Part shown: one piece after another, positions 1 to 64,000 of the stretch
Layout of the letters: every line of letters begins with the position of its first letter
Position numbering within the stretch: the first letter of the stretch is position 1
Assembly (NCBI GenBank): GCA_000091205.1
Contig: AP006501.2
Length of the DNA: 64,000 nt
DNA from: Cyanidioschyzon merolae
Taxonomy: Eukaryota
Direction: 5' to 3' (one strand)
Notes under the pieces: generated by a model
What the model saw: only the letters and a program-made list of their open reading frames with translations
The model's database searches: none
Told to the model about the DNA's origin: nothing
Position numbers and translations under genes: made by a program

Positions 1-227
1 CGTTCCAGCGATCGAGCGCGTGTTTCTCGGGGGAGATGTCTGGAAACGTCAAGAAGAGGAAGGCTTCACGCACCACGGCACGTCATTCGCTCCCAGGCTG
101 CAATGTCTTCATGATGCCCCGAAGTGCGCGTCAGTTCGCCGGATACCGGTGTCGCTCATGACCTGGGGAACGATTCCTCGCCGCTGGTGGTGCCCATGTG
201 GCCACGAGTTGTGCGGCTGTTTCAGGA

Positions 228-301
228 ACAACGTAACGCAACGCAACGTAACGTAACGCAACGTAACGTAACGCAACGTAACGCAACGCAACGTAACGCA
301 A
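228..301. repeat. Hexanucleotide microsatellite (AACGYA)n, about 12 units
   Basis: Read directly: caacgtaacgcaacgcaacgtaacgtaacgcaacgtaacgtaacgcaacg... It creates reciprocal repetitive ORFs on both strands (VTLRCVTLRYVTLRY / QRNVTQRNVTQRN), so I treat those ORFs as non-coding. Confidence 0.9.
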
Positions 302-1755
302 CTGCGCATTCTCGAGCGCGTATGGTGAAGGAAGCGAGCTGTTGCGTGACAGCGCCTGCCGCGTACCCTACGCTGTCGCGACCCTGAGCCTTGTTCAAGT
401 CTGGAGAACGTGCGCGTCGCGAAACGAGCGGCCAGATGCAGTGCGACCTGTCGCGCTCGCAATGTCGTGCTGTGGTTATCAGCGGATATTGACGCGAATG
501 CCACGGCATTGTAGCGGCGTCTCTGTAAACCATACGGCCGCTCGTCGGCTGCAGTACGTGCTTTATTCTGCCACGGACGCGTGCTTGGTGCAAGCCAGCG
601 TGTTCTTATACAGACCAGTTCATCCACAGAACAAGGGTGATGCATGTTTCGATTTGAGTTTTGATATCGCTGACCATTGGGGGTATGCTTCCCGAAACGG
701 TCCCTGTGTCATGCAGGTTTACGCCCGCCTGACGACCCGGTGTTCGCACCGCACTGCGACCAAACGCGCGGCTCCATCAGCTTGTCTGGCATCACTCAGA
801 AGCTGGACGAGGCGGCCTGGCGGGCGCGTTCGTGGCTTGCGTCCCCGGCGCAGCTGCTCAACTAGATTGCAGCGCATGCGGGCATGCACGACGTCCGCGC
901 TCTCTTGTTACGCACACTGGGAGCCAGGTATTCGCAAGAGCTCACGCGAGTGGCGGGCGCGCTTGGTGTTTGGCGCGTAGCCGAGCGCTGCACCTATGCC
1001 CCGGGGCTTACAAAACGCATATCTGTGACCTAGCTCTGCAGCAATGCTTCTCACGGTGAGCCGCGTGGATCATAAAAAGTGTCGTTTTTGATTGCCCTGT
1101 CATCCGCGAAAGCAGCATGTTCAAAGCTTATTGAATCCTGGAAGCGACTGTTCTCGGAAACTGATGTTTCATCTCGAATCACCGGCGGCAGCGGCAGCGG
1201 TATTGCCTCGAGCCGTCACCTCGCCAACGCGTCGAAGAGCCGGTCGGCCGCAGAGCATTGAACGCGGCAACAATTGTCGTGCGAAACCAAATGCCAACGC
1301 TAGACACCGTTCAGCAGCTCTGTCTCTGGGGGGATCAACTGCGACGCGGGCGTAGCCCGAGTCACGCCACGCTTCTGGAACATGTTTGATGCCCCGAACG
1401 TCGCTAGATCGAATCAACTTGTATTCCTTCGGGAAACACATCCCGGTCGATTATGGTATGCAGATGCGTATCTGGATAGGCTGGGGTATCTTTCATTTCC
1501 TCTAGGAGCAGTTATGTATCCACGAGAAGCCTGATAAGATTCATCGATCTCACACCATGAAAAATCGACAAGCTTGGCACCCAGCAGTGCACTGTACGGA
1601 CTCTCGCTGCCCACCAAACAGGAACACTCGTCTGGGGCTTGCGGAAAATACAAGCGCCTTGTGAAGCTACAGCATTTTCCATCCGCAGGATAGGCAGCAC
1701 CTGCACATTCCACTGCGTACTCGCACTGCACGCATCGATCATGCATCATGCATCG

Positions 1756-1824
1756 TAATTCGATCGTGCATCAAGCACCATAATTCGATCGTGCATCAAG
1801 CACTATAATTCGATCGTGCATCAC
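1756..1824. repeat. 25-bp tandem repeat x3 (taattcgatcgtgcatcaagcac) in the 5' region of the CBS-domain gene
   Basis: Three consecutive near-identical 25-mers at 1756, 1781 and 1806. They are followed by (GCT)n at about 1866-1885 and (GGCT)n at about 1945-1972. Confidence 0.85.
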
Positions 1825-2799
1825 CAGTGCCTACGCATCTGGCACTGCCGCATTCTTTCCATGATAGGCGCTGCTGCTGCTGCTGCTGCATGCGTGAGGC
1901 ATCCGGTGAACGCCTGCGGGCATGCGTGCCGATCTGCCAATGGAATCTGTGGCTGGCTGGCTGGCTGGCTGGTGCTGCTGCGCACGCGCGCTTTCACCCA
2001 ATTGTTTACACCACGGTGCCGAGCATTGGTGTCACCCAGCGGTATGCGCAGTCTCCAGCGTCTCTTGCCAGTTTGGCGTCAAAAGAGCGCGGTAGAATCG
2101 GTGGTTATCGCTCCACTAGTGCAATGGAGAAGACGCTTGGCTGCTCTAGCGATGCTGGAGCGCGAGTTACCCCAGTACCTAGACCTGGACTCGTGGCAAA
2201 TGACGCTGGCACAGTTCATTCAGAGCCAGCCACGAAGAGCGTACACCATATCGCCCGAGTCGACGGTATTCGAAGCTGTACAGAAAATGGTAGCGCACAA
2301 CGTTGGTGCTGTCGCGGTGGTGGAACCGGACGCAAACGATGCCGCACGACAGGCACAGCGGCTCGTTGGCATCTTCACGGAACGCGACTACTTGCGGAAA
2401 ATTATTGTTGCCTCGAAGGCATCGAAAACAACCCCCATAGCTGAGGTCATGACCCAAGACCCGGTATGCGTAACGCCGCAGCAACGAGTCGGTGACGCGC
2501 TTCACCTCATGACGGAGCTCGATATACGACATCTGCCCGTACTGGAGAGCCTGCCGAACGGCTCCCTGCTGACGATGGTTTCCATGCGCCAACTCATGCG
2601 CGAGGTAGCGGCTAGTCACGAGAAACAGGTCTCTGCGCTGATGGCACAGCTGCGGAAACTCTCGCTCCTCGTGGTCGACGATCGCTCTCCCGGGGACGGA
2701 GCAGCGACACTGGGTCCGGCGTCATCGACGACACCGAACACGAGGACGATCCACACGGGATCGGATCGCTTGAGCCTGAAATCCTGGTGGCAGCGCTGA
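1816..2799 (+). CDS. CBS-domain pair protein (CBSX-like); probably organelle-targeted
   Basis: Two CBS motifs: 'ISPESTVFEAVQKMVAHNVGAVAVVE...LVGIFTERDYLRKI' and 'VTPQQRVGDALHLMTELDIRHLPVL'. The track start is GTG. In-frame ATGs lie at 1861 and 2044, and 2044 gives 'MRSLQRLLPVWRQKS', which looks like a presequence. The start is uncertain. Confidence 0.7.
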   Translation: MHHQCLRIWHCRILSMIGAAAAAAACVRHPVNACGHACRSANGICGWLAGWLVLLRTRAFTQLFTPRCRALVSPSGMRSLQRLLPVWRQKSAVESVVIAPLVQWRRRLAALAMLERELPQYLDLDSWQMTLAQFIQSQPRRAYTISPESTVFEAVQKMVAHNVGAVAVVEPDANDAARQAQRLVGIFTERDYLRKIIVASKASKTTPIAEVMTQDPVCVTPQQRVGDALHLMTELDIRHLPVLESLPNGSLLTMVSMRQLMREVAASHEKQVSALMAQLRKLSLLVVDDRSPGDGAATLGPASSTTPNTRTIHTGSDRLSLKSWWQR

Positions 2800-3292
2800 A
2801 CGCTTGAGCGCTTCACGTGCAACGGACGGGAATCGTTCCGGGCACGCGCTGCTGAGTGGAGGTCTCGTCCAGCAGGTGACGCACGGTACCAGTGCGCCGA
2901 GGTGGCGCTCGCAAAGCCACGTATAAAAAAACTTTCCCCGTACTCGACGCAGTATATGCTTTACGGCGACTCAGATTCGCAAATGTTGGCTCGTAGTCGT
3001 ACGCATTGCCAAACAAGTCCGCGGATACAAAACTACCCAGAGTACATGAAGCATCCACGCGCAGCGCCTGCTCGCACGGGATGCTCGTACGGTGGCGAAA
3101 GCGGATACCCGCGCTGCGTTGACATGTGCCCGACAACCGGTGAACCAGCGAACGCTGTTCGCGAAAAACAAAAGTGATGGCAAGTGTGGTATTCCAAGGA
3201 CGCGCTGAGGACAGTATTCGGGTTTCGAGCACATCCTAGTGACCAGGGTGCAGTGCATTGAGGCCCCTGCACGAGCCAATCACTGACAAGTC

Positions 3293-5458
3293 TTATCGAT
3301 TCGCGGGATGACGCGGTCGAGGAGGTATCATCGCCGAGACACCCGGAACGGGCGCCCCGGTGTCAGCAGAAGCAGCCGTGGTGCGCGCACTGCCAGCGCT
3401 GCTCAGGCCGCCGCTCGGTGCCTTCCACTGGGCCTTGGAACGTGAAGTGGTGGGTTTTGTTTCCAGCCGTGCGCCATCTGAAGGCGAGGAACTAAGCATC
3501 AACAGATTTCCCGGAGAGAGTTCAAATTCGGACGCATCCGCCATGGGCAAGAGGGCTGCGCTAGCGCCAGCTGCCCCTGCTCCTGTGCCAGCTGCTCCTG
3601 TGCCGAATCTGCTCGTCGAGGCGTCGAGTGCAGACGCGCTGCTGCGGCTCGTGTCGTCGATATGCGGCATAGCGCGTTGCGAATGCAACGCAGACTCGCC
3701 AGTGATGCCACCGGCTGCCGTGCGATGCGCCTCGCCCGCATGTTCACCTCTTAGCGCCGGCCCGCGGCCCGCTGTGCAGGACATATCTGTGGAGCACTGC
3801 TCGAGCGCATCCATGGGGACCAGGGCCGAAGCGGGCGCCTCGGCGAGGCGGGTACCTCGGTAAGTCACGTCCTTGCGCTCATCCTCAGACATTGGTGGAT
3901 CCGAATCCAATGGCTGGGGCATGACAAAGTACGCTGCCGCAGCATTCGCGGAGGTTGAGATGCTTTTCCAGTACTCTGGTGTGCGTCCAGTATAGAGATA
4001 ATCGCGCGGACTCGACCCGAGCAGGCTGGATGTTCCGGTGGGGAATCCTGAATGGTTGCCTCCTCCGAGCCAACCCGTATTCGTGCCGAACGAGTGCATC
4101 GGATGCGTCGTCCACGGCATGGTTTGTTCGTACGACATACCGCTCGGTGGCGACGAAGCACCGGTCGGATGCATCGCCATCACGCCTTGGATGTGGGCAG
4201 ACGTCTGACCATTCGCTGCAGCAACCATTGCCATGGTGTTGTGGTAGTGGCCGATCGAGCCAGCATTGTTCGTGTCTGCTGCTGGAGAGCCGTACGGATT
4301 AAAGTACAATGGAGATGAACCTGCGGTCATCTGGGCGAGGCTTTGGGGCAGGCCCTGGTGAAATGACATCTCGGCGGTCTCAATGGGGCTCGAATCACGG
4401 TGCATGTAAGAAAAATGCACCGAAACGTGATCCGCTCCACCCTCGAATACAGTTCCAAGACCGGAAAGCGCGCGTGTATCGCCACGCACAGGATTTGCCA
4501 CCAGAATGTGTCGACTATCCGGATTCGTGTGCATTCCCGAGGTACCGACGGGCATCGGTTGGCTCGACCGCATGGTGCGGGCGCCTCCTGCAGGTGCATC
4601 ACCGGCTCGTGGTCGCATGTTCATGTTCGAAAAATCGGCACTGGTCGAGGTCGAAAAAGCAGACTCCGAATGGGGGCCTGTTCCAACAGCCCCAAGCACG
4701 GGTCGCCCCATCAGCCGGTCTCCCATGATACCCAGAGCGCTCGAATGGGCACCAACCTGAGTAGTGTCGGCGTCGGTCGAGACGGCCGCCAGAACTCTGT
4801 CTTGACCATTGTAAACCTCGCACTCTGGGTGTTTCGCAAGGTACTTGGCGAGATTTTTCCGCAGCGGTGCGGCATTCCCAGTGACTTTGCGGCGCTCTAT
4901 TCGATGCCAGATGGGCACGTGTTCATTGTCGACCATGGACGCGCGGACTTCGGGGTCAAGACGCTCATCCTGTCCATCGAATACCTCGCACTCGGGGTGC
5001 CTGCTCAGATACTTGCGCAGGTTCCGCCGCAGCGGAGCCGCATTCCCAGCGATTTTACGCAACTCGGCACGATTCCATATCGTCACGTGCATGTTCGCCT
5101 CTTCCTCTGATAGCTGCGACACGTCCTCTTGTAGCATCTTTAAAGTAGCGTGGTTCACGGGCAAGTTGCGAAAGATGGTGGCAGGTTCCGCGCCGCCGCC
5201 CAACGAGTCCGAGTCGGCCTGCGAGGGACTTGTCGCTCGCGAGCCCACTGTGTCTGCTCCGGGTTCGCTTTTCTCGGAACTTTTGCCCCCGTCGTGCACC
5301 TGGAAGGAACTGGCCACTGATTCCATTCCAACGTCAGGGGACAGCGGTGCGTCACCCGCGACAAGGCCCCCAAGCGCGGCTGCGTGCTGTTTCGAAACCG
5401 CAGCCGCTCGCAAAGCCCCCTGGGTCAGCCCGCCTCCCCCGTCTGGTAAAGCTTCCAT
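3293..5458 (-). CDS. Hypothetical Ser/Gly/Ala-rich protein with a tandemly duplicated ~42-aa motif (IW-R-E-RKI-GNAAPLRRNLRKYL-HPECEV-GQD); family not recognised
   Basis: 721-aa ORF starting at ATG 5458. Two adjacent copies: 'HVTIWNRAELRKIAGNAAPLRRNLRKYLSRHPECEVFDGQD' and 'HVPIWHRIERRKVTGNAAPLRKNLAKYLAKHPECEVYNGQD'. The rest is low-complexity. The overlapping plus-strand ORFs are the antisense reading of the same GC-rich repeat. Confidence 0.45.
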   Translation of the reverse strand: MEALPDGGGGLTQGALRAAAVSKQHAAALGGLVAGDAPLSPDVGMESVASSFQVHDGGKSSEKSEPGADTVGSRATSPSQADSDSLGGGAEPATIFRNLPVNHATLKMLQEDVSQLSEEEANMHVTIWNRAELRKIAGNAAPLRRNLRKYLSRHPECEVFDGQDERLDPEVRASMVDNEHVPIWHRIERRKVTGNAAPLRKNLAKYLAKHPECEVYNGQDRVLAAVSTDADTTQVGAHSSALGIMGDRLMGRPVLGAVGTGPHSESAFSTSTSADFSNMNMRPRAGDAPAGGARTMRSSQPMPVGTSGMHTNPDSRHILVANPVRGDTRALSGLGTVFEGGADHVSVHFSYMHRDSSPIETAEMSFHQGLPQSLAQMTAGSSPLYFNPYGSPAADTNNAGSIGHYHNTMAMVAAANGQTSAHIQGVMAMHPTGASSPPSGMSYEQTMPWTTHPMHSFGTNTGWLGGGNHSGFPTGTSSLLGSSPRDYLYTGRTPEYWKSISTSANAAAAYFVMPQPLDSDPPMSEDERKDVTYRGTRLAEAPASALVPMDALEQCSTDMSCTAGRGPALRGEHAGEAHRTAAGGITGESALHSQRAMPHIDDTSRSSASALDASTSRFGTGAAGTGAGAAGASAALLPMADASEFELSPGNLLMLSSSPSDGARLETKPTTSRSKAQWKAPSGGLSSAGSARTTAASADTGAPVPGVSAMIPPRPRHPANR

Positions 5459-6801
5459 GTCTTAAGCGCGGCTCCTTCCCCAAAATCAATGAAGAGCCAG
5501 CCTCAAGCAAGAAGGAGTCGGTTGAAACGAACAGCCTGCGAGGCGCCCCGCAAAAACAGGTTTCGAAAACTGCGCACCCGTTCCTAGATCGAATCCATGG
5601 CTAGCGCGAGACGCGAAGCGCTGTGTGCTGAAGATCCTTCAAAGGCTAAACAAAAATGTATTTTTCGGTCAGTAGACGTGAAATGGTATGATTCGATTTA
5701 GGTAGATTAGTACAGACTTTTAACCTCGATGGGATGCGTGGCCTCTAGACGCGACGTTGCTGACGAGGTACAGCGCGCCTATGTATTCGTTTTGTTGCAA
5801 ATCTTCTCCTCCACGAGGTGATGCAACTAGCGTGGAGCACCAGGCAGCATTGCGGACAAAATACGAGCGTTGTACATAGAGCACTGAATAGTGCACGGAG
5901 TCGGTGCCCGCGCTGGGGCACGGGGTCGATGTGAGAATCAGGCTCTGTGGCGTGGCGTGGCATAGCGTGGCGTGGCGGTAGCGGTGCCGTTTGCCCTTTC
6001 TGCTGCACGTGTGCTCGTCTAGACCACACCTATACGAACCGTTTTGTTTTAGAAGCACCGCCGCATGGCAAAGAGAACTGCAGAATGCAGGTACTTTTTG
6101 AAATAACGCTTGGGCACTCTATTGGACACAGTGCGGACGCAAGCTAAGCGCTATCTTCAGCCTCAGTGCGAGGTTTGTCGGAACTAGTCAGTACCACCGA
6201 AGCAAGTAACTGCAGATTTTTTGAATAGCACGGATCTCCTGCTGCTTCTCGATTCAAATCGGAATAACCATAACGACTAATACGTCGACAAAGCCGATGG
6301 AGCGTAGGTGCAGTGCGCGTGCGCGTACCTGTGGGGTGACGGTTTGCTCCGCGCTGCGTATTCAGGTGGCGCGCTGCAGCTCGTGTACCGTGCAGTACCT
6401 TTCGCTGAGCGACGCCAGTCACAGGAGGACGCCTCTGCTTGGCAGATGAGTGGGCACTCGCGCAAGAGCGGTCGCACGCCGTCACGCACTACCACAGAGA
6501 CAGCGTGCTTCTCGTGTTGACGCTTTCGCAGCTACAGTCGCGTCGCTGCTCGAAATCACACCTGTAAGAGTGATTCAATCGCCACCGCCACTGCTGGTTT
6601 GTTTTCGATAGCTGTCCACCGACGATGAATGCCTTGTCCAGCTGTCAACAAATGCCGTCTCGTCGAGATGACGCGCGGATGAGACACGCTGTGGCTGGTT
6701 CGGACGCTGCGAGCACCGCAGCACGAGTCTTTGTGCCTATGGAGCAACCGACTTTTGGGTGAACCTCTCCATCCTTGCTTGTGCTTCATGGCTAGGCGCG
6801 A

Positions 6802-8055
6802 ATGCGTTACCTACCGCTCCCTCTTGTATGCGAAATAGCGTCACGGCGCTGGCGAGTCTGGCGCGCTCATACACGATCCTCTGTAAACTGGATCGCAAAA
6901 CCGCTTTATCTAGGTCTGAGCCTCGTTTTGATTTCTTGTGTATGGTGGCTTTTGTCCCACCAGGTAAACTTGGCGGCCTGCTGGCAGAGATACCGCCACG
7001 CCTCAGCGCCCTACCAGCGCTTGGATGTGAAGCAGGTCGATACGCCCCGCATCGCCATCGTGACAGGGGCGACGTCCGCGTTCCTGAATCGATTCTCGCT
7101 TGCCATCACGAACAAACAATGCTTTGCACGGCTTCATGGGTACGAATTTATCATAGATATTCGAGATTGGTCGGAAGTGCACGGTAAGAGCGACTACTGG
7201 AATCGTTTGTGGTTTTTGATGGAATATGTCCAGGCGTGTCTTGGTGGCAACTCGTGTCCGGACTGGATCTTCTACGTGGATGCCGACGCAATGGTGATGA
7301 ACACCAGCATTCCGCTGAGCGCTTTCACTGACGCAGTATCCGAAGATATCGATCTCGTGCTGCATGATGGTGCCGATTACATCAACTCTGGAGCGTTTTT
7401 CATTCGACCAACGGAATGGTCGTTGGCCTTTTTGGAGAAATGGCGAGCGCAAGCCGATGAGCCGCAAACGCTCGCAGACCAGTCAGCGCTCTGGGAGGTG
7501 CTCCTCGAGCTGGCGGATGCGCATGCGCAAGTGGATGCATCCCTGCAACCATCTCCAGCAGTTGTTGCACGCTACACCGGAGCTTGCAAGCCGCAACAAC
7601 TTCACCGAGGCACACCAGACGAGAACTGCTTCACCTGGGACACCTGTCGATGCAAAAGGTGTCTTCGACGCGCAGAGCGCTGCTGGCGGGAGGAAATGCG
7701 TCGCCTGGGGCATCCGTACGGGCAGCGGCGGCTGCCTAAAGTCCATTTCTGGTCACCAGACGGAGACTGGACTACAAACTGGACGAAGCCATGGCCAAGG
7801 GGTTTCAATTTTTACGCCTCTGTGGGCCACTGGGGCAACGTGGAACGATGTCATCCTGCGCAGTTGTGGCGACTGGGCGATCTGCTGGTCCAAGATGCCA
7901 AAGGTCTTGGCCAGGCCTACGCAACCTGGTGGGATGCTTTCCGCTGCCCGACGACGATGACGACAGAGCAGCTTCTTGTACACCTCGAAGCATCGAGAGG
8001 TCCGACGCACCAGCAGCTCTGGGGTCCTAGCGGGCGCTTCCAGGGCTCGCGCTAA
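6802..8055 (+). CDS. Glycosyltransferase family 34-like (GMA12/MNN10-type galactosyl/xylosyl/mannosyltransferase), type II membrane topology
   Basis: ATG at 6802. N-terminal TM segment 'LYLGLSLVLISCVWWLL'. GT34-like blocks: 'IAIVTGATSAF...HGYEFIIDIRDW...DYWNRLWF...WIFYVDADAMVMN...DIDLVLHDGADYINSGAFFIRPTEWSLAFLEKW'. Confidence 0.7.
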   Translation: MRYLPLPLVCEIASRRWRVWRAHTRSSVNWIAKPLYLGLSLVLISCVWWLLSHQVNLAACWQRYRHASAPYQRLDVKQVDTPRIAIVTGATSAFLNRFSLAITNKQCFARLHGYEFIIDIRDWSEVHGKSDYWNRLWFLMEYVQACLGGNSCPDWIFYVDADAMVMNTSIPLSAFTDAVSEDIDLVLHDGADYINSGAFFIRPTEWSLAFLEKWRAQADEPQTLADQSALWEVLLELADAHAQVDASLQPSPAVVARYTGACKPQQLHRGTPDENCFTWDTCRCKRCLRRAERCWREEMRRLGHPYGQRRLPKVHFWSPDGDWTTNWTKPWPRGFNFYASVGHWGNVERCHPAQLWRLGDLLVQDAKGLGQAYATWWDAFRCPTTMTTEQLLVHLEASRGPTHQQLWGPSGRFQGSR

Positions 8056-8454
8056 GACCTCATTCGCAAACGTCAAAACGGTGCCTGCGGCGGCCGACTG
8101 GAGCGCGGCTCACGGATAAGCTGCAGACGCTTCCGGACACCAGTGTGAGCGAACGAGGCGGCGCCGAACCGATGGTACTCGTCAAGGCGTGTAGTTGACC
8201 GATGCATCGGTAACCTGCAACGCAAAGCTGACAACGTCAACTGCAGCATACAGACTGCTGCTACCATATCGGTCTTCGCACATAGATGCACACATGCGAG
8301 CACACGAGGAGCCTCATAGCCGCACGCAAGGATAGACATCTGCAGAGGCTGCTGTTTGGGTCCAGCTCCGCCCAGTGGGCACAGCCGCGCTCCATGTCGC
8401 TTTGGTGCAGTGAAGCGCTGACTCTCAGATGCTGGCGTCGGTCTGCAAGTTCGA

Positions 8455-8513
8455 GCACACACACACACACACACATGCATACATACACACACAGACACAT
8501 ACACAAAGCCTCA
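8455..8513. repeat. (CA)n / degenerate CA-rich microsatellite
   Basis: cacacacacacacacacatgcatacatacacacacagacacatacaca. Confidence 0.9.
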
Positions 8514-8561
8514 GAACCGATTTGATGATGCCTGACCCAAAATACAGGTCAAGCGATCGCT

Positions 8562-9782
8562 CTAGAGAACCAATGCGCCTACGATGACCGCAAGCACTGC
8601 ACCTATCGCTGTGTTCAAAACGTTAACTGCTTCGTTGGAGAGCCACGGATACCGCCGCTGCAGGGTAGCTCCGATGACGCTCTCGATGAGGGTTGCGCTG
8701 AACGCAGACACGGAACAGATTGCAAGCGCATTCGCCTGAAACGGTATCAGCCTGGACGCTGCCCCGAAGAGCGTCAGGATCAGGATTCCCGCAGCACAAG
8801 CGATGGTGCCTTCGCGACTAATGGCACCCTCAGTACCAGGCTGCACCTCCTGCATTGTGGTGATCAAGTACGTCTTGCGTCCGTACGCCTTGCCGATTTC
8901 CGTGGCGAGCGTATCGCCTAGCTTTGTCGCCATGGATGTCAGAAAACCTAGTCGAGCAAGCGCCTTCCATCTAGCAGAAGCGCCAGTCCCTGGGAGCCAG
9001 ACGTGTAGAAGCGCGCAGAGCGCAGCGACAGCGGCCGCGCCCCAGACGTTCTCTGGGCCCCGGGCACCGCCGCGCTTCTCCGCGATGCCGAGTTGCTCCT
9101 TTCTATCCTGTTTTAAACGGGTGGCTATACTGGATATGACCAAAAAGAGCAGACAAGTGGTCCACCCAGCCCAGCCGAGTGACGCCCATAACAGCGTCCC
9201 GAGTGCGGCAGCGTGCAGCAGGCCAGCTTGCGTGAGCGCCCGCTGCCTAGAGACGAACCCAAGCGCCCAGAGTGCCCCGTTCACAAGCACAGCTGTGAGC
9301 GCCCGTCCGGATGATGGCGCCCAAGTGACGTTCATGTCGAGCCGTCTCTCTCGACCCGCACGCTGGTGACGTAAGCGTGGGGTCAAACGCGCACCGCTGT
9401 GCCCAGGAGTGACTGCCGATCGCCGGAGCCGTCGCAACGGGCACCTAATCAGCGTTGTTGCCGTGTGCACACGTTCATAGACCAGAGCCAGCTCCATTCC
9501 CGTGACACGGGACCTGGTGTTAGCCAGAGCGTGTCCACAAGCGAACGCTGCCGCATGACTCTCCTCCATAAGGCCTGGAAGGCGTTGCACTTCAGGAGCC
9601 GGCTCTGGCAACCCAGCCGTACCCTGGAGGCGCCTGCGCATGATTGCGGGTTCGCGTTTGCGTCGATGGTGCGGGATCGAAACCCCCTGATCAAAACATT
9701 CCAGAGGTGCACGTGGAACAAGTGATCGCGGAAGAAGCGGCAGCTGTTCAGGAACTGCTGTCGGGTTCCAGCGCTTCCGCAA
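8562..9782 (-). CDS. TMEM19/DUF92-family integral membrane protein
   Basis: The C-terminal 250 aa are multi-TM, with 'LTQAGLLHAAALGTLLWASLGWAGW...ATKLGDTLATEIG...TEGAISREGTIACAAGILI', which fits the DUF92 pattern (KxxDTxxSEIG, GVS-EGT). The N-terminal 150 aa are Arg-rich and the start is unsure. The track start is TTG; candidate ATGs are at aa 48, 72, 96 and 150. Confidence 0.65.
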   Translation of the reverse strand: MRKRWNPTAVPEQLPLLPRSLVPRAPLECFDQGVSIPHHRRKREPAIMRRRLQGTAGLPEPAPEVQRLPGLMEESHAAAFACGHALANTRSRVTGMELALVYERVHTATTLIRCPLRRLRRSAVTPGHSGARLTPRLRHQRAGRERRLDMNVTWAPSSGRALTAVLVNGALWALGFVSRQRALTQAGLLHAAALGTLLWASLGWAGWTTCLLFLVISSIATRLKQDRKEQLGIAEKRGGARGPENVWGAAAVAALCALLHVWLPGTGASARWKALARLGFLTSMATKLGDTLATEIGKAYGRKTYLITTMQEVQPGTEGAISREGTIACAAGILILTLFGAASRLIPFQANALAICSVSAFSATLIESVIGATLQRRYPWLSNEAVNVLNTAIGAVLAVIVGALVL

Positions 9783-10460
9783 TGGTATACCATCCGAGAG
9801 TAGAGGCTCGATCGATGCAGCGACCGTTCAGGTGCGGACACGAGGCAAGCCAAGCCTGTCGATGACGCTGGATGCGCCACTGCAGTCACCGCTCGAAAGC
9901 AGAACGTCCCTGCGATACCCATGGACCCGTTATCTTGACAAGTGCATTCGATGGGGCTGTGGTGTAGCGCTCGGGATCGCTGCCTTGACGCAGCGCACAG
10001 CCTTTTCGGCTGTTACAACAGCAACGTCTGAGCGCTGGTTGTCGCTGATGCTCGTACCTGGAATCAAGTCGTGCGATCACCGCTCTGTGAGCGCGAAAAG
10101 TGACCATTTTACGGTATCCATGAGTAGCGAAGAATCGGTCGTAAGGCATGCTGCCCGTACCCGTATGCCGCATAGAACTTGCGGGGATCGAAATCTGCCA
10201 ACCGTTCAGGAATCGATAACGAGAACGAGTGCTACGGACGCCATAGCCCGAGTCTGGGGTCGTCCCAGGCTCGAGCGGAATACCCGTGACAAGCCGCTCG
10301 CCTATGGAACGAGTCGTCGGAGTTGGGGTAAGCTCCGTACCTGCCGCCTGAGCGGCAAACGTCTGGCGCGGAATGCTGCGTCTATGCCCGGACGGGAAAG
10401 CGTGTGCAATTTGCATTTGCGACCAGCATCCTGGTCGCCACGGGAAGCTACCGCGTTGAT

Positions 10461-10790
10461 TTGTGCGTATTTTCGACTGATCATCGTTCACGCTCTGTAG
10501 CGAGGCCAGATACTGCGTACCAGAGTGCACCCACCAGCTGTTCGAGCGGAACATCGCTTGCAGCTGGGGGCCGGGCGTATTTTCGACTGATCATCGTTCA
10601 CGCTCTGTAGCGAGGCCAGATACTGCGTACCAGAGTGCATCCACCAGCTGTTCGAGCGGAACATCGCTTGCAGCTGGGGGCCGGGCGTATTTTCGACTGA
10701 TCATCGTTCACGCTCTGTAGCGAGGCCAGATACTGCGTACCAGAGTGCATCCATCAGCTGTTCGAGCGGAATATCGCTTGCAGTTGGCTT
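10461..10790. repeat. 110-bp minisatellite, 3 tandem copies
   Basis: 'tttcgactgatcatcgttcacgctctgtagcgaggccagatactgcgtaccagagtgca' recurs at 10471, 10581 and 10691. Copies 2 and 3 are nearly identical; copy 1 differs at its 5' edge. The overlapping ORFs on both strands are repeat artefacts. Confidence 0.9.
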
Positions 10791-11451
10791 CGGTTGATAC
10801 ACTCTGCGAATCCGCAAAACGAATGGGAATCATGGCATGGAACTGGAGCGCCATCACCAGGCAAGAGTACTCGACGCATCGTTCCGGATCACGGGAATCG
10901 GCGTGTGTTTCACGGTAACGCAGCGCTAGATTGATGATGAGCTACCCAGTGAGCTTGCCGTGAATCGCGAATACGAACGTGAATCTCCAGGGACGATTTA
11001 CGAGACCGATGGACGGTCTCACAGATTCAATCGTTTTCGCCAATAAGATACTCCAGTAATTTTCTGGACTTTTTCTCCGAAGCAGCGCTCGAGCGGCAGC
11101 ACGAAAATGACCAGCTTCACAGCTGCCATCCGCGAGGCCTATCCTTCACTCTGCTTCACACACGAACGCGCATGTGCATCGTATTGATCACACATCCGCA
11201 TATTAGCGCGAAAGTCATTCCCCAGTTCATGGTAAACAACCTGTTGCCGATATCATCCGCATGGTATCCGCTGCTGTTGCTGGCGGTGTCGCAACCGCCG
11301 CCGCCGCCGTTGCGCCCGGCGTGTCTGCCGACGACAATGCGACACCGCCAGCGCGGCGCTTGCCTTAAAAGGGCGCATCCCCCGAGGCCTCAGTAGCACG
11401 CTCCTGTGTTTCAGTGCTTTCCGTGTCAAGAAGCGTTTCTGCATCGGCTCC

Positions 11452-12015
11452 ATGGCGACGTTCTGGTCAAAGTATACGCAATTGTTGGCTGAGAAGCCAC
11501 TTCAGGTGAAAACTATGACTTCTTTCATAGGTTTTACGATCGGTGACCTGGTGGCTCAGATCCCGGCCTTGATGGACGGGAAACCCTGGGACGCTGCCCG
11601 CACAGCAAGAATGGCGTCATTCGGTCTTGTACTGCACGGACCTATCGGACACTACTGGTACGAGTTTCTAGACCGGACTATCATGCCGCAGGCGAGCAAG
11701 AGTACCGCTGCTGTGGTTTCGAAAATGGCCATCGACCAGTTGCTCTGGGCTCCAGTTTTTACGTCGCTTTTCTTTTCTTATATGCAGGCGGCGGAGGGGA
11801 AACCGGAGCGGGCTCCTGAAGTCGTTCGGGAGAAATTATGGCCAACATTGAAAGTGAACTGGACGGTTTGGCCGTTGGCGCACCTTATTAACTTCCGCTT
11901 TATCCCTTCTTCTCAGCGTATTTTGTACATTAACACGGTTCAGGTGGGGTATAACGCATTCCTGAGCACCATGGCTGCAGCGAAGACGAGCGTGCCGGTG
12001 GAGAAAACCAGCTGA
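11452..12015 (+). CDS. Mpv17/PMP22-family peroxisomal/mitochondrial membrane protein
   Basis: ATG at 11452; 187 aa. Hallmark blocks: 'TSFIGFTIGDLVAQ', 'DQLLWAPVFTSLFFSYMQ' and 'WPLAHLINFRFIPSSQRILYINTVQVGYNAFLS'. Confidence 0.8.
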   Translation: MATFWSKYTQLLAEKPLQVKTMTSFIGFTIGDLVAQIPALMDGKPWDAARTARMASFGLVLHGPIGHYWYEFLDRTIMPQASKSTAAVVSKMAIDQLLWAPVFTSLFFSYMQAAEGKPERAPEVVREKLWPTLKVNWTVWPLAHLINFRFIPSSQRILYINTVQVGYNAFLSTMAAAKTSVPVEKTS

Positions 12016-15000
12016 GCATGCTGCAACCAGACCGGGGCGCTCTGCAGAGTGCACGCTGGCCACAGGCAGCGTTCGAAGGTAGCGCGCGTTCTCTTCGCGC
12101 GCCTGTCTTGAACGAGTACGAAAGCACACCAACGCACTAGATTGTATGCTCGCGAACGAAAGGTGTTCATTTTTTGATACTGAAGGATGGATCCGCTTCG
12201 AATGAGATGTCCTTGACAATTCATTGACGAGACGCTTGGACGAGGTCACTCATGGAGATGCGTAGCGGGGAGGGCGTGCGACTCGACGCTGTACGCACCC
12301 GGCTAATAGATACAACGACTTTTTACGTATGGCCCAAAGAATGCCGTATATCTTGCATGGGTCGATATAGATGGGCGTAAAACCTGAACCCGATGCTGAA
12401 AGAATGAAATTGTCGTTCTGGAGACCGCGACATATGTCGCGGCCTTTATGTGTACGGGGAGCGCGAATCGAACACCGAGCGCATGACGCGGAGAAACGTG
12501 TTCGGTGCTGTCTGGGAAGCCCCGAGCTATCGCCCTGACAATGAGTTCGAGTACCCGATGCCGCTCATCATGATAGCATACTCGACAAAATCCCCTTCGG
12601 GTCCAAGATGATAAGCTCATAGCGTTGGAACGTAGCGTTCGTGGGCACAAATGCGGTGTGATCACCAGCACGACGATGCAGCATACCTTGGGAATGCACG
12701 ATTGCGAGATATCTGGAATGTGCTCTATGCACATGTTGCTCAAAGCGCGTGGATAAAACCATTCACTTGATCTTCAGGTGCTTGGCATTCGATTGAAGCA
12801 AGTGGTCGTTCTTGCAGCTAGAGATCGACATGGATACGAGTGCCTTCTAACTCGTGTTTGGAGCAACGACTGCAGGGCCGTTCGCACGGCTCGCTGCCGC
12901 AGCCCTATCTGCAATGCTCGAGGCGAGCATGCGGTGTTGCTGGTGCAGTTTGGAGGTCTTGGGCGGAAGCGCGGGCATTCTCGCGCATGCCGCTAATCAT
13001 CGCGCGATTCGGAATCCTCGATGCAGATCAACGGCTGTTCACCCGACATGTAGTGCGATGCTCGCCAGCACCCGTATCATATATTGATATGAGACACTGG
13101 AGTGCTCGCTCTATTCATGCCTTTGGTTATGTTCCGAGCTTTTCATTGGATGTGTAGCCTCTAAATCCCAAGTGCAGCAGGAAGGCCTTGCGAATCCATA
13201 AGTAGTTTAGAGACTCGAGGTTGGTTTTTCACCATAGATCCGTAGACGCTTTGCAGCAGGGAGTTATTACGTGAATGGAATCAGAATGGTTTACGACGCA
13301 TTTGAACAGAGGCTCGTAAAATAAATTATATCGTTATTCAATGTACACGTACAATGCTTCACTCGTCTCCTTTACTCACGTGTGGCCTGGTCAGATCACA
13401 AGCTCTTCAAGTTTTCCATCTTCCTTATTCAAGGCAACTCGTGGGCGCAGCGATTCTCGCCGCAGCGCTGACGACGGGTGAAATCGCTGTCGTTCCATGA
13501 AGAATGCATCACAAGTTCTTCTCTCTAGTTCAATGAACGTGTCACATGATGTAATCGATTCTGTTCGAAACACTAGTCCTCGTCTATTTGTGGTAATCGA
13601 CTATATGGAATTCAATACGAGCATGATGCCGCTCAAAGGGGGCTGATCCGAGAGACTCCCGTTTCGTCTGTTTGCATAGAAAACGGCCTTGGGCTCGCAC
13701 TGAAGGCTTCGCAGGCATTGCCTGCAGCAGAGAATGCGTCTTGGCATTGCACTGCTGGTTCGTGGACGGATCCGGATATCTCGACTTGAGCTCCAGTCCG
13801 GGATTTCCTTACGGGACTTATTTCATCGTGGACAACATCACGGTCGACGGATCTGTGATCCAAAGGAACAGCGTTCGCTTGTGCGAGAAGCAGACAACAT
13901 ACTCGCCGCAGAGATCGTCTCGAAGAAGCCTGCGATCGCAGGCGACGGCACCGGGGCGCAGAAGCGGAGGAGCGTATCGCAGAAAGCCCATTGTACCCGC
14001 CAAGATCAGGCATCGAGCGACGAAGCAAGCGTTCGCGTGCCAAAAGACAGCACTCATAGGAGGAGGATGCCGAGGAGGAGGCGTCGCAAAAGCATAGGAT
14101 CACCTCATTACATCCAAGTCTCGCCGCTGCGAATGGCCCACAGAGTTTGTATACAAGGAAGATGAGAACGGCAGGCGATGCGTAGATGTCCACTTTTGCC
14201 TGTGCATGAAATGCGTCGACAGCAGTCGGGCGCAGCGAAATCGGGACGTCTATGCTGGTGTCAACATGCTTAGATTTGTTAACGACGGAGCTGAAGTGAC
14301 ATGGAAATACCGGCATATTTAAAGCCGGATACAAGAGCTCGGAAAAGGAATCATGCGCATAAATATCCACCAAAAGGTTGATGTAGATGACTATTGGCGG
14401 AGACCCAAAACATAGCGCGTGCGCCCGGGTTACGTGAGTGCACGGTTCTGTTCTATGCGGACATGTGTGTTGCACGGCGCCAATAACTCTGTACCACCCC
14501 CGAAATCCCACAGGCAGAGACGTTTGCTGCTTAAAGGTGTCTTCTGGTCGACGACCTGAAAAGAGTCAGGAGAACAAGCTTTCACAGCGATATCGTGGAA
14601 GGCATGGAGATGTGTAGTTCAGTCGCGAAGCGCGCGACCGTGCGCAGCCCCACAACGCCACCGCCGCGCTGCCGCGTATCCGCGGGAAGATGCCGCCATC
14701 CAAGCGGACGCACGCATCGATCTGCATTCGGGATCATTTTGTTCATATTGGTTCTAAAATATATATATTAGGACATTACTGGACCAAGAGGTACCGTGGC
14801 ACTGCCCCATCGAAATCAAGCCGCTGGCTGGGCAATTCGAATTTTTGGCAGCGCAGCACCGATACGCGCGAACAGATCCCCAGGCACTGTGGACGTTTTC
14901 GGTACAGGAGCCATTTGGGAGTGTTCGCTGCACGATACTTCTACTTGGGCAACGCTGGTCGAGACCGGATCCCAACAGCGTGCACGCCTTTCTGTTTAAG

Positions 15001-15022
15001 CACCTAAGAGTGGGCGTTTCAA

Positions 15023-18000
15023 GTGCTTTTTGTTTGTCAGTTGCTTTACGCCCGAGACTTTGCGGGAAACCTGAAGGGCGGGGACCATCGGCATAGCGAT
15101 TCTCGCGTTCGCCACGAAGTCTCTTCGAATTATATGGCAGATATAGGCGAACCGCACGATCAGGAGTATGCAAGTCACCCGTGGCGGCCACTTGGAAGTG
15201 AACGTTGGAACCAGAGCCTTTCTCCAATAGAGAAGGATACTCCAAAGCCGCCGGGCGCCGCAGAGGAAGCCGGCCAAACATACTGGCGGAACTTCCTCCA
15301 AACTCCAAGCTCCATTGCCCAACTCAGTCCCGAAGCGCTGGATGAAACCGCACAGAGCGAGGCCGTCGTCGCGTCTAACGGTGCTTTGGGGACAGTTGAG
15401 TCTCGACAGGAAGGCGATACCGCCGCCGACCTTGTCCATGGGGCAAACAGCGTCGCCGCCTCCAGTGCAAGGCGCAGCAACGCACCGCATCCGCGCAAAA
15501 GCGCAGAGAACATAGGCGAGGAGTCCATTGAGAATGGTGTTTCGTCCGAGCTCTCCCGCACATGCAGCACTTTGGAAGATAACGCTTCGGGATCTCGGGA
15601 GAAAGCCCTGGAGGGCCTCGGCAGCCCGCATACCCGGCGAACGGGAACACGCGGAGACTTTGCACCGTCGATGCGAACGCTCCTAGACGCTGGTGTCGAG
15701 CGGACTCCCAGGCCGAGCTCGCCACCGACGCCACCGTCGCCGACGACGCCGCACCTTGCTATGCGGCATATGCAGCAGGAAATTGAGCGGCTCAAGAAGC
15801 AAAACTTTAACTTGAAATTGCGAATATATTTTCTGGAAGAAGCCTTAGCTGCCGCTGGCATAGACTATAGAGCGATTGATGGGACGGCGCCCACCGGCGC
15901 GAGAAAACTGAACGACGATAGTACTGTTTCGCAGTGTGGAGCAATCGACTTTGATTTCGATTCTATTCGACTAGAATTGGAGGCGAAAGAAGAGCGCCTG
16001 CGTAGTCTGCAGGCAGAGCTCGAAGAGAGGCTAGCCGATCTTGAGGAGCGAGATGAATTGCTTCAAACGGCCCGAGAGGCTATTATGGGCCTTCAAGAGG
16101 CGCTCCAGGACGCACAAGCGCGAATTCAACGTGCCGAAGAACAGGCATTGGAAGCGGCCAAGAAGAGCTCCGCAAGCGGTGAAGCACTACCGTCGCCACC
16201 CCCGCAAGCAGGCGATTGCCAGACGCCTACACCCGTGAATCTTGACGCCGCAATTCGAGAAGCGCTAGCGTCCACTGAGGCGGCGTTCCGTGAAGAGATC
16301 CAAAGGCTGGAAGAGCAGATACGTATCCGTGACGAACAGATTCGAGATCTCGAGCAGGAGATCTGCAGCGTTCGCGACAGCAAGGACGAAGAGATTCGAG
16401 GCCTTCAAGAGGAATTGCAAGCTGCCATTCATGAGCGCGAAAAGGGAATCGACGTTGGACATGTGCCCGCGGATGCGAGCCACGTCGTCGAGCGAGAGCA
16501 ACGAAGTGCCCTCGAGTCACATCTCGCTGAGGCGGAAAAACGTATTGAACAGCTCAGTTTAGAAGCGAAGCATTATCAAAGCCTTCTGAAAGAATCCGAT
16601 GAACAGAGAACTATGCTTCAACGAGCTCTTGAAAAAGCCACGACGCATGCAGCTCGCGAGCCCGCCGTGCAAACCGAGCTGCAGGAACGGCTGACTGCAG
16701 CACAAAAGGAGCGCGACGCCCTCGCATCGGCACTCGAAGCTGTTCGGACCGAGCAGGCCACCTCGAACGAACGAGTTGCTGCCGCGGAGGATGCATGCCG
16801 CCACGCTGAGCAACGATGCCGCGAGCTGGAGTCTACCCTGACCAGGACGACCAGTGACGCGATGGAGCGTGTGCGCCGCCTAGTGGAGGCCCATGAGAAG
16901 GAGCGCGAGCACTGGCAGTTAACAGAGGAGCAGCTGCGGCACAGGGAGTCTGCGGAGCGCGAGGAGCTCCATCACGCGCAAAAAACGTTGAAAGAGACAC
17001 AAGAGAAACTCGCGGCAGAATGCCGCAGTCACGCTCAGTTGAGTCTCGAGCACGCGCAAGCGCTCGGCCACATCGAACACCTGCAGGCGCGCCTAGAAGC
17101 AGGCGATTCCGAACTGGACGCCCTGCAGGCGCGACTCAAGAGCATAGAACTGGAAAGCCAACGACAACAGGAGGAACTGGAATTGTGCCAGAGCGAACGC
17201 GATGAGCTTGCCGAGAAACTCCACGAAGCCATCAGGCGTATTGCTACTTTGGAGCGGGAGCTGCAAGCAAAAGCTCCAGCCGGTGAACACAGCACTGCTG
17301 CGACGGAAGCAAACGTGAAGAAACCGGAAACTGGAAATTACTTGTCTCACAGCAGCGGATATGAAACATTGAAAGCGGCATCCGCTCCTCCCAGTACTGA
17401 GGAAAACGAACGCAACACCACTCGCGCCGCAGAATCGCATGCGGCCGCCGTTCAGGCTGAGCGAGAGCCGCAAGACCAGCATGTCGAGCGACTGCGCGCC
17501 GAGTTCATGCATTACCAGAGCCGCTGTCGCTCGCTCGAAGAAATGATCGCAGATCGCGACCGTCACATTCATCAGTTGTGTATGGAGCTCAGCCAGTCGA
17601 TCACTCGTGAGCAGCAGCTCCAGGACCAGATTCGCGAAGTGACAATGCGAACGGCCAACGCTCGACCGCCGCTGAGCGCCCCAGCGGCAACCGCCACTCC
17701 ATCAGCGGGAAATGGTGCAGGTGGTCGCAAAGCAGCTGACGGTGCACCAGCGTCGACGGACGTGCTCCACTGGGATGCCATTCATCGAGACATTCGGACG
17801 CTCCATGAGGATATTCGCTTCTGGCGCGAGGAGGTGCGCCACTTTTGCGAACAATTGGTCAGTCTGCAGCGCTTCCAGGGCCCGCGCCCAGAAGCTTCCG
17901 TTCCGCCTCCCACGTCGACACCTGAGCCGCACCTGGAGAAGAAAGCACCACCGGCACTTGGAGAAACACCTCCAAAGCCCGCACAAAACTCCTGGGAGAG

Positions 18001-18631
18001 GACGCTACACGGTTTGGAACAGCGTATTGAACGGGTGATGCGAACTGTAGACCGACTTGCGCAAGTTCGCGGGCGCGATGCGGCCTCTGAACCAGGATCC
18101 CCGTGCGCCCCGGAAGCAACGCAAGCGGTACCTGACGAGGTTCCGCAGCCAGCGCCACCGTCGCGGAGCCAGGCTGTCGCGGCAAAGCCCCCGGCAGCGG
18201 CTCAAGCCTCGCGACAAAAGACCGAGACTCGACGGCGGCCAAAGCATCACGATCACGATGCGTCCGCGTGGCGTGCCGAAGAGCTGGACACCGATGAGCC
18301 GTCCATAGCATTGGACCAAGTGCCTGATGACCTGCAAGTAAGTCGAGAGATGATCCATTTTATGCGCACCAGGCATCATCGACGGCGCGTCGAGGCACCG
18401 GAACCCGCTGTGCAGCCCGTATCCGCTCCGAAGCAGAACGATGCTATCGCACCAACGCAGAACAAACTCTCGAAACAGGCGTGGCAAGACGCTATACTGC
18501 GTCAGGTAGAAGAGACACAGCGCGTTATAGCGGCCACCCAGAAGCGCCTGGAGCGCGAGCGCGCCGCCTTTCTACGACGTACCCACACGCAGTCCGCAGC
18601 TCGCACCACTGACGACTTGTTCAGCGCCTAA
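15023..18631 (+). CDS. CM1-motif (centrosomin / CDK5RAP2 / Mto1-like) coiled-coil protein
   Basis: The CM1 gamma-tubulin-complex-binding motif is read as 'QQEIERLKKQNFNLKLRIYFLEE' near the N-terminus. The remainder is about 1,000 aa of heptad-rich E/Q/R/L coiled coil. The first in-frame ATG is 15134; the track start at 15023 is GTG. Confidence 0.65.
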   Translation: MLFVCQLLYARDFAGNLKGGDHRHSDSRVRHEVSSNYMADIGEPHDQEYASHPWRPLGSERWNQSLSPIEKDTPKPPGAAEEAGQTYWRNFLQTPSSIAQLSPEALDETAQSEAVVASNGALGTVESRQEGDTAADLVHGANSVAASSARRSNAPHPRKSAENIGEESIENGVSSELSRTCSTLEDNASGSREKALEGLGSPHTRRTGTRGDFAPSMRTLLDAGVERTPRPSSPPTPPSPTTPHLAMRHMQQEIERLKKQNFNLKLRIYFLEEALAAAGIDYRAIDGTAPTGARKLNDDSTVSQCGAIDFDFDSIRLELEAKEERLRSLQAELEERLADLEERDELLQTAREAIMGLQEALQDAQARIQRAEEQALEAAKKSSASGEALPSPPPQAGDCQTPTPVNLDAAIREALASTEAAFREEIQRLEEQIRIRDEQIRDLEQEICSVRDSKDEEIRGLQEELQAAIHEREKGIDVGHVPADASHVVEREQRSALESHLAEAEKRIEQLSLEAKHYQSLLKESDEQRTMLQRALEKATTHAAREPAVQTELQERLTAAQKERDALASALEAVRTEQATSNERVAAAEDACRHAEQRCRELESTLTRTTSDAMERVRRLVEAHEKEREHWQLTEEQLRHRESAEREELHHAQKTLKETQEKLAAECRSHAQLSLEHAQALGHIEHLQARLEAGDSELDALQARLKSIELESQRQQEELELCQSERDELAEKLHEAIRRIATLERELQAKAPAGEHSTAATEANVKKPETGNYLSHSSGYETLKAASAPPSTEENERNTTRAAESHAAAVQAEREPQDQHVERLRAEFMHYQSRCRSLEEMIADRDRHIHQLCMELSQSITREQQLQDQIREVTMRTANARPPLSAPAATATPSAGNGAGGRKAADGAPASTDVLHWDAIHRDIRTLHEDIRFWREEVRHFCEQLVSLQRFQGPRPEASVPPPTSTPEPHLEKKAPPALGETPPKPAQNSWERTLHGLEQRIERVMRTVDRLAQVRGRDAASEPGSPCAPEATQAVPDEVPQPAPPSRSQAVAAKPPAAAQASRQKTETRRRPKHHDHDASAWRAEELDTDEPSIALDQVPDDLQVSREMIHFMRTRHHRRRVEAPEPAVQPVSAPKQNDAIAPTQNKLSKQAWQDAILRQVEETQRVIAATQKRLERERAAFLRRTHTQSAARTTDDLFSA

Positions 18632-19362
18632 ACCTAGCAGCTTCACGCACAAACTCAGCTCGAGTGGCGCGCGCGACTCGTCTACGAAGCACTGTTCCGT
18701 AGTGCCCCTGCAGTTACGCTTCCGCGTCCACCAGCGTTTCAGTGAAGAGCGTCGCACGTCTGCACCGCACCTGGATCATGATGCGATAGCGCAACTCGCG
18801 CCTCTGCCCAGCAACGGTCAGCGTGTGCCGCACCGGCTACTTCGCCGCCGCGCAATCCAGCGCGTAACCCCGCCAGCCAGGCGCGCTTCAGCGAGTTCGG
18901 CTGCGCGGCAGCTACTGCACCCTGTTCCAGACTCTCGTGGACCAAGAGCGCCTCTATTCGCTCAAGCTCAACTTGATGATCATGTCGAATGAGTTCCAGT
19001 TCATCTAGACTGCTCTCCTCCATTCGAGTCGAGAACGAGGAACACGTTGCGTGCACGACCAGTCTCACAACGAGGGTATTCGGGGGTGGCGCGCGTACGC
19101 CTCAGCGTGACATTTGTCCTATTTGTACATACTCGAACAAAAACAGACAAGTTAGAGGCATTGGATCTACATCGACGTCTTCGATGGCTACTCGGGGTGG
19201 CGTGTGCGCGCCTGCGACACATCGAACCTATCTGTACACACCTATATAAAAAAGACAGGATGGAGGATGCCACGCGCAGCTGCCATGCGCGTCCGTACCG
19301 TCGAAAGCGCGGGCAAACGTTTCCAGCGCGTGCGCTCCTAGCGCTCGCACGACTTTGGTGCC

Positions 19363-21114
19363 ATGAGTGCTGCCCAGGTCATTGATCCCGTTTATGTGAC
19401 CGACCAGTCGCTTGGACCTGGGTCACTGCGGCTGTCGAAGGCTGGACTACTCTGGTCACCGCGCAACGAAGGTCTATACACGATCAGTGTGGCTCGCGAG
19501 GACCTCGCGTCGCTGCGCTGGTTCAGAGGCGCTCGCGGTGACCAGCTACGCTGCACTCGTAAAGACGGCAGCACCGTGAACTTTGAAGGTTTTCGTCCAG
19601 CGGATCGCGCAACCTTGGAGGAGTATGTGAAGGAGGCCTGGGCATGGACCAAGGGTGTACCGCGCGGCGAACAGGGCGTCGTCGGATGGAACTTTGGACA
19701 GGTGCGCATCGAGGGTGAGAGCGTGCTCTTCGTCTCTGGATCAGAGACGGCGTTCGAGTTGCCAATTTCGGATATATCGCAAGTGGTGCGTTCAGGTCGC
19801 AACGAGCTGGCGTTGGAGTTTCATCTCGACGACACGGCAGGGAAAACCGACGAGTGCCTTGTTGAGATGCGCTTCCAGGCACCGACCGAGGAGGACGCAA
19901 TCGCGCTCCACGCAGAGCTATCGGCGCGTGTTGGCTCAGCGTCGTTTATGGGTGAGTCTCTAGTTTTCTTCGAGGAACTCCCGTTTATCGTGCCGCGAGG
20001 TCGCTACGATCTCGAGCTGTTCCCCACGTACCTGAGTATGCACGGCAAATCTTTCGACTACAAGATCCTGTACAAGACAGTGCGGCGTATGTTCCTGCTG
20101 CCAAAACCGGATGAGATCCATCTGGCGCTGGTTATCTCTCTGGACCCGCCGATTCGCCAGGGCAACACAACCTATCCACACCTGGTGCTCCAGCTCCGCC
20201 GCGACGACGATGAGATCGAGGTGGCGTTAAACATGAAGCCAGAAGAGTTGCAGAAACGCTACGGGGATAAGTTGCCGCCGAAAATCAGCGGTGAGCTCTG
20301 GCAAGTCGTCACGAAGGTGCTGCGTGTTTTGGTCGACAAGCCCCTGCATGCACCGAAGAATTTTGTGACCTCACAGGGTGCCCATGCGCTGCGCACCGCG
20401 CTCGGTGCCAATGACGGTTATCTGTATCCGCTGGAGAACTGTTTCTTCTTTGTGAACAAGCCGCCGACCTATTTGCGTTATGAGGATGTTGATTTTGTTG
20501 AATTCAAACGACTGGAAATGGATAGAAGGTTTGACCTGCAGGTCGTGATGCTGAATGGCTCCACGCTGCTCTTTACGAATCTCGAGCGAAGCGAGTTCTC
20601 GACACTCTACCAGTTTCTGGAGAGCAAACAAGTTCGGATGGTCGGGATCCCGCCGGCGCTCCTGCGCGGTGCAACGACCGGCAAGACCAGTATGCGCGCG
20701 GCAGCCGTGCGAGCCGAAATGGCTATCGCCGCAGAGGAGGCTGCTCGTCGTGAAGCGGATGGTGAGGACGACGAAGAAGCCGACGACCAGGATACCAAAT
20801 ATGATGGGAAACGTGATCCGCAGACGTTTGACGACGAGGATGACGAGGAAGATGAAGATTTTGCAGGCGACGTTGAAGATGAGTCCGACGGTGCACCCAG
20901 TGACTCGGATGCAGCGCGCGACGATGACGATGATGATGACGATGATGATGATGATGATGATGATGAGGCGCTAGAAGCCGAACTCGAGCCCGAGGAGCCC
21001 CTCGAGCAAGTCACGGAGGAAGATCAGTCGCAAGGCGATCCGGAATCGACATCAGCAGCAGCAGCAGCAGAGACTGGGCATGCAACTGACCTGGAAAAAG
21101 CTTTACATTCCTGA
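19363..21114 (+). CDS. FACT complex subunit SSRP1/Pob3 (no HMG box) with acidic C-terminus
   Basis: ATG at 19363. SSRP1-like N-terminal and PH-like middle domains: 'GWNFGQVRIEGESVLFVSGSETAFELPISDISQV', 'LRYEDVDFVEFKR...RFDLQVVMLNGSTLLFTNLERSEFSTLYQFLESKQVRM'. C-terminal poly-D/E tail encoded by (GAT)n. Confidence 0.8.
   Translation: MSAAQVIDPVYVTDQSLGPGSLRLSKAGLLWSPRNEGLYTISVAREDLASLRWFRGARGDQLRCTRKDGSTVNFEGFRPADRATLEEYVKEAWAWTKGVPRGEQGVVGWNFGQVRIEGESVLFVSGSETAFELPISDISQVVRSGRNELALEFHLDDTAGKTDECLVEMRFQAPTEEDAIALHAELSARVGSASFMGESLVFFEELPFIVPRGRYDLELFPTYLSMHGKSFDYKILYKTVRRMFLLPKPDEIHLALVISLDPPIRQGNTTYPHLVLQLRRDDDEIEVALNMKPEELQKRYGDKLPPKISGELWQVVTKVLRVLVDKPLHAPKNFVTSQGAHALRTALGANDGYLYPLENCFFFVNKPPTYLRYEDVDFVEFKRLEMDRRFDLQVVMLNGSTLLFTNLERSEFSTLYQFLESKQVRMVGIPPALLRGATTGKTSMRAAAVRAEMAIAAEEAARREADGEDDEEADDQDTKYDGKRDPQTFDDEDDEEDEDFAGDVEDESDGAPSDSDAARDDDDDDDDDDDDDDDEALEAELEPEEPLEQVTEEDQSQGDPESTSAAAAAETGHATDLEKALHS
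20921..20966. repeat. (GAT)n trinucleotide repeat inside the FACT gene (encodes poly-Asp)
   Basis: gacgatgacgatgatgatgacgatgatgatgatgatgatgatgatgag. Confidence 0.9.
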
Positions 21115-22261
21115 ATGGATTCGGGACCAAGCAGTTAAATGGCACAACTTGCCTAGCGAGGCGTCCAGCGTTTCGTGCCAGAGACGGTGTAGGCGGTGCT
21201 CGTGCTCGTTACCTGCAATCACAGGTTTCGGATCAAGTGCAAGCGGTGGACGCTGGACCAGCGAGGCGTGGCGTTTACGTCATTTCCATGTGCCGACGCT
21301 GCGTGATACGAAAAAAACAACAGCATCGCCAGATGGTGCGCGTTTTTGGCGCGAGATAAGGCTCTTCCCCGGAACGCAAATCCTATTTCTCACAGGGCAT
21401 CTCCGCAGCTGGTGCCGATTCGAAGAGACCTTCATCCGCCAGCAGCCAAGGGTGCCGAATCGCGACTCCAAAACCCCCTGCTGGGTATTAAGTCGTCGGC
21501 GCCTCGCTGGACGCCTCATGTGCGCATCCGTTTCAGACTGCCTCCCGATGCCGAGCACGTGTCAGCGCGCATGCCACACGGAGCTGGCTTGCCTCTATCG
21601 GAACCAAGAAGTCGACTGCGACGGTCGCATACGGTCGAGGTGCATCTGGCAATCTTCTCGTTGGCGCATTGCCCGAGAAGCGGCTGAGAAGCACCGCCAC
21701 GAACGTCAACGAGGTCTTCCACTTGATTCTGGTTCTCGTTGCAGTGCGCGCATGCCACTATGGAGACAAGAGAACCGGCCCTTGCTTCCAGAGGGAATCC
21801 GCATAAGGTTTGCTGCTTTGGTGCAGCGTCATCTCAAACGCTCACGAATACGCTTTCTCAACGGGGTAATCGGGGATGAGGATCCTAGATACCGCCTGAT
21901 CTCCGGGCCGAGGTTCGCATACCTCGAGCGATTCCTGGAGCTGCCGCTCTGCTTGTAGGCACAGTGCGAGGCAAGCTGCTGCCATGATAAACGTAATCCC
22001 GATAGGTAGTGCCGCCGGATATGACCCTAAACGAAGTGTGTGTCTTTGTGGGTGCGCGGAGATTGGGCTACTCGTTTGTTGAAGCGGATGCGTGTCAACC
22101 AGCATGGATGCAGTTCCATCGGTGTGAGCTGGAGTGTGCAAAACACCGCATAGCCATTCCGTATCCATACAGCAGTAGCAGCAGCAGCAGCAGCAGCAAT
22201 CGTCAGTGAAAGAAAAAACTGTTTTTACGAACACGGACGGTAAATGAATATCAATATATGG

Positions 22262-22720
22262 ACGCCTCCTAGCCGTTTTCGACCGGCCCCCTGTTATCGG
22301 TTCCAGTGTATCCGCTGTACACCACGAGCCTGAGAGGTTGTGCGATAAAGTTAGATCACGTCAGCTCTGCGGCTCTCGTCTCCAGCACAGCATACTGCCT
22401 GATACTGGTAACAGCGTTGAATTCTCGGTTCACGAGCTCCTTGGGTTTATTGCCTCTGGTTGAACACATCCGTGCATGGATCACTAGATCTCGTACCCTC
22501 TGTGCCACTTAAGTCTAGCCTACTTCCCTCTTCTTCTTCATATCACTCGCTCTTCTTCGCTCGATAGTTGGAGCGAAGCGAATTTTTGTCGTTGTTTTCC
22601 GGCACCCGGCGAGGAAGGCACTCCAGGAGCCCCGACGCTCACGTTCATACCTCTGTATTTTTATTTCGTTACATGAACGCACTTTGAACACACCTGCTCG
22701 ATACCACGAAAAAGCACATT
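22262..22720 (-). mobile_element. Mariner-like element remnant, copy 1 (3' end only: transposase C-terminal coding plus 3' flank); transposase sense is the minus strand
   Basis: Block-wise nucleotide homology of about 70% to 33975-34300 (in reverse complement) and to 49965-50450. Sense-strand translation gives 'VAQRVRDLVIH...ELVNREFNAVT', which matches the mariner C-terminal region (HTARAVRDTL...SPDLAPSDYHLF). The copy is truncated on the transposase N-terminal side, before the ferrochelatase gene. Confidence 0.5.
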
Positions 22721-22962
22721 CTTCCACGCACCTGAGGCTCAATCATAATCGGAATGAAAGATGCTATGCAGCGCTCATATCCCGCTTTACGTATGAAACG
22801 TTGCCCGTCGTAACGCGGGCTGTACGATGAGGGCGCTCGACGCGGGGCACACGCGTCAGGCGCGTGCAGCACCATCGTGAACAGTTAGGGTTTGGCTGTT
22901 TTCGCTGACGTACCATACGAGAACGTTTGGGATCAGAGGCTTGACTTGGCCTAGACTTTGGC

Positions 22963-24294
22963 TTGAGATCCGCACGCGTTGCGGAGCACCATTACAATAG
23001 TTACGTCGTTATGTTTGTAGTCGTGCCTGGGAACGCCTGGCGCTTGCCCCGTCCTCGGGGCGGTTTGCACCGTCGCCCTACCTGGAGACTTTCCCTGATT
23101 CACGGGAGCGAGGACGGTCAACATGCGCTGACGAGCTCAGGTACAGCACGGAACGCCGCTTCACCGGCGACGAGCACGACCGCGACTGCAACGACGGCGC
23201 GCGTGGCAAACCGGGGCACCGCTGGCAGCGCCTCCTTCCTGGAGCCACGTTTTCAAGGCCGAACTGGTCTCATTCTGGTAAACATCGGGACACCGGCGAG
23301 TCTGAACGTTGCTGATGTGCGGCGTTACCTACGCGAGTTTCTCGGCGACGACCGGGTGGTCGACATCCGACCCAAATGGCTCAAGACGATTTTGCTGCAA
23401 GTGCTGCTCCTCACTCGACCAGCAAAGTCAGCGGAAGCTTACGCGAATATCTGGGATAAGGAGACAGGCTCGCCGCTGTTGCACTATTCTCAAGAACTTG
23501 CGACAAAGATACAAAAGCGGGTCGGCAATGGCTACGCAGTCGCTGTCGGCATGCAGTTTGGTGAACCGAACCTGGTCTCGGTGATGCACGATTTTCGTCG
23601 ACGCGGTATCGATCGAATGATTATCGTACCGATGTTCCCGCAGTACGCGAGCAGTACCACTGGGAGTGCCAGCGAGATGGCTTATCATACCGCGAGCAAA
23701 CTGTACTCTACACCGTACCTGCACATCGTGCCGGCATTCTATGACCATCCCGCCTACATACAAGCCTATGCGAACGTAATCGAACGAGTCATTGGGCCGC
23801 GAGGATCACGACGCGTAGATCACCTTCTGTTGAGTTTTCATGGTGTCCCTGAAAAACACTGTCAACAAACTGATGATACTGGTTTAGTTTGTATGCAGCA
23901 AGAGCATTGCTGCAGCGCGTTGGTGCAAGCGAATCGCAACTGCTATCGGGCGCAGTGTTTCGCTACTGCCCGCGCTCTAGCACAGACGCTGGGCTTGGCA
24001 CCTCACGAGTACTCGGTGTCGTTCCAGAGTCGCTTGACTGCTGCTGGACCAGAGTGGATTAAGCCGTATACCGATGAAGTGTTGACGATATTGCCGAAAC
24101 AGGGTGTGCGGCGCCTTGCTGTCGCCATTCCGTCTTTCGTTACAGACTGTCTGGAGACGCTCGAGGAAATCGGGATGCAAGGGCGAGAAGAATTCCTCAA
24201 TGCGGGCGGGGAAGAATTTTACCTGGTGCCGTGTCTGAATGATTCCCAAGAATGGGCCGATGCCTTGCTGCGTATTATCGAGGACTCGTGTTGA
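22963..24294 (+). CDS. hemH: Ferrochelatase (protoheme ferro-lyase) with N-terminal organelle-targeting extension
   Basis: 'LILVNIGTPASLNVADVRRYLREFLGDDRVVDI...AEAYANIWDKETGSPLLHYSQ...MIIVPMFPQYASSTTGS...LLSFHGVPEKHC'. The track start is TTG; the first ATG is 23011. About 90 aa of Ser/Thr/Ala/Arg-rich presequence precede the catalytic core. Confidence 0.85.
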   Translation: MRSARVAEHHYNSYVVMFVVVPGNAWRLPRPRGGLHRRPTWRLSLIHGSEDGQHALTSSGTARNAASPATSTTATATTARVANRGTAGSASFLEPRFQGRTGLILVNIGTPASLNVADVRRYLREFLGDDRVVDIRPKWLKTILLQVLLLTRPAKSAEAYANIWDKETGSPLLHYSQELATKIQKRVGNGYAVAVGMQFGEPNLVSVMHDFRRRGIDRMIIVPMFPQYASSTTGSASEMAYHTASKLYSTPYLHIVPAFYDHPAYIQAYANVIERVIGPRGSRRVDHLLLSFHGVPEKHCQQTDDTGLVCMQQEHCCSALVQANRNCYRAQCFATARALAQTLGLAPHEYSVSFQSRLTAAGPEWIKPYTDEVLTILPKQGVRRLAVAIPSFVTDCLETLEEIGMQGREEFLNAGGEEFYLVPCLNDSQEWADALLRIIEDSC

Positions 24295-24520
24295 GCGCGC
24301 AGCCTCTGTGTCTGCGCTGCTGTAGAAGCGCACATACCCGGCTTCGATGTATATGGTAGGCGCTGCGCTCATAAACGTGCCTCGGGGATTCAGAGTCCGT
24401 AGCGATCTATGGTATCGGACGTTTCGTTTATGAACCAGACACCTTGTAGCGCTATTGTAAACGTGCCGAGTGCCTGGTCGGCTTGATGCAAGTTCCCGAC
24501 TGTCTCGCGTTGGCGTCTCT

Positions 24521-27500
24521 TCAAGCCGGGCGCGAAGGCTCCTCATCGTTGTTTTCCGCGCCTCCGAAACAGCAGACACCGCATATGCTGCGAAACCATG
24601 AAGCGCTGCGCCCTCCGCCACGGTTATTCCACTGTCCGCGACGTTGCACTCGTGCCTGACGTCCAGAACGACGCAGTCCGGTACGCTCGGATGCAGCAGG
24701 GGCCCCTGCATCACTCGTTTCGGTGGATGAGCGGGCATCCGCGAGCGCTGCTTCCAACTCCGGATCGACGGGGAGGCGCTCCAGTCGACAAGCCGCGTCT
24801 CGATCATCCAATGCTTGGAGCGCTTGCATGTAAGTGGTCGGCACCAGCATGCCACTGCCGCCAAGAATGATATCCTGACCGGTTCGACTCATCACTTGTG
24901 CCGCGGACCGTGCTTCACTGTAGCTGATGCCGCCAGCGACAAACACAACGAGTCGCGGGGTGCGCTCCACGTAGTCGTCAGCAGCACCAGCAGCAGCAGC
25001 TGCAGCAGCAGCAGCTGGTGACCCGCTGGCACCGCCTCCTGCCGTCTCCACTTTCAGGGGCGACGACTGTGCACGCTGCACACTGGCAGCGTCCGTGGTG
25101 CTCAACGCACGTTGGCTTCCACGTCGACGTGCTCCAGCAGGCGTCGAAAAGGTTGCTCCTGGTGACCTATGCGCGTCGACAGTTGCCCCTGCGCTGGATC
25201 CGGTGCTCATGGACTTGGTACGCTGGATGCGCTGTGTAGCAGACTTCCCCGGTCGTCGATTCGACCCAGCAACAAACGAACTCGGCTGCTTTGGCGTCGT
25301 GTGCTCGTCGCTTTCGGTGCCAGTGTCGCTTTCAGTGCTCGATGCATTCGCGCCTGCTGATGTGCGTCCATCCGAGGCATTCACCTGGTGATCAGAGACC
25401 AAGGGCCATTCCGAAGCTCGCAAACGTCCATCCGCAAAGTCCTGCATGACGGATCGGAAGGCAGGCACATAGCGGCTGAGGGTGTACGGGACGTCTGCCT
25501 GTTGCATGCGCATTCGGTGCAGCTTGCGCTCTCGGCGCCGCCATTGACGCCGTTTCCACCAGTTCTTCGGTGCGTACTCATTGACGGGTGCACGGAAACT
25601 GACCAATGTCTTCGCTCCGTTCAGGAGGTGCTCAACGGACCCAGACGAAACCCTCGCGCGCTGCATCATCATGCGCTCATCGAAGAGCGCTGCGGATTCA
25701 CACTGACCGGTATACTTTGCGAGCATGGCGATCAGCACGAGACGCACACGCTCGGAATCCGGTAAAGCGATCGCTTGAGGTGCCTTTGAGGCATCCGCCT
25801 TGTCTCTGGTGCTCGAGGGTCTCTCGGTGCGCTGGATGTCGGGAAACAGGCGAAGGAGCGCCTGCTCGAGGGCTTCGCGGCGCACCCGGTGCCCTTCCAG
25901 ATCACGACCACAGGCAAGATCCTGTTCGAGACTCGCCACCTCTTCGAGATGACGTTCGTGAAACGCCCGCATGCACTGGCCTGCCAAGTACGTGTGCAGC
26001 GAGAATGCGCTCAGCTGTTCTCTGTACTGTGGGAGCGCACGAATCGCCGCACCGAGCTGCTTCAAGTTAATCTGCTGCGTACCGGGGCTACTGGCGCTAG
26101 TCTTATCGAGGCCATCAGTGCCGCCGCTGTTCGCGTTGCCATCAGCGTCATCTTTTCGGGCCTTGGTCATTTGCAGGCGAGCAGCTGGATTCGTGTCCAG
26201 AAACCTCTGAAACGCACTCGTCAGCGCTGGTATCGCGTCCGCCATGTGCAGATAGCGAATCGATCGGAAGAGTGCGTCATTCTCGACGTCGTCGATGACC
26301 ACCTCTCGCGACTGTTCACGGCCGCTGCTGTCGAAGAACGGGTGCCGTAGACGTGCACCACCAGCATGCGACCGATCGATTTCGTCAGCAAGAATATCCA
26401 TAACCATCGCCTGGTAAGTGAATTCATGAATCACCGGAGCCAGCGGATCATACGAGCGATCTGCGATCAGCAGTGTCCACGGTACTGGTGTTCGACTCGC
26501 TTCCGCTGCGCCTCCACCGGGCAGCATGCGACGAGCTTGGGAGCGTTGCGTACGCAGCGATACCTGCTTGTTCAGATCAGCGCTATGGGGTAACGCTCGG
26601 GCCCGAGCGTGCGTTGCCAGTGCTCGCTCAAGCTGGTGCGCCATCCACTTGGAAAGCGGCGCGTCTACCGCGAAACGAATCAGCGGCCGTGCTCCAATGG
26701 TGCAACACAGCGAGACCAGTTGCTCGACCTGGGTTTGCATCTCATTCACCATGCTGCCCTGGTCGGGGCAGTAGAGACGGTGCAGGGCCCCAAACGGACG
26801 ATCAAGGCTGAAGTAGCGTTCGTCTAGTGCCAGAAAATCGAGGTCCAGATCCACGCTCGCTACTACACGATCCCTGATGCTCTCCGGGAACACGTACTGA
26901 AGCGACGAGGCACCTGCCTCTGGAGCCAACGGGCGACCCAGTCCAGGCAACTGGGCTGCCAGCGACGAAGCATCTCGCGTGAAGTAGACGTGAATCGCGG
27001 CGTATTCATTTCGAGAAGGTTTCGATAAATAGGTGAAGGACTCAACGACAGGTCGCAGAATATAAATGGCATGCATTCTGGGAAATTTCTCTCGCGGTAA
27101 TTCGAGACGCTCGACAAGCGCGACACCCTCGTTGAGCAGATCCGATAAGCGCATTGCAGCGGATACAATACGTAGGGCATAGCGATCAAGGACCAGAAGC
27201 ATCCACTCGCGTTGTGCATCGACCGGTTGAGGGTGCTCCGTCGAGCGTACCCCAGTCCGAGCCCGTTCGATTTCGCGAAGGCGTTTCAGGCTAGCCTGAA
27301 TGACCAGGCGATGGAAACGCTCTCGCACAAGACTACGGATACCGGGTTGCAGGACGCTATCGTCGTCGACGGGGCCAAGGTCGAACACCGGCGACGATAC
27401 CGCCGGCACTTGAACATCGATCGGCATCCTGGGGTTGACGTCGCCCCTAGATGACGTTGATGCAGAGATAATGCAGTGCTGGGGGGTAGTCGCACCAGAG

Positions 27501-27637
27501 CTTTCCGAAATATGGCAAGCCGCTCCGGGGATACGCTCGACACGGGACTCGTATGGTAAAACGAGCCGCGCGAGGCTCCCGAGGTCCTCGATCAAGTCCC
27601 TCGCGGATGTACGATGAACACAAAGTGACTCGTGCAC
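24521..27637 (-). CDS. Sec1/Munc18-family SNARE-binding protein (subfamily undetermined) with a long internal low-complexity insertion
   Basis: N-terminal 'REWMLLVLDRYALRIVSAAMRLSDLLNEGVALVERLELPREKFPRMHAIYILRP' and C-terminal 'VVFVAGGISYSEARSAAQVMSRTGQDIILGGSGMLVPTTYMQALQAL' are classic Sec1 blocks. The track start is GTG; the first ATG is at 27427 ('MPIDVQVP...'). There is a Ser/Ala/Gly-rich insert of about 250 aa with a poly-Ala tract. Confidence 0.8.
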   Translation of the reverse strand: MHESLCVHRTSARDLIEDLGSLARLVLPYESRVERIPGAACHISESSGATTPQHCIISASTSSRGDVNPRMPIDVQVPAVSSPVFDLGPVDDDSVLQPGIRSLVRERFHRLVIQASLKRLREIERARTGVRSTEHPQPVDAQREWMLLVLDRYALRIVSAAMRLSDLLNEGVALVERLELPREKFPRMHAIYILRPVVESFTYLSKPSRNEYAAIHVYFTRDASSLAAQLPGLGRPLAPEAGASSLQYVFPESIRDRVVASVDLDLDFLALDERYFSLDRPFGALHRLYCPDQGSMVNEMQTQVEQLVSLCCTIGARPLIRFAVDAPLSKWMAHQLERALATHARARALPHSADLNKQVSLRTQRSQARRMLPGGGAAEASRTPVPWTLLIADRSYDPLAPVIHEFTYQAMVMDILADEIDRSHAGGARLRHPFFDSSGREQSREVVIDDVENDALFRSIRYLHMADAIPALTSAFQRFLDTNPAARLQMTKARKDDADGNANSGGTDGLDKTSASSPGTQQINLKQLGAAIRALPQYREQLSAFSLHTYLAGQCMRAFHERHLEEVASLEQDLACGRDLEGHRVRREALEQALLRLFPDIQRTERPSSTRDKADASKAPQAIALPDSERVRLVLIAMLAKYTGQCESAALFDERMMMQRARVSSGSVEHLLNGAKTLVSFRAPVNEYAPKNWWKRRQWRRRERKLHRMRMQQADVPYTLSRYVPAFRSVMQDFADGRLRASEWPLVSDHQVNASDGRTSAGANASSTESDTGTESDEHTTPKQPSSFVAGSNRRPGKSATQRIQRTKSMSTGSSAGATVDAHRSPGATFSTPAGARRRGSQRALSTTDAASVQRAQSSPLKVETAGGGASGSPAAAAAAAAAGAADDYVERTPRLVVFVAGGISYSEARSAAQVMSRTGQDIILGGSGMLVPTTYMQALQALDDRDAACRLERLPVDPELEAALADARSSTETSDAGAPAASERTGLRRSGRQARVQRRGQWNNRGGGRSASWFRSICGVCCFGGAENNDEEPSRPA

Positions 27638-28776
27638 TCACTGACAGACGAACTCAGTGAATCTCGGTTTGAATGCCTGTCTGCCTCACGAGTAGCTACA
27701 CTGCGCGTTTCGCTCGGAAGCGAGCTTCGGAGTGAAAGATACCCGCAGCGGCGCCTTTCCCGTGAAAATCCCTCTCGAGCCCGCTTCCAGCGAGCACGCT
27801 CAGAACCTGCGTTAGCCGCCAGGTCGTGCAAGGCCGCCGTTTCAACGAGCCCGTCAACTACCCAGACCTATCAGGGAAGTCAGCGTTGACGCCTAAAGGC
27901 CGCTGTCGCGTCAAACTGCTCACAAGTGCAATGTCGCGATCGCTCCCCTACAAGAGCGGTCGCCAAAAAATAAATATTCTGCAAGTGCCAGAGACTGCCA
28001 AGGAAAACGTTGAAAACTGCTGACCCGACGTGTCAGTGCTCGCACAAGACGTGCACCTACGGTTACCGTTTCGTGCAGCCAAGGACCTATCACAGGCGTC
28101 TCCAACTGCGTCACGGAAATAGCTACGTTCCGGACACCAGCGCTTCCGTATGGCCTTGGCGAATCTGCACTAGACACCGAGCGCCAAAGCTCGTATGGAC
28201 TCGCGGCAAACGTGGATGTACGCTCCCTCGATTGCGGTGTCCAGTGAAGAAGCCTAGTGCGACACCAGCGCCGCGCTGCTCAGTTCTCGTCGTCAGAGGC
28301 GTTGCAGACACCCCTGCGTCGCCCGTTCTCGAAGCACAACTTGGACCCAGAACGCCGGTTTCACCGGTCCGCAGAAGCCACCGTCTAACCGTGCAGTACG
28401 GAATCACACCAAACACGTTCAGAAGCGTGTTCACGAAGGCTTGGTTCGCGTCCTCTGCGATAACGCGTTTATCGCGAAGAAGAAGCGGAACCTGCGCTAA
28501 CGATGATACTCGTCGATGCGTTACGCGGCTCGAGATACGGCTGGCATCCACGGGCGCAACGACAAGCCTCTTTACCTGGAAAAGTTTGTTGTGGAATGTC
28601 GGCGACGGTTTCCTCTTAAAACAAAGTGCTTGTTTCCTAGAGACTGCTGTCCGTCATTCGGGAGCGTGAGCTAGGCGTTACGTACCGCATACTCGCCAAG
28701 CACGAGTGTCGCTTGCTCGAACAGACACCGCTGGGCAGCGTCACGCTTCGTTGAACGGTCGGAAAAGCGGGCCCCT

Positions 28777-30399
28777 GTGAGACCAGCACCCGATTCACAC
28801 ACGTGCCCAGTGGGTCACGCTGGTGTGGCTATGGAGCATGCGAACAAGTCAGGCGTTCAGCGCTGGAAAGCGTTACCTCCGGCGGCTGACTCGGTTCTGG
28901 AGTGCATCGGGGGTACGCCGCTCGTACGGCTCTCGCGAGTTGAACGTGCGCTCGATGTTGCATGTAAGTTGTACGGCAAGTGTGAGTTCTTGAACGCTGG
29001 TGGAAGCGTGAAAGATCGCATCGCGGTCCGCATGCTTCTCGAAGCGGAACGACAGGGGCGAATCAAACCCGGTGACACGTTGATCGAGCCCACGAGTGGC
29101 AATACTGGCATCGGAATCGCCCTTGTTGCAGCTGTTCGGGGTTATCGCTGCATCATTACCATGCCAGAGAAGATGAGCGAGGAGAAGGTGAACATTCTCA
29201 AGCTTTTGGGCGCTGAAATCGTTCGCACACCCACTGAGGCAGCCTTCGACTCGCCCGATAGCCACATTTCAGTGGCGCGCAGGCTCACCGCTGAGATACC
29301 CAACTCTTTTATCCTGGACCAGTATCAGAACCCGGAGAATGTCTTGGCACATTATCACGGGACAGCTGCTGAAATTCTAGAGCAAGTTCCGGAAGGCCGA
29401 GTCGACGTGTTTGTGGCGGGTGCCGGCACCGGAGGCACCATCACCGGGTGCGCTCGTCGCTTCAAGGAGCAAGCGCCCGCCACCAAAATCGTTGGTGTAG
29501 ATCCAGAGGGTTCCATCCTTGCCCAGCCGGAGGCACTGAATGCAAAAGGTGTCCATTCGTATGCGGTTGAAGGCATAGGATACGATTTCGTTCCGGGAGT
29601 TTTGGATCGCTCGCTGGTGGACCTCTGGGTGAAGACCAGTGATCGCGAGTCCTTCTGTGCTGCACGTCAACTGATAGCGCTCGAGGGGCTTCTGGTCGGT
29701 GGCTCAAGTGGAGCAGCACTCGTTGGGGCGTTACGCGCCCTCGACCAGTTAGACCTACGCCAACGCACTGATGTCGTGGTTGTGCTCATCCTGCCCGACA
29801 GTTGCCGTAACTATATGAGCAAATTCGTTTCAGATTCGTGGATGATGAAGCATGGATTTCTCGATGACGTGACGCCGCGAGAGCTTTGGGAAGCGTATCC
29901 GGTCTCTCGTTTGCCGCTGCAGGTCCCGGTCACCGTTTTGCCGTCGGTCAGCTGTGGAGACGCGGTCAAAGTGCTCGCTGAGAACGGCGTCGATCAGTTG
30001 CCCGTGGTGGCTGAAGGGGAGATTCTCGGTGTTGTGACGGAGGGCAACCTCATGGCGCAGCTTGTTTCAAAGCGCGTATCGCCGAACGATCCGGTTTCCA
30101 AGGTCATGTTTCGACAGTATGCGAGCATCACGCCGTCCACAACGTTGGGCGAACTCTCACGCCTTTTCAAATTCGATCATTTTGCGATTGTCTCAGCAGC
30201 GCAGCGGGAGTATCGAAATAACGGGGAATGTGTCCTGAAAAAGATCGTGCTAAGCGTCTGCACACCGATTGACCTGCTGAGCTTCCTCGTCAAGGCCGGA
30301 TTTGAGCCTCCGGAGGCAGCGTCGTCGCAGTCACCAGTACCGTTGCGAACCCGTCGGCAGCATGAATCGAATCACGTCGATGCTTGCCTGAACGCGTAA
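28777..30399 (+). CDS. CBS: Cystathionine beta-synthase (PLP-dependent, fold-type II, with C-terminal CBS-pair regulatory domain)
   Basis: 'LECIGGTPLVRL...KCEFLNAGGSVKDRIAVRMLLEAERQGRIKPGDTLIEPTSGNTGIGIALVAAVRGYRCIITMPEKMSEEK', plus glycine-rich 'FVAGAGTGGTITG'. The C-terminal 150 aa carry tandem CBS motifs. The first ATG is 28831 (MEHANK...); the track start is GTG. Confidence 0.85.
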   Translation: MRPAPDSHTCPVGHAGVAMEHANKSGVQRWKALPPAADSVLECIGGTPLVRLSRVERALDVACKLYGKCEFLNAGGSVKDRIAVRMLLEAERQGRIKPGDTLIEPTSGNTGIGIALVAAVRGYRCIITMPEKMSEEKVNILKLLGAEIVRTPTEAAFDSPDSHISVARRLTAEIPNSFILDQYQNPENVLAHYHGTAAEILEQVPEGRVDVFVAGAGTGGTITGCARRFKEQAPATKIVGVDPEGSILAQPEALNAKGVHSYAVEGIGYDFVPGVLDRSLVDLWVKTSDRESFCAARQLIALEGLLVGGSSGAALVGALRALDQLDLRQRTDVVVVLILPDSCRNYMSKFVSDSWMMKHGFLDDVTPRELWEAYPVSRLPLQVPVTVLPSVSCGDAVKVLAENGVDQLPVVAEGEILGVVTEGNLMAQLVSKRVSPNDPVSKVMFRQYASITPSTTLGELSRLFKFDHFAIVSAAQREYRNNGECVLKKIVLSVCTPIDLLSFLVKAGFEPPEAASSQSPVPLRTRRQHESNHVDACLNA

Positions 30400-32949
30400 G
30401 GTCCGCAAACGTGTCGACGGACGCCCGTAGGACTGCTCAGAGAGGCCATTCCACACGTCTTTTTCAAACTGATGGGTACACGTTTGCGTTGCAATGCGGT
30501 ATCGCCGTCGGTCGAGTGATTCCTCAACCGCTCCGCATCGCTGCAGCGAGAGCTTCTCTTCGTGATGATATGTACGAACAGCGGGTCGCTCAATGAGCCA
30601 ACATCATTACCGGCTGGAAAGGATTTTGCTTTCTCTGACGGGAAGCAGTGGATTGGCTGCTTCTGGGGCTATCGTCTGTGACGACGACGTGCTGATGCAC
30701 GTTTCCAGAGAGCGGTACTGATCTCGAAACATGTCCGAATGGGCAGAACCGGTGCATGCTCCGGGAACAACGCGACTTTATGGTGCGACCTGGCCAAGTC
30801 GCTGCACATTCGGTGCTCTGAAAGAGCAGCACAGGCACAGCATTCGCTCTGGTCAAAACGCGATGCACCTTGTACGCATGGACGAGGTCTGCCAAGGAGA
30901 ACGCGATGCGGTTGCGCTGTCTATGATGAACTGGCAAGAGCCGCCAGATGAGAGCCGATGCCGCGGGTGTGTTTCATGGCCATCGTGGCCCCGTGCGCCA
31001 GCTGCAGCGATGTACCCAGCACCGCAGCATGTGCCTGCAGGGTCCGGCTCGCAGAGTCGATCAGAACTGAATATGAGACGCGCGTCGTGGTCTAAAGCTC
31101 GTCGACACTAGGAGCATCTGCACGGGCGCTGTGGTGCCTCCACTGGTTACGGGCTTTTGTCAAGGATGTATGCAGGAGTTCCTGGTGTCAATCCATCGAA
31201 TCTCTGTAGTAAATAACGCACTGTCATGCGATATTTGCACGCGACAGAGACATTCATCTGCAGGCAGAACGATCGGCATCGTTGTTCTTGTACTTGCATT
31301 GACCGTGGATGCCACTGGACGCTTTCCTGTGCAGCGTTGCGAAGCAAAAAGTGTCGCGTCGACGACAGCTGTGCGTTTGCAAGTACAGCGCTCGTTATGC
31401 ATGCTCATTTTCTACGAATAGTGTGTGTTGAACCCCATGTGCTCTGGGCATATCGGGCATGATGCTGTGTCGACTACCACGCAGGAATATTCTTGGCGTG
31501 TCGCAGGTGCTGGGAATCCCGCCTAGTGTTTCTCTCGGATGACGTTGGGAGATTGACGTCGACGCCCAGGTCAACGAATCCTGACAGCTGATGAGCACGC
31601 CTGGGCCGCACCATAGAAATGTATGTGTAGGCGCAGGCTCTGGTGCCGTGCGGAATGGAGGAAGCGATGCGCTCCTCTCACAGATCATCGGCAGCGGAGC
31701 GTTCGTCGACCTTATTCGGACTGGAGTGATGAAGGGAGAGCGGCTGTGAGCAGTGCTCACATCTACGGGCTCTCACGGAGTGTTTCACTTGAAGCATGGA
31801 TCGTTTCAACGGCCGTGTACGTGCTGCCTTGACAGATGCTGTGCATCGCTACCGTACGATGTGCCAGAAAATCCGGATGATGAGGACCAGGGACAAACTC
31901 GCGCGTGGACGCTCCGCAGAGGAGGCAATCGCGTTTGAAGAAAAAGGGATGGCGATGATGCACTTGAATCGGAGTTTTGTCTGCTGGAAAATACAGCGTA
32001 TGGGACGTGTGATATCAGCGGTCTCGAGTCACGGAAAAGTGAGAGCGGAAAGGCAGCCTCCGTAGGAGCCGTGCTCTCTCGATCGGGGAACACCCAACTT
32101 GTCCGTCTTCAGTTTCGGGCTCCGACTCGATGGGGTACAAGAGGGCATCACACGCCAAAGCAACGAAGCATGCGCTGCGTTCAGCCGTAGCCGCAGGTTC
32201 CGCTCCTGCCCCGTTCACGTTTCACCGCTTCTGACGACGCTTATAAAGTCACGGGGGTGGTATCGAGCTGTGTTCTGCATATAATTTTCAAGACAAGGCG
32301 CCCGATTCCAAGTGCTCGGTGTCCAGACACCCGCCATATGAGTCAACGTGCATGCTGGTCGATGTCATCATCGGATATGTGCTCAATGAACTTTCCTATT
32401 TAGGTAGCTCGCAAACTCGACGGACGCAGCCCTTCATGCATTCAGAGTATACGCAATCCCAAGCGCCCATCCCTTCTGTAAGGACCAAGTTTACGGCGAG
32501 GACGCCAAAACGTTGCAGGAAATGCACGTGAACGGCTCCCGGTATAGGTGTGTACTGGACTCGTTGGAACGGAGCCGCTCGAACTGCCACATATCGTCTG
32601 CGAAAGTGAAACCGAAACACCGACTAGGTATGAGTCAGCGATATCTGAGGCGGCTTTGACACACGTAAGCCGCCTACGCAGCGCACGTCGCACTGTTGTG
32701 TTCGGGATGAAACTTCCCCAGCTGGGCTGGGTGGCACTCAGAGAGCCACCCAGTCTCGTTTACGCTATGAATATAGAATTGGTATCGGCGGGATCCGTAT
32801 TCGTGCCTTCTAGAAGAGGCTGCGAAGCGGGTACGGCACCGGCGCAGGAATGGAGCGCATGCTTTTCCGCATATCGCGGAATAAAGCGAAACGGGTCCAT
32901 TTTGCACACGCAGGCTGAACGATAGTCTTTCAAGTGAATCTCGTTTCAT

Positions 32950-34300
32950 TCCCAGTTGCTGTGTATATTCGGCGGTCGAAACAAATATGAAATGAACACC
33001 ATGGATCGTTGACGAATTGCCTGAAGGATATCTACACATCTTTACTGAACAATGCAAAGAGGGCTGCATTCCTCCTTCGGATTCGTCACACCACAGTACT
33101 CTGATGGTTGACGAGCACAGAAAGAAACAAGTAGATGCGCTGCATGCCAAAACCCGGTATTCACAAAGACTGTTTGCGGTCAATGGGAGACAACGACCTG
33201 TTGTTCACCTTACGGGAGATGAAAGCGACAATAGTAGCCACCATGGGCGTCTCTGTTTCTCGACAGCTCATTCGTATGGTCTCGAAAACACTGGGATACA
33301 ATCGCAAAAAAAGAGTCCTTGTTCAACCACGGCCATTTTCCACCGAAATCGCAACCACAACAAAGATCCTGAAAAGTCACTACCGGTATGAAGCAGAGGG
33401 ACGTGGGTTTGTTTTTTTTCCAGTCGGTGAAACTTCCTTCGGACGAAACGATCGGTGCGTATATGGGTATTCAGGGGCGATGGGCGCCCGGTCTACGTAC
33501 GATCGAAGTCGAAGAGAACGAGGATAACATCGTCTGCTCTAGCTGCAATGGATTCATTTGGTGGCCACAGTTTCGTTCGCAGAGAAGCCACATACCATAG
33601 CACCCTTTTCGTCGATTCATTGAAGACTGTTCTTCGACGCCTCACGGGGTCCTTCTATTAAGCAACCTAGTGTTTGACCATTCCAGTGGCGTTCCAGCTT
33701 TTGCGGATTCTATCTGGTAATATAGCTGCTTTTCATTTCTCCGCACACTCTGTGGTTCATGCCCATCGAAGCACCGTAAGCTGTCTTATAACGTAATGAT
33801 CGCTCCACTGGGCGAATCACTGATGCGTTTAGTACACGGTAACACTCCGAGGCACGTGCTGTCTTTGTTTCGCAAACCCTTCTCCTTCCGGGAAGGTCCT
33901 CGTCCAAGGGCATAGAGAACTGCGTTTATTTCGAAGAAATAAGAAACCTGAGGGGCGAGCTGAGGTGTGCGCACTTTACCAGGTCGCGTTTGAGAAACCC
34001 CAGCGCAGCGCTTTGGCGATAGAAACGCACGCGGAGCTGGCGGAGCACCAAATGGCACAGAGGGCACGCGTTCGAGGACTCCCTGCATTGGTGACTTCAA
34101 CCAGTGGTAATACATGGAAGGAGTTCTTGAACTGAGACTTCAACGCTGCAATTAATAGCAGAAGATATGCGATACTGAAGATGAAACCCACGGAGCTGAC
34201 GTGATCCAGCTTTGTGGAGCAGCATCTCAAGGTCGAATTGCATCAGGAGAAGTTGATGCCAGTGGTAGGTGGCCAGTCAAAAAACGCTGGGAGGCGTCTA
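32950..34300 (+). mobile_element. Mariner-like (Tc1/mariner superfamily) element, copy 2, degenerate; the transposase reading is broken into at least 3 frames on the plus strand
   Basis: N-terminus 'MVDEHRKKQ'. HTH 'ATMGVSVSRQLIRMVSKTLGY' (compare mariner 'LEVSQQAVSNRLREMGK'). DDE-N region 'RIWVFRGDGRPVYVRSKSKRTRI...DSFGGHSFV' (compare 'DEKWIFF..PKRKKSYV...KHGGGSVMV'). The C-terminal module at 33975-34300 is homologous to copies 1 and 3. Boundaries are approximate and TIRs were not resolved. Confidence 0.6.
33135..33661 (+). pseudogene. Frameshifted mariner-like transposase (HTH plus N-terminal part of the DD(E/D) domain)
   Basis: ORFs 33135-33527, 33388-33600 and 33455-33661 overlap in three frames. 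Each carries successive transposase segments, as listed for the copy 2 mobile element. Confidence 0.55.
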
Positions 34301-34365
34301 TGAGAAGGTGGATATATGTACCCTACATGGTGGTGGGGCATTATTTGTTTCACTGACTGTAGCGT

Positions 34366-35118
34366 ATTGGTCACTTTTCACTGTCATGAACGACAGGAAC
34401 TTTTGCGTGCCTCTTCTGTGACTGCTTCCTTTTCCTCGATCCCCGATCTGTGGATTTCAATACGCAGGTCTCGCTTGTCGATCCAGCTCCGCTATCAAAG
34501 AATTTGACGCCCAGAGTGAAGCTCCCGTCTATGCTTCGCTTGGCATTGTCGATCTCTGTGTATACAGCGTCGGTGCGACCCTCGAAGCGCTTGCTCGTCC
34601 GTATGGTCAAGTGTTCCCAGGGGTGTCCAGTGCACCTCCTCCTCCTCAGAGCGCCGTCCTGCCGAACGTTAACGCTTGCTATGTCGCTCGGTACATGCCC
34701 CTGACTGATACGGAACGCTGCCATCGGCGCCCGCACTCCGCTCCCGAGTCCGATGCCGTACCCTACGACCACGAGCTTGTTCTGGGCAACGCTCTCGGCG
34801 AGTGCGCTACCCGACGCACACGAGAGCGCTCACTGTCCCATTCAAAAACGTGTTTGTGGGAAGCGGTGTCGCTCATGGTGAATAAGCACCGAGCGGGAAA
34901 TCCAGGATACGGAACAAGTCGAGCGATATCGATCCGTCTCTGCGCTCTTCGAATAATACCTTGTCGCGTTTTTTTGCACTGGAAGCGAATGCTGCGATGG
35001 CTCAAGCCCAAGTCCGAGACCTTTCCTATGGAGAGAAAAGAGGCAGGGAGCGTCGAAGAGCGTGTCCTCTGACAGGTATGATGCTGCTCGGGATTGTCGA
35101 TTTATCGATTGCTACAAA
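34366..35118. repeat. Direct repeat A1 (about 753 bp), about 99% identical to 37585-38338
   Basis: Base-by-base comparison finds about 8 mismatches in 750 bp (for example ctatcaaag/ctgtcaaag, gttaacgc/gtgaacgc, gaataagc/gcataagc). Both copies give identical 153-aa (+) and 133-aa (-) ORFs apart from 2-3 substitutions. It contains 'gacaggtatg', a possible splice-donor-like site. Confidence 0.9.
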
Positions 35119-35703
35119 GAAGGGCGGATTTTTCAACTAGAAGGATATCCATCGTCTGACGAAACAAGTTCTGTAAACTTTCTGAACGAGCTTGTGAACA
35201 AATCGTTGAAGACGCCGTGGAGGTGTTTCCTCGACAATCCAGCAGCGCGCATAGCAGCGCGCGCGAGTTGCCTTGAAACAGAAAGATCGATGACTTGGAG
35301 AATATTTAATTGCTTCAATTTACACATCATGAATGGAGAAGACTATAGTCTTCTCCATATGCATTGCATCGCGATATCACATAAATGACAAAATTTTGTC
35401 CGAGAACGTCGCATATTGCCTTTTATTCCGATGACGTGACAAACTCCAACGACGAAGAGGCCAATGATCTACATCGAAAAGACGACCGAGAATTCCAAAT
35501 TTTCGTGCGAATCGGTAAATACCCTATTCCTACACATCGAACGTTGAGGATGTGCATCCAAAACAAGTTCGGAAAGAAACCTCAAGGCGGGAGCGAACCA
35601 TGGAGTTCAGGGCTCCACGTTCATCCAACAGAGATGCAGGCTGGGAAGCGGTTGCACCAGGTCGTCTGCAGAGCCTGCCCCATGCTCTCTTCAAATCGAA
35701 TGT

Positions 35704-37002
35704 TTAAATCGACTGACAGATACGCAGCAGCCGCACTCCGTTACCAGAAGCGAGACGCTCTAGCCGCCATAGAGTATGCGCATCGACTGCGTGGAAAACC
35801 TTGTGATCCTGGAAGTCCTTGAGTATTCGTTGTATTTCGTCGCTGTGAAACCGCGGTATTTCCTGGATCACTGGTTGCAAATTCGACGGAAGTTCCTGGT
35901 CCACCCATCGGGCAGCCTGACTGCCGTCAGGGTCCCGCTGCATTGCCGGTGTTGGTCGGTGCAGAACAGAGCCCACAACGCGAGACGCCCGCACACGTCC
36001 GAGGCCCCGAGCGCTGGTCTCCGCGCATAGCACCAGTCCACGTCGCATTCGAGCCCCGAAGCGCGTAAACATGTTCCATGCGTTCAGCGGACGAAGGCTA
36101 CGAAGCGCACTGGCATGCAAGAAACGTCCCTTTTTCTGCGGATGCCGAATGCTCGTGAGTGCATTCAACAAATTCCAATCATCGATTGCAAAGAGCACAG
36201 GAACCTGTCGGACACATTGAAGTTGGCGCAGAAAAAGCCGATAAGTCCGACCAAAGGCATCCAGGTTCAACTCGGCGAGCTCACCTTCCAGTCGGCGGCC
36301 AGATTGCAAGCAGGCATCCACCAGTCCCAACAGGTTGGTATGCTGATCAGTAGACGTGGCGGTCTGGCGCGCCACATCTCCGTCCCGCGCTTCATCATCG
36401 AGGTCACTCTCCCGAAGCAGTTGCTCCGTAGGAAGACAGGTAATGGATTCCAGCGTTCGGGCATGGACCTGGCGACACGCCTGCAGGCTGTCAAGCACCA
36501 GACGAGCCTGATCGAAGAAAAGAGGTTCGCGCAACAAGCTCGCACTCCGTGCACCTCGAGGTCGCGGTGTTAGAACCACGTCACAAGAGTCGCGTTCATG
36601 TAGCCAGTGGTACAGGTTTGGCAGATAGAACACCAGCCAGTCCTGCTCACGAGCTCGCTCGACAGCGTGAAATAGACTCGTGCTCTTCCCGGAACCTGGT
36701 GGGCCACGAAGCAGCACACATCGCGTACCTTGCCAGAGCGGATCAGATCGCTCTTGAACCAGCTTCCACACGTCTGCGTCTGCCTGACGCCAAAGCAGTT
36801 TCAGGGCAGTTTTCGTTTCTGTACTGTGCCGTTTGCTGGCGTCTGCGCCGTGGACCTCCGTCCAACGAGCGAGCACCCCTTTGGGCCAAGCCTCCGGAAC
36901 CAGACGGTGACTCAACACTCGAAACTCATTAACAACAGCTGGGGTATGATACAAACGACCAAGCAGCAGACACGTGCTGAACACTGGCCTGCAAGCCCGC
37001 AT
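35704..37002 (-). CDS. P-loop NTPase, probably mitochondrial ribosomal protein mS29 / DAP3-like
   Basis: ATG at 37002; 432 aa. Walker A 'LLRGPPGSGKSTSLFHAV' followed by 'FYLPNLYHW' (DAP3-like 'IPDAxxW') and C-terminal 'SGNGVRLLRIC' (compare DAP3 GNPRELxxLC). The N-terminus is presequence-like ('MRACRPVFSTCLLLGRLYHTP'). The family call is tentative. Confidence 0.45.
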   Translation of the reverse strand: MRACRPVFSTCLLLGRLYHTPAVVNEFRVLSHRLVPEAWPKGVLARWTEVHGADASKRHSTETKTALKLLWRQADADVWKLVQERSDPLWQGTRCVLLRGPPGSGKSTSLFHAVERAREQDWLVFYLPNLYHWLHERDSCDVVLTPRPRGARSASLLREPLFFDQARLVLDSLQACRQVHARTLESITCLPTEQLLRESDLDDEARDGDVARQTATSTDQHTNLLGLVDACLQSGRRLEGELAELNLDAFGRTYRLFLRQLQCVRQVPVLFAIDDWNLLNALTSIRHPQKKGRFLHASALRSLRPLNAWNMFTRFGARMRRGLVLCAETSARGLGRVRASRVVGSVLHRPTPAMQRDPDGSQAARWVDQELPSNLQPVIQEIPRFHSDEIQRILKDFQDHKVFHAVDAHTLWRLERLASGNGVRLLRICQSI

Positions 37003-37584
37003 GAACAGCTTGAAGCTTGGTGCTCAGGGAGCGTTCCCCGGAACGTATACTTGCCCAGTATTGCTGGGGCCGCCTCGCCAGTCGCCCCACGAGCACCGGG
37101 ACCCTGCGTTGCGATGTTGCGATCCCCGGGGAGCATTACTGAATGAGAGCAAACAAGGATCACCCAGCGCGAAGCTGTAAACGGTATCTAGGAAAGCCCC
37201 GGGTCGTCCGTTCATGACCTTGTCCACTTCATGGCGCGTAAAGCAGACATCCTTCAGGAGAACATGAGGCGCTGACGCGAGCCTGCCGCTGGTCGAGTCT
37301 GCCAGAGGGCCTAGCGCGCTGCTGCGAGCGTTTCACGCGGGCACCAGGGCTTTTCGATAGACTTGAGGACGTCGGCTGGAAGCAAGTCTGCCAGTGATGG
37401 ACACGAGGTGAGTGCATGAGATGTGCGAGTATGCCAACTCAAGCTGGAGCTGTTTCAGAGACAACCCAGACGACATATTTTCCATGGAATAGATGCAATA
37501 ATCTGGATGCGCATACAACATCAGCTGTTTCAGAATATGGAGGAAATGGGTCCAGCGCGCTCCCTCGGGCGTACATACGAACAT

Positions 37585-38338
37585 TTGGGTCACTTTTCAC
37601 TGTCATGAACGACACGAACTTTTGCGTGCCTCTTCTGTGACTGCTTCCTTTTCCTCGATCCCCGATCTGTGGATTTCAATACGCAGGTCTCGCTTGTCGA
37701 TCCAGCTCCGCTGTCAAAGAATTTGACGCCCAGAGTGAAGCTCCCGTCTATGCTTCGCTTGGCATTGTCGATCTCTGTGTATACAGCGTCGGTGCGACCC
37801 TCGAAGCGCTTGCTCGTCCGTATGGTCAAGTGTTCCCAGGGGTGTCCAGTGCACCTCCTCCTCCTCAGAGCGCCGTCCTGCCGAACGTGAACGCTTGCTA
37901 TGTCGCTCGGTACATGCCCCTGACTGATACGGAACGCTGCCATCGGCGCCCGCACTCCGCTCCCGAGTCCGATGCCGTACCCTACGACCACGAGCTTGTT
38001 CTGGGCAACGCTCTCGGCGAGTGCGCTACCCGATGCACACGAGCGCGCTCACTGTCCCATTCAAAAACGTGTTCGTGGGAAGCGGTGTCGCTCATGGTGC
38101 ATAAGCACCGAGCGGGAAATCCAGGATACGGAACAAGTCGAGCGATATCGATCCGTCTCTGCGCTCTTCGAATAATACCTTGTCGCGTTTTTTTGCACTG
38201 GAAGCGAATGCTGCGATGGCTCAAGCCCAAGTCCGAGACCTTTCCTATGGAGAGAAAAGAGGCAGGGAGCGTCGAAGAGCGTGTCCTCTGACAGGTATGA
38301 TGCTGCTCGGGATTGTCGATTTGTCGATTGCTACAAAG
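37585..38338. repeat. Direct repeat A2 (partner of 34366-35118)
   Basis: See A1. Identity stops at '...gctacaaag' on the 3' side and '(tt)ggtcacttttcac' on the 5' side in both copies. Confidence 0.9.
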
Positions 38339-38984
38339 CGAAGAGTCATCGACTTTTCGGAAAACATCGGTTAATTGGCCTGATAGATTCACAGATCTTT
38401 CATCATGATCACTGAGACGAGACTCCAAGGGATAGGTCGATGTTTGTCCTCGTCAATGTCGCAGCGCGAATTGTTGCTCCCGCAAGCTGCCCTGAGACAG
38501 AGGGATAAAAAACTACATGTACGCATGATTTCAGCATGCTACAAGTAATAAAAGGAGCATAAATGAGACTTGTTCATAGCAACTGACGAAACATATCTGC
38601 TACTTACATAAACCTCGTTCAAGATCAGCGCGAGTCACCGCAATGCTCGTGATGCTACGAAATCCAGCGGCAACGCGTCGAATGAGTCACGCTGAAAAGA
38701 CAACTGCGAATCCTAAATCTACGTAAACATCTGTCATTTCGATGCTGTACACATAGAAAAAAACCCGGAAAACCTTCGTACAGGAGCAGAGTAAGCATTT
38801 CCGCGTTCTATATGCATCCGTAACCAGTGTCGCACGCCCATCGCTCGTGCAAACATCGTGCCACAGTAGACCGCAGACACAGATGCTCCAGGTTGAAGAC
38901 GCTCACCTACACTACATGCAGTGCTTCATATTACCAGATCCATAAAATATTTAGGGAAGGGCTCGGATACCTCACCGCAGGTTC

Positions 38985-41900
38985 ATGAACCTGCGTAGAG
39001 CTCATAGAGAGCGCATGGCAAGGGGCATCGATCCCGTGGACGCTGGCGTCCGCTGCGGATGTCCTGCACGTGAGGCACCGGCAACGCGTTCCGTGCTGAA
39101 GCGCCAGCACAAACGTCCGTTGACGCTGAGCTGTATCATGTTCTCGGGACGGAGAGAGCGTGACCCAGCAGAACCCAGAGATCAGCTTCAAGGAGATAGC
39201 TATTATACAGAAGCCGGTAGCACGGAGCAGAACCCGCTTGTCGACCTGGACCTTGTGCGCAGTCGCCGTTTGGCGCGGTTTACCACCAAGTCGACGGCAG
39301 CGGACTCGTCGGGTGCTGTCGCTGAAACTTCTGCAACTGCTGGGCAGCACTCGAGCCGACCGGCTTGTGAGCGACCAGAGAATAAAACTGGGACTGAAGA
39401 GCGAGTCTTGCATCGGGCGGAAAGTGAAAAAGCACCGAGTGTGGAAGCGTGCCCGGCACCACAACGAAAAGCAGCCCCGGCTGTTTCTGAAAAGGAACTC
39501 GTGCACCAGAGCCTCTTGCGCATTTTGAATCTCTCGAGTGCGGAACTAGAAGAAATCTGGGCGAGAGCTGGTGTCGCTGCGTCGCAAGCGCCGACGCACC
39601 TAACCGTTGCTGAACTCGATACGGTGCTGGCGGAACGACTCCAGGATCCTCGCATCGTAGATGCGCTCTCCTACTTGATACTTTGCTACCAACGACTCCG
39701 TCAGGAGCTGGCCTCAATCCAAGCGGCTCGTTCACAGGTGTTGCGTGAGAGCCTGGGCAATGCGCTACCGCTTGTTGTGACCTATGCGCGAACATGTCTC
39801 TGGGAGCCGCACCTCTTCGTCTCAGGTCGTCGTTGGCCAGCGGAGAGCGCTCCACACGAGGCTGCCGCATTATGGCTCGTGGAGCAGTTTCAAAAACAGC
39901 AGATACCAGCAGAGGGCGATGCAGCAATCCTGCCACCAGCCATGTACGCGGACCTGGTGCACTGGTGGGCTCGCGACGCACCCGACGAACTCGAGCAACT
40001 GTTTCCAGTATTCTTTCGTGGCCTGGTGGAAAGCGCTCGTGCGGAACTGGATCAGATTTTTCTGCAGAGGTCACAGCTGTCATGTTTACGAGCTTTGGGA
40101 AGCGCGCTAGAGCCGCATGAGGCCTTGAACGCATTCGTGTCGATGGCGGATTTCGTTGCAGTGGATACCCGAAACAACGTCCGGTCGCTTCTTGGGCCAT
40201 TCCTGACACCAACAGCTCTACACTATGAGGACGATCGCGTTTCAAGGGCGCTCTTGCCGAACAACGTATCAACCGAAAGCGAGACCGCTGAGCGGGACGC
40301 GATCTCGGCTGTGCAGTGGTCTCTGGACACGCTACGCGACGGCTTGTACCGGCTCTTGATGCGACTTTTGCGCGCTGGACCGTATCCTCGTGAGCGAGTT
40401 CTCACCTGGCTGGCGAACCAGCTTAACCAGAATCGGGAAAGGATGAAACTGCAGGCCGCAACCGCAGAAACATGCACGGACGGGTACATGCTGAACCTTA
40501 CGGATGTCCTGCTGCGCCTTGCAGCGCCTTTTGCTGACCCGCGCTCCCCCAAACTGCAGTCCATTCCAATCAAATGTCTATACGATCATCATCGAATCCG
40601 CTTGGCGGAGCAGGAGACGCGCGTCGGATGCGATTATGCGGAAGCGCAGCGTCTACAAGCCGACTATTTGCAGCAGCAGCAGCAGCAGCAGGCCGGGAAT
40701 CCCTACGCATTCATTCCCGAATGTTTTTTCCTGACGACGCGTGCACTTCAGCTCACATATCTGCCATTTTTGCAGTATTATCGAGAGGAAATCTTGCATC
40801 AACTGCAGCGGCTTGAAGAGATGCGCGAGGAACTGAATCTCGCGCAACAGCAACAGCAGCAGCAACCGGTATCTTCGATGCAGCAACTGGAACAACAGCT
40901 GATGCGAAGCCAGTGTGAGCGAGCCATCGCCGGTCTCCGACGTGATCGCCAATCCTGCCTCTTCTATTTGTTCGATAGCGGCTCACTGGATCGTCTTTTG
41001 CAATTTTTAGCTGCGCTGGCGGCATACATCATGCAAATAGCAGGTTTTGCCGGACGCTTACCGCTGCCTGCTCAGGATGCGGCTTCTGTACCCCGGGAGT
41101 ACGCCTTGTTACCCGAGTCAATTTTTGAGCTGCTGGCTGAGGTGCTCCAATCGATCGTACAGCTGCGCTTGCCCGTGCCGCTGACCACGGTGGGCGCCCT
41201 CTTTCCCCAGTTTGTAGAGTTCGCTACCATGCTGCTTTCGAATACGTTCTACTTGCGGAACATACATATCCGCGCACGCTACGCTGAATGGCTCGCACAA
41301 ATGTTCCCGGCGATAGGGAACGAGCTGCGCCATGCGCTCGGAGCAGTGCATCTACCGCCCGAATTCGAGGCCGCTTTTCTCGGCAATGAACAGGTCGTTG
41401 AGAATCTGCCACCAGCTCTGATGCAGCTCTATATCGATGTGGAGCGTACTGGAACGCATACACAGTTCTTCGACAAGTTCTCGATGCGATTCTACATGAG
41501 TGAGGTACTGGTGGCCATGTGGCGGGTCCCGGCGTATGCGCGTGTGCTCCGACGCCTCGCCTCGACGCGAGAGGGACTTTTCGTACATTTCAGCAATATG
41601 CTCTTTAATGATGCCAATTTCTTGCTTGATGAGTCGTTGCAAGCCCTGGCAGAAATCCACGAACTCGAGCGGCTTCTAGAGCCGAATTCGATACAGGGTC
41701 AGGCTCTGGAGCCGCAGGCTCGCGAAGAGAAACGCAAGCGCCTGCTTCAGTTGCAGCGTCAGGCCAAGTCGTTCAACCAGCTTGCCAACAGCAGTATTCG
41801 CTTGATGGTGACGCTAACCGAGGAGGTGCGGCAGCCGTTTTTGCGACCGGAACTGCTGGATCGTCTAACGAACATGCTGAACTATTTCTTGGTGGCACTT

Positions 41901-42458
41901 TGCGGGCCGCGTTGCGAGAACCTCGTTGTTCAGGAGCGTCATCGGTACGAATGGGAACCGCGCCAGCTATTATCCCAGATCCTGCGGATTTATCTGTCGA
42001 TGCACGATCCGCTTCGGGATCGTGACGGCACCAGACGCTTCTGTTGCTCAATAGCAGCTGACGGGCGCTCGTATCGACCGGAGGTTTTCGAGCGGGCGGC
42101 GCAGATAGCTGCAACGCGGGGCCTCTTGACGCCTGCCGAGTGCCAACGATTTCACGAACTCGTCGAGTCCGTGGCGATCTGTGCTAAGGAGCTTGTTGCC
42201 GAGGATGAGGAGCTCAGCGAAGCACCCGACGAATTCCTAGATCCGATTCTGGCAACCCTGATGCAGGATCCCGTCATGTTGCCATCGAGTCGCAAAATCG
42301 TGGATCGCTCGACCATCGTGCGACATTTGTTGAGCGATCCGCACGATCCATTCAACAGACAACCGCTGAGAATAGAGGACGTGATCCCGCAACCAGCGCT
42401 CAAAGAACAGATTACGAGCTGGCTACAAGAGAGACAGGGAACGCGGCGTGTCTCGTGA
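38985..42458 (+). CDS. UFD2: Ubiquitin conjugation factor E4 (UFD2 family) with C-terminal U-box
   Basis: ATG at 38985; 1157 aa. C-terminal U-box: '[48 protein letters not shown]'. The core resembles UFD2 ('[17 protein letters not shown]', '[19 protein letters not shown]'). It contains poly-Q tracts encoded by (CAG)n. Confidence 0.85.
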
Positions 42459-42464
42459 GCGGGT

Positions 42465-42493
<29 letters not shown>
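42465..42493. repeat. (CTG)n microsatellite directly after the UFD2 stop
   Basis: ctgctgctgctgctgctgctgctgctgct. Confidence 0.9.
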
Positions 42494-42495
<2 letters not shown>

Positions 42496-43099
42496 TATAT
42501 CGGCGAGCGCGCGTACTGGACGAGATATCTGGTTTCGGGGAGCTCGCTGCCACTGCGATACACTAAGCTGATCCGACCTGCGTAAACTGACCGAGAAAAT
42601 GGAGCAACGGCACACCATGATCGTCGACAAATGGACCGGACAGATCGTCTCCGGTGTTGATACACGGCGCTCTCGTGAATCTGGATTCCTGACCTGGACC
42701 GCACGAGTGCGCTGTTCCAGGCGGGATTCCCATGCCCTCTCACCTGGCTACTGTTTTTTCTCATCGCAAGTCTTCGGCGTTTCCGTACAGTGCCCAAACG
42801 GAGTACGAAACGATGACCACGAAACTTTGCTCGATACAAAGCCAGTCGTCGCTCCAAAAGCACACGGCGATGCCGGGTATTGATCCAAGCGTCCAAGTCC
42901 GGATGCGGAAGGAGCTCGTGTGTATTGCTGCAGGTGGAATCTCGATATTGCAAGCATCTCACCTGTTATTGCCTCGCGGTGTGAGGTTCGCTCAGCTTAG
43001 CATACACCATGCGGTGCATCGTTTGGTTTCACGCGATGCCTCGCTTCCAGCCTCAGCGCGCAACGCTCCTCGAGATGTGTGTACGTCATCCTAAACGCA

Positions 43100-44745
43100 T
43101 CGATGGGAATCGAATACCATCGATGCCTGTTCTCGTTGCACACTCTAGGCGAAGGAGCTGGTGTGTTAACTTTTTTTGGGAACCGTGCGCCCTGCTCCGT
43201 ACGCTACTACGAGCCTCTGACTCTGGTCCTCCGTGAGGGCGCTCATCTGATTAAAAAAGTTGGCGAATGCAAGCCGTTTCCCTTTGCACAAGTTCAGTCG
43301 CTGACGAGCCCACCTGGGCTTTGTATACTCTTTCCGTAGCGCCTCGTCATGAGCAGCTTGAGTTCCCGTGGATTCCCGAAAAGCTTCAAAGGCCGCTTTG
43401 CGGCCCGTCAGTTTGTTCATCGCTTCCAGATGCTTCTTCATTCCTGAATTCCACGTCTCACTCTGTTTCCTTGCATTCATTATACCCGATTCTTGGTGAT
43501 ACCTCGCTCTTGAGAACTTTCAAAGACGCATGCCTTTCTGAAGTAAGTTGCCGTCGATACCATCTTTCGCACACTTGCGTGCAGCAATGGTTACGATCTT
43601 CGTGTTCTCGGGGCGAAGAGCAACGACAAATTCGTTCTCCTACGGGTTATACGTTCCAGGATCTGCCTCCTTTTTTTCTTCATGTTCCGCCAAGGGCGAC
43701 AACAAAGACGCATTAGGTCGATCCACCTTCAAGCGCCTGTAGTGAATGCATGTGGACACTCCATCGATATCGAACATCCCCGTGAATACCTTTTGCTTGC
43801 TGATTTTGAGACGTTTGAAATTGAAGATGTTCTTCCAGTACGTCTCCCGGTTTTCGCCGGTGAAGTCCTCCCTGCTAACATAGAACTCGGGACAGATCTG
43901 CTTCATGATTCCATGAAGGATTCTGGAGTCGATACTCACAAAATGTGACCTGATGTTGCACAACAGAACGATGTTGAAGCGCTTCCCCGTTAGGAAAGCC
44001 TTCCGTCTCTCCCACTCTTCATTTTTTCTCGACACGCCTCCTTTTCGGCCTTGCGTTCGAGTTCTCGATTCAAAAACACGAAATAGCGTAGCACGAGGTG
44101 ATAGCATCTTTCTTCATCTTTTATCATATCTGATCCCTGTTCTGTTGGGTTGACAAGCCCCGAGACCGCACGGTGCTCTTGAAAAGCCGCACGGATCACA
44201 GAAGCTTCATTCTTTCTCCTGGCTGATGCCTTCTTGTTGACGAATTCGATCTCCTGTTTATTCCTACAATTCTTCGTGATGCCGTTGATGATGGCCCATA
44301 TCGTTTTGCGAGAGAGGCCCGGGTAGAGTGCAAACACGGCGCGTATCACGAAACGTTCGATATTCACGATCATATGGTTCCTCGGGCTCGTGGGGTATCT
44401 CATCGCCCCGTATTCGGAAATACGCGAGTCACCCCTGTATCCAGTACCGTCGAAGCGGTATTTGGCGTGATTTTCGTGGAGGGCATGCACTCGCTCATTT
44501 TTCGTCGACGCGTCCCCTGTGCCAACCATCAGGTGACGAATAAAGTTCATGTTGAGAAACTCTTCCGAAACCTCGACTGTTTTGATGTCCGTCACGTCGT
44601 GATACATCCCCTGCACCAAATGCATCAGCCCTGAAGAAGCCTCACGAACACTCATGGAGTACGAATCGACATGGTTTCTGATGGATTCTCGCAACGTTTC
44701 CTTCTACGAGTCCTTGATAGGTCCAAGAGGACAGGCTTTCACAAC
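43100..44745 (-). other. AT-rich (about 45% GC) island with a fragmented, single-orientation ORF set (at least 490 aa across 3 frames); candidate unclassified mobile or foreign element
   Basis: Minus-strand ORFs 44703-43990 (234 aa), 44107-43640 (155 aa) and 43480-43166 (104 aa) are consecutive and overlapping and all point the same way. GC content is clearly lower than the flanks. The upper boundary at about 44745 coincides exactly with the truncation point of a mariner-family fragment. No family was recognised; motifs noted are '[21 protein letters not shown]' and 'WARQRLNLCKGKRLAFANFFNQM...QRLVVAYGAGRT'. Confidence 0.4.
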
Positions 44746-45000
44746 CATATCGTCGTGCTGTCGTCATTCTGGGAGCTTCTGACATTGGACCTCCCGATTT
44801 TGCCTCTTCCTTTTGTCTTGCACTTCTGCGCTTGGTACTTTTGTTCGTTTTTTCTTATGCGGCAGCTGGCGGCACCTGCCCTCCAGGATCCTTCATTTCC
44901 GTGTCCAGGACTTTCCTTTGCTATTTTTTTGAAAAAAAAACGCACATTGAACGCTTCTGTTATGAAACACGTAAAATCACTTGAATACACTAATGTGAAC
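44745..45000 (-). mobile_element. Mariner-like family fragment (end of the C-terminal module plus 3'-flank module), truncated at about 44745
   Basis: 'atcgtcgtgctgtcgtc...cttccttttgtcttgc...ccctccaggatccttcatttccgtgtcca...aacgcacattgaacgc' matches 50200-50440 of copy 3 block for block (including ccctccaggatcctcgacttgcatgtcca). Translated similarity 'ALQDP..CP.LS' is shared with copy 3. Confidence 0.5.
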
Positions 45001-46311
45001 GTTGAAAGACGATTGAATTGAAACACTATAATTTGCAATGACTTGAACGCAGATGCAACTTGTACGTCGAAGCGACAAGTCGACGAACGGTCAGGATCGC
45101 GTTACATTTCAACGGCGACATGCGTGTCGCGTCTCGTGAAGGCCTGATCTCCCAGGTGCGCATATCGAACCTACTATATAGAATAAAGAGCAGAGACTCT
45201 AGATTCACCCGCAAATATGAATAGCCATATTTCTTTCCCCTCTACGATACACGTTAAACGCGGGAAAAGTTTCTTTATTGCGGATAGTTTGCTTCATAGG
45301 CGATGGGTCCCGCGAACCGGACGAGTCTGTCGAGGATGTGCTTCATGCGACTCTGCAGTACCGAGCGCTGTAGTGAGACCCCAGCAGCTCGTCGGCAACG
45401 CAGTCTATTCTGGGACTAGGGCCAGTTAGGCTGCGTCTGTGCGTCACCCTGGTCGCGGTGGACTCCTAGTATATCGCTTCGCGCTGCCACAGGAAGTACG
45501 CCAGTCCGCGCGGGTTTCAGGCTCCTAGAATGATAATGTATACCGATTCCATGTTGAATGAACCACGCCTCGGGCCGATGCTCCCAGTTGTATGGCAAAG
45601 CCGTTGCGTCCCCGGGCAGCATCTGCTTCAGCGGTATGCAAGCGCTACAGTGGGTGCTCGAAGCAGGCACTCGGCGCACCAAAGAACATACGAAACAACC
45701 AGTATATCCGAGAGGAATTATCGGTAATGGAACTTGAAGGTATGGTGCGGAATGATGGACACAATCTCGATTACCAATGTCCGTCGTGCAATCTGGGATT
45801 CACGGACAATGGAAACCTCATCGAAAAATTCACCAGTGAGATCAACACTCGGGCGATCGTGCGCGCCATTGCCAGTGGCGGACACCGGATCGCACATGCG
45901 CAAACAGATACCCATATACTTATGGAGGATCGTAACTTGCTCAATTTCTATCCAGGTACTTATATATACATAAATATATAATATGGCACACCATTGGAAA
46001 TCGAATCGAAAGCGGGAACGGCCGCGGGATCCATGCGCCGATGCGCCAGGCGTACGGGCGCACGACCCGCAAGGACATCGATGCATGCGCATCGCGCGAC
46101 CGTGATGCCGCGTTTGCCGCTTCCCAGATGCGCCGTCTGCGGAATCTTTCCCTGCACAGATGCGCTCGTGTACGCCGATGATGCACCTCCACCGTGATCC
46201 AAAAACATGTGATATGCAACGTTTTTTTTCGTTGTTGTTCTGCGAACGATACGTTCACTCCTATTCGAAGAAAAAGTCACTTGAATCAATCGATCTGAAA
46301 GCGATTCAACA

Positions 46312-48168
46312 ATGTCCAGGGAAGAGCGCGATGGATCAGCGGGTTTCGTGGAGCATGCTGCGACAGCAGCGCGTTCCCCTGACCCACCGTACGTCGGCAG
46401 AGAGCCGCTGCCCAGTGCTGCAGAACGAACCAATGCGGACGGTGCGTGCGATGAATTCGTACTTCCGATATCTCCAGAGGTGCCTGGTGGCGACCCCGAG
46501 CAGCCGACGACTGGCTTGACACCGTCGGAGCCTAGTGCGTCGCTCTCGGAGAAGCGGGAACCCTCGGCGGACTTTGGCCCTCGAAAGGGTGAGTCGCGTC
46601 GGGACTATTTGCGGCGCGAGTTCCAACAGCTTCGCTCCTACATCGTCGTCACATCGGCATATCTCCTATTTTCCCTGACCGATGGGGGCATTCGAATGAT
46701 CGTGCTGCTGTACTCGATTTTCCTGGGATTCTCCGCATTCGCAACAGCGCTCATGTTCTCGGCATACGAACTTGCTGGGGTGTCGACGAATATCATTGCC
46801 GGCATGATCGGGTCGGCTTGGGGAATTCGAGCCCCGCTACTGATTGGACTCGGGTTCCAGCTCCTCGGACTGGTCATGCTTTTCGTGTGGCAGGCAGACA
46901 ACCAGCATCTGCTTGGGGTGCGAGGCGCGGTCTACGTTGCGGCCGCTCAGGTGCTGAGCGGTGCCGCCAAGGACATGGTGAAACTCTCCGGCAAGTCCAT
47001 ATCTCGGCTCGTGACCCCGGAATCGAAACAAACGCGCCTCTTTCGTCTGGTAGGGTTCATCACTGGCTTTAAGAATACGTTCAAAGGCCTCGGGTACATC
47101 ATGGGTGCATCGATCGTGTTTGTTTCCTACTATGCCGCACTTGGTGTGATGGTCGGGATCGTTCTCATCGTCGCTGTGATCGTTTGGTTCGGGCTGGACT
47201 GGGAGACTGGGCGTATACCGCACGACTATGTCTCGCTGAGGCGCATGCTCACTGTGAATCACAACGTTGGTTTTCTCTGTCTCGCGCGGATATTTCTCTT
47301 CGGTGTACGTGATCTGTGGCTCGAAGTTCCGATACTGTACTTCCTCCAGAACCAAAAGTATGGGTTCTCCTGGCCGGACTATGCCGTGGGTCTGTTTGTT
47401 GGCCTCTACACGGTACAGTACGGTCAGATACAGAGCTGGGCGCCGCAGTACTTGCTTCGGCCGCTCGGACAGATGCCGTCCAATCGTTATACGCTTCTGT
47501 TCTGGAACATACTTCTTTTGCCGGTGGTTGTCTTTATGGCTGCCTTTATTCAATGGTCCCCGACATTTGCCAATCATGATGTGAATGGCATGATTGGGTT
47601 CGTGATTGTGACGGTGTTCGCGTTCTCGTTCGTTTTCGCCGTGAATTCGTCAGCGCATAGTTACATGATCGTCAAGTACACGTCCGGCGACAAGGTCGCC
47701 ATGACAGTAGGTTTTTACTACATGACCAACGCTATTGGCCGCTTCATTGGTACCTTTTTCGGTGGACTGCTCTATACCTACGTCAGTTCCGACAAAGTCG
47801 AAAGTCTGGCTGCATGTTTCTGGACATCGGTCGGATTCATTCTGGCAGCTGAGGTCTTTACCTATTTCCTTCATGATAATGTTGGCGGATTCCGATGCGG
47901 CCCCTGTTTCGCGTACGCCGTGGATGCAGAAGACTCGGAGGTCAGTCGGAGCAAGGTTGATCTCATCGAGGGCAAACCCGCATCATCATTCTTGGATTCA
48001 GATACTCACATGAACAACAAGCTCGAGAAAGCCGAGCTCAGTCCAGCATATCAGGGCAACCAGTTCGCCGGCGTGCCGCGCACAGCGTACAGCACTGGCA
48101 GCGAAGAGACGCAAGCTGAAATACCAGGATCCCAGATCCGGAACGAACGTGACCGAAATGAGCGCTAG
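46312..48168 (+). CDS. Polytopic membrane transporter, MFS-like (about 12 TM)
   Basis: ATG at 46312; 618 aa. After a 100-aa hydrophilic N-terminus there are many hydrophobic helices: 'IVVTSAYLLFSLTDGGIRMIVLLYSIFLGFS', 'IIAGMIGSAWGIRAPLLIGLGFQLLGLVMLFVW', 'FVIVTVFAFSFVFAVNSSAHSYMIV', 'TNAIGRFIGTFFGGLLYTY'. The family was not pinned down. Confidence 0.5.
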   Translation: MSREERDGSAGFVEHAATAARSPDPPYVGREPLPSAAERTNADGACDEFVLPISPEVPGGDPEQPTTGLTPSEPSASLSEKREPSADFGPRKGESRRDYLRREFQQLRSYIVVTSAYLLFSLTDGGIRMIVLLYSIFLGFSAFATALMFSAYELAGVSTNIIAGMIGSAWGIRAPLLIGLGFQLLGLVMLFVWQADNQHLLGVRGAVYVAAAQVLSGAAKDMVKLSGKSISRLVTPESKQTRLFRLVGFITGFKNTFKGLGYIMGASIVFVSYYAALGVMVGIVLIVAVIVWFGLDWETGRIPHDYVSLRRMLTVNHNVGFLCLARIFLFGVRDLWLEVPILYFLQNQKYGFSWPDYAVGLFVGLYTVQYGQIQSWAPQYLLRPLGQMPSNRYTLLFWNILLLPVVVFMAAFIQWSPTFANHDVNGMIGFVIVTVFAFSFVFAVNSSAHSYMIVKYTSGDKVAMTVGFYYMTNAIGRFIGTFFGGLLYTYVSSDKVESLAACFWTSVGFILAAEVFTYFLHDNVGGFRCGPCFAYAVDAEDSEVSRSKVDLIEGKPASSFLDSDTHMNNKLEKAELSPAYQGNQFAGVPRTAYSTGSEETQAEIPGSQIRNERDRNER

Positions 48169-48299
48169 CACTAGCGTTTGTGGGTCTGCGTGTGCTGTTT
48201 TCGCAGAGTGATCGAAAATGCTTCCTCAACGCAAAATTTGGTTTAAGGAAATGGTCCATCCGACAATCACATCCAGCGAGATTGTAAAGTTACGACCCA

Positions 48300-49103
48300 T
48301 CAGTATCGACGCTGATGCATCGACGTGATCTTCTCCATGAAGAGCCGTTGTCGCTCGCGTACGCTCAGCTTGCTCACGAGCTCAGGCGAGGCCAACGGAT
48401 CGTTGCCTCGGGACCGACCACCGTGAGGGCTCGCTCCGCTGCTCTCCCGACGCATCTGGCTCGAAGCGTCCGCTGCCTGCACATCCGACACACTCGCCGC
48501 TTCAAGACGATCGCAAAGCTCCTGCAACTTGCTCTCCGCGTATTCGCGACGCTGCATCTCGAGAGTCAGGGCCTCGGTCATCTCCTGGCGAAAGCGCTCA
48601 AAACGTTCCCGCAGTGTGTCGAGTTCGGTCTCAAGGTCGGCACATCGGTAGCGCCAATATTGTTCTCCGGTGCCCGCCGGGTGCTCTGGAGCTGAGCGCG
48701 CTTTCGCAGATAAGTTGATCGGCTGCTTCCATAGGGTTGCGGGATCAGCGCCCTCTTCGGAGACTGCGCTCGCGTCGGCCGCTCCAGTCGTGGACACGTT
48801 TTCCAAGTTGCCGTCAAGGCGCTTCGTGTTCGGCTCCTCCTCCGCCGCCGCTGTGATGTTCAGTTCCCGCAAGGCTTGCTCCAGCTCAGCTTGCCCGAGT
48901 TCTCGGCAGTAGTTCTTGGGCAGCCAGCCCTGTGCACCATCGCGCAAACGTTTCCCATGCACCCATTTTGAGTCTGAGACCGTTTCCCCGACTGCAAGGA
49001 TATCACCTCGTTCCAGTTTCAGTTGCCCTTTACCTTCCTTACCAGCAGGAGGGTTATAAGGATACCTGCACTTGACCAAACGCTGCATGATCTTTTCTTT
49101 CAC
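48300..49103 (-). CDS. SH3-domain protein with C-terminal coiled coil
   Basis: N-terminal SH3: 'LVKCRYPYNPPAGKEGKGQLKLERGDILAVGETVSDSKWVHGKRLRDGAQGWLPKNYCREL'. The first ATG is at 49088; the track start is GTG. The C-terminus is a heptad-like E/L/R-rich helix. Confidence 0.6.
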   Translation of the reverse strand: MKEKIMQRLVKCRYPYNPPAGKEGKGQLKLERGDILAVGETVSDSKWVHGKRLRDGAQGWLPKNYCRELGQAELEQALRELNITAAAEEEPNTKRLDGNLENVSTTGAADASAVSEEGADPATLWKQPINLSAKARSAPEHPAGTGEQYWRYRCADLETELDTLRERFERFRQEMTEALTLEMQRREYAESKLQELCDRLEAASVSDVQAADASSQMRRESSGASPHGGRSRGNDPLASPELVSKLSVRERQRLFMEKITSMHQRRY

Positions 49104-49964
49104 AAGAACGGAAGCGCAGCGCGATCAGACGGTACCGAGAGCGCCCGTGGCTATCGCGCTCGTCGGGGTGCAGAGAAAACCGCGGCGAGGCGCGCGGATC
49201 GGCGATTTGAATTTCCTGTGGATGGTGTCGTATGGATGCATGGGAGAAGGTGTCCACGAATTCCGCCATTGTTGTTGGCAACCGGGACAGCAGCCACCAC
49301 TTCAATCCAATATTGTCGAATGCCAGTAGTTAGAAGCGGGATTGGCTTTCAGAGACCATGATTCATTCATGTGAGGCTTCGGATTCTAAGCGTACCGTTC
49401 GTGGTCTTTGCGATTGGCTCACGCGAACGTCGCGCTGTTGTGCTGAAGCGGCCCGATATCACTCGGTTGTGCAGTTTCCGATCTTTCGATATACCTGCGT
49501 CAGATGAAAATGGGAATGAGAATCATAAGATCTGCTCGCACTTCTCGGTTTTACGGACTATTTATTCGATTTGTAGTTTTAGTGGTATAAGTGCAGCAGT
49601 GAGGGTTTGTGGACTCAGAGGTAGTTTTTCGGATTCTTTGTCGTGTTTTTCAGAGTGAATTGCTCGGCGCGTTGCGCTTGAATTCATTACGTCATTATCC
49701 GTACGATCATTCGGGACGCGGTCGAACGCGGTCTTATGAAACAAGAGATTAGAGTATCCAGTGTTTGGGTAGAAGCCTCCACGCTTCTCCGCATCCTTGC
49801 GTGTCGCTTGACCGGCTCCTGCGTTCTTCAAGTTTTCGATCACTCTGTGCCAAGACAACTGGCGGGTGCAGCAATTTGCGCCGTTCGACTGATAAGTGAA
49901 AATATGGCCGGGAACACGATAAACATTTCACGACAATGTAGGGAAAATTAGTGTCCATTCGCAG

Positions 49965-51250
49965 ATATCTTGCAGCTTTTTGCTGGCCGGCCATCAGCAA
50001 CCGGTTTCAGTGTAGCCAGACATGCTTCGAGCCTGAGAGGCTGCCCCATAAAGTTAGATAGCCTCAGCTCCGCGGGTCTCGTCCTGGGCACCGCGCATCC
50101 CCTGATATCGATGGTGGCAAGGAAGTCACGGTTCACGAACTCCATGCAGGCACTGCCGCTGGTTGAACGCACCTCTGCAAGGAGTCCCCGAACTCGTATC
50201 TTCTGTGCCACTACAATCTCGTCATCGTGCTGTCGGGCAAACACATTTTTTGTCATCTATAGCTTCTCTTCTTTTCCTGTTTTGCTGCTTGCGCCTCTTC
50301 GCTCAATGGTTGGCGAGAAGGGAATTTTTATTGGCTTTTTTTTGTCGAACCCGGCGATGACGGCCCTCCAGGATCCTCGACTTGCATGTCCATACCTCTC
50401 ACATGGATTTGTTATCTTTGATAATGAACGCAATTCTTTGTGCCCTTAGGTGAGAACCTTCTCTGAGGGTGAAGGACCTGCGGTGGAAAGTCGACATTTA
50501 CCCTGGTGTCACTGTGTGCTGAACGCTTCAGCGATTCGCCAAACGGTGCGGTCATTACGTTTCAGGATGGAAAACACTCCTTCGACAGGGATGAACTTTC
50601 GTGAGCACGGAGATATGATAAACAGATCTGTCACGATAGAATCGCCAAGAGCTCGAACGCAAAGGTAAGAGCAATCGTTCCGTTGTTCAATAGAAGGACG
50701 GCGCCGGACGTCAGCGAAAAGTCTTCGATGATTCGACAAAGTGGCTGGTGCTGTTTTACGAGCCCCCTCTGCACGAACGAACCTGTGGCCGCGAACTGAA
50801 TCCACTGCAGCTAGAACAGATGATGATATCCTCATTCTCGTTCAGTTCGATAGCACATACAACGGGCTCTCTCTAAGTACATACCCATGGACGCCCCCAC
50901 CGTTTCGTCCGAAACAAGTCTTATTGACCGAAAGAACGGACCGACGTTCCTGTACTTTATATCGATCGCTGGGTTTCAGGAATACTGCAGTAGCTGCACT
51001 TTCGGAGGACGAAGGCCGTGCGTGAACTCGGGCTCTTCTTTGGCAACAGTATCCCAGTGTTTTCAGGATCACCGGAACAAGCTGTTGAGGAACAGAGACC
51101 CCTGTGGCACCTACTGTATTTGCTTTTGCATCCCTTAAGGCGGCAAACGGGTCGTATGCTATCATGTACCTCAACCATTCTTCGAGAACATCAGTTTTTA
51201 TTATGGAGCGCATCTCCTTCTGTCTATCCCAGTGTTCCTCAACCATCTGA
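49965..51250 (-). mobile_element. Mariner-like element, copy 3, degenerate; transposase on the minus strand
   Basis: Minus-strand ORFs: 'MVEEHWDRQKEMRSIIKTDVLEEWLRYM...ATGVSVPQQLVPVILKTLGY' (N-terminus plus HTH), '...RISSSVLAAVDSVRGHRFVRAEG' (DDE-N), and C-terminal 'IVVAQKIRVRGLLAEV...SACMEFVNRDFLATI' (compare mariner 'TARAVRDTLE...SPDLAPSDYHLFAS'). Nucleotide homology to copy 2 runs at about 75% over more than 1 kb. It lies directly upstream of Rpn6. Confidence 0.6.
50509..51246 (-). pseudogene. Frameshifted mariner-like transposase (N-terminal HTH plus DDE-N part)
   Basis: ORFs 51246-50842 and 50835-50509 are on different frames. They align at protein level with the copy 2 fragments (for example GVSV..QL...V.KTLGY and SFGRN...V.GY). 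Confidence 0.55.
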
Positions 51251-51574
51251 ATACTGTTGTCTGACTGGCCTGAGGGAAAAGGGCAGTCCTCCTTTACTAT
51301 CTCGTTGCGAATATATATCCTACAGAAAATTCATTTACGATCTGTTCGGTACATTGCGTCGCGGTGTCGATCCCATGCCATACACTGCGAAAAAGCATCC
51401 GATGACACACAGCGGACATGGAACCGAATTCAGCTTGGAAGACAATACATCGATCAGGTGTCGCTCGTTTCAGCTGTGAACCGTGCGCGTCAACGGCGCT
51501 CTTGTTCGAGCAACAGCATACGTAGGAGCGAGCCTTGGACAAGGCTTCAGCGTTTCGGCTCGTTTTCACAGTAC

Positions 51575-52834
51575 ATGGACTCAGATCGCGTGGCAGAAGC
51601 TAAAGCACTTGAGGCGGCTCACGAATATGAGGCCGAGGCCTTGTACCGCTCCATCATCACGGAGCCTCTGCCTGAGAACGGGGCGGAAATCGCACAAAAA
51701 GAGAAAGAGTCAGCAATTGTGGCGCTGATCGAACTGCTTGGTCACAGGAACCGCATAGCAGACCTGGCAGAGTTGGCGCGCTGGTTGCGCCCCTATTTTG
51801 ATGCAGTTCCGAAAGCAAAGACTGCGAAGATCGTACGTACGCTCATTGAAACGCTCAGCCGCTGTCCAGGTTCTGGTGAGGTCTTGTTGGCGCTCTGTCA
51901 CGAGGTTGTGCAGTGGTGCCGCGACGAAAAGCGCACGTTTCTTCGTCAACGTGTGGAAACGCGATTGGCTTCCCTCTACCTGGAACGCAAGCAGTACCCC
52001 GAGGCGTTGGCGCTGATCACGAGTTTGCTTCACGAAGTGCGGCGCATGGACGACAGAGGTCTATTGCTGGAAGTGCAACTGTTGGAAACGCGACTTCATC
52101 ACGCGTTGCGGAACATTTCAAAGGCACGAGCAGCGCTAACAGGCGCACGAGCTACCGCCAACGCCATCTATGTGCCGCCAGCGTTGCAAGGAGAGATTGA
52201 TCTCTGGGCAGGTATAATCTATGCAGAAGAACGCGACTACAAGACTGCTTTCTCCTACTTTTACGAATCCTTTGAAGTCTTCGCATCAATCGATGACTCG
52301 CGCGCTCTCGACAGTCTCAAGTACCTTCTTCTCTGCAAGGTCATGACGCAGCAGACCGGTGAGATTGCCGCGCTCCTGCAGGGCCGAGTTGCGCTTCGCT
52401 ATCAAGGTCGAGAGCTCGATGCAATGCGGGAACTAGCCGCCGCCTGCGAGAAGCGCTCGGTACAGGACCTTGAACAAGTGCTCCGCACCAATCAGCAGTT
52501 TCTAACCGAGGATCCGATTATTAGGAACCATCTGGATGAGCTCTATCAGAAACTACTGGAGCGCAACATCCTGCGAATCATCGAACCGTATCATCGTGTC
52601 GATTTAGCCCATATCGCACGCAAGCTTGCAATGCCACTTCCGCAGATCGAGGCGAAATGCTCGCAAATGATTCTCGATGGGAAACTGAACGGCATCATCG
52701 ATCAGGGTGCGGGCTGTCTGATCGTCCACGAATCGACGCAGACCGATGCGCTGTGCCAGGACGCAAATCGTTTGATCAAGAACCTTGATGAAGCGGTATC
52801 GAATCTTTTCATGTTGGCTGCGCGTTTGCGGTAA
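51575..52834 (+). CDS. RPN6: 26S proteasome lid subunit Rpn6 (PSMD11), PCI domain
   Basis: 'AIYVPPALQGEIDLWAGIIYAEERDYKTAFSYFYESFE...LKYLLLCKVM...ALRYQGRELDAMRELAAACEKRS...ILRIIEPYHRVDLAHIARKLAMPLPQIEAKCSQMILDGKLNGIIDQGAGCLIVHE' follows the Rpn6 / human PSMD11 sequence closely from memory. ATG verified at 51575 (MDSDRVAEAK...), giving about 419 aa. The upstream in-frame ORF from 51257 is treated as non-coding. Confidence 0.85.
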   Translation: MDSDRVAEAKALEAAHEYEAEALYRSIITEPLPENGAEIAQKEKESAIVALIELLGHRNRIADLAELARWLRPYFDAVPKAKTAKIVRTLIETLSRCPGSGEVLLALCHEVVQWCRDEKRTFLRQRVETRLASLYLERKQYPEALALITSLLHEVRRMDDRGLLLEVQLLETRLHHALRNISKARAALTGARATANAIYVPPALQGEIDLWAGIIYAEERDYKTAFSYFYESFEVFASIDDSRALDSLKYLLLCKVMTQQTGEIAALLQGRVALRYQGRELDAMRELAAACEKRSVQDLEQVLRTNQQFLTEDPIIRNHLDELYQKLLERNILRIIEPYHRVDLAHIARKLAMPLPQIEAKCSQMILDGKLNGIIDQGAGCLIVHESTQTDALCQDANRLIKNLDEAVSNLFMLAARLR

Positions 52835-52854
52835 ACGAAGGCCTCTCTGGCTCC

Positions 52855-52882
52855 TGTGTGTGTGTATGTGTGTGTGTGTGTC
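52855..52882. repeat. (GT)n microsatellite
   Basis: tgtgtgtgtgtatgtgtgtgtgtgtgtc. Confidence 0.9.
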
Positions 52883-54364
52883 TATCGATCACTCGGTCGG
52901 CCGCTCGTTGCCTGCGGCATCGGGTATATGCGGGTTGCCGCGCCTACATCGCATCGATCAGGGGCGGCGTTCCTGTGCTTCGTTCACATCTGCGCTCTGC
53001 AAGCTATGCGGATGCTGCTGGTCGCTTCGCCTGGTCGAGGCAGTGGAACAGGTCTCAGTCCATGGGGCGTGCAAGTTCGCGCGCATGCTTGTGGGGCGTT
53101 CGTCCACGCATGCGGCACCCTGGCGAACACGCTGGTGCACGATGCCGACACTCGTCAATCTCCTCGTAACCATAGCAGATAATGTGAATCGCGTGTAATG
53201 ATATCGTTCTTTAGGCGGCATGTGACACGAGTTTATGAACTTTGGTCTCGCAAGAATTTGGTTCAGCGAGGACGCTGCGTTTCTAGAGGCACAGCCCTGG
53301 CTCATGATGAAATAGCAATGGTGATGCGAGGTGCGCTTTCCCGCGAAGCTGTCTCTCTCCACCCAAGCGAGTTGATGAACGCCACCTAACAAAAAGATCG
53401 GTATCATGCGATGACCGGGAGCACGACCTCTCTCGCTATCCGAATCGAAAGCAGCTGCCTCTGGTGATGGCTGGAAAGCTTTTCCTTTCGAGAGAGCTCC
53501 AAGGCACGCAGCTCTACAGGCAATTCCTGCTGATGCGGTAACGTCGGTCGCGCATGTCCTTTCGAGGGGATTCCTGAGAATCGCGCGACAAGCCCAGCTC
53601 AATGATTGGACCTGCTCCAAGGTCGCTGCGGTTGCTCCGGCTACTTCAGCGTCGCACCCAGGTTCCAATTGCTCGAGTCGCATCTGTCAGGGCCATGAAC
53701 ATCGGCGACGGCAACCGCAAGAACAATAAGACATCCAAACCCGAGGTCACCAGTTTCTGAGCATTGGACTCGCCTGTGCGTCGGTGGGCAACGAAACCGA
53801 TGCCTCGACAGGCGCTTCGGGGCAGTCATTCTCGCGATGCGCTCCATAAGAAGAGCGCTCATCTGTGATATGAAGCGTCCATTCGAAAGGTAGTGCGTAC
53901 ACCAGTCGACTAGCTGGGTCGTCTCGAGCGCTTCATAGCTGCTGTGGCTTGTGGCGATGGACGGCTGGCCGGAACGGCCTCTCGCGAACCTCATTTCACT
54001 CTGGTGACTGCCCAGAGTCAGCGATAGGCGCGAATAAGCACGTTCGCCTGCCATACGTATGCATCCTAGATGTCTCGGTCCGTTTCTATGTATCCGTTCA
54101 TGAGCAAAGCAGGTATGCGATCGCCAATATCACCTTCTGGATCTGCTCACGCCGATTCCGTGTACATCTCGATCAGTTCCTCCCATCAACGCTGCTGCTA
54201 TCGTCTTCGTCGTTCCGGTTCGAGGCTCGCGAATGGCAACACATCTGCGGACGCTCACAGCACCATTCGCAAGTACGCATCGGCAAAGCGACCAGCGCCC
54301 AATGCTCAGACGACGGCGATGTGCGTTCCGTTCAAACCGCATGGAGCGTCGTTGCCAATATGAA

Positions 54365-55303
54365 TTAAAGGCTTTGCTTGTGCTCGCCAGCCTGCAGATC
54401 CTGCCACCAGCGTGTAGCCAGTTCCGCTAGATCACCAACCATGACCGTACCGCAGCCTCCCCAGAGCAGGCGATCGAGCACACCGTCCGTCACGCGCCGT
54501 CCACGCTGGAACCCTAAACGCTCAAAATATCGAACAAGTTTCTGGTGACGATGGAAGCCGTCGTCTATAGCCAAGAAGTAGCAGTGCGGTGCGCCCTTTC
54601 GCAACGCCTCACAAGCTGCAGCTACAGCCAGCAACTTCGATGTGACTCGCGGTGTGTTCGTCGGGCGCTCGCTCACAAGCTCAATGCGCTCTACCTGCGT
54701 CCGACGAAGCAGGGGCGCCAGACAGAGTGCGCTGACGTAGCCCGCGAGTACCCAGTTCTCGCAGTCTGGGGCAACGTCAGTGCGCCGACGCTGCGCTGGA
54801 GCAGTTGCTGCCGTCGTCGCTGCAGTGACTTGGCCCCGGGTCGACTGCGAGGAACGTCCAGCACGCTCTGTGCTAGCAGCGACCCTGACATATGCCTCGA
54901 TGCGAAGCAATGGCCCCAGACTGCGGTTCAGCAGCCGAACCCCTCGCTGAAGCGCGTGTGCAGTAACGGTACTCAAGGTCAGCGGGGTAGCGGGGTCGCC
55001 ACCCCGACCAGTTGCATAGACCGCTGCGCAACGACTTGGGCGCGAGAAGCGTTTCGGTGGGGAGCTTCCGGTGTGTTCACGAGGAAACGACCACGCACGG
55101 CAAGCGCAGGGCACAAAGTTCATAACCAACGGGAGCTTCAAGTTACCCAACGCCAATGGCTTGGTGTCTTTGGGTCTTTCACCCGTCTCCGCGTTGCAGA
55201 GCCCGTTCTGCTTTGGCTTGCGCCTGGCGCCCGCCAAAGCGGTGCCGTCTACCGCCGTGTCGCCCCGAGACCCTCGAAGCGTGCTCCGAACCGCCAGAGT
55301 CAC
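54365..55303 (-). CDS. Hypothetical protein (possible acyl-CoA N-acyltransferase-like C-terminus); weak call
   Basis: 312-aa ORF. The C-terminal 'HCYFLAIDDGFHRHQKLVRYFERLGFQRG' is only reminiscent of GNAT motif A. A same-size ORF overlaps on the opposite strand, so strand choice is uncertain. Confidence 0.25.
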   Translation of the reverse strand: MTLAVRSTLRGSRGDTAVDGTALAGARRKPKQNGLCNAETGERPKDTKPLALGNLKLPLVMNFVPCACRAWSFPREHTGSSPPKRFSRPSRCAAVYATGRGGDPATPLTLSTVTAHALQRGVRLLNRSLGPLLRIEAYVRVAASTERAGRSSQSTRGQVTAATTAATAPAQRRRTDVAPDCENWVLAGYVSALCLAPLLRRTQVERIELVSERPTNTPRVTSKLLAVAAACEALRKGAPHCYFLAIDDGFHRHQKLVRYFERLGFQRGRRVTDGVLDRLLWGGCGTVMVGDLAELATRWWQDLQAGEHKQSL

Positions 55304-55419
55304 CAGGACCGAGGGAGCAGGGTCAAACGCGAACGAGTGCTGACCTGCCGCTGTCTAACGAGAGCTCTCCAACGGGCGAAGCGGAAGCTTCGGATGGCAA
55401 CGGACACGAGCTCTCGTTT

Positions 55420-55797
55420 ATGCGGAGCACGGGAGTAGACGACCTTGACGCTCGTTTGATTGCCGAAGACCCGTCATTTGCTGAGCTTGAGAAAGCAGCA
55501 CGGGCCTGGATTGGCGATTCACTCGATCGGTGGCTGTGGTGGGAACGCCAAAAGGCCCGGCGATATCGTTTGCTTCAGCAGATAAAGCAGCAGGAAGAAC
55601 TTGTGGCCGTAGAGTTGGCGGAGCTGGAGCAATCACTGGGTGAACTGCAGTCTCTAACTGGTCTGCGCTTTCTCAGCGAAGACGGGAAGATATCAGGCCT
55701 GGGCTGGGTATTAATCGCGATGATTCTCCTGATTCCATGTGGGTTGATCTTCGTTTCGATTCACTTGGTTCAGCAGGCTTTATCAAATCAGGTGTAA
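55420..55797 (+). CDS. Small tail-anchored coiled-coil protein (hypothetical)
   Basis: ATG at 55420. Has the coiled-coil segment 'ELVAVELAELEQSLGELQSL' and a C-terminal TM anchor 'GWVLIAMILLIPCGLIFVSIHLV', followed by a short tail. Confidence 0.3.
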   Translation: MRSTGVDDLDARLIAEDPSFAELEKAARAWIGDSLDRWLWWERQKARRYRLLQQIKQQEELVAVELAELEQSLGELQSLTGLRFLSEDGKISGLGWVLIAMILLIPCGLIFVSIHLVQQALSNQV

Positions 55798-55810
55798 TCG
55801 ATGCGCCATT

Positions 55811-55833
55811 CAAACACACACACACACACACAC
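55811..55833. repeat. (CA)n microsatellite
   Basis: caaacacacacacacacacacac. Confidence 0.9.
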
Positions 55834-56397
55834 TATAACTCGAGCGATGTAGGGATGCATGGTTACTGACGCTTGGAGGGGGTGCGAGCATCAGCGCCCC
55901 GCTTGCACCGCTGCTCGACGCAAGCCCGTGAGGTTGTGAAGCGTCGCAACCGGCAAATAAGAGTGCAATCATGGGTTCGCTTTGGTCGCTTCGAGATCCT
56001 CAAAACAAATCCTTTCATTCCTTTCTGATCGGGTATAGCATACAGGTACAGGGACGCGACACCTCCAGACGCTGCGTCTTGGTGTAGGACTCTAAGCCGG
56101 AGGCCTGATACCGGCCCCCGGGGAAGTCGTCGATGCTAAGCACCGAGGCTCCGGAAAGCGAACTGTCCTCGCTCGCTTTTCGAAGCATGTTCGCAGCAGG
56201 AGCAGATTCCAGAACGTCTTCGTCGATCAAAGCGTTGCGAACGGACAACACAGTGCCTTGAGCCCGCCTCAACGCTATCGGCAAAACTGCGCGACATTCG
56301 ACAATGCTTCAGACTCGGAACATCCGGGGCACGTTATTCGCTCGCTGCCATAGCGTACGCAAGAACATCCAGCCTGGGGGATTACTGCAGGCCTACA

Positions 56398-57162
56398 TCA
56401 CGGGCTCAACGCAAGCTCAAGTGGTTCCAGCTCGGTGTCGTCAGGAACTTCCCATCGGATATCCTTGATCCAGACGCGTGTGTACGGTTGACGGTGACCA
56501 AGCAAGCGTTCGTGGCCCTTTCGGCGTTTCTTTTGATAGATGTAGATCTTTTGGGAAAGCGACTGCTCTTCGATGACAGCGATGACTTCGGCACCGGGCA
56601 CCTGTGGCCGCCCCAGCACCGACCAATCGACGGACCCGAGGGCCAGCACCGTCGAGAATCGAACCTCCTCAGAAACTTGACCGCGTATGCGAGCCAAATA
56701 CACAATATCTCCAACTGTGACCTTGTACTGCTTTGGTCCATGAGCTATAACTGCGAAGCAGCCTTCACCTCGCCCATCAATGAGCGGATCGCGCTTCGCA
56801 GGAGTGCTCGTTGAAGCAGTTGCCCCAGGGGGGTGTCGGGCGAAAATCGCTGGCAGCGCGTTTTCGTTCATCCCAGCCACTTGTCGTTTAATTGTATAAT
56901 AGGAGAAGCCTAGCGGCTTGGTCAGTTCGTTATACAGTATGCTTTTTCGGGGAGCTTGCGCGTCTCCCGAAACCGTGTCGGGTGCTTTCATCGCTAGCGC
57001 ACGCGAAGCGCTCGCGATGCTAGCGCGCTGCAGTGGCGACGCGCGCCTCAAAACATGAATCACTCGTTCCAGCACTCTCATGATATTAACATTGTCCAAG
57101 AACTGAACAGGTGCTTGTTGTACACGTCTGAACTGCTGTTTCTTTAAGGCAGTTTCTGACAC
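56398..57162 (-). CDS. MRPL21: Mitochondrial ribosomal protein bL21m
   Basis: bL21 core: 'FAVIAHGPKQYKVTVGDIVYLARIRG...VLALGSVDWSVLGRPQVPGAEVIAVIEEQSLSQKIYIYQKKRRKGHERLLGHRQPYTRVWIKDI'. The first ATG is 57081 ('MRVLERVIHVLRRASPLQRAS...'), an Arg-rich mitochondrial-type presequence. The track start is GTG. Confidence 0.75.
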   Translation of the reverse strand: MSETALKKQQFRRVQQAPVQFLDNVNIMRVLERVIHVLRRASPLQRASIASASRALAMKAPDTVSGDAQAPRKSILYNELTKPLGFSYYTIKRQVAGMNENALPAIFARHPPGATASTSTPAKRDPLIDGRGEGCFAVIAHGPKQYKVTVGDIVYLARIRGQVSEEVRFSTVLALGSVDWSVLGRPQVPGAEVIAVIEEQSLSQKIYIYQKKRRKGHERLLGHRQPYTRVWIKDIRWEVPDDTELEPLELALSP

Positions 57163-57451
57163 CAGCAGCGGTGAAAACAGCTTGCGGCGACGAACTGGAA
57201 CTCCACAGCGTCGCGTTCGGGGATGTTGAACGAGGGTGCCGCGGCCGCTCGCTACGAGCGCACTCTGGAGTGTTTTGGGTTGTTGGCGTTTCGGAGGCTT
57301 TCAGCTTGCTTGCAGACTTTTTTCATGGAATAAGTGGTTGTAAACCGTACGAAGAGGGTTACATACATACGCTTGAAACTTTTAGCTTCAAAGTTCTGGC
57401 TCCCGATATGCTTCGCAAACCATAAAAGAGGGAGGCGCTTGAAGTAAGGTT

Positions 57452-58513
57452 TTGTCGGAAACGTCCTCGCTTGGCGCGACTGGGCACGTGCGCGCCATGT
57501 TCGCCGACATCCGAATCCTTCAGCGAGAACCTGATAGCCATGTGGCATTCGAACTGCTATTTAGGGCGGCAGAGGCCGTCCAAGAGCTGATGCAACGAAG
57601 AAAGTGGGTAGTCGGTGTGCTGCGCGAGTTCCTGCCGCGAGGCTCGCAACTGCTCGGGCTCAATATCAACGGTGGGCGCGTGATCTGTATCCGGTTGCGT
57701 AAGCACCGTTCAGGCGGGTGTCGGCGTCAGTCTCGGGCGGCGAGAACTGATCACCAGCGCGAGGAGCGCTCTCTAACTGGAGCTCCACAACGAGTGCGAG
57801 GCCTTTCAGACATACCGGGTACGTCGGCATCGAATTTCTTCGCATATGAGGAAATCCTGGGCACGTTACTCCATGAACTTGTACATATTGAAATCAGTGC
57901 CCATAATCGGGCGTTTTATGCGTTATTGGAGACGCTTTGGGAGGAGGTTCGCTGGAGCGCTCGCTCCGGACTATACGGTCCTGTTCATCGTTTATCACCG
58001 CGCGGCTGTGGTGATGGATCATGCGGTTCACGACCCGTCCTTGCTTCTGCACCAGCGACACCGGGAACGATTGCTCTCTTGGATTGTCATCCAGAACAGC
58101 GGCGGAATCTTCTTTTGAAGGCAGTGCTGCGTCGCCTTGAACAACAAAGACCGGATCCTCATGACGCAACACGGTATTCGGACGAATCGCAGGGGGCGTT
58201 GGCGCTCGTCAACTGGAATCGACCACCAGTGATCCAGGTAGCGGAGAACGATCCATCTGGTTTGGAGGAACGCGTTGTCGCGTTGGAATCAGAAGAGCGT
58301 ACCAGGTTTTCGGAGTCAGCGACTTGTTTGGAGCAGGGAGATACCTGCCAAGTGATCCAAGTGGTTGATCTCACGGTTGAAGATGCGGATGACACGCTCG
58401 AATGCATCGATCTTTGTGCAACGGATGATGAGGAAAATGACGAAAGAACAGCACGAGCAGCAGCAGCAGCAGCAGATGATGATGATGATGATGATGATCA
58501 TGATCGAGCGTAG
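57452..58513 (+). CDS. WLM-domain (Wss1/SprT-like) zinc metalloprotease with poly-Asp C-terminus
   Basis: 'EEILGTLLHELVHIEISAHNRAFYALLETLWEEV' contains the HExxH-type WLM signature. The first ATG is 57497. The C-terminal 'AADDDDDDDDHD' is encoded by (GCA)n(GAT)n. Confidence 0.65.
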   Translation: MSETSSLGATGHVRAMFADIRILQREPDSHVAFELLFRAAEAVQELMQRRKWVVGVLREFLPRGSQLLGLNINGGRVICIRLRKHRSGGCRRQSRAARTDHQREERSLTGAPQRVRGLSDIPGTSASNFFAYEEILGTLLHELVHIEISAHNRAFYALLETLWEEVRWSARSGLYGPVHRLSPRGCGDGSCGSRPVLASAPATPGTIALLDCHPEQRRNLLLKAVLRRLEQQRPDPHDATRYSDESQGALALVNWNRPPVIQVAENDPSGLEERVVALESEERTRFSESATCLEQGDTCQVIQVVDLTVEDADDTLECIDLCATDDEENDERTARAAAAAADDDDDDDDHDRA

Positions 58514-60883
58514 CGTCTTGATGTGCTGATCCGAATGATGACCCGCAGCCTCGTTTGATAGATGATGAGCATAGGACTTGCATGCTTTTATGGATCTTTC
58601 GCGAGAGCATACATCGATAGATGCTACCGAGAGGAGTTGGGCACTAGTCCCCCATGACGTCTGACAGTTTTGTTCATTGTCTGCGGCCTACCGTATGCTT
58701 TGTCGCTGCTGCCGGTCCAGAAGTAGCGTCGGCGGCACAGCAGGGCCGTCCACGCCTATCCATCGATCGCACGCCATGACGGAGTCGAAAGCTTCATCGC
58801 GAATGTACGGATCTGCGTCCTTTTAACTAGTCATGATCAGTTTCCGAACCTAGGGGCCAACAGTCGGCGTGCGCCAGCAATGCCTCTCGAAGCCGTCCGA
58901 AGACAGCCGGCAGGCCGCTGCACAAGTCGCAGCCCAGCTGCACCAATCCAGTAACCGCAATGCTGCGTCCACCCTACCATTATAACATAACATGATACAG
59001 AATCTGGCGAAAAAAGATCAATTTTCACCAAGTCGGATGTTGCGGTAACGTGCATTCGAGTACCTGCACCCTTGCCACTACATGAACAGAGTCCGCATGG
59101 CCACCCGACTGCCTCAGACATGCGCAGGATGCAAGACACCGCAAGTCGACACGCGTCAAGCCATGGCAAAGCGATTCCGTCTCTACAAGGCAACGAGGGA
59201 GCTGCTGATGCCTCCAGCATCGATGCTTGCGTCGACGGTATGCTCAACGTATCGAGAACATACATTGCGGGCTGAATGTAACCGCTTTCCCGGTCGGCAC
59301 GTCAGATTCGACTTGCAACAACGCGGTTGCCTTCTGCGAGAAGCTGATAGCTCAGTCCTGCTCATGTGTAGCGCTCACATATCAGAAGAATCCCCACTCG
59401 ATGCATCGATCTGATACCATTCAAAGATCGTCACCCGAACGCAACAGCGTCACCGGATCCCTCAACAGCGTACTCGTTATCGCTTCGCGAACGCTACAAG
59501 CGTGCGTTATGCCATGCTCCAGCTGCAGCGCTTACACATCCAACTCAGTCGGGGGCGCCTCGGTCCTGCGCTGCTGCCGGTTTCGAATAGCTGGCAGCCG
59601 CTCCGGAGCGCCCTGCCCTCAGCGTCTACTCTGAAGCACCCCCCAGAAGAATCATGGTTGCTTCGTCCTCTGCAACGGTCGATCGACGCATACTTTTGGT
59701 GACTGATCGCGCGAGCCCTACGTTTCGATACAAAAACTGAGGCTGTTTCACAGCGGGTGCTTTGAGCCGCTGTTTCACCGGCCGAGTGTCGCCTTCCCTC
59801 GTAACCGCTGGAACTGGCTTTGTACTTCCGGCCGATTGGGCCTGTATAGAAGAAGCAGCTTGTACTGCTTTTCTGGCGGCGTGGCGAAAGTGAATCAACG
59901 GTGACACCATCGCCTGCTTGTTCGAAAACGGAACGTTCGTGCCGATGCTACCACAGATCCTGACCTTCGCCGCAAAAAACAGTTCTATTCCAGGCGACGT
60001 ATCCTGCGAAGCAAGCACCTTCGAGCTGAGTTTCCGCAGATCGCTACGGATTCACAACAAAGAACATAGAAAATGACCCCAAACGATCTATATGATGCCC
60101 AGCACCTGGTGTTTCCAGTCGTAGTGCCCGCTCAGAGACGTTGCGTCAAACGCAACCGCGTTGACTTTTTTGCATATAGCGCCGCAGCATCCGAATGCTA
60201 CCCGAAGGTCGACTGGGCGCCGGTTCTGCTTCTCGCGTATCATGCCGCATCGCGACGCTCGATACAGGGCAAGGGTAGAGGACGTTGTTTGTTTTCTGAA
60301 TGAGAAAGCTCTGAGCTCACCAACAGGTACGGGTGTGTAGGCGACGCGGGCAAACGTCGTGCTCTTGCACGAGGCGTGCACCCGCTAGGGCAAGCCGTAT
60401 ACCTGGGGCGTCACCCGTTTCACAGGGTCAGATGCTCGTGAGCGCACCAGGTGAACCGGTAGCGTCTTGATTTTCGTCGTCTCAGTTGTTGATAGCGCAC
60501 GATTTATACCTATGGGGTCTTGAGGTGCATATGGGTGAGGTAGTCCTCGAGCTTGCCGGCAACGCACCATCCCTAACGTCCGCTGGAAAACTTCAATCAA
60601 AAACGTCGGGCGAGAACAACTGCAACAGTTTCCGTGGGGCGCATCTGTTACAGAGCAACGAAGAGGAAGCGATATCACGCTTGAGCTCAGCTAAACCAAA
60701 TATCGTCCGCTTCTACCGGACACTGATGCTGTCTGGAGCAGGCACCCCGCTGCAGAGAACGGAACCTGCGTACGATACCACGCCCCGGTGGCACGCTCCG
60801 AGATATTCCATTCCCAAGCGGGGGAGCGGCTTTCAACGGGGCTCGGAGCGTAAACCGCGTTCCACTATACCGTGCTACGCGCA

Positions 60884-61885
60884 TCAGGGACCCGACATTG
60901 TCTGTGTATGTGCTGCCTCGCTAATCAGCGGGATACGATCGGGAACCTGTCCCCGTCCACATGACTGGATCACATAGAGGATGCAACCGAGCATTCCATA
61001 AAAGACGGAAGCTTGTAGCACCTGAATCGCCACAGCTGACACTGGAAGAGCGTTGCTTAATCCCTGGAAAAGCTGTGGTAAAATCAAGGCAATATCCAGC
61101 GTCAGTGCCTGCATCGTGTTGAATCGTACAAAGTAGCTGACGCGGGGGTTTCGCACCACGAGCACGAGCATGAGTACGAAAATGATCAGAGGCAGGAAAG
61201 GAATGCCGCGGTAGATGCTCAGCAGAGGCCACAATGGTTGCAAGACGAACATAGAGAAAATTGGGAATCGCTCAAACACGTACTTTCCGTATACCAATGA
61301 GTCCAGCAGCGGCACCAGATACGGCAAGATACCGAGGAGCCGCTCAGACCAGGGTATCGGCGAGGCAGGCGGTCGTCTGCGTTTGCGCACAAAACGCTCC
61401 ACTGGGTGCTCGTCTGGGTCGTCAAACTGCTGTTTCAGGGATAAAGCTCCCTTAAACTGGCTGCGCTTACCTCGCATCAGCGGGCTCGAGCGGGAAGCAC
61501 TTGTCTGGTGGCGGTGCGTGTTCCAGCTCCTGCAAACGCTCGCCTGGCTCCGCGACGCGCCCTTGACGACGATGCCCGAACCCCCAGCAACAAGAGAACG
61601 CTTCATAGCGCACCATACGGGATTTGCGATGAAGAAAATAGGTGTCGTGAGTCTTAGCAAGGGTGTAGTCCTGTTCAATCTCGGGTTCGTGACGCTGAAT
61701 ACCCGCCTTGCTTGCATCAACATCGGGGGTGTCGCGTTCAACCGAACCTTCGCTGGTGTGAACGGCGGTTCCGTCATGGTTAACCAGGCGGTTGCGTGCG
61801 TACACGTTGGTGTTGTCTTGATCAACCTCGGGGTACTTGTCACCAATGTTGGCTTCATTCTCGTCAACATGGGCGTCGCCGTCAT
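60884..61885 (-). CDS. TIC20: Tic20-family plastid inner-envelope translocon protein with long Thr/Pro/Arg-rich N-terminal presequence
   Basis: ATG at 61885. 'ERLLGILPYLVPLLDSLVYGKYVFERFPIFSMFVLQPLWPLLSIYRGIPFLPLIIFVLMLVLVVRNPRVSYFVRFNTMQALTLDIALILPQLF' matches plant Tic20 block for block ('DRLISSISYLYPFFDGIQYGKYV...VVRNPNFSRYVRFNTMQAIVLDVLLIFPDL'). Confidence 0.85.
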   Translation of the reverse strand: MTATPMLTRMKPTLVTSTPRLIKTTPTCTHATAWLTMTEPPFTPAKVRLNATPPMLMQARRVFSVTNPRLNRTTPLLRLTTPIFFIANPVWCAMKRSLVAGGSGIVVKGASRSQASVCRSWNTHRHQTSASRSSPLMRGKRSQFKGALSLKQQFDDPDEHPVERFVRKRRRPPASPIPWSERLLGILPYLVPLLDSLVYGKYVFERFPIFSMFVLQPLWPLLSIYRGIPFLPLIIFVLMLVLVVRNPRVSYFVRFNTMQALTLDIALILPQLFQGLSNALPVSAVAIQVLQASVFYGMLGCILYVIQSCGRGQVPDRIPLISEAAHTQTMSGP

Positions 61886-61960
61886 GAACGCGGGCTTTGT
61901 GCTCTGGAACCCGGGTGTTGTCGTTGCGACTGCCAGCTTTATTCACGCCAATATCGGAGC
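61640..61960. repeat. Degenerate 27-bp (half-unit 13-14 bp) periodic tandem repeat, motif GTYAACMTSGGS, overlapping the Tic20 N-terminal coding region
   Basis: Recurrent units: gttcaatctcgggttc / atcaacatcggggg / gttcaaccgaacc / gtgaacggcggttcc / gttaaccaggcggtt / ttgatcaacctcgggg / gtcaccaatgttggc / gtcaacatgggcgtc / gtcatgaacgcgggc / ctctggaacccgggt. It yields periodic peptides in both strands (T-P-rich on minus, V-x-N-x-G on plus). Confidence 0.75.
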
Positions 61961-64000
61961 TGCTGCGAAGCGTGTTTCTTTTTCCAAGCTTCGCAAGGAG
62001 CTTGGCCCTGCGTTTCCCAAAACGTCGCTAGCGTAATGGCCAAGCGTCACTGTGTTCGAACGCAACGCGAGACAGTCTGGCCTACGACGCTGTGAACTGC
62101 GACCTTACGGTGCCGTTGCGTCGCTTGTGAAGTGAGCAGCGCGTCCGCACGAGCAGCACTGGGGTAGTTGCAAGAGGCTAGCAAGTTTTATGGATAACGT
62201 GCGTAAACTGGGAGTTTTATTCGTTTGATTCAACCAGGTCTTGCTGTTGCATTTTGGTTTGGACGCACGTTGCATCCTTTCCGCTGGTAGCGGTTCGTTC
62301 GAGGTGTTGCTGCCGTTTACAACGTCGTGTTCGACGTTTTAGACAGTTTTCGAGGGCGTCTGCTTCCAGAGACTCTTTTTGACGCACACTGGAGGTTTCC
62401 GAAAGCAACAGCGAGAGCTGTTGGATACGGGTCAGGAAACTCTCTAGGACGCGTTTGGTCGAGGTACGCCTGCTCTAGGTTCGTGGAGGCGGACCTACTG
62501 TTCTGGCTTTGCGCAAGGCCAAATCTCGCTTGTTCCGGGCAGTGTTCAGTGTGCCGCAGTGCCTGGAAGTAGGTTTTGTGCCCGAAACCTCTCTCAAAAC
62601 AGTTACGCTTCTTTCGGACTTGTCGCGAGCATGCAACGTTGCGCGCGTGCACGAAAGGGAACCAGCGGTTAGGGGGCGCTCTAGTCGAGACTCGAATGCG
62701 TCCGCGAACGCCATACTGGCCCTGGGCGCTGCTCGATACGCTGTGGTTAGGGTTTGCTTCTTGGGACCTCAAGCGCGAGTCACGGTTCACCGCTGTGGCG
62801 TCAGCGCTTGCGTACTGGATGCTACCGCAACAACGCATGCTTGCTCGAGCGTGGATCTGGTCACTGACTTTCGAGGCAGGCATACAGCTGGCGCTGGTTC
62901 TTCTGCTTCCGAAAGGATACGCATACCCGCAGCCTGTGGAGGTAGCGCATGAGCTGCGGTTCGGGGTCGACGCCTGTAATCTTCTACAGCCATGGCGTTT
63001 CGCACTCGCGAGCCTCTTAGCGCTGCTTGTTTGGACGCGGTCGATGGCTCTTTGGACGACTCGGAGCGCGTGTCAAGGTTAGACTCTGAGCTCAGGCGAT
63101 TGCATTCGCTCCATTTCAGATGCATTGCACTGGCATCGGACTCGGGGTTGAAGAGCAATCTACATGGGTCAAGGATGCATGTCCGCAGATGCGTCTGCTG
63201 ACATGCACCGAATGTTGTCTGGGCTTACTCCGCAGTGGATGTTTCCCGAAACAGAACACCAGCGGGATGTTCAAGACGATACAGACTAGTTTGAATCACG
63301 TGTACACATCCGATTCTACGGGTGTGAATGAGTATTCCCCAAAGACCGCGGCGAGCAGCGGCAACTTTACCAGAGCCTTCCTGCTACTGTCGTCTTGGAC
63401 GCTCGCCTGCATCTTGCAGCGCATTGACGGAAGCCATGGGCTCGGTCCCGGGACATTTTCGAATCACCCAGTTTCCGAACTTGCGTCATCTGACCTCAAC
63501 GACAACGAAAAAGCTAAACACTGCGCGAGAAGCTTTATGCTATAATTGGGTACCGCGATCATCCGTGCGTACCGGCCTGTGCGTCGCTTCATTCCCGCAC
63601 GAACAAAAGCGCGCACACCTGCCCCCACGGTGCAAGGAGATTCGTCATACTCCAATCATGCCGACCGCATGGCTACGTATCGACGTCGGCTCCCGTACGG
63701 TGCCCTGCAGCAATGCGGAGCCCTGCGACAAACGCGCACCGCCGTGAACATCAGCCCTAACACAGGTCGCAGAGCGCTACCCGCAACGGCGAAGCGGTGG
63801 CATCTCGAACCGAGTGCCCAGGGCACTGCTGTTTTCTCAGAGCTCCTCCACGTGCGTCTTATCCGCATAGTACCTCGCTTCCTGTGTGCCCTTCCGCTGC
63901 TGGCGCTCTAGATACCGTTCTCGATTGCGAACGATCCGCTCGATGATCTTCGGAACACTCAAGTCACTCGATGAGGGAATCTCTCGAAAGATACCGAGAC

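Follow-up and report, generated by a model that had tools for sequence, protein, structure and literature searches.

Decayed Tc1/IS630-like transposase genes joined to Fanzor1 remnants in Cyanidioschyzon merolae: probable relics of a composite DNA transposon lineage

The window, a stretch of 64,000 nucleotides of contig AP006501.2, comes from the nuclear genome of Cyanidioschyzon merolae 10D, and its Rpn6 open reading frame (ORF) matches the C. merolae 10D protein BAM82690.1 at 100%. This alga is a model organism, and its genome is among the simplest and most transposon-poor of the finished eukaryotic genomes. We found in the window four decayed repeat copies, here called A, B, D, and F, on a finished chromosome with nuclear genes on either side. 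The ends of B were placed where conservation falls off among 14 to 16 copies. All four copies are dead, showing frameshifts, stops, mutated catalytic motifs, or deletions, which agrees with the first-pass annotation of this DNA, where no working copy had been seen. The extents given there were too narrow and are replaced by those below.

Copy B (positions 32923 to 34357, 1435 bp, plus strand), delimited by the drop in conservation and by its homology to D, joins a transposase pseudogene to the 3' remnant of a Fanzor gene, with TAGTCTTTCAAG at its 5' and GTTTCACTGAC at its 3' terminus. The transposase gene (32992 to 33900, plus strand, 3' limit approximate) is a decayed DD34E gene of the Tc1/IS630-like kind. 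It was located using tblastn with intact DDE_3 transposases, which align to 33039-33866 with E values of 1e-10 to 1e-17; it contains frameshifts and stops, and reads VGETSF and LLLSN where VDETSF and LLLDN are expected. On the same strand, positions 33957 to 34303 hold the remnant of a Fanzor1 C terminus equivalent to amino acids 615-726 of the CMe-1 protein. This remnant was recognized from its matches to the CMe-1A consensus (72% to nt 2739-3082) and to the CMe-1 protein (57% over 112 aa, E = 1e-28). Its RuvC-III motif is broken (LN*DFNAAINS), and a TGA stop lies at 34301-34303.

Copy D (49907 to 51445, 1539 bp, minus strand) adjoins Rpn6 and was identified by its homology to B; it combines a transposase pseudogene with a deleted Fanzor gene. 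The decayed DD34E transposase gene runs on the minus strand from an ATG at 51354 to an extrapolated 3' limit at 50430. Amino acids 1-262 of the protein P0093 align to 51354-50557 and a second protein, P0026, extends the match to 50518 (E about 1e-16 to 7e-19). The gene contains stop codons and compensating frameshifts, and its catalytic residues are mutated to VNKTCF and LLLNN. The Fanzor1 gene (49960 to 50398, minus strand), recognized from CMe-1A and CMe-1 matches, has an internal deletion that fuses about 57 N-terminal codons (MDMQVEDPGGP...RQHDDEIVV) near position 50200 to about the last 85 (KIRVRGLL...VNRDFLATIDIRG...). Nucleotides 869-962 of CMe-1A correspond to 50435-50337 and nt 2849-3084 to 50194-49961, while amino acids 640-722 of CMe-1 match at 51% (E = 2e-16); the N terminus also fits the published CMe-1 protein. 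A partial ORF 97% identical to copy D (P0001) is present in hot-spring metagenomes.

The other two copies have no transposase gene. Copy A (22202 to 22759, minus strand), recognized from its CMe-1A matches, is an internally deleted Fanzor element with a CMe-1A-type upstream part. Nucleotides 793-969 of CMe-1A correspond to 22759-22585 and nt 2830-3081 to 22510-22261. Its C-terminal block matches the CMe-1 Fanzor1 with an E value of 1e-9, its RuvC-III motif reads VNREFNAV, and its 3' end is TTTCACTGAC at 22202. Copy F (42650 to 45816, minus strand, 3' limit approximate, 3.1 kb) is a near full-length CMe-1A element with a Fanzor1 pseudogene. Positions 45816-43069 match nt 13-2741 of the CMe-1A consensus at 81% over 2752 bp, and amino acids 18-657 of the CMe-1 protein match at 69-71%. 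The Fanzor ORF starts near 44904 and its C-terminal remains extend to near 42712, with ORF fragments at 43990-44694, 43640-44107, and 43166-43480; ALRPEN, IDAFRMT, and HPD replace the catalytic motifs GADPGN, VDEFRTS, and NRD. The stretch at 44745-45000 (region C), previously listed as a copy in its own right, is part of this different and larger element. One copy had also been described as truncated where an AT-rich island begins. It is not: the AT-richer DNA there forms the body of the near full-length Fanzor1 pseudogene.

The four regions of the first-pass annotation had been said to share about 70-75% nucleotide homology. This holds for A, B, and D, at 65-73% identity, and region C is related to them only weakly. 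B and D align by blastn at 69% over 861 bp (E = 5e-92) and at 72% over a further 185 bp, and A aligns to each of them at 71-73% over 149-186 bp (E values of 1e-16 to 1e-22). The homology of these three is far above chance. Region C had no match to the other regions in the first blastn search; at looser settings it matched A and D only, over 110-185 bp at 59-65% (E values of 3e-5 to 4e-6). Low complexity or GC bias is ruled out as the cause of the similarity between copies, which is alignable homology with E values down to 5e-92. RIP was rejected as the cause of decay, the transition/transversion ratio being about 1.1 and the RIP indices normal.

Transposase sequence occurs only in B and D among the window copies. 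A and region C gave no tblastn match, and the idea that all four regions encode pieces of a transposase is thus abandoned. An intact transposase ORF was found at none of about 90 loci examined. Neither the single ORF pieces (best E = 0.068) nor a 432-aa reading of copy D gave a significant Pfam match, and a consensus was therefore needed. We used the majority consensus of six copies; projecting every copy onto the frame of D misframed the DDE core. This consensus provides the expected match to a Pfam transposase profile, DDE_3, with E = 4.6e-21 and 75.6 bits for a cut-off of 28.6. More than 200 intact DDE_3 proteins of about 295 aa match it at 40-50% identity, and intact DDE_3 transposases also match the raw DNA of B and D (E values of 1e-10 to 7e-19). 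In the alignment with intact homologues, LLLDN and NPIE are 34 residues apart, which is the DD34E spacing. The earlier assignment to a mariner-type transposase is thus right for B and D at the level of the IS630-Tc1-mariner superfamily, and wrong for mariner proper, which is DD34D. The N-terminal helix-turn-helix of the consensus scores below the Pfam cut-offs (HTH_33, E = 0.0022; HTH_Tnp_Tc3_2, E = 0.027), and the intact homologues carry these domains. No solved transposase was matched when copy D and the consensus were searched against PDB sequences with phmmer. Two of the peptides that had been read as transposase, the helix-turn-helix piece GVSV..QL...V.KTLGY and RPVYVRSKSKRTRITSSALAAMDSFGGHSFV, do belong to the true frame. 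MV(D/E)EH, taken for the N terminus, is out of frame; the true start, MY.IDRR, lies about 45 codons upstream (51354 in D). The peptide RIWVFRGDG is also a reading in the wrong frame. Finally, VNRDFNAAINIRR (AQ+VRDL...VNRDF), presented as the transposase C terminus and equated with that of Mos1, comes from a Fanzor1/TnpB-like gene, of which it is the RuvC-III end.

Judging from its sequence, the 3' block with VNRDFLAT is the C terminus of a Fanzor1 (TnpB-like) gene with its middle deleted. The short copies have lost the Fanzor body through internal deletion, and the breakpoints of B are unlike those of D and A, giving two types of deletion. RuvC-I and RuvC-II are absent from B, D, and A, which retain RuvC-III as LN*D, NRD, and NRE, respectively. 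The Fanzor sequences in B, D, A, and F are remnants and not functional nucleases. A phmmer search of PDB sequences with the CMe-1 Fanzor gave no direct match to solved structures, and its tie to an experimentally characterized Fanzor thus runs through a distant locus, L009. The 649-aa ORF of this locus is 28% identical to CMe-1 over 696 aa (E = 3e-68) and matches the Spizellomyces Fanzor structure 8GKH (E = 4.5e-5). Pfam matches to Cas12f1-like_TNB were below the curated cut-off. We rejected the string ..TIERRRASDKT.. as the Fanzor DEFRTSK or RuvC-II motif, since comparison with copy F and with the CMe-1 protein as published shows it to be the Fanzor N terminus read out of frame. We also rejected selection for keeping the small deleted-Fanzor ORF open: by a rough estimate, open copies are no commoner than decay alone predicts. 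RNAalifold found no supported conserved structure in 16 short-type and 20 CMe-1A-type 3' ends, and an Rfam scan of 3' ends gave no match.

How are the two genes linked in other copies? At L009, which lies in another genome (GCA_013573275.1) on a contig of 21% GC, both are enclosed by 32-nt inverted repeats (84% complementary) with TA on each side, forming an element of 3159 bp. A second locus, L012, has the same gene pair in the same order; L010 and L011 coincide with L009 and so provide no independent insertion sites. Eleven distinct, dereplicated short copies from Cyanidiales metagenome contigs have a common module boundary at nt 869 of CMe-1A, and short copies at different loci have their 5' and 3' ends in common. 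At L077 and L081, a partial transposase lies directly 5' of a full Fanzor. No convincing terminal inverted repeats were found in B, D, A, or the metagenome copies, also when the consensus 5' end was set against the consensus 3' end, and no consistent TA was found at the flanks of the old Cyanidiales copies. With both marks missing from these copies, movement of the two modules as one unit in this lineage is probable rather than demonstrated. A 12-nt inverted pair in D (49934-49945 and 51345-51356) was rejected as a terminal repeat because it overlaps the start codon. A 1.2-kb repeat ("E") was rejected as part of the element or as long inverted repeats, since its distance and orientation vary across other loci.

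We consider it highly probable that the window repeats descend, as dead relics, from a single composite DNA transposon lineage of the Cyanidiales, a group of red algae. What we observe is homology, architecture, deletion breakpoints, and the loss of every catalytic motif; the mechanism of transposition and the role of Fanzor are inferred. The ancestral element, of about 3.2 kb, would have carried two genes in the same orientation: one for a Tc1/IS630-type DD34E transposase of about 300 aa, moving the element by cut and paste, followed by one for a Fanzor1 of about 730 aa, an RNA-guided nuclease like TnpB. Reasoning from TnpB, a putative guide RNA could come from the 3' end of the element, and Fanzor1 could cleave the donor sites left empty, causing the element to be copied back into them. 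B and D have kept the transposase gene and lost most of Fanzor via two different internal deletions, and A is a deleted Fanzor element without transposase. F is a near full-length CMe-1A, a repeat in which an unrelated 5' module takes the place of the transposase gene and reaches to 37 nt from the Fanzor start codon.

Could the copies be a plain Tc1/mariner family? A single frame of copy D, interrupted by only four stops, runs from 51246 to 49951, and several copies preserve the net frame between the N- and C-terminal blocks, as if a reading of about 430 codons were one transposase with the VNRDF block at its C terminus. However, the intact homologues of about 295 aa end some 30 residues past NPIE..KR and none spans the C-terminal 180 aa. 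This block is homologous to Fanzor1 C termini and is preceded by the Fanzor N terminus MDMQVEDPGGP, and the single frame of D includes stretches off the ancestral frame. We regard this reading as extremely improbable. The copies could also be bacterial IS630 insertion sequences acquired horizontally, with no relation to the Tc1-Fanzor elements of eukaryotes. The Pfam family matched, DDE_3, is a typical IS630 one, the class II elements of C. merolae were found closest to bacterial transposases by Nozaki et al. (PMC1955436), and the intact homologues come mostly from unannotated metagenome contigs. Yet the copies are embedded among nuclear genes of a finished chromosome, the closest contexts examined have a Fanzor gene downstream, and the Fanzor-linked "Mariner" transposase of Pythium is related (31%, E = 3e-14). 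This origin is very improbable, and an ultimate bacterial or viral source would leave the nature of the copies the same.

Alternatively, the association could be chance nesting, in which a Tc1/IS630-like element inserted next to a piece of CMe-1A and the pair was then multiplied by segmental duplication or recombination, never having been one transposon in this lineage. The missing inverted repeats and target duplications in Cyanidiales copies would fit this, as would the different 5' module of CMe-1A, Fanzor chimeras with swapped 5' modules being common (PMC3627910). It is nevertheless improbable: the ends and the boundary are the same in at least 11 dereplicated short copies from separate loci, there are two independent types of deletion, L077 and L081 have transposase and full Fanzor, and the distant L009 and L012 hold both homologues in the same order, in L009 within one pair of inverted repeats.

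The composite transposon that we favor has known counterparts. Fanzor1 genes inside Mariner/Tc1 elements have been described (PMC3627910), as has an association of Fanzor1c with Mariner/Tc1 (PMC10530073). In PUl-1 of Pythium ultimum and PGv-1 of Phaeocystis globosa virus, a transposase of about 300 aa is followed by Fanzor1 on one strand in about 3.2-3.6 kb (PMC3627910), and the intact relative L009 also has TA-flanked inverted repeats. In contrast, the Fanzor genes of the window are deleted or dead, their copies show no inverted repeats or TA duplications, and identity to the PUl-1 transposase is no more than 31% and confined to the catalytic core. With Tc1/IS630 (DDE_3) elements the lineage shares the catalytic domain, DD34E spacing, a PYSPWFNPIE motif, and a putative N-terminal helix-turn-helix; it differs from them by its shorter protein (about 295 aa, less than classic Tc1), by the linked second gene, and by having only pseudogenes in the window. 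Mos1 belongs to the same superfamily but is a DD34D mariner; the third catalytic residue here is E, and the segment that had been aligned to the Mos1 C terminus is Fanzor.

CMe-1A is the C. merolae Fanzor1 family, for which no transposase was listed and whose class was called unknown (Bao & Jurka 2013, PMC3627910). Copy F is a member of it. Its Fanzor 3' 250-345 bp recur in A, B, and D, and its start region recurs in A and D as well, at 68-72%; copy F itself is 81% identical to the consensus. Unlike CMe-1A, B and D have a DDE_3 transposase gene in place of nt 1-868 (which includes TE-N2_CMe), are short of about 590-610 Fanzor codons, and end in GTTTCACTGAC instead of ...TTTTGAAAGGCG. For C. 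merolae, Nozaki et al. (2007, PMC1955436) reported eight class II elements and a 3.2-kb repeat present in 253 copies; this repeat, which has a WSV486-like ORF, is probably CMe-1A. Chances are about even that the eight "bacterial-like" class II elements and the 3.2-kb Fanzor repeat (150-253 copies) are derivatives of one Fanzor1-carrying Tc1/IS630-type transposon, which would settle the classification left open by Bao & Jurka. Independent deletions that always spare the last 250-350 bp or so would suggest that the 3' end acts in cis, as a guide RNA or as the end bound by the transposase.

The finding is real and fairly ordinary, since a Tc1-type transposon with Fanzor is already a known kind of element; it brings no new mechanism, and the window holds nothing functional. 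Its modest new point is to link the few class II elements of C. merolae to the abundant Fanzor repeat. The main repeat of this genome is a Fanzor1 family of unclassified type, and copies joining a Tc1/IS630-like transposase to the Fanzor module provide a plausible mobilizing enzyme and origin for it. They also add a red-algal case to the known association of Tc1/mariner with Fanzor. The nearest intact relatives are in very AT-rich contigs; the lineage may have arrived by horizontal transfer, e.g., from a giant virus.

The relationship among the copies in the window is real, but it is narrower than first described. Regions A (22262-22720), B (32950-34300) and D (49965-51250) align with one another by blastn, at 69% identity over 861 bp for B versus D (E=5e-92) and at 71-73% in shorter blocks. 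The fourth region that the first-pass annotation had placed in the same family, C (44745-45000), aligns only with A and D, over 110-185 bp at 59-65% identity. No RIP-like substitution pattern was seen in the copies. The best Pfam score of any single ORF piece was E=0.068 (DDE_3), and a 432-codon reading of D gave no match. A profile built from the three window copies retrieved nothing but fragments of decayed ORFs in hot-spring metagenomes; the contigs in question carry further full-length decayed copies with a mutual identity of 64-69%.

A majority consensus of six copies, in which the reading frame was mostly restored, matches Pfam DDE_3 with E=4.6e-21 (75.6 bits, cut-off 28.6), has weak helix-turn-helix matches, and is 40-50% identical to more than 200 intact DDE_3 proteins of ~295 aa. 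Alignment with these homologues gives DETSF, LLLDN and NPIE as the catalytic motifs and a spacing of 34 residues between LLLDN and NPIE, i.e., a DD34E transposase. Its ORF starts ~45 codons upstream of the "MVEEH" once taken for the N terminus (as MV(D/E)EH), which is an out-of-frame reading of "...LRWLRNTERKK." When intact transposases were searched against the raw window, they matched B (33039-33866) and D (51354-50518), with E values of 1e-10 to 7e-19, and gave no match in A or C. The proposed membership in the Tc1/mariner superfamily holds for B and D only. Each of these two copies has broken frames and has lost both catalytic aspartates to mutation.

The 3' block had been read as the transposase C terminus. 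None of the intact transposases found extends over the final ~180 codons of D's reading. Two intact relatives have a transposase gene followed by a same-strand ORF, of 649 aa (locus L009) or 798 aa (L012). The C-terminal part of the L009 ORF reads "...LVDEFRTSK...LRGLLWYCSTNGCSNFVNRDLNAAINI...ERP," and this ORF matches the solved Fanzor of Spizellomyces punctatus (8GKH; E=4.5e-5) and, weakly, Pfam Cas12f1-like_TNB. Used as a query, the window's consensus 3' block retrieved short ORFs that fall into 55 clusters and come from metagenome contigs of Cyanidiales type. Among them are longer C-terminal halves of Fanzor, and these exposed a fifth locus in the window, F, where a Fanzor pseudogene of nearly full length runs along the minus strand from ~44900 to ~42700. 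CMe-1, the protein of the published repeat CMe-1A, matches F at 69-71% and also B (E=1e-28), D (2e-16) and A (1e-9), so that the 3' block is Fanzor and not transposase.

CMe-1A is a Fanzor1 family of C. merolae with a 3,169-bp consensus, ~150 copies ~80% identical to it, no inverted repeats and an unknown class; TE-N2_CMe is its 5' 635 bp (Bao & Jurka 2013, PMC3627910). Earlier, Nozaki et al. 2007 (PMC1955436) reported eight class II elements "closest to bacterial transposases" and a 3.2-kb repeat with 253 copies and an ORF resembling WSV486 of WSSV, a virus in which Bao & Jurka list a Fanzor (PMC3627910). Over 2,752 bp, F (45816-43069) is 81% identical to the CMe-1A consensus. A matches consensus nt 793-969 and 2830-3081, D matches nt 869-962 and 2849-3084, and B matches nt 2739-3082 only. 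These matches identify region C as the spacer and N terminus of the Fanzor gene in F. The body of that gene (GC ~0.48-0.50) is the "AT-rich island" at which a copy was thought to be truncated.

Do the transposase and the Fanzor belong to one element? In L009, 32-nt inverted repeats (5909-5940 and 9036-9067, 84% complementary, TA-flanked) enclose both genes in an element of 3,159 bp. The L009 transposase and the Cyanidiales consensus share 41% identity (7e-75), and the L009 Fanzor and CMe-1 share 28% over 696 aa (3e-68); thus both proteins are homologous to their Cyanidiales counterparts. A metagenome scan yielded 79 loci, which after dereplication comprised 25 full-Fanzor copies and 11 copies with a transposase and a deleted Fanzor. 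Of the loci found, L077 and L081 (~1036-3761), both Cyanidiales metagenome copies, come closest to the proposed progenitor with two genes: in them a partial transposase gene (aa 13-194) immediately precedes a Fanzor1 pseudogene of full length. In all short copies the modules meet at the same point, CMe-1A nt 869, which lies 37 nt upstream of the Fanzor ATG. A instead extends as far as nt 793 into sequence specific to CMe-1A, and hence descends from the transposase-free form. Deletion breakpoints differ between B-type and D-type copies, so the Fanzor body was lost more than once, with the last ~250-350 bp retained. The element is a Tc1/IS630-Fanzor1 composite, of a kind already known. The modest new point is that the few transposase-bearing elements of C. 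merolae are physically linked to its abundant, unclassified Fanzor repeat.

L009 (5909-9067; GCA_013573275.1, JACCEC010242673.1) appears to be an intact transposon with a Tc1-like transposase of 296 aa and a Fanzor1 of 649 aa, and may be active. Its contig has a GC content of 21%, and most neighboring ORFs lack a Pfam match.

Since no intact transposase ORF was found among the Cyanidiales loci examined, every Fanzor catalytic motif in the window is missing or mutated, and the 3' ends yielded neither a conserved RNA structure nor an Rfam family, the mechanism is drawn from the protein families. By analogy, the DD34E transposase would move the element by cut-and-paste, and Fanzor1 would aid its retention by RNA-guided cleavage, a role that is established for TnpB and has been proposed for Fanzor (PMC10530073).

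The stretch conserved among 14-16 copies starts with "TAGTCTTTCAAC" and ends with "GTTTCACTGAC," which delimits B at 32923-34357 and D at 51445-49907. Inverted repeats and TA duplications were not demonstrable in these old copies; likewise, Bao & Jurka found none in CMe-1A (PMC3627910). CMe-1A-type 3' ends show two versions of their last ~20 nt, CGTTTTTCTTTTGAAAGGCG and CGTTCGACTTTCGAACGGCG (e.g., L061, L067 and L043 versus L070, L053 and L071); F has no preserved end. Each version could form its own candidate terminal hairpin, preceded by a GCCGCCA...TGGCGGC hairpin, though RNAalifold did not call the terminal one. (CTG/CAG)n microsatellites lie immediately past the 3' end of A (~22170-22199) and close to F's decayed 3' end (~42470-42500), and (CAG)n follows the 3' end of one metagenome copy (L091).

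The host setting is one of long intron-free eukaryotic ORFs at ~56% GC, and the Rpn6 ORF (51575-52834) is identical to BAM82690.1 of C. merolae 10D (1.28-Mb chromosome). A second interspersed repeat of ~1.2 kb, E, has no Pfam-recognizable ORF and is present at 34369-35541, 37588-38758, 13119-14223 (inverted) and 49551-49883 (partial). One copy begins 10 bp past the 3' end of B and another just past that of D. E-like copies lie within 3.5 kb of 24 of the 79 related loci from metagenomes, and neither their distance nor their orientation is constant, so E appears to be an independent repeat found in clusters with the Fanzor elements. The copies at 34369-35541 and 37588-38758 are direct repeats on either side of the DAP3-like gene (35704-37002, minus strand); judged by eye from the alignment, their first ~800 bp look near-identical and their last ~400 bp far more divergent, which suggests a recent gene conversion or partial duplication. 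The window also holds a tandem repeat at 10465-10787, with 2.9 copies of a 110-bp unit (98% matches).

Follow-up and report, generated by a model that had tools for sequence, protein, structure and literature searches.

Two near-identical 751-bp tracts flanking the mS29 gene of Cyanidioschyzon merolae belong to an older repeat unit and were probably homogenised by gene conversion

Results

The locus and its features

The analysed stretch of DNA (the window, 64,000 nucleotides) belongs to nuclear chromosome 19/S of Cyanidioschyzon merolae 10D. A pair of direct repeats in this window encloses a single gene of this red alga, the mitoribosomal gene mS29/DAP3. The ORF at 35704-37002 is the only long one between the repeats; it matched Pfam DAP3 (PF10236, E 1.6e-11) and was an exact match to BAM82687/CMS040C (XP_005538723), for which the UniRef name is mS29. 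An earlier reading of the same DNA, made from the sequence only, had recognised a minus-strand DAP3-like gene as the sole substantial ORF there, and both Pfam and the exact CMS040C match bear this out. The product of the right-hand neighbour, BAM82688, contains a Ufd2P_core domain (Pfam, E 1e-157) plus a U-box. In Cyanidiococcus, the mS29 orthologues are 69% identical and the gene order is unchanged, with mS29 between Ufd2 and CBS.

The repeats are part of an unclassified unit of ~1.3 kb, which we named E and in which module C follows module A. A second, degenerate repeat, IE, lies next to the left copy. The features are listed in Table 1.

Table 1. Positions of the genes, repeat modules and related features in the window
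Feature	Position	Strand	Description
E3	12986..14420	-	third full-length copy of E, diverged; A3 13587-14420 and C3 12986-13580, contiguous
IE fragment	22194..22684	-	3' part of IE only; neither A nor C after the fragment
IE2	32921..34367	+	degenerate repeat, "mariner-like copy 2" of the earlier reading; right end abuts A_L
A_L	34369..35119	+	left 751-bp near-identical tract; 5' module of repeat copy E_L
C_L	35120..35675	+	older repeat continuation right of A_L; ~60% identical to C_R, C3 and C4
mS29/DAP3 (CMS040C, BAM82687)	35704..37002	-	432 aa; only gene between the two repeats
U	37003..37587		585-bp unique spacer from the mS29 start codon to A_R
A_R	37588..38338	+	right 751-bp tract; 5' module of E_R; in the divergent mS29-Ufd2 spacer
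Quasi-palindrome	38326..38370		spans the right edge of A_R
C_R	38339..38834	+	older repeat continuation right of A_R; ends ~150 bp before the start codon of Ufd2
Ufd2/E4 ubiquitin-chain elongation factor gene (BAM82688)	38985..42458	+	right-hand neighbour of mS29; exact match
C4	49408..49942	-	fourth copy of E, partial: C module only, directly after the end of IE copy 3
IE3	49914..51449	-	second copy of the same degenerate repeat as IE2; followed by C4

Two 751-bp tracts are 98.9% identical and sharply bounded

Self-BLAST and base-by-base comparison showed that A_L and A_R align without gaps over 751 bp with 98.9% identity. The 8 mismatches are located at 34396, 34494, 34670, 34815, 34825, 34855, 34881 and 35104 (left-copy positions). 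Just outside both edges of the tract, base-by-base identity drops to random, and a 2468-bp unique segment (35120-37587) separates the two tracts. These results confirmed the near-identical direct repeats around the DAP3-like gene that the sequence-only reading had described; the pair itself stood, and only its positions had to be moved, by 1-3 bp. The same reading had remarked that the repeat edges lie about 585 bp from the ends of the ORF, and we measured 584 and 585 bp. We read this symmetry as a coincidence, because the left 584 bp consist of repeat-family sequence and the right 585 bp are unique. Consistently, spacer U matched itself alone in an nhmmer self-search and gave no match to the IE, A or C profile HMMs.

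The A tract starts with GGTCAC and ends with CTACAAAG (termini GG...AG). The outer flanks of the pair read ...GCGTATT on the left and CGAAGAG... on the right. No target-site duplication was seen flanking A, and a poly-A or simple-repeat tail of the SINE/non-LTR type was absent from both ends of A on both strands.

The tracts are the 5' modules of an older dispersed repeat

Right of both A tracts, homology extends for ~500 bp at ~60% identity; the drop in identity, from 99% to about 50-60%, falls exactly at 35119/38338. C_L, which occupies the space downstream of the mS29 stop codon, reached a Smith-Waterman score of 57 (shuffle mean 13, sd 1.7), and its nhmmer E-values were 3e-20 to C_R, 2.6e-28 to C3 and 1.2e-12 to C4. 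Searching the window with A by nhmmer detected E3 (E 7.8e-36, ~60% identity), which is ~60% identical to E_L and E_R in the A and C modules alike. Since A and C are contiguous in E3 and equally diverged, A+C is one old unit, and the two A modules beside mS29 would be expected to be ~60% identical had homogenisation not occurred. C_L aligns to C3 from 12 nt past the A edge, which argues that E_L was a full unit rather than an IE-C junction that received A. The fourth copy was found with the E profile HMM (E 1e-40) and with the C profile HMM (E 4e-124, C4 itself being among the sequences used to build that model). At C4, IE is joined directly to C with no A between; this junction at copy 3 of IE shows that A is able to behave like a cassette.

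The flanks of E_L, E_R, E3 and the partial C4 are unrelated to one another. What the copies have in common is where A/A3 ends on the right and a continuous C module. For the old E unit, the 5' end is defined only within ~100 nt, because A3 is weakly similar over its first 120 nt. The 3' end of the C module is diffuse. Left of the 751-bp tract, no homology between the copies was detectable by Smith-Waterman alignment, so a classical two-sided conversion is not demonstrable. At the orthologous loci of Cyanidiococcus (L007-L009), blastn, tblastx and nhmmer searches with A, C and E revealed no similarity.

E is a dispersed, unclassified and non-coding repeat family with at least four copies within the 64-kb window. 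The earlier suggestion of a solo-repeat pair from an unknown element around a host gene was therefore correct in that the repeats are copies of an older dispersed family; they are not LTRs, and mS29 was not captured, since its Cyanidiococcus orthologue likewise sits between Ufd2 and CBS. The proposed search for other copies of the 750-bp unit turned up this diverged family in the window, with no target-site duplications at A. The view that the unit is merely part of a dispersed repeat proved half true: the family is dispersed, and only this pair shows the 99% identity.

The adjacent IE repeat

IE2 is ~68-70% identical to 51449-49914 of the minus strand. Its right end was placed by HMM at ~34357-34367, abutting the left repeat, and not at ~34300 as previously given for "mariner-like copy 2". 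Searches of Pfam, NCBIfam and PDB sequences did not support the label itself. In these searches (E up to 1-10), the IE ORFs, their conceptual translations and P0076 (234 aa, the orthologous ORF of IE3 in other strains) had no match and no recognisable DDE/D transposase domain. A protein search with the IE ORF returned its own orthologue and one weak match only. IE resembles IS630/Tc1/mariner elements in its length (~1.4 kb) and in degenerate ORFs with an HTH-like and a 'SP..IPVE..FS.LK'-like stretch, a motif resemblance by eye only, but differs from them in having neither a transposase profile match nor terminal inverted repeats. Among the ends of IE, A and C no significant inverted match was found. 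IE+A+C as one DNA transposon was ruled out, as no terminal inverted repeats link them. A composite IE+E element was also rejected, because the IE fragment at 22194-22684 is followed by neither A nor C and the association is seen in 2/3 IE copies.

Module A has no coding constraint

A synonymous excess was not found in any of the six frames of A (5-9 synonymous versus 17-21 non-synonymous changes), and A has no Pfam match. A 1-bp deletion that segregates in A breaks its 153-aa ORF. We therefore rejected A as a protein-coding unit; A is without coding constraint. When the A ORF was compared with 1.84 billion representative proteins, it retrieved its own cluster and weak, repeat-inflated HYR/CARDB matches, which we judged spurious. 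Rfam gave 0 matches, both for the entire window at the gathering threshold and for 34200-35300 at E up to 1, and ARAGORN predicted 0 tRNAs, so that A as an RNA gene was dismissed as well.

Both copies are present in independent assemblies

All four repeat junctions are present in independent metagenome contigs. Three contigs (L013, L014 and L015) extend across both copies and match the window collinearly over 15-21 kb with 99.1-99.2% identity, and the junction of A_L with its left flank was reproduced in another (L011). Full A_L copies are carried by L013-L015, L017, L019 and L023, and full A_R copies by L001, L010, L013-L016, L020 and L021. Many short contigs break within the repeat, which is the behaviour expected of a genuine two-copy repeat. 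In JGI metagenome contigs, a 26-mer taken from the left terminus occurred in just the two known contexts, and no further recent A copy was found in the metagenome contigs.

Left and right tracts share their polymorphisms

Sequence variation was compared among 16 full A copies, taken from 10D and 11 metagenome contigs. The tract contains 27 variable sites in 751 bp, versus about 1% in the flanks. At 22 of the 27 sites, the same two alleles were found in left and right copies, and 0 sites were fixed between them. At two sites (34601/37820 and 34637/37856), the allele present in both 10D copies is absent from the 14 other copies. The shared variants together with the 10D-specific alleles indicate that gene conversion between A_L and A_R is probably ongoing. 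The contigs are short-read metagenome assemblies, in which an assembler threading one collapsed path twice could produce part of the shared signal; the two A copies of L013 differ at only 2 sites. The 10D-specific sites are free of this weakness, but they are just two. The tract edges were identical in all strains sampled, which fits a single founding event. No deletion or duplication alleles were observed at the pair.

A quasi-palindrome lies at the right edge of A_R. Other strains have a perfect hairpin of ~22 bp at 38326-38370, and 10D has lost its outer arm. When this segment was folded as DNA, the dG of the other strains was -20.4 kcal/mol (z -9.7), and that of 10D was -5.6 kcal/mol (z -0.8).

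Discussion

Probable homogenisation of two old repeat copies

The best explanation of the pair, to which we assign a probability of about 60%, is that ectopic gene conversion or homology-directed repair homogenised the first 751 bp of two old repeat copies. Two old E copies in the same orientation flank mS29 and would have diverged to ~60% identity, like the other copies in the window. In the ancestor of all sampled strains, one homology-directed event, either ectopic gene conversion or double-strand-break repair with the neighbouring copy 3.2 kb away as template, would have overwritten the first 751 bp of one copy with those of the other. The copied tract would run from the 5' end of the unit to the internal quasi-palindrome. 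Afterwards, short conversion events may have kept exchanging variants, so that the 751-bp tracts evolve in concert. A crossover between the tracts would loop out mS29, and such products are presumably removed by selection. We infer that the founding event relied on homology and was not a non-homologous insertion; one of the two copies would have been the donor, and the palindrome or IE may have had a role in starting the break. Sequences that are ~60% identical are poor substrates for homologous recombination, which counts against conversion.

The earlier reading had offered a recent duplication or gene-conversion tract. Its conversion half is supported by the ~60% homology past the right edge and by the shared polymorphisms. 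A simple recent duplication of unique DNA is not supported, because homology continues rightward and two further diverged copies exist in the window.

Alternative explanations

A possible but clearly less probable origin is a homology-independent duplicative insertion of the 751 bp at a site 2.5 kb away, after which gene conversion exchanged variants. The inserted DNA could have been templated filler at a break or a small non-autonomous cassette preferring the 5' border of C. Such an insertion would account for the sharp boundaries at either end of the tract and the lack of homology between the left flanks, for the C module without A at IE3-C4, for the position of A_L within about 10-35 bp of the IE2 end, and for the palindrome at the A_R edge. 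It is opposed by E3, where A and C are contiguous and homology runs straight across the junction, and by the C_L-C3 alignment from 12 nt, which would require the insert to have landed exactly where an A module belongs. Moreover, A has no terminal inverted repeats, target-site duplication or poly-A tail, and the metagenome contigs hold no other recent copy. A stronger form of the cassette idea, in which module A forms a separate non-coding cassette (~750 bp) that has a copying mode of its own and inserts specifically at the 5' border of C modules, seems improbable to us. Copying of A might then be primed at the terminal hairpin, for an element without terminal inverted repeats, target-site duplications or a tail. 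If it were true, the mS29 pair would represent the only two recent products of an undescribed site-specific element, in a genome that ranks among the poorest in repeats of all eukaryotes.

Selection could also have kept the tracts identical as a functional pair, for instance as boundary or regulatory elements on either side of mS29, or as two copies of a promoter or of a non-coding RNA gene. All strains sampled have the structure, and A_R lies in the divergent promoter region of mS29 and Ufd2. Against this, A is at least as polymorphic as nearby non-coding DNA (27/751 bp versus about 1%), an indel segregates in it, no Rfam match appeared even at E 1, and nothing comparable was seen at the orthologous Cyanidiococcus loci; we consider such selection unlikely, about as much as the site-specific cassette. 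The idea that a retroelement of the LTR type, or its pair of LTRs, has captured mS29 or surrounds it is effectively refuted. Only the geometry fits, with equal-length 99% direct repeats around 2.5 kb. The termini are GG...AG and not TG...CA, the flanks (GTATT versus CGAAG) lack a target-site duplication, and matches to gag, pol or RT were not obtained. The interior is a host gene alone, which in Cyanidiococcus keeps its place between Ufd2 and CBS, homology reaches beyond the supposed LTR on one side only, and the finished genome was reported to be without LTR retrotransposons (PMC1955436). Least probable of all, to the point of being negligible, is the assembly artefact that had been considered earlier, in which one copy was wrongly expanded to two. 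Nothing but the high identity of the copies speaks for it. 10D is a finished telomere-to-telomere sequence (PMC1955436), independent contigs carry the four junctions, and L013-L015 span both copies, so both junctions and both copies are reproduced in independent assemblies.

Relation to known systems

Well-known examples of non-allelic gene conversion are the CMT1A-REP pair flanking human PMP22 and the conversion of delta/Ty LTRs in yeast. Like these, the mS29 locus has paralogous repeats in the same orientation that flank a gene, a block of high identity with sharp steps inside older homology, and variants common to the paralogues, and the pair is a potential substrate for deleting the intervening gene. 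The mS29 pair differs in being much smaller (751 bp, 3.2 kb apart) and in that its older homology is seen on just one side and amounts to ~60%, an unusually low value for the start of recombination. It resembles an LTR retrotransposon in its two equal-length, ~99% identical direct repeats a few kb apart, but differs in the absence of TG..CA ends, target-site duplication, PBS/PPT evidence and gag/pol, and its interior is an ancestral host gene.

A 'novel interspersed repetitive element' with 253 copies, a mean length of 3.2 kb and a share of about 5% of the genome has been described in C. merolae (Nozaki et al. 2007, PMC1955436). Its defining feature is a truncated ORF weakly similar to WSSV WSV486 (PMC1955436). 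The repeats described here are likewise unclassified, dispersed and intergenic in the same genome, IE2+A_L+C_L is ~2.75 kb long, and several copies occur per 64 kb. They differ in that IE and A/C have no family match and that the IE ORF is almost without protein relatives, which argues against a large recent family.

Significance

As a minimal model eukaryote, C. merolae 10D is in wide use; its homologous recombination is very efficient, and its genome has very few repeats. Diverged interspersed repeat sequence makes up ~8 kb, or 12%, of the window, more than simple similarity searches reveal. Read as conversion, the mS29-flanking pair arose by a known and ordinary process, the copying of DNA between neighbouring repeats, and does not represent a new kind of mobile element. 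The result marks mS29 (CMS040C) as lying between recombination-prone direct repeats, which is relevant to gene-targeting designs at this locus, to read mapping and to short-read assembly (most metagenome contigs break there). The concerted evolution of copies 3.2 kb apart, conserved across natural strains, suggests that ectopic recombination shapes even the C. merolae genome.

Two near-identical repeats flank the mS29 gene

Window self-BLAST and base-by-base comparison showed that the left and right copies of the repeat, A_L (34369-35119) and A_R (37588-38338), form an ungapped direct repeat of 751 bp with 8 mismatches, and the sequence-only reading was correct in describing near-identical direct repeats around a DAP3-like gene. 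The base-by-base comparison also showed that identity drops to random level directly beyond both edges. The 2468 bp separating the copies are unique and contain mS29 as the sole gene, with the ORF ends 584 and 585 bp from the repeat edges. This ORF has a DAP3 match in Pfam (E 1.6e-11), and its neighbours match Ufd2P_core+U-box, PALP+CBS and Sec1. Exact look-ups placed BAM82687, BAM82688 and BAM82689 on one 1,282,939-bp chromosome.

Genes and repeat copies at the mS29 locus and elsewhere in the window
Feature	Position	Strand	Remark
mS29 (CMS040C/BAM82687)	35704-37002	minus	432 aa; exact look-up, C. merolae 10D; UniRef name small ribosomal subunit protein mS29
BAM82688	38985-42458		ubiquitin conjugation factor E4/Ufd2; exact look-up
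BAM82689			MFS transporter, neighbouring ORF; exact look-up
E_L	34369 to ~35675		E unit with A_L
E_R	37588 to ~38834		E unit with A_R
E3	14420-12986	minus	third E unit
C4	49408-49942	minus	C-only remnant
IE2	32921-34367		IE copy adjoining A_L
IE3	51449-49914	minus	IE copy
IE fragment	22684-22194	minus

Both copies are present in independent assemblies

The C. merolae genome has been finished telomere to telomere (PMC1955436). Many metagenome and Logan contigs encode the mS29 protein, either exactly or as a close variant. The majority of the short contigs measure 2.4-3.2 kb and terminate within the A repeats, which is the behaviour of de Bruijn assemblers at a genuine two-copy repeat. One contig (L011) has the same junction of left flank and A_L as the window, and three (L001, L010, L012) run from Ufd2 through a complete A_R and mS29 into A_L. 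Three more (L013, L014, L015) hold both copies in full, within 15-21 kb of collinear sequence that is 99.1-99.2% identical to the window. The edges of A_L and A_R were the same in every strain compared. These independent contigs rule out an assembly artefact, one of the options offered from the sequence alone. The A-B-A structure (repeat, unique segment, repeat) is genuine and sufficiently old that all sampled strains share it.

Many of the environmental assemblies among the external contigs L001-L027 (JGI, ENA, Logan) were 99.1-99.4% identical to 10D over 8-21 kb, repeat insertions included. Public metagenomes therefore give good coverage of natural populations very closely related to 10D.

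mS29 is ancestral at its position

Cyanidiococcus yangmingshanensis (L007) has the identical order Ufd2 - mS29 - CBS - Sec1, as does a related metagenome contig (L008). The present position of mS29 is therefore ancestral. The 751-bp unit starts with GGTCAC and terminates with CTACAAAG. No target-site duplication was found by base-by-base comparison around either copy or the whole structure, no inverted repeats joining the ends were found, and gag and pol are absent between A_L and A_R. The LTR-like geometry was thus not upheld as an LTR pair by these termini and absences, and capture of a host gene by an element was rejected on the conserved gene order. The transposable content reported for C. 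merolae comprises 0 LTR retrotransposons, 26 non-LTR and 8 class II elements, and an unclassified interspersed element has 253 copies with a mean of 3.2 kb (Nozaki et al., PMC1955436).

The mS29-CBS spacer measures 5.3 kb in the window versus 1.37 kb in Cyanidiococcus, and the surplus DNA is repeat sequence. Left of IE2, about 2.5 kb of this enlarged spacer (30400-32920) had no match elsewhere in the window and no equivalent in the 1.37-kb spacer. Over the mS29 coding sequence, four of the contigs L001-L006 matched 10D at every nucleotide and the other two showed 2 silent differences, and the flanking non-coding DNA was about 1% different. This pattern suggests that mS29, lying between the repeats, is under strong purifying selection.

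The 751-bp tract lies within an old dispersed repeat

A sensitive search with A detected a third copy at ~13587-14420 on the minus strand (~60% identical, nhmmer E 7.8e-36), whose homology ends at the same right end as A. The right flanks of all three copies are mutually homologous (Smith-Waterman 57-67 versus a shuffle mean of 13, sd ~1.8). Single-sequence searches with this flanking module, C, gave alignments of 450-550 bp at ~60% identity (nhmmer E 1e-20 to 3e-28), and a profile of the whole unit recovered a fourth, partial copy in the window (C4, E 1e-40). Because of these additional copies and the homologous right flanks, the window contains a repeat family, E, of ~1.3 kb, consisting of module A and then module C. 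The earlier option of a solo-repeat pair from an unknown element held as far as dispersed repeat copies are concerned, and failed as to LTRs and gene capture.

Pairwise identity among E copies was ~60% throughout, with the exception of A_L versus A_R (99%), and the sliding-identity profile fell from 0.96-1.00 to ~0.5 at the A/C border. Since A and C are contiguous in E3, and the C modules of E_L and E_R can be aligned to that of E3 starting 12-17 nt past the A edge, A-C is a single old unit, and E_L was complete prior to the homogenising event.

A 292-aa ORF at 13633-14511 (minus) overlies E3, where long ORFs also occur on the opposite strand. It is probably spurious, because it is missing from the annotated genome's consecutive protein accessions and has no Pfam match.

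The ORFs in A, E3 and IE had no Pfam match; Rfam gave no family for A at a cut-off as loose as E 1, and tRNA genes were not found. The 16 full A copies, drawn from 10D and 11 contigs, had 27 variable sites, and each of the six reading frames had 5-9 synonymous versus 17-21 non-synonymous changes. A segregating 1-bp deletion disrupts a 153-aa ORF in A. A 133-aa ORF matched, among 1.84 billion representative proteins, only its own cluster and, weakly, repeat-inflated HYR and CARDB proteins. The 751-bp unit is non-coding and effectively neutral. A 26-mer of its left terminus occurred in only the two expected contexts among JGI metagenome contigs; thus there was no sign of more young A copies.

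The neighbouring IE family (~1.4 kb, 2.3 copies) had been called mariner-like. Its two full copies are real repeats (~68-70% identical), and the label itself did not stand: no transposase was recognised by Pfam, NCBIfam or PDB sequence searches, no terminal inverted repeats were found, and the likeness to IS630/Tc1 consists of short motifs seen by eye only. At the IE3 locus, other strains keep a 234-aa ORF (P0076). A tandem repeat at 10465-10787 (period ~110 bp, about three copies, 96-98% identity) lies in or beside overlapping ORFs at 9832-10554.

Gene conversion probably accounts for the repeat pair

The 16 A copies were not grouped by left or right position: 22 of the 27 variable sites had the same two alleles at both positions and none was fixed between them. 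Left and right differed at 8 (10D), 7 (L014), 6 (L015) and 2 (L013) sites, and same-position differences between strains reached 16; the metagenome share of this shared-variant signal is weaker than apparent, since a short-read assembler can pass twice through one collapsed repeat path. Two 10D-specific sites in finished sequence are free of this problem. At 34601/37820 and 34637/37856, both 10D copies have G and T, and all 14 others have A and A at both positions. With these 10D-only alleles in both copies, the pattern requires transfer between A_L and A_R after the founding event.

The most plausible reading of the A-B-A structure is that gene conversion homogenised a tract shared by two ancient copies of a dispersed non-coding repeat. 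The simplest account is homology-directed and has three steps. Two old E copies, equally oriented, would have flanked mS29; a single copying event, in an ancestor of all sampled strains (mutual difference ~0.6-0.9%), would have overwritten the first 751 bp at the 5' end of one copy with the corresponding stretch of its partner; and short conversion events would have been ongoing since. A difficulty for this account is that recombination would have had to start between sequences only 60% identical, and no homology is visible left of the tract. Its main competitor is that an A cassette was inserted by non-homologous duplication. The direct joining of IE3 to C4, with A missing, lends this some support, but the cassette would have needed to land exactly at the place proper to an A module. 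Between duplication and gene conversion, which the sequence-only reading had put together, the ~60% homology continuing past the right edge and the shared polymorphisms favour the conversion tract.

A quasi-palindrome (38326-38370) spans the right edge of the tract. In other strains (L013-L015 at the right edge of A_R), GATTGCTACAAAG followed by CGAAGAGTCATCGACTTTTCGCTTTGTAGCATC forms a near-perfect hairpin of ~22 bp (dG -20.4 kcal/mol, z -9.7). 10D has GAAAAC in place of CTTTGTAGC in the outer arm and so lacks the outer stem (dG -5.6); the change resembles a hairpin-templated (quasi-palindrome) mutation confined to one lineage. Quasi-palindromes and hairpins are known break and template-switch sites, and the one at the tract edge may have served as such. 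At the left edge, the adjacent IE repeat ends ~10-35 bp away.

In conclusion, the case belongs to a familiar class of genome dynamics rather than to a new element type, and the repeat pair around mS29 has local practical relevance to genetic work on C. merolae.

Follow-up and report, generated by a model that had tools for sequence, protein, structure and literature searches.

The DNA analysed here is a stretch of 64,000 nucleotides from Cyanidioschyzon merolae (contig AP006501.2), referred to below as the window, and the region of interest lies between two host genes. Specifically, the ORF at 38985-42458 is an exact match to C. merolae 10D BAM82688, ubiquitin conjugation factor E4 B, and the ORF at 46312-48168 is an exact match to BAM82689 of the same strain, an MFS-type transporter. 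The gap that separates them measures 3.85 kb, and because the two accessions are consecutive, it contains no annotated protein-coding gene.

Positions 43100-44745 of this gap had been flagged in a first-pass annotation as an AT-rich island, with a GC content put at about 45% against 58-60% in the flanks. The dip is genuine but shallower than described: we measured 49.6% GC in this interval, compared with 55.6% for the whole window and 55-57% for the neighbouring genes. The same annotation had noted three minus-strand ORFs, all of which are found in the ORF list of the window where it had placed them:

44694-43990, minus strand: ORF1, 234 aa
44107-43640, minus strand: ORF2, 155 aa
43480-43166, minus strand: ORF3, 104 aa

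These ORFs had been read as overlapping one after the other, which is the case for the first pair only. ORF1 and ORF2 overlap at 43990-44107 in different frames, and a single frameshift, at an A-run near 44030, therefore accounts for the break between them. ORF2 and ORF3, on the other hand, do not overlap; they share a frame and are separated by 160 bp, an interval closed to translation by two in-frame stops, a TAG (43642) and a TGA (43522). In addition, remnants of the Fanzor protein discussed below persist in other frames past the start of the flagged interval, namely IPIDAFRMTYTH near 43107 and PDLDAWINT near 42905.

The CMe-1A element and its parts

Bao and Jurka (2013, Mobile DNA 4:12, PMC3627910) list one Fanzor1 family for C. 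merolae, namely CMe-1A. The family is represented by a 3169-bp consensus and ~150 copies, each ~80% identical to that consensus; it lacks terminal inverted repeats (TIRs), its TSDs could not be determined, and its 5′ 635 bp are 95% identical to a separate repeat, TE-N2_CMe (PMC3627910, section 12). The protein encoded by CMe-1A, termed CMe-1, comprises 734 aa and was named Fanzor1 in the same work (PMC3627910). We took the CMe-1A consensus DNA (supplementary file 2) and the CMe-1 protein from the supplementary files of this paper and aligned both to the window. In a local alignment, consensus positions 1-3011 correspond to window positions 45823-42807 on the minus strand, with 80.3% identity over 2978 aligned bases. 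Blastn likewise pairs consensus 13-2678 with window 45816-43132 on the minus strand, at 81.6% identity over 2692 columns (E = 0). At the protein level, tblastn of CMe-1 against the window aligned residues 18-294 at 68.6% identity, residues 294-578 at 70.9% and residues 577-657 at 32%, and distant intact homologs carry the tblastn coding match down to 42777. The ~80% identity of the window copy to the consensus is the very divergence published for the ~150 copies of CMe-1A.

On the basis of these nucleotide and protein alignments, the flagged interval of 1.6 kb falls in the middle of a 3-kb copy that is typical of CMe-1A, and ORF1, ORF2 and ORF3 are fragments of a single decayed CMe-1 gene. Both the coding remnant (44853-42777 by tblastn) and the element (45823-42807) are longer than the interval that had been taken as the full extent of the feature. 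The parts of the element are as follows:

42807..45823, minus strand: decayed near full-length CMe-1A copy, consensus 1-3011 of 3169 (local alignment, blastn)
45186..45823, minus strand: 5′ module, consensus 1-635, TE-N2_CMe-like (80.9% identity to consensus)
44909..45185, minus strand: AT-rich leader, consensus 636-905 (80.7% identity, 41.5% GC)
42777..44908, minus strand: Fanzor1 (CMe-1) pseudogene; consensus CDS 906-3110, 734 aa (tblastn, repaired protein)
43640..44768, minus strand: span with three of the four in-frame stops (codon-by-codon projection onto the consensus CDS)
44028..44031, minus strand: net -1 frameshift at an A-run, splitting ORF1 from ORF2 (alignment indels, reading frames)
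43598..43621, minus strand: RuvC-I motif, consensus GADPGNTN changed to ALRPENTK (projection onto consensus)
43187..43210, minus strand: Fanzor1 strand VVAYGAGR, intact (QRLVVAYGAGRT; projection onto consensus)
43084..43107, minus strand: catalytic Glu motif, consensus PVDEFRTS changed to PIDAFRMT (projection onto consensus)
42885..42905, minus strand: RuvC-III motif, consensus NRDFNAA changed to HPDLDAW (projection onto consensus)
42807..43131, minus strand: unusually diverged 3′ part, 60% identity to consensus (83.5% elsewhere in the CDS)

The AT-rich leader links the 5′ module to the start codon of the Fanzor ORF, and it overlaps the upper part of a fragment (44745-45000) that had been labelled as mariner. 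The lower GC content of the region is a property of the CMe-1A element and of its decay, and is no sign of recent foreign origin. With respect to the two protein motifs quoted in the first-pass annotation, both proved to be real and conserved in the family: a segment of 21 residues corresponds to VFTGMIETDGVAMCVHYRRLK in the CMe-1 consensus, and QRLVVAYGAGRT corresponds to QRLVVAYGAGRW. A further segment of 13 residues just upstream of QRLVVAYGAGRT is the mutated DPG motif of RuvC-I.

Decay and age of the window copy

The coding sequence of the window copy is interrupted by four in-frame stops (TGA at 44766, TAG at 44706, TAG at 43642 and TGA at 43522). Its frame is also robustly shifted in at least three places, by +4 around 44857, by a net -1 around 44030 and by a net +1 at 43177-43187, and further frameshifts lie in the diverged 3′ part. 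The earlier proposal of one broken protein of ~500 aa was therefore sound, in that 500 or more residues are present and are broken by frameshifts. The short introns that had been offered as alternative breaks are not needed, as the breaks consist of stops and small indels relative to the CMe-1A consensus. Repair of the frame by introns or splicing was itself considered and ruled out, every break being a point substitution or an indel of 1-4 bp when compared with the consensus.

The window copy has also lost two of the three catalytic residues of its RuvC triad. The Asp at RuvC-I is replaced by Arg and the catalytic Glu by Ala; the third catalytic Asp is kept, within a RuvC-III motif that is otherwise degraded. 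Substitutions relative to the consensus occur at frequencies of 0.199, 0.183 and 0.218 at the first, second and third codon positions, and 243 of the 322 changed codons are non-synonymous. This near-equal distribution over codon positions, along with the share of non-synonymous changes, points to decay under neutrality once the element had inserted.

The 3′ end of the element is similarly affected. The last 158 nt of the consensus (3012-3169), which hold a GC-rich hairpin followed by a T-run, were undetectable at 42440-42806, where the alignment score was 22 versus a mean of 20.3 and a maximum of 33 for shuffled sequences. As RNA, the 3′ 258 nt of the consensus are more stably folded than their shuffles (z = -2.93), the equivalent region of the window is not (z = +0.81), and no Rfam family matched anywhere within the window. 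Overall, the window copy shares with CMe-1A of the same species a TE-N2_CMe-like 5′ module, an AT-rich leader, a single Fanzor1 ORF and the lack of TIRs; the search for terminal repeats that had been proposed earlier found no inverted pair at the ends of the element (42807 and 45823). It differs from CMe-1A in that the last ~160 bp are not recognisable, a 330-bp stretch at the 3′ end is only 60% identical, and the ORF is destroyed.

In terms of age, four of four environmental C. merolae contigs contain the same dead copy at the same site with ~99% identity, and the insertion is therefore old and fixed. A site empty of the element, which would have marked its ends and target duplication, was sought in related strains and none was found, all four long environmental contigs carrying the copy. 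Within these contigs, conservation does not differ between genes and intergenic DNA, the flanking intergenic DNA being 98-99% identical, so the conservation of the locus reflects close relatedness and not selection.

Because of its stops and frameshifts, the loss of two catalytic residues, the neutral pattern of substitution and the degraded 3′ end, the window copy is a dead relic without a plausible function. Taken together, the observations make it nearly certain that what was flagged is the centre of a CMe-1A copy that is old, fixed and without function, and that lies on the minus strand between the E4 B and MFS genes. The relic is of a kind already known, its family having been published and named Fanzor1 in 2013. 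The first-pass annotation was accordingly right to suspect the gene of a mobile element, namely the Fanzor1 ORF of the CMe-1A repeat family, but its description of that gene as unclassified does not hold for a typical copy of a family that has had a name for years.

Fanzor1 nature of the family

Joining the frames of the window copy gave a conceptual repaired protein of 631 aa, which matches 79 database proteins. The best of these, P0001, is matched at E = 7.6e-200 with 58% identity, a homology signal far beyond chance. P0001 and other intact relatives stem from environmental contigs in which CMe-1-like elements are present. Many of the 79 matched proteins have PF26935/DUF8286, a precomputed assignment, as their sole label. 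When a profile was run against 1.84 billion representative proteins, it matched 5378 clusters at E <= 1e-3, from which it follows that the CMe-1-type family is large.

The intact relatives have in common the motifs DPG(R/N)xNI, VVAYG, VDEFRT[ST] and NRDxNAAxNI. In the numbering of one intact homolog, P0049, residues D398, E569 and D636 are invariant among 15 intact homologs, and A534, Y535 and G536 are likewise invariant in the alignment of intact homologs. Bao and Jurka describe a Gly in the AYG strand (G500) as extremely conserved in Fanzor1 and also report a conserved Glu (E536), which matches E569 of P0049 (PMC3627910). The invariant Asp of DPG, Glu of DEF and Asp of RD make up the counterpart of the Fanzor1 RuvC triad.

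Structural comparison was carried out on an AlphaFold model of the intact homolog P0049, as opposed to the pseudogene (15-sequence alignment; pLDDT 82.9, pTM 0.75). When this model was searched against the PDB, it matched the solved Fanzor1 structures SpuFz, GtFz and PpFz near full length, with E = 7e-17 to 6e-16 and TM-scores of 0.62/0.70, and the best seven fold matches were all Fanzor1. The intact member of the family therefore agrees with SpuFz1, GtFz1 and PpFz1 (PDB 8GKH, 9CEU-9CF1) in its full-length fold (TM 0.62/0.70, E ~1e-16) and in the order of its motifs, that is, Asp (DPG), Gly strand (AYG), Glu (DEF/Y-R-T-S) and Asp (RD-x-NAA), whereas sequence identity between these proteins and the CMe-1 clade is 11-16% and the clade has 0-3 Cys at the TNB zinc finger. 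Cas12f followed much further down as the next-best fold (E = 1e-5 to 3e-4). Bacterial TnpB (IS200/IS605, IS607) and Cas12f share the RuvC-type nuclease core, but their match to the P0049 model is much weaker (TM ~0.2-0.3), and the CMe-1 family is set apart from them by its eukaryotic host, a long N-terminal helical REC-like region and the lack of a TnpA partner.

Sequence-only searches were silent. No significant Pfam match was obtained for the three ORFs, the repaired 631-aa protein or six intact homologs, the sub-threshold noise consisting of DUF5550, LodA_N and a Cas12f1-like_TNB match of 12 bits, and the PDB yielded no sequence match to a single query or to a 16-sequence profile. The link to Fanzor1 is provided by the 2013 paper together with the fold comparison. 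One departure from the published Fanzor1 motif concerns its C4 zinc finger: the segment between the [TS][TS] and RD motifs holds 0-3 Cys in CMe-1 and 14 relatives, with no C4 zinc finger. This part of the Bao and Jurka motif is degenerate across the CMe-1 clade, although its authors place the clade in Fanzor1.

The tentative assignment to TnpB or Fanzor in the first-pass annotation was hence correct, with QRLVVAYGAGRT representing the conserved Fanzor1 AYG strand and the segment upstream of it the mutated RuvC-I DPG; nothing supports the first aspartate of a DDE transposase, which it had named as an alternative. Of the checks that it proposed, structure prediction with a structural search, applied to the intact P0049, recovered the Fanzor1 fold, while the Pfam HMM searches found no match.

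Alternative explanations and implications

The gene had been described as nested at, or co-truncated with, a mariner copy at 44745-45000, and insertion of a foreign or mobile gene into such an element, or truncation along with it, is very improbable in light of the alignments. Window positions 44745-45000 are collinear with consensus ~830-1070, which takes in AT-rich leader sequence and, with its start codon, the opening ~55 codons of the Fanzor ORF; within this interval, MKDPGGQVPPAAA matches EVEDPGGPVSPAAG. With ~80% identity to the consensus unbroken on both sides, 44745 marks no junction; upstream, the element runs on for another 820 bp in the form of the known 5′ module. The supposed mariner fragment consists of the leader and N-terminal part of this one Fanzor element. 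Homology of this fragment to other copies had also been claimed, yet a direct blastn comparison of 44500-45300, or of 42700-43200, with the remainder of the window found no other copy. The CMe-1A consensus does detect short, ~70%-identical fragments elsewhere in the window (22261-22759, 33957-34299 and 49975-50435), which keep only the start and C-terminal regions of a related Fanzor gene and have no central ORF; their occurrence is a point in favour of the mariner reading. The kinship of the 44500-45300 region to these fragments is visible only via the consensus, and it is probably the loss of their central ORF that gave the impression of homology ending where the island starts.

Two of these three fragments adjoin an ~850-bp repeat (33085-33937 and 51265-50415, 69% identity), and the frames of this repeat bear a loose resemblance, by eye, to an IS630/Tc1-mariner transposase. 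Composites of Mariner and Fanzor1 have, moreover, been described in other species (Bao and Jurka, PMC3627910). PUl-1 of Pythium ultimum is one such composite, and it likewise carries a Fanzor1 ORF as the passenger of a DNA transposon; its mariner transposase is recognisable, however, and it has 24-bp TIRs and TA duplications. Of these three features, the window copy yielded none, and none could be demonstrated in the neighbouring repeats. The mariner label for the ~850-bp module was supported by no test. Pfam searches with the ORFs of the repeat and their repaired translations matched no transposase, tblastn with the PUl-1 mariner transposase gave E = 0.39, a full database homology search returned only the module's own orthologue and one weak match, and hhalign returned a probability of 2.4%.

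Still less credible is the reading as a working gene, of the host or domesticated, in which splicing, programmed frameshifting or stop-codon readthrough repairs the frame. The ~99% identity of the locus in the four environmental contigs would fit such a gene, as would ORF fragments as long as 234, 155 and 104 aa, but conservation is equally high in the intergenic DNA on either side. A protein could arise only if each of four stops and several frameshifts were bypassed, and its catalytic Asp and Glu are replaced. Codon positions are equally substituted, 243 of 322 changed codons are non-synonymous, and no gene is annotated between BAM82688 and BAM82689. C. merolae has very few introns. The probability of a new, undescribed family of nucleases or transposases, such as a DDE transposase or a novel TnpB-like lineage, is lower again and close to negligible. 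The lack of a significant Pfam-A match for the fragments, the repaired protein and the intact homologs, the DUF8286 (PF26935) label as the only precomputed description of those homologs, and the empty PDB sequence searches all lean in its direction; against it stand the direct nucleotide and protein identity to the named CMe-1A and CMe-1, and the full-length fold match of intact P0049 to solved Fanzor1 structures. No observation speaks against identifying the region as a decayed CMe-1A copy.

With respect to mechanism, the Fanzor1 proteins characterised to date are omega-RNA-guided DNA endonucleases that use a short TAM and cleave by means of their RuvC domain (PMC11423790). As long as CMe-1A was active, it encoded, in a single ORF, a Fanzor1 protein, a eukaryotic TnpB-type nuclease with an Asp/Glu/Asp RuvC site. 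Characterised Fanzor1 proteins bind an omega-RNA whose transcript originates at the element's 3′ end and cut DNA beside a short motif, an activity believed to favour persistence or spread of the element. CMe-1 is predicted to act likewise, with its RNA putatively encoded at the structured 3′ end of CMe-1A; this suggested mechanism follows from family membership and fold. For the zinc-finger-less CMe-1 clade, both nuclease activity and an omega-RNA may be expected by homology.

The related copies in the window also differ in what lies at their 5′ end. CMe-1A begins with the TE-N2_CMe-like module of 635 bp, and the internally deleted, ~70%-related copies at 33085-34300 and 51265-49975 begin with the ~850-bp module. 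It is conceivable, if rather unlikely, that Fanzor genes of the CMe-1 type are modular cargo on different 5′ modules and, separately, that intact relatives such as P0001 are unusual active RNA-guided nucleases. Were the ~850-bp module truly a decayed transposase, it would represent a mobilising partner for the CMe-1-type Fanzor family, which is as yet unclassified.

For the genome of C. merolae, the practical consequence is that annotators should mask the interval from BAM82688 to BAM82689 as a relic of CMe-1A (Fanzor1) and drop it as a candidate gene, a correction that matters little beyond annotation. For the family, the bare DUF8286 label and the lack of Pfam and PDB sequence matches render the CMe-1 clade invisible to routine domain annotation, and its membership of Fanzor1 is revealed only by the 2013 consensus or by a fold search. 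At the same time, the RuvC-I/AYG region of a Fanzor proved to be recognisable from sequence alone.

Intact relatives of the repaired protein

With respect to the wider family of the repaired Fanzor1 protein, intact relatives were found outside the window, with environmental contigs as their source:

P0001-P0078, database homologs of the repaired protein; environmental contig L001, 9675-12399

The homolog P0001 is a protein of 752 aa that retains the complete D/E/D triad of RuvC catalytic residues, and in which a coding segment of ~77 nt (CMe-1A consensus positions 2117-2195) is present as three tandem copies. Throughout the clade of P0001 and its relatives, the position expected for the Fanzor/TnpB C4 zinc finger holds 0-3 Cys residues, and the only Pfam label for this clade is DUF8286.

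Direct and short tandem repeats

Within the window, a direct repeat was observed with 98.9% identity between its copies:

34369-35119 and 37588-38338, 751-bp direct repeat

This pair appears to be a recent local duplication rather than two LTRs. The copies enclose a 432-aa ORF (35704-37002, minus strand), whose counterpart on environmental contig L002 is the DAP3-family gene. Elsewhere, a 110-nt unit occurs three times in tandem at 10465-10794 (copies 92-99% identical), and a (CTG/CAG)n triplet run at 42466-42495, directly downstream of the E4B stop codon, is probably trivial.

CMe-1A-related sequence in the window

In the decayed CMe-1A copy, the 3' 330 bp (42807-43131, minus strand) is 60% identical to the consensus, as compared with 83.5% for the remaining CDS; this could reflect either the 3' end of a different subfamily or locally accelerated decay. 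Three short fragments are also related to CMe-1A, each at ~70% identity:

22261-22759, minus strand, short CMe-1A-related fragment
33957-34299, plus strand, short CMe-1A-related fragment
49975-50435, minus strand, short CMe-1A-related fragment

Immediately upstream of two of the three lies a repeat of ~850 bp, whose copies share 69% identity:

33085-33937, plus strand, ~850-bp repeat, copy 1
51265-50415, minus strand, ~850-bp repeat, copy 2

By eye, its reading frames bear a loose likeness to a DDE transposase, a resemblance unsupported by Pfam, tblastn with a mariner transposase, database search or hhalign. As for the fragments themselves, what they keep of a related Fanzor gene is limited to its start (consensus ~793-969) and its C-terminal part (~2739-3082), and they appear to derive by internal deletion from a second Fanzor subfamily.
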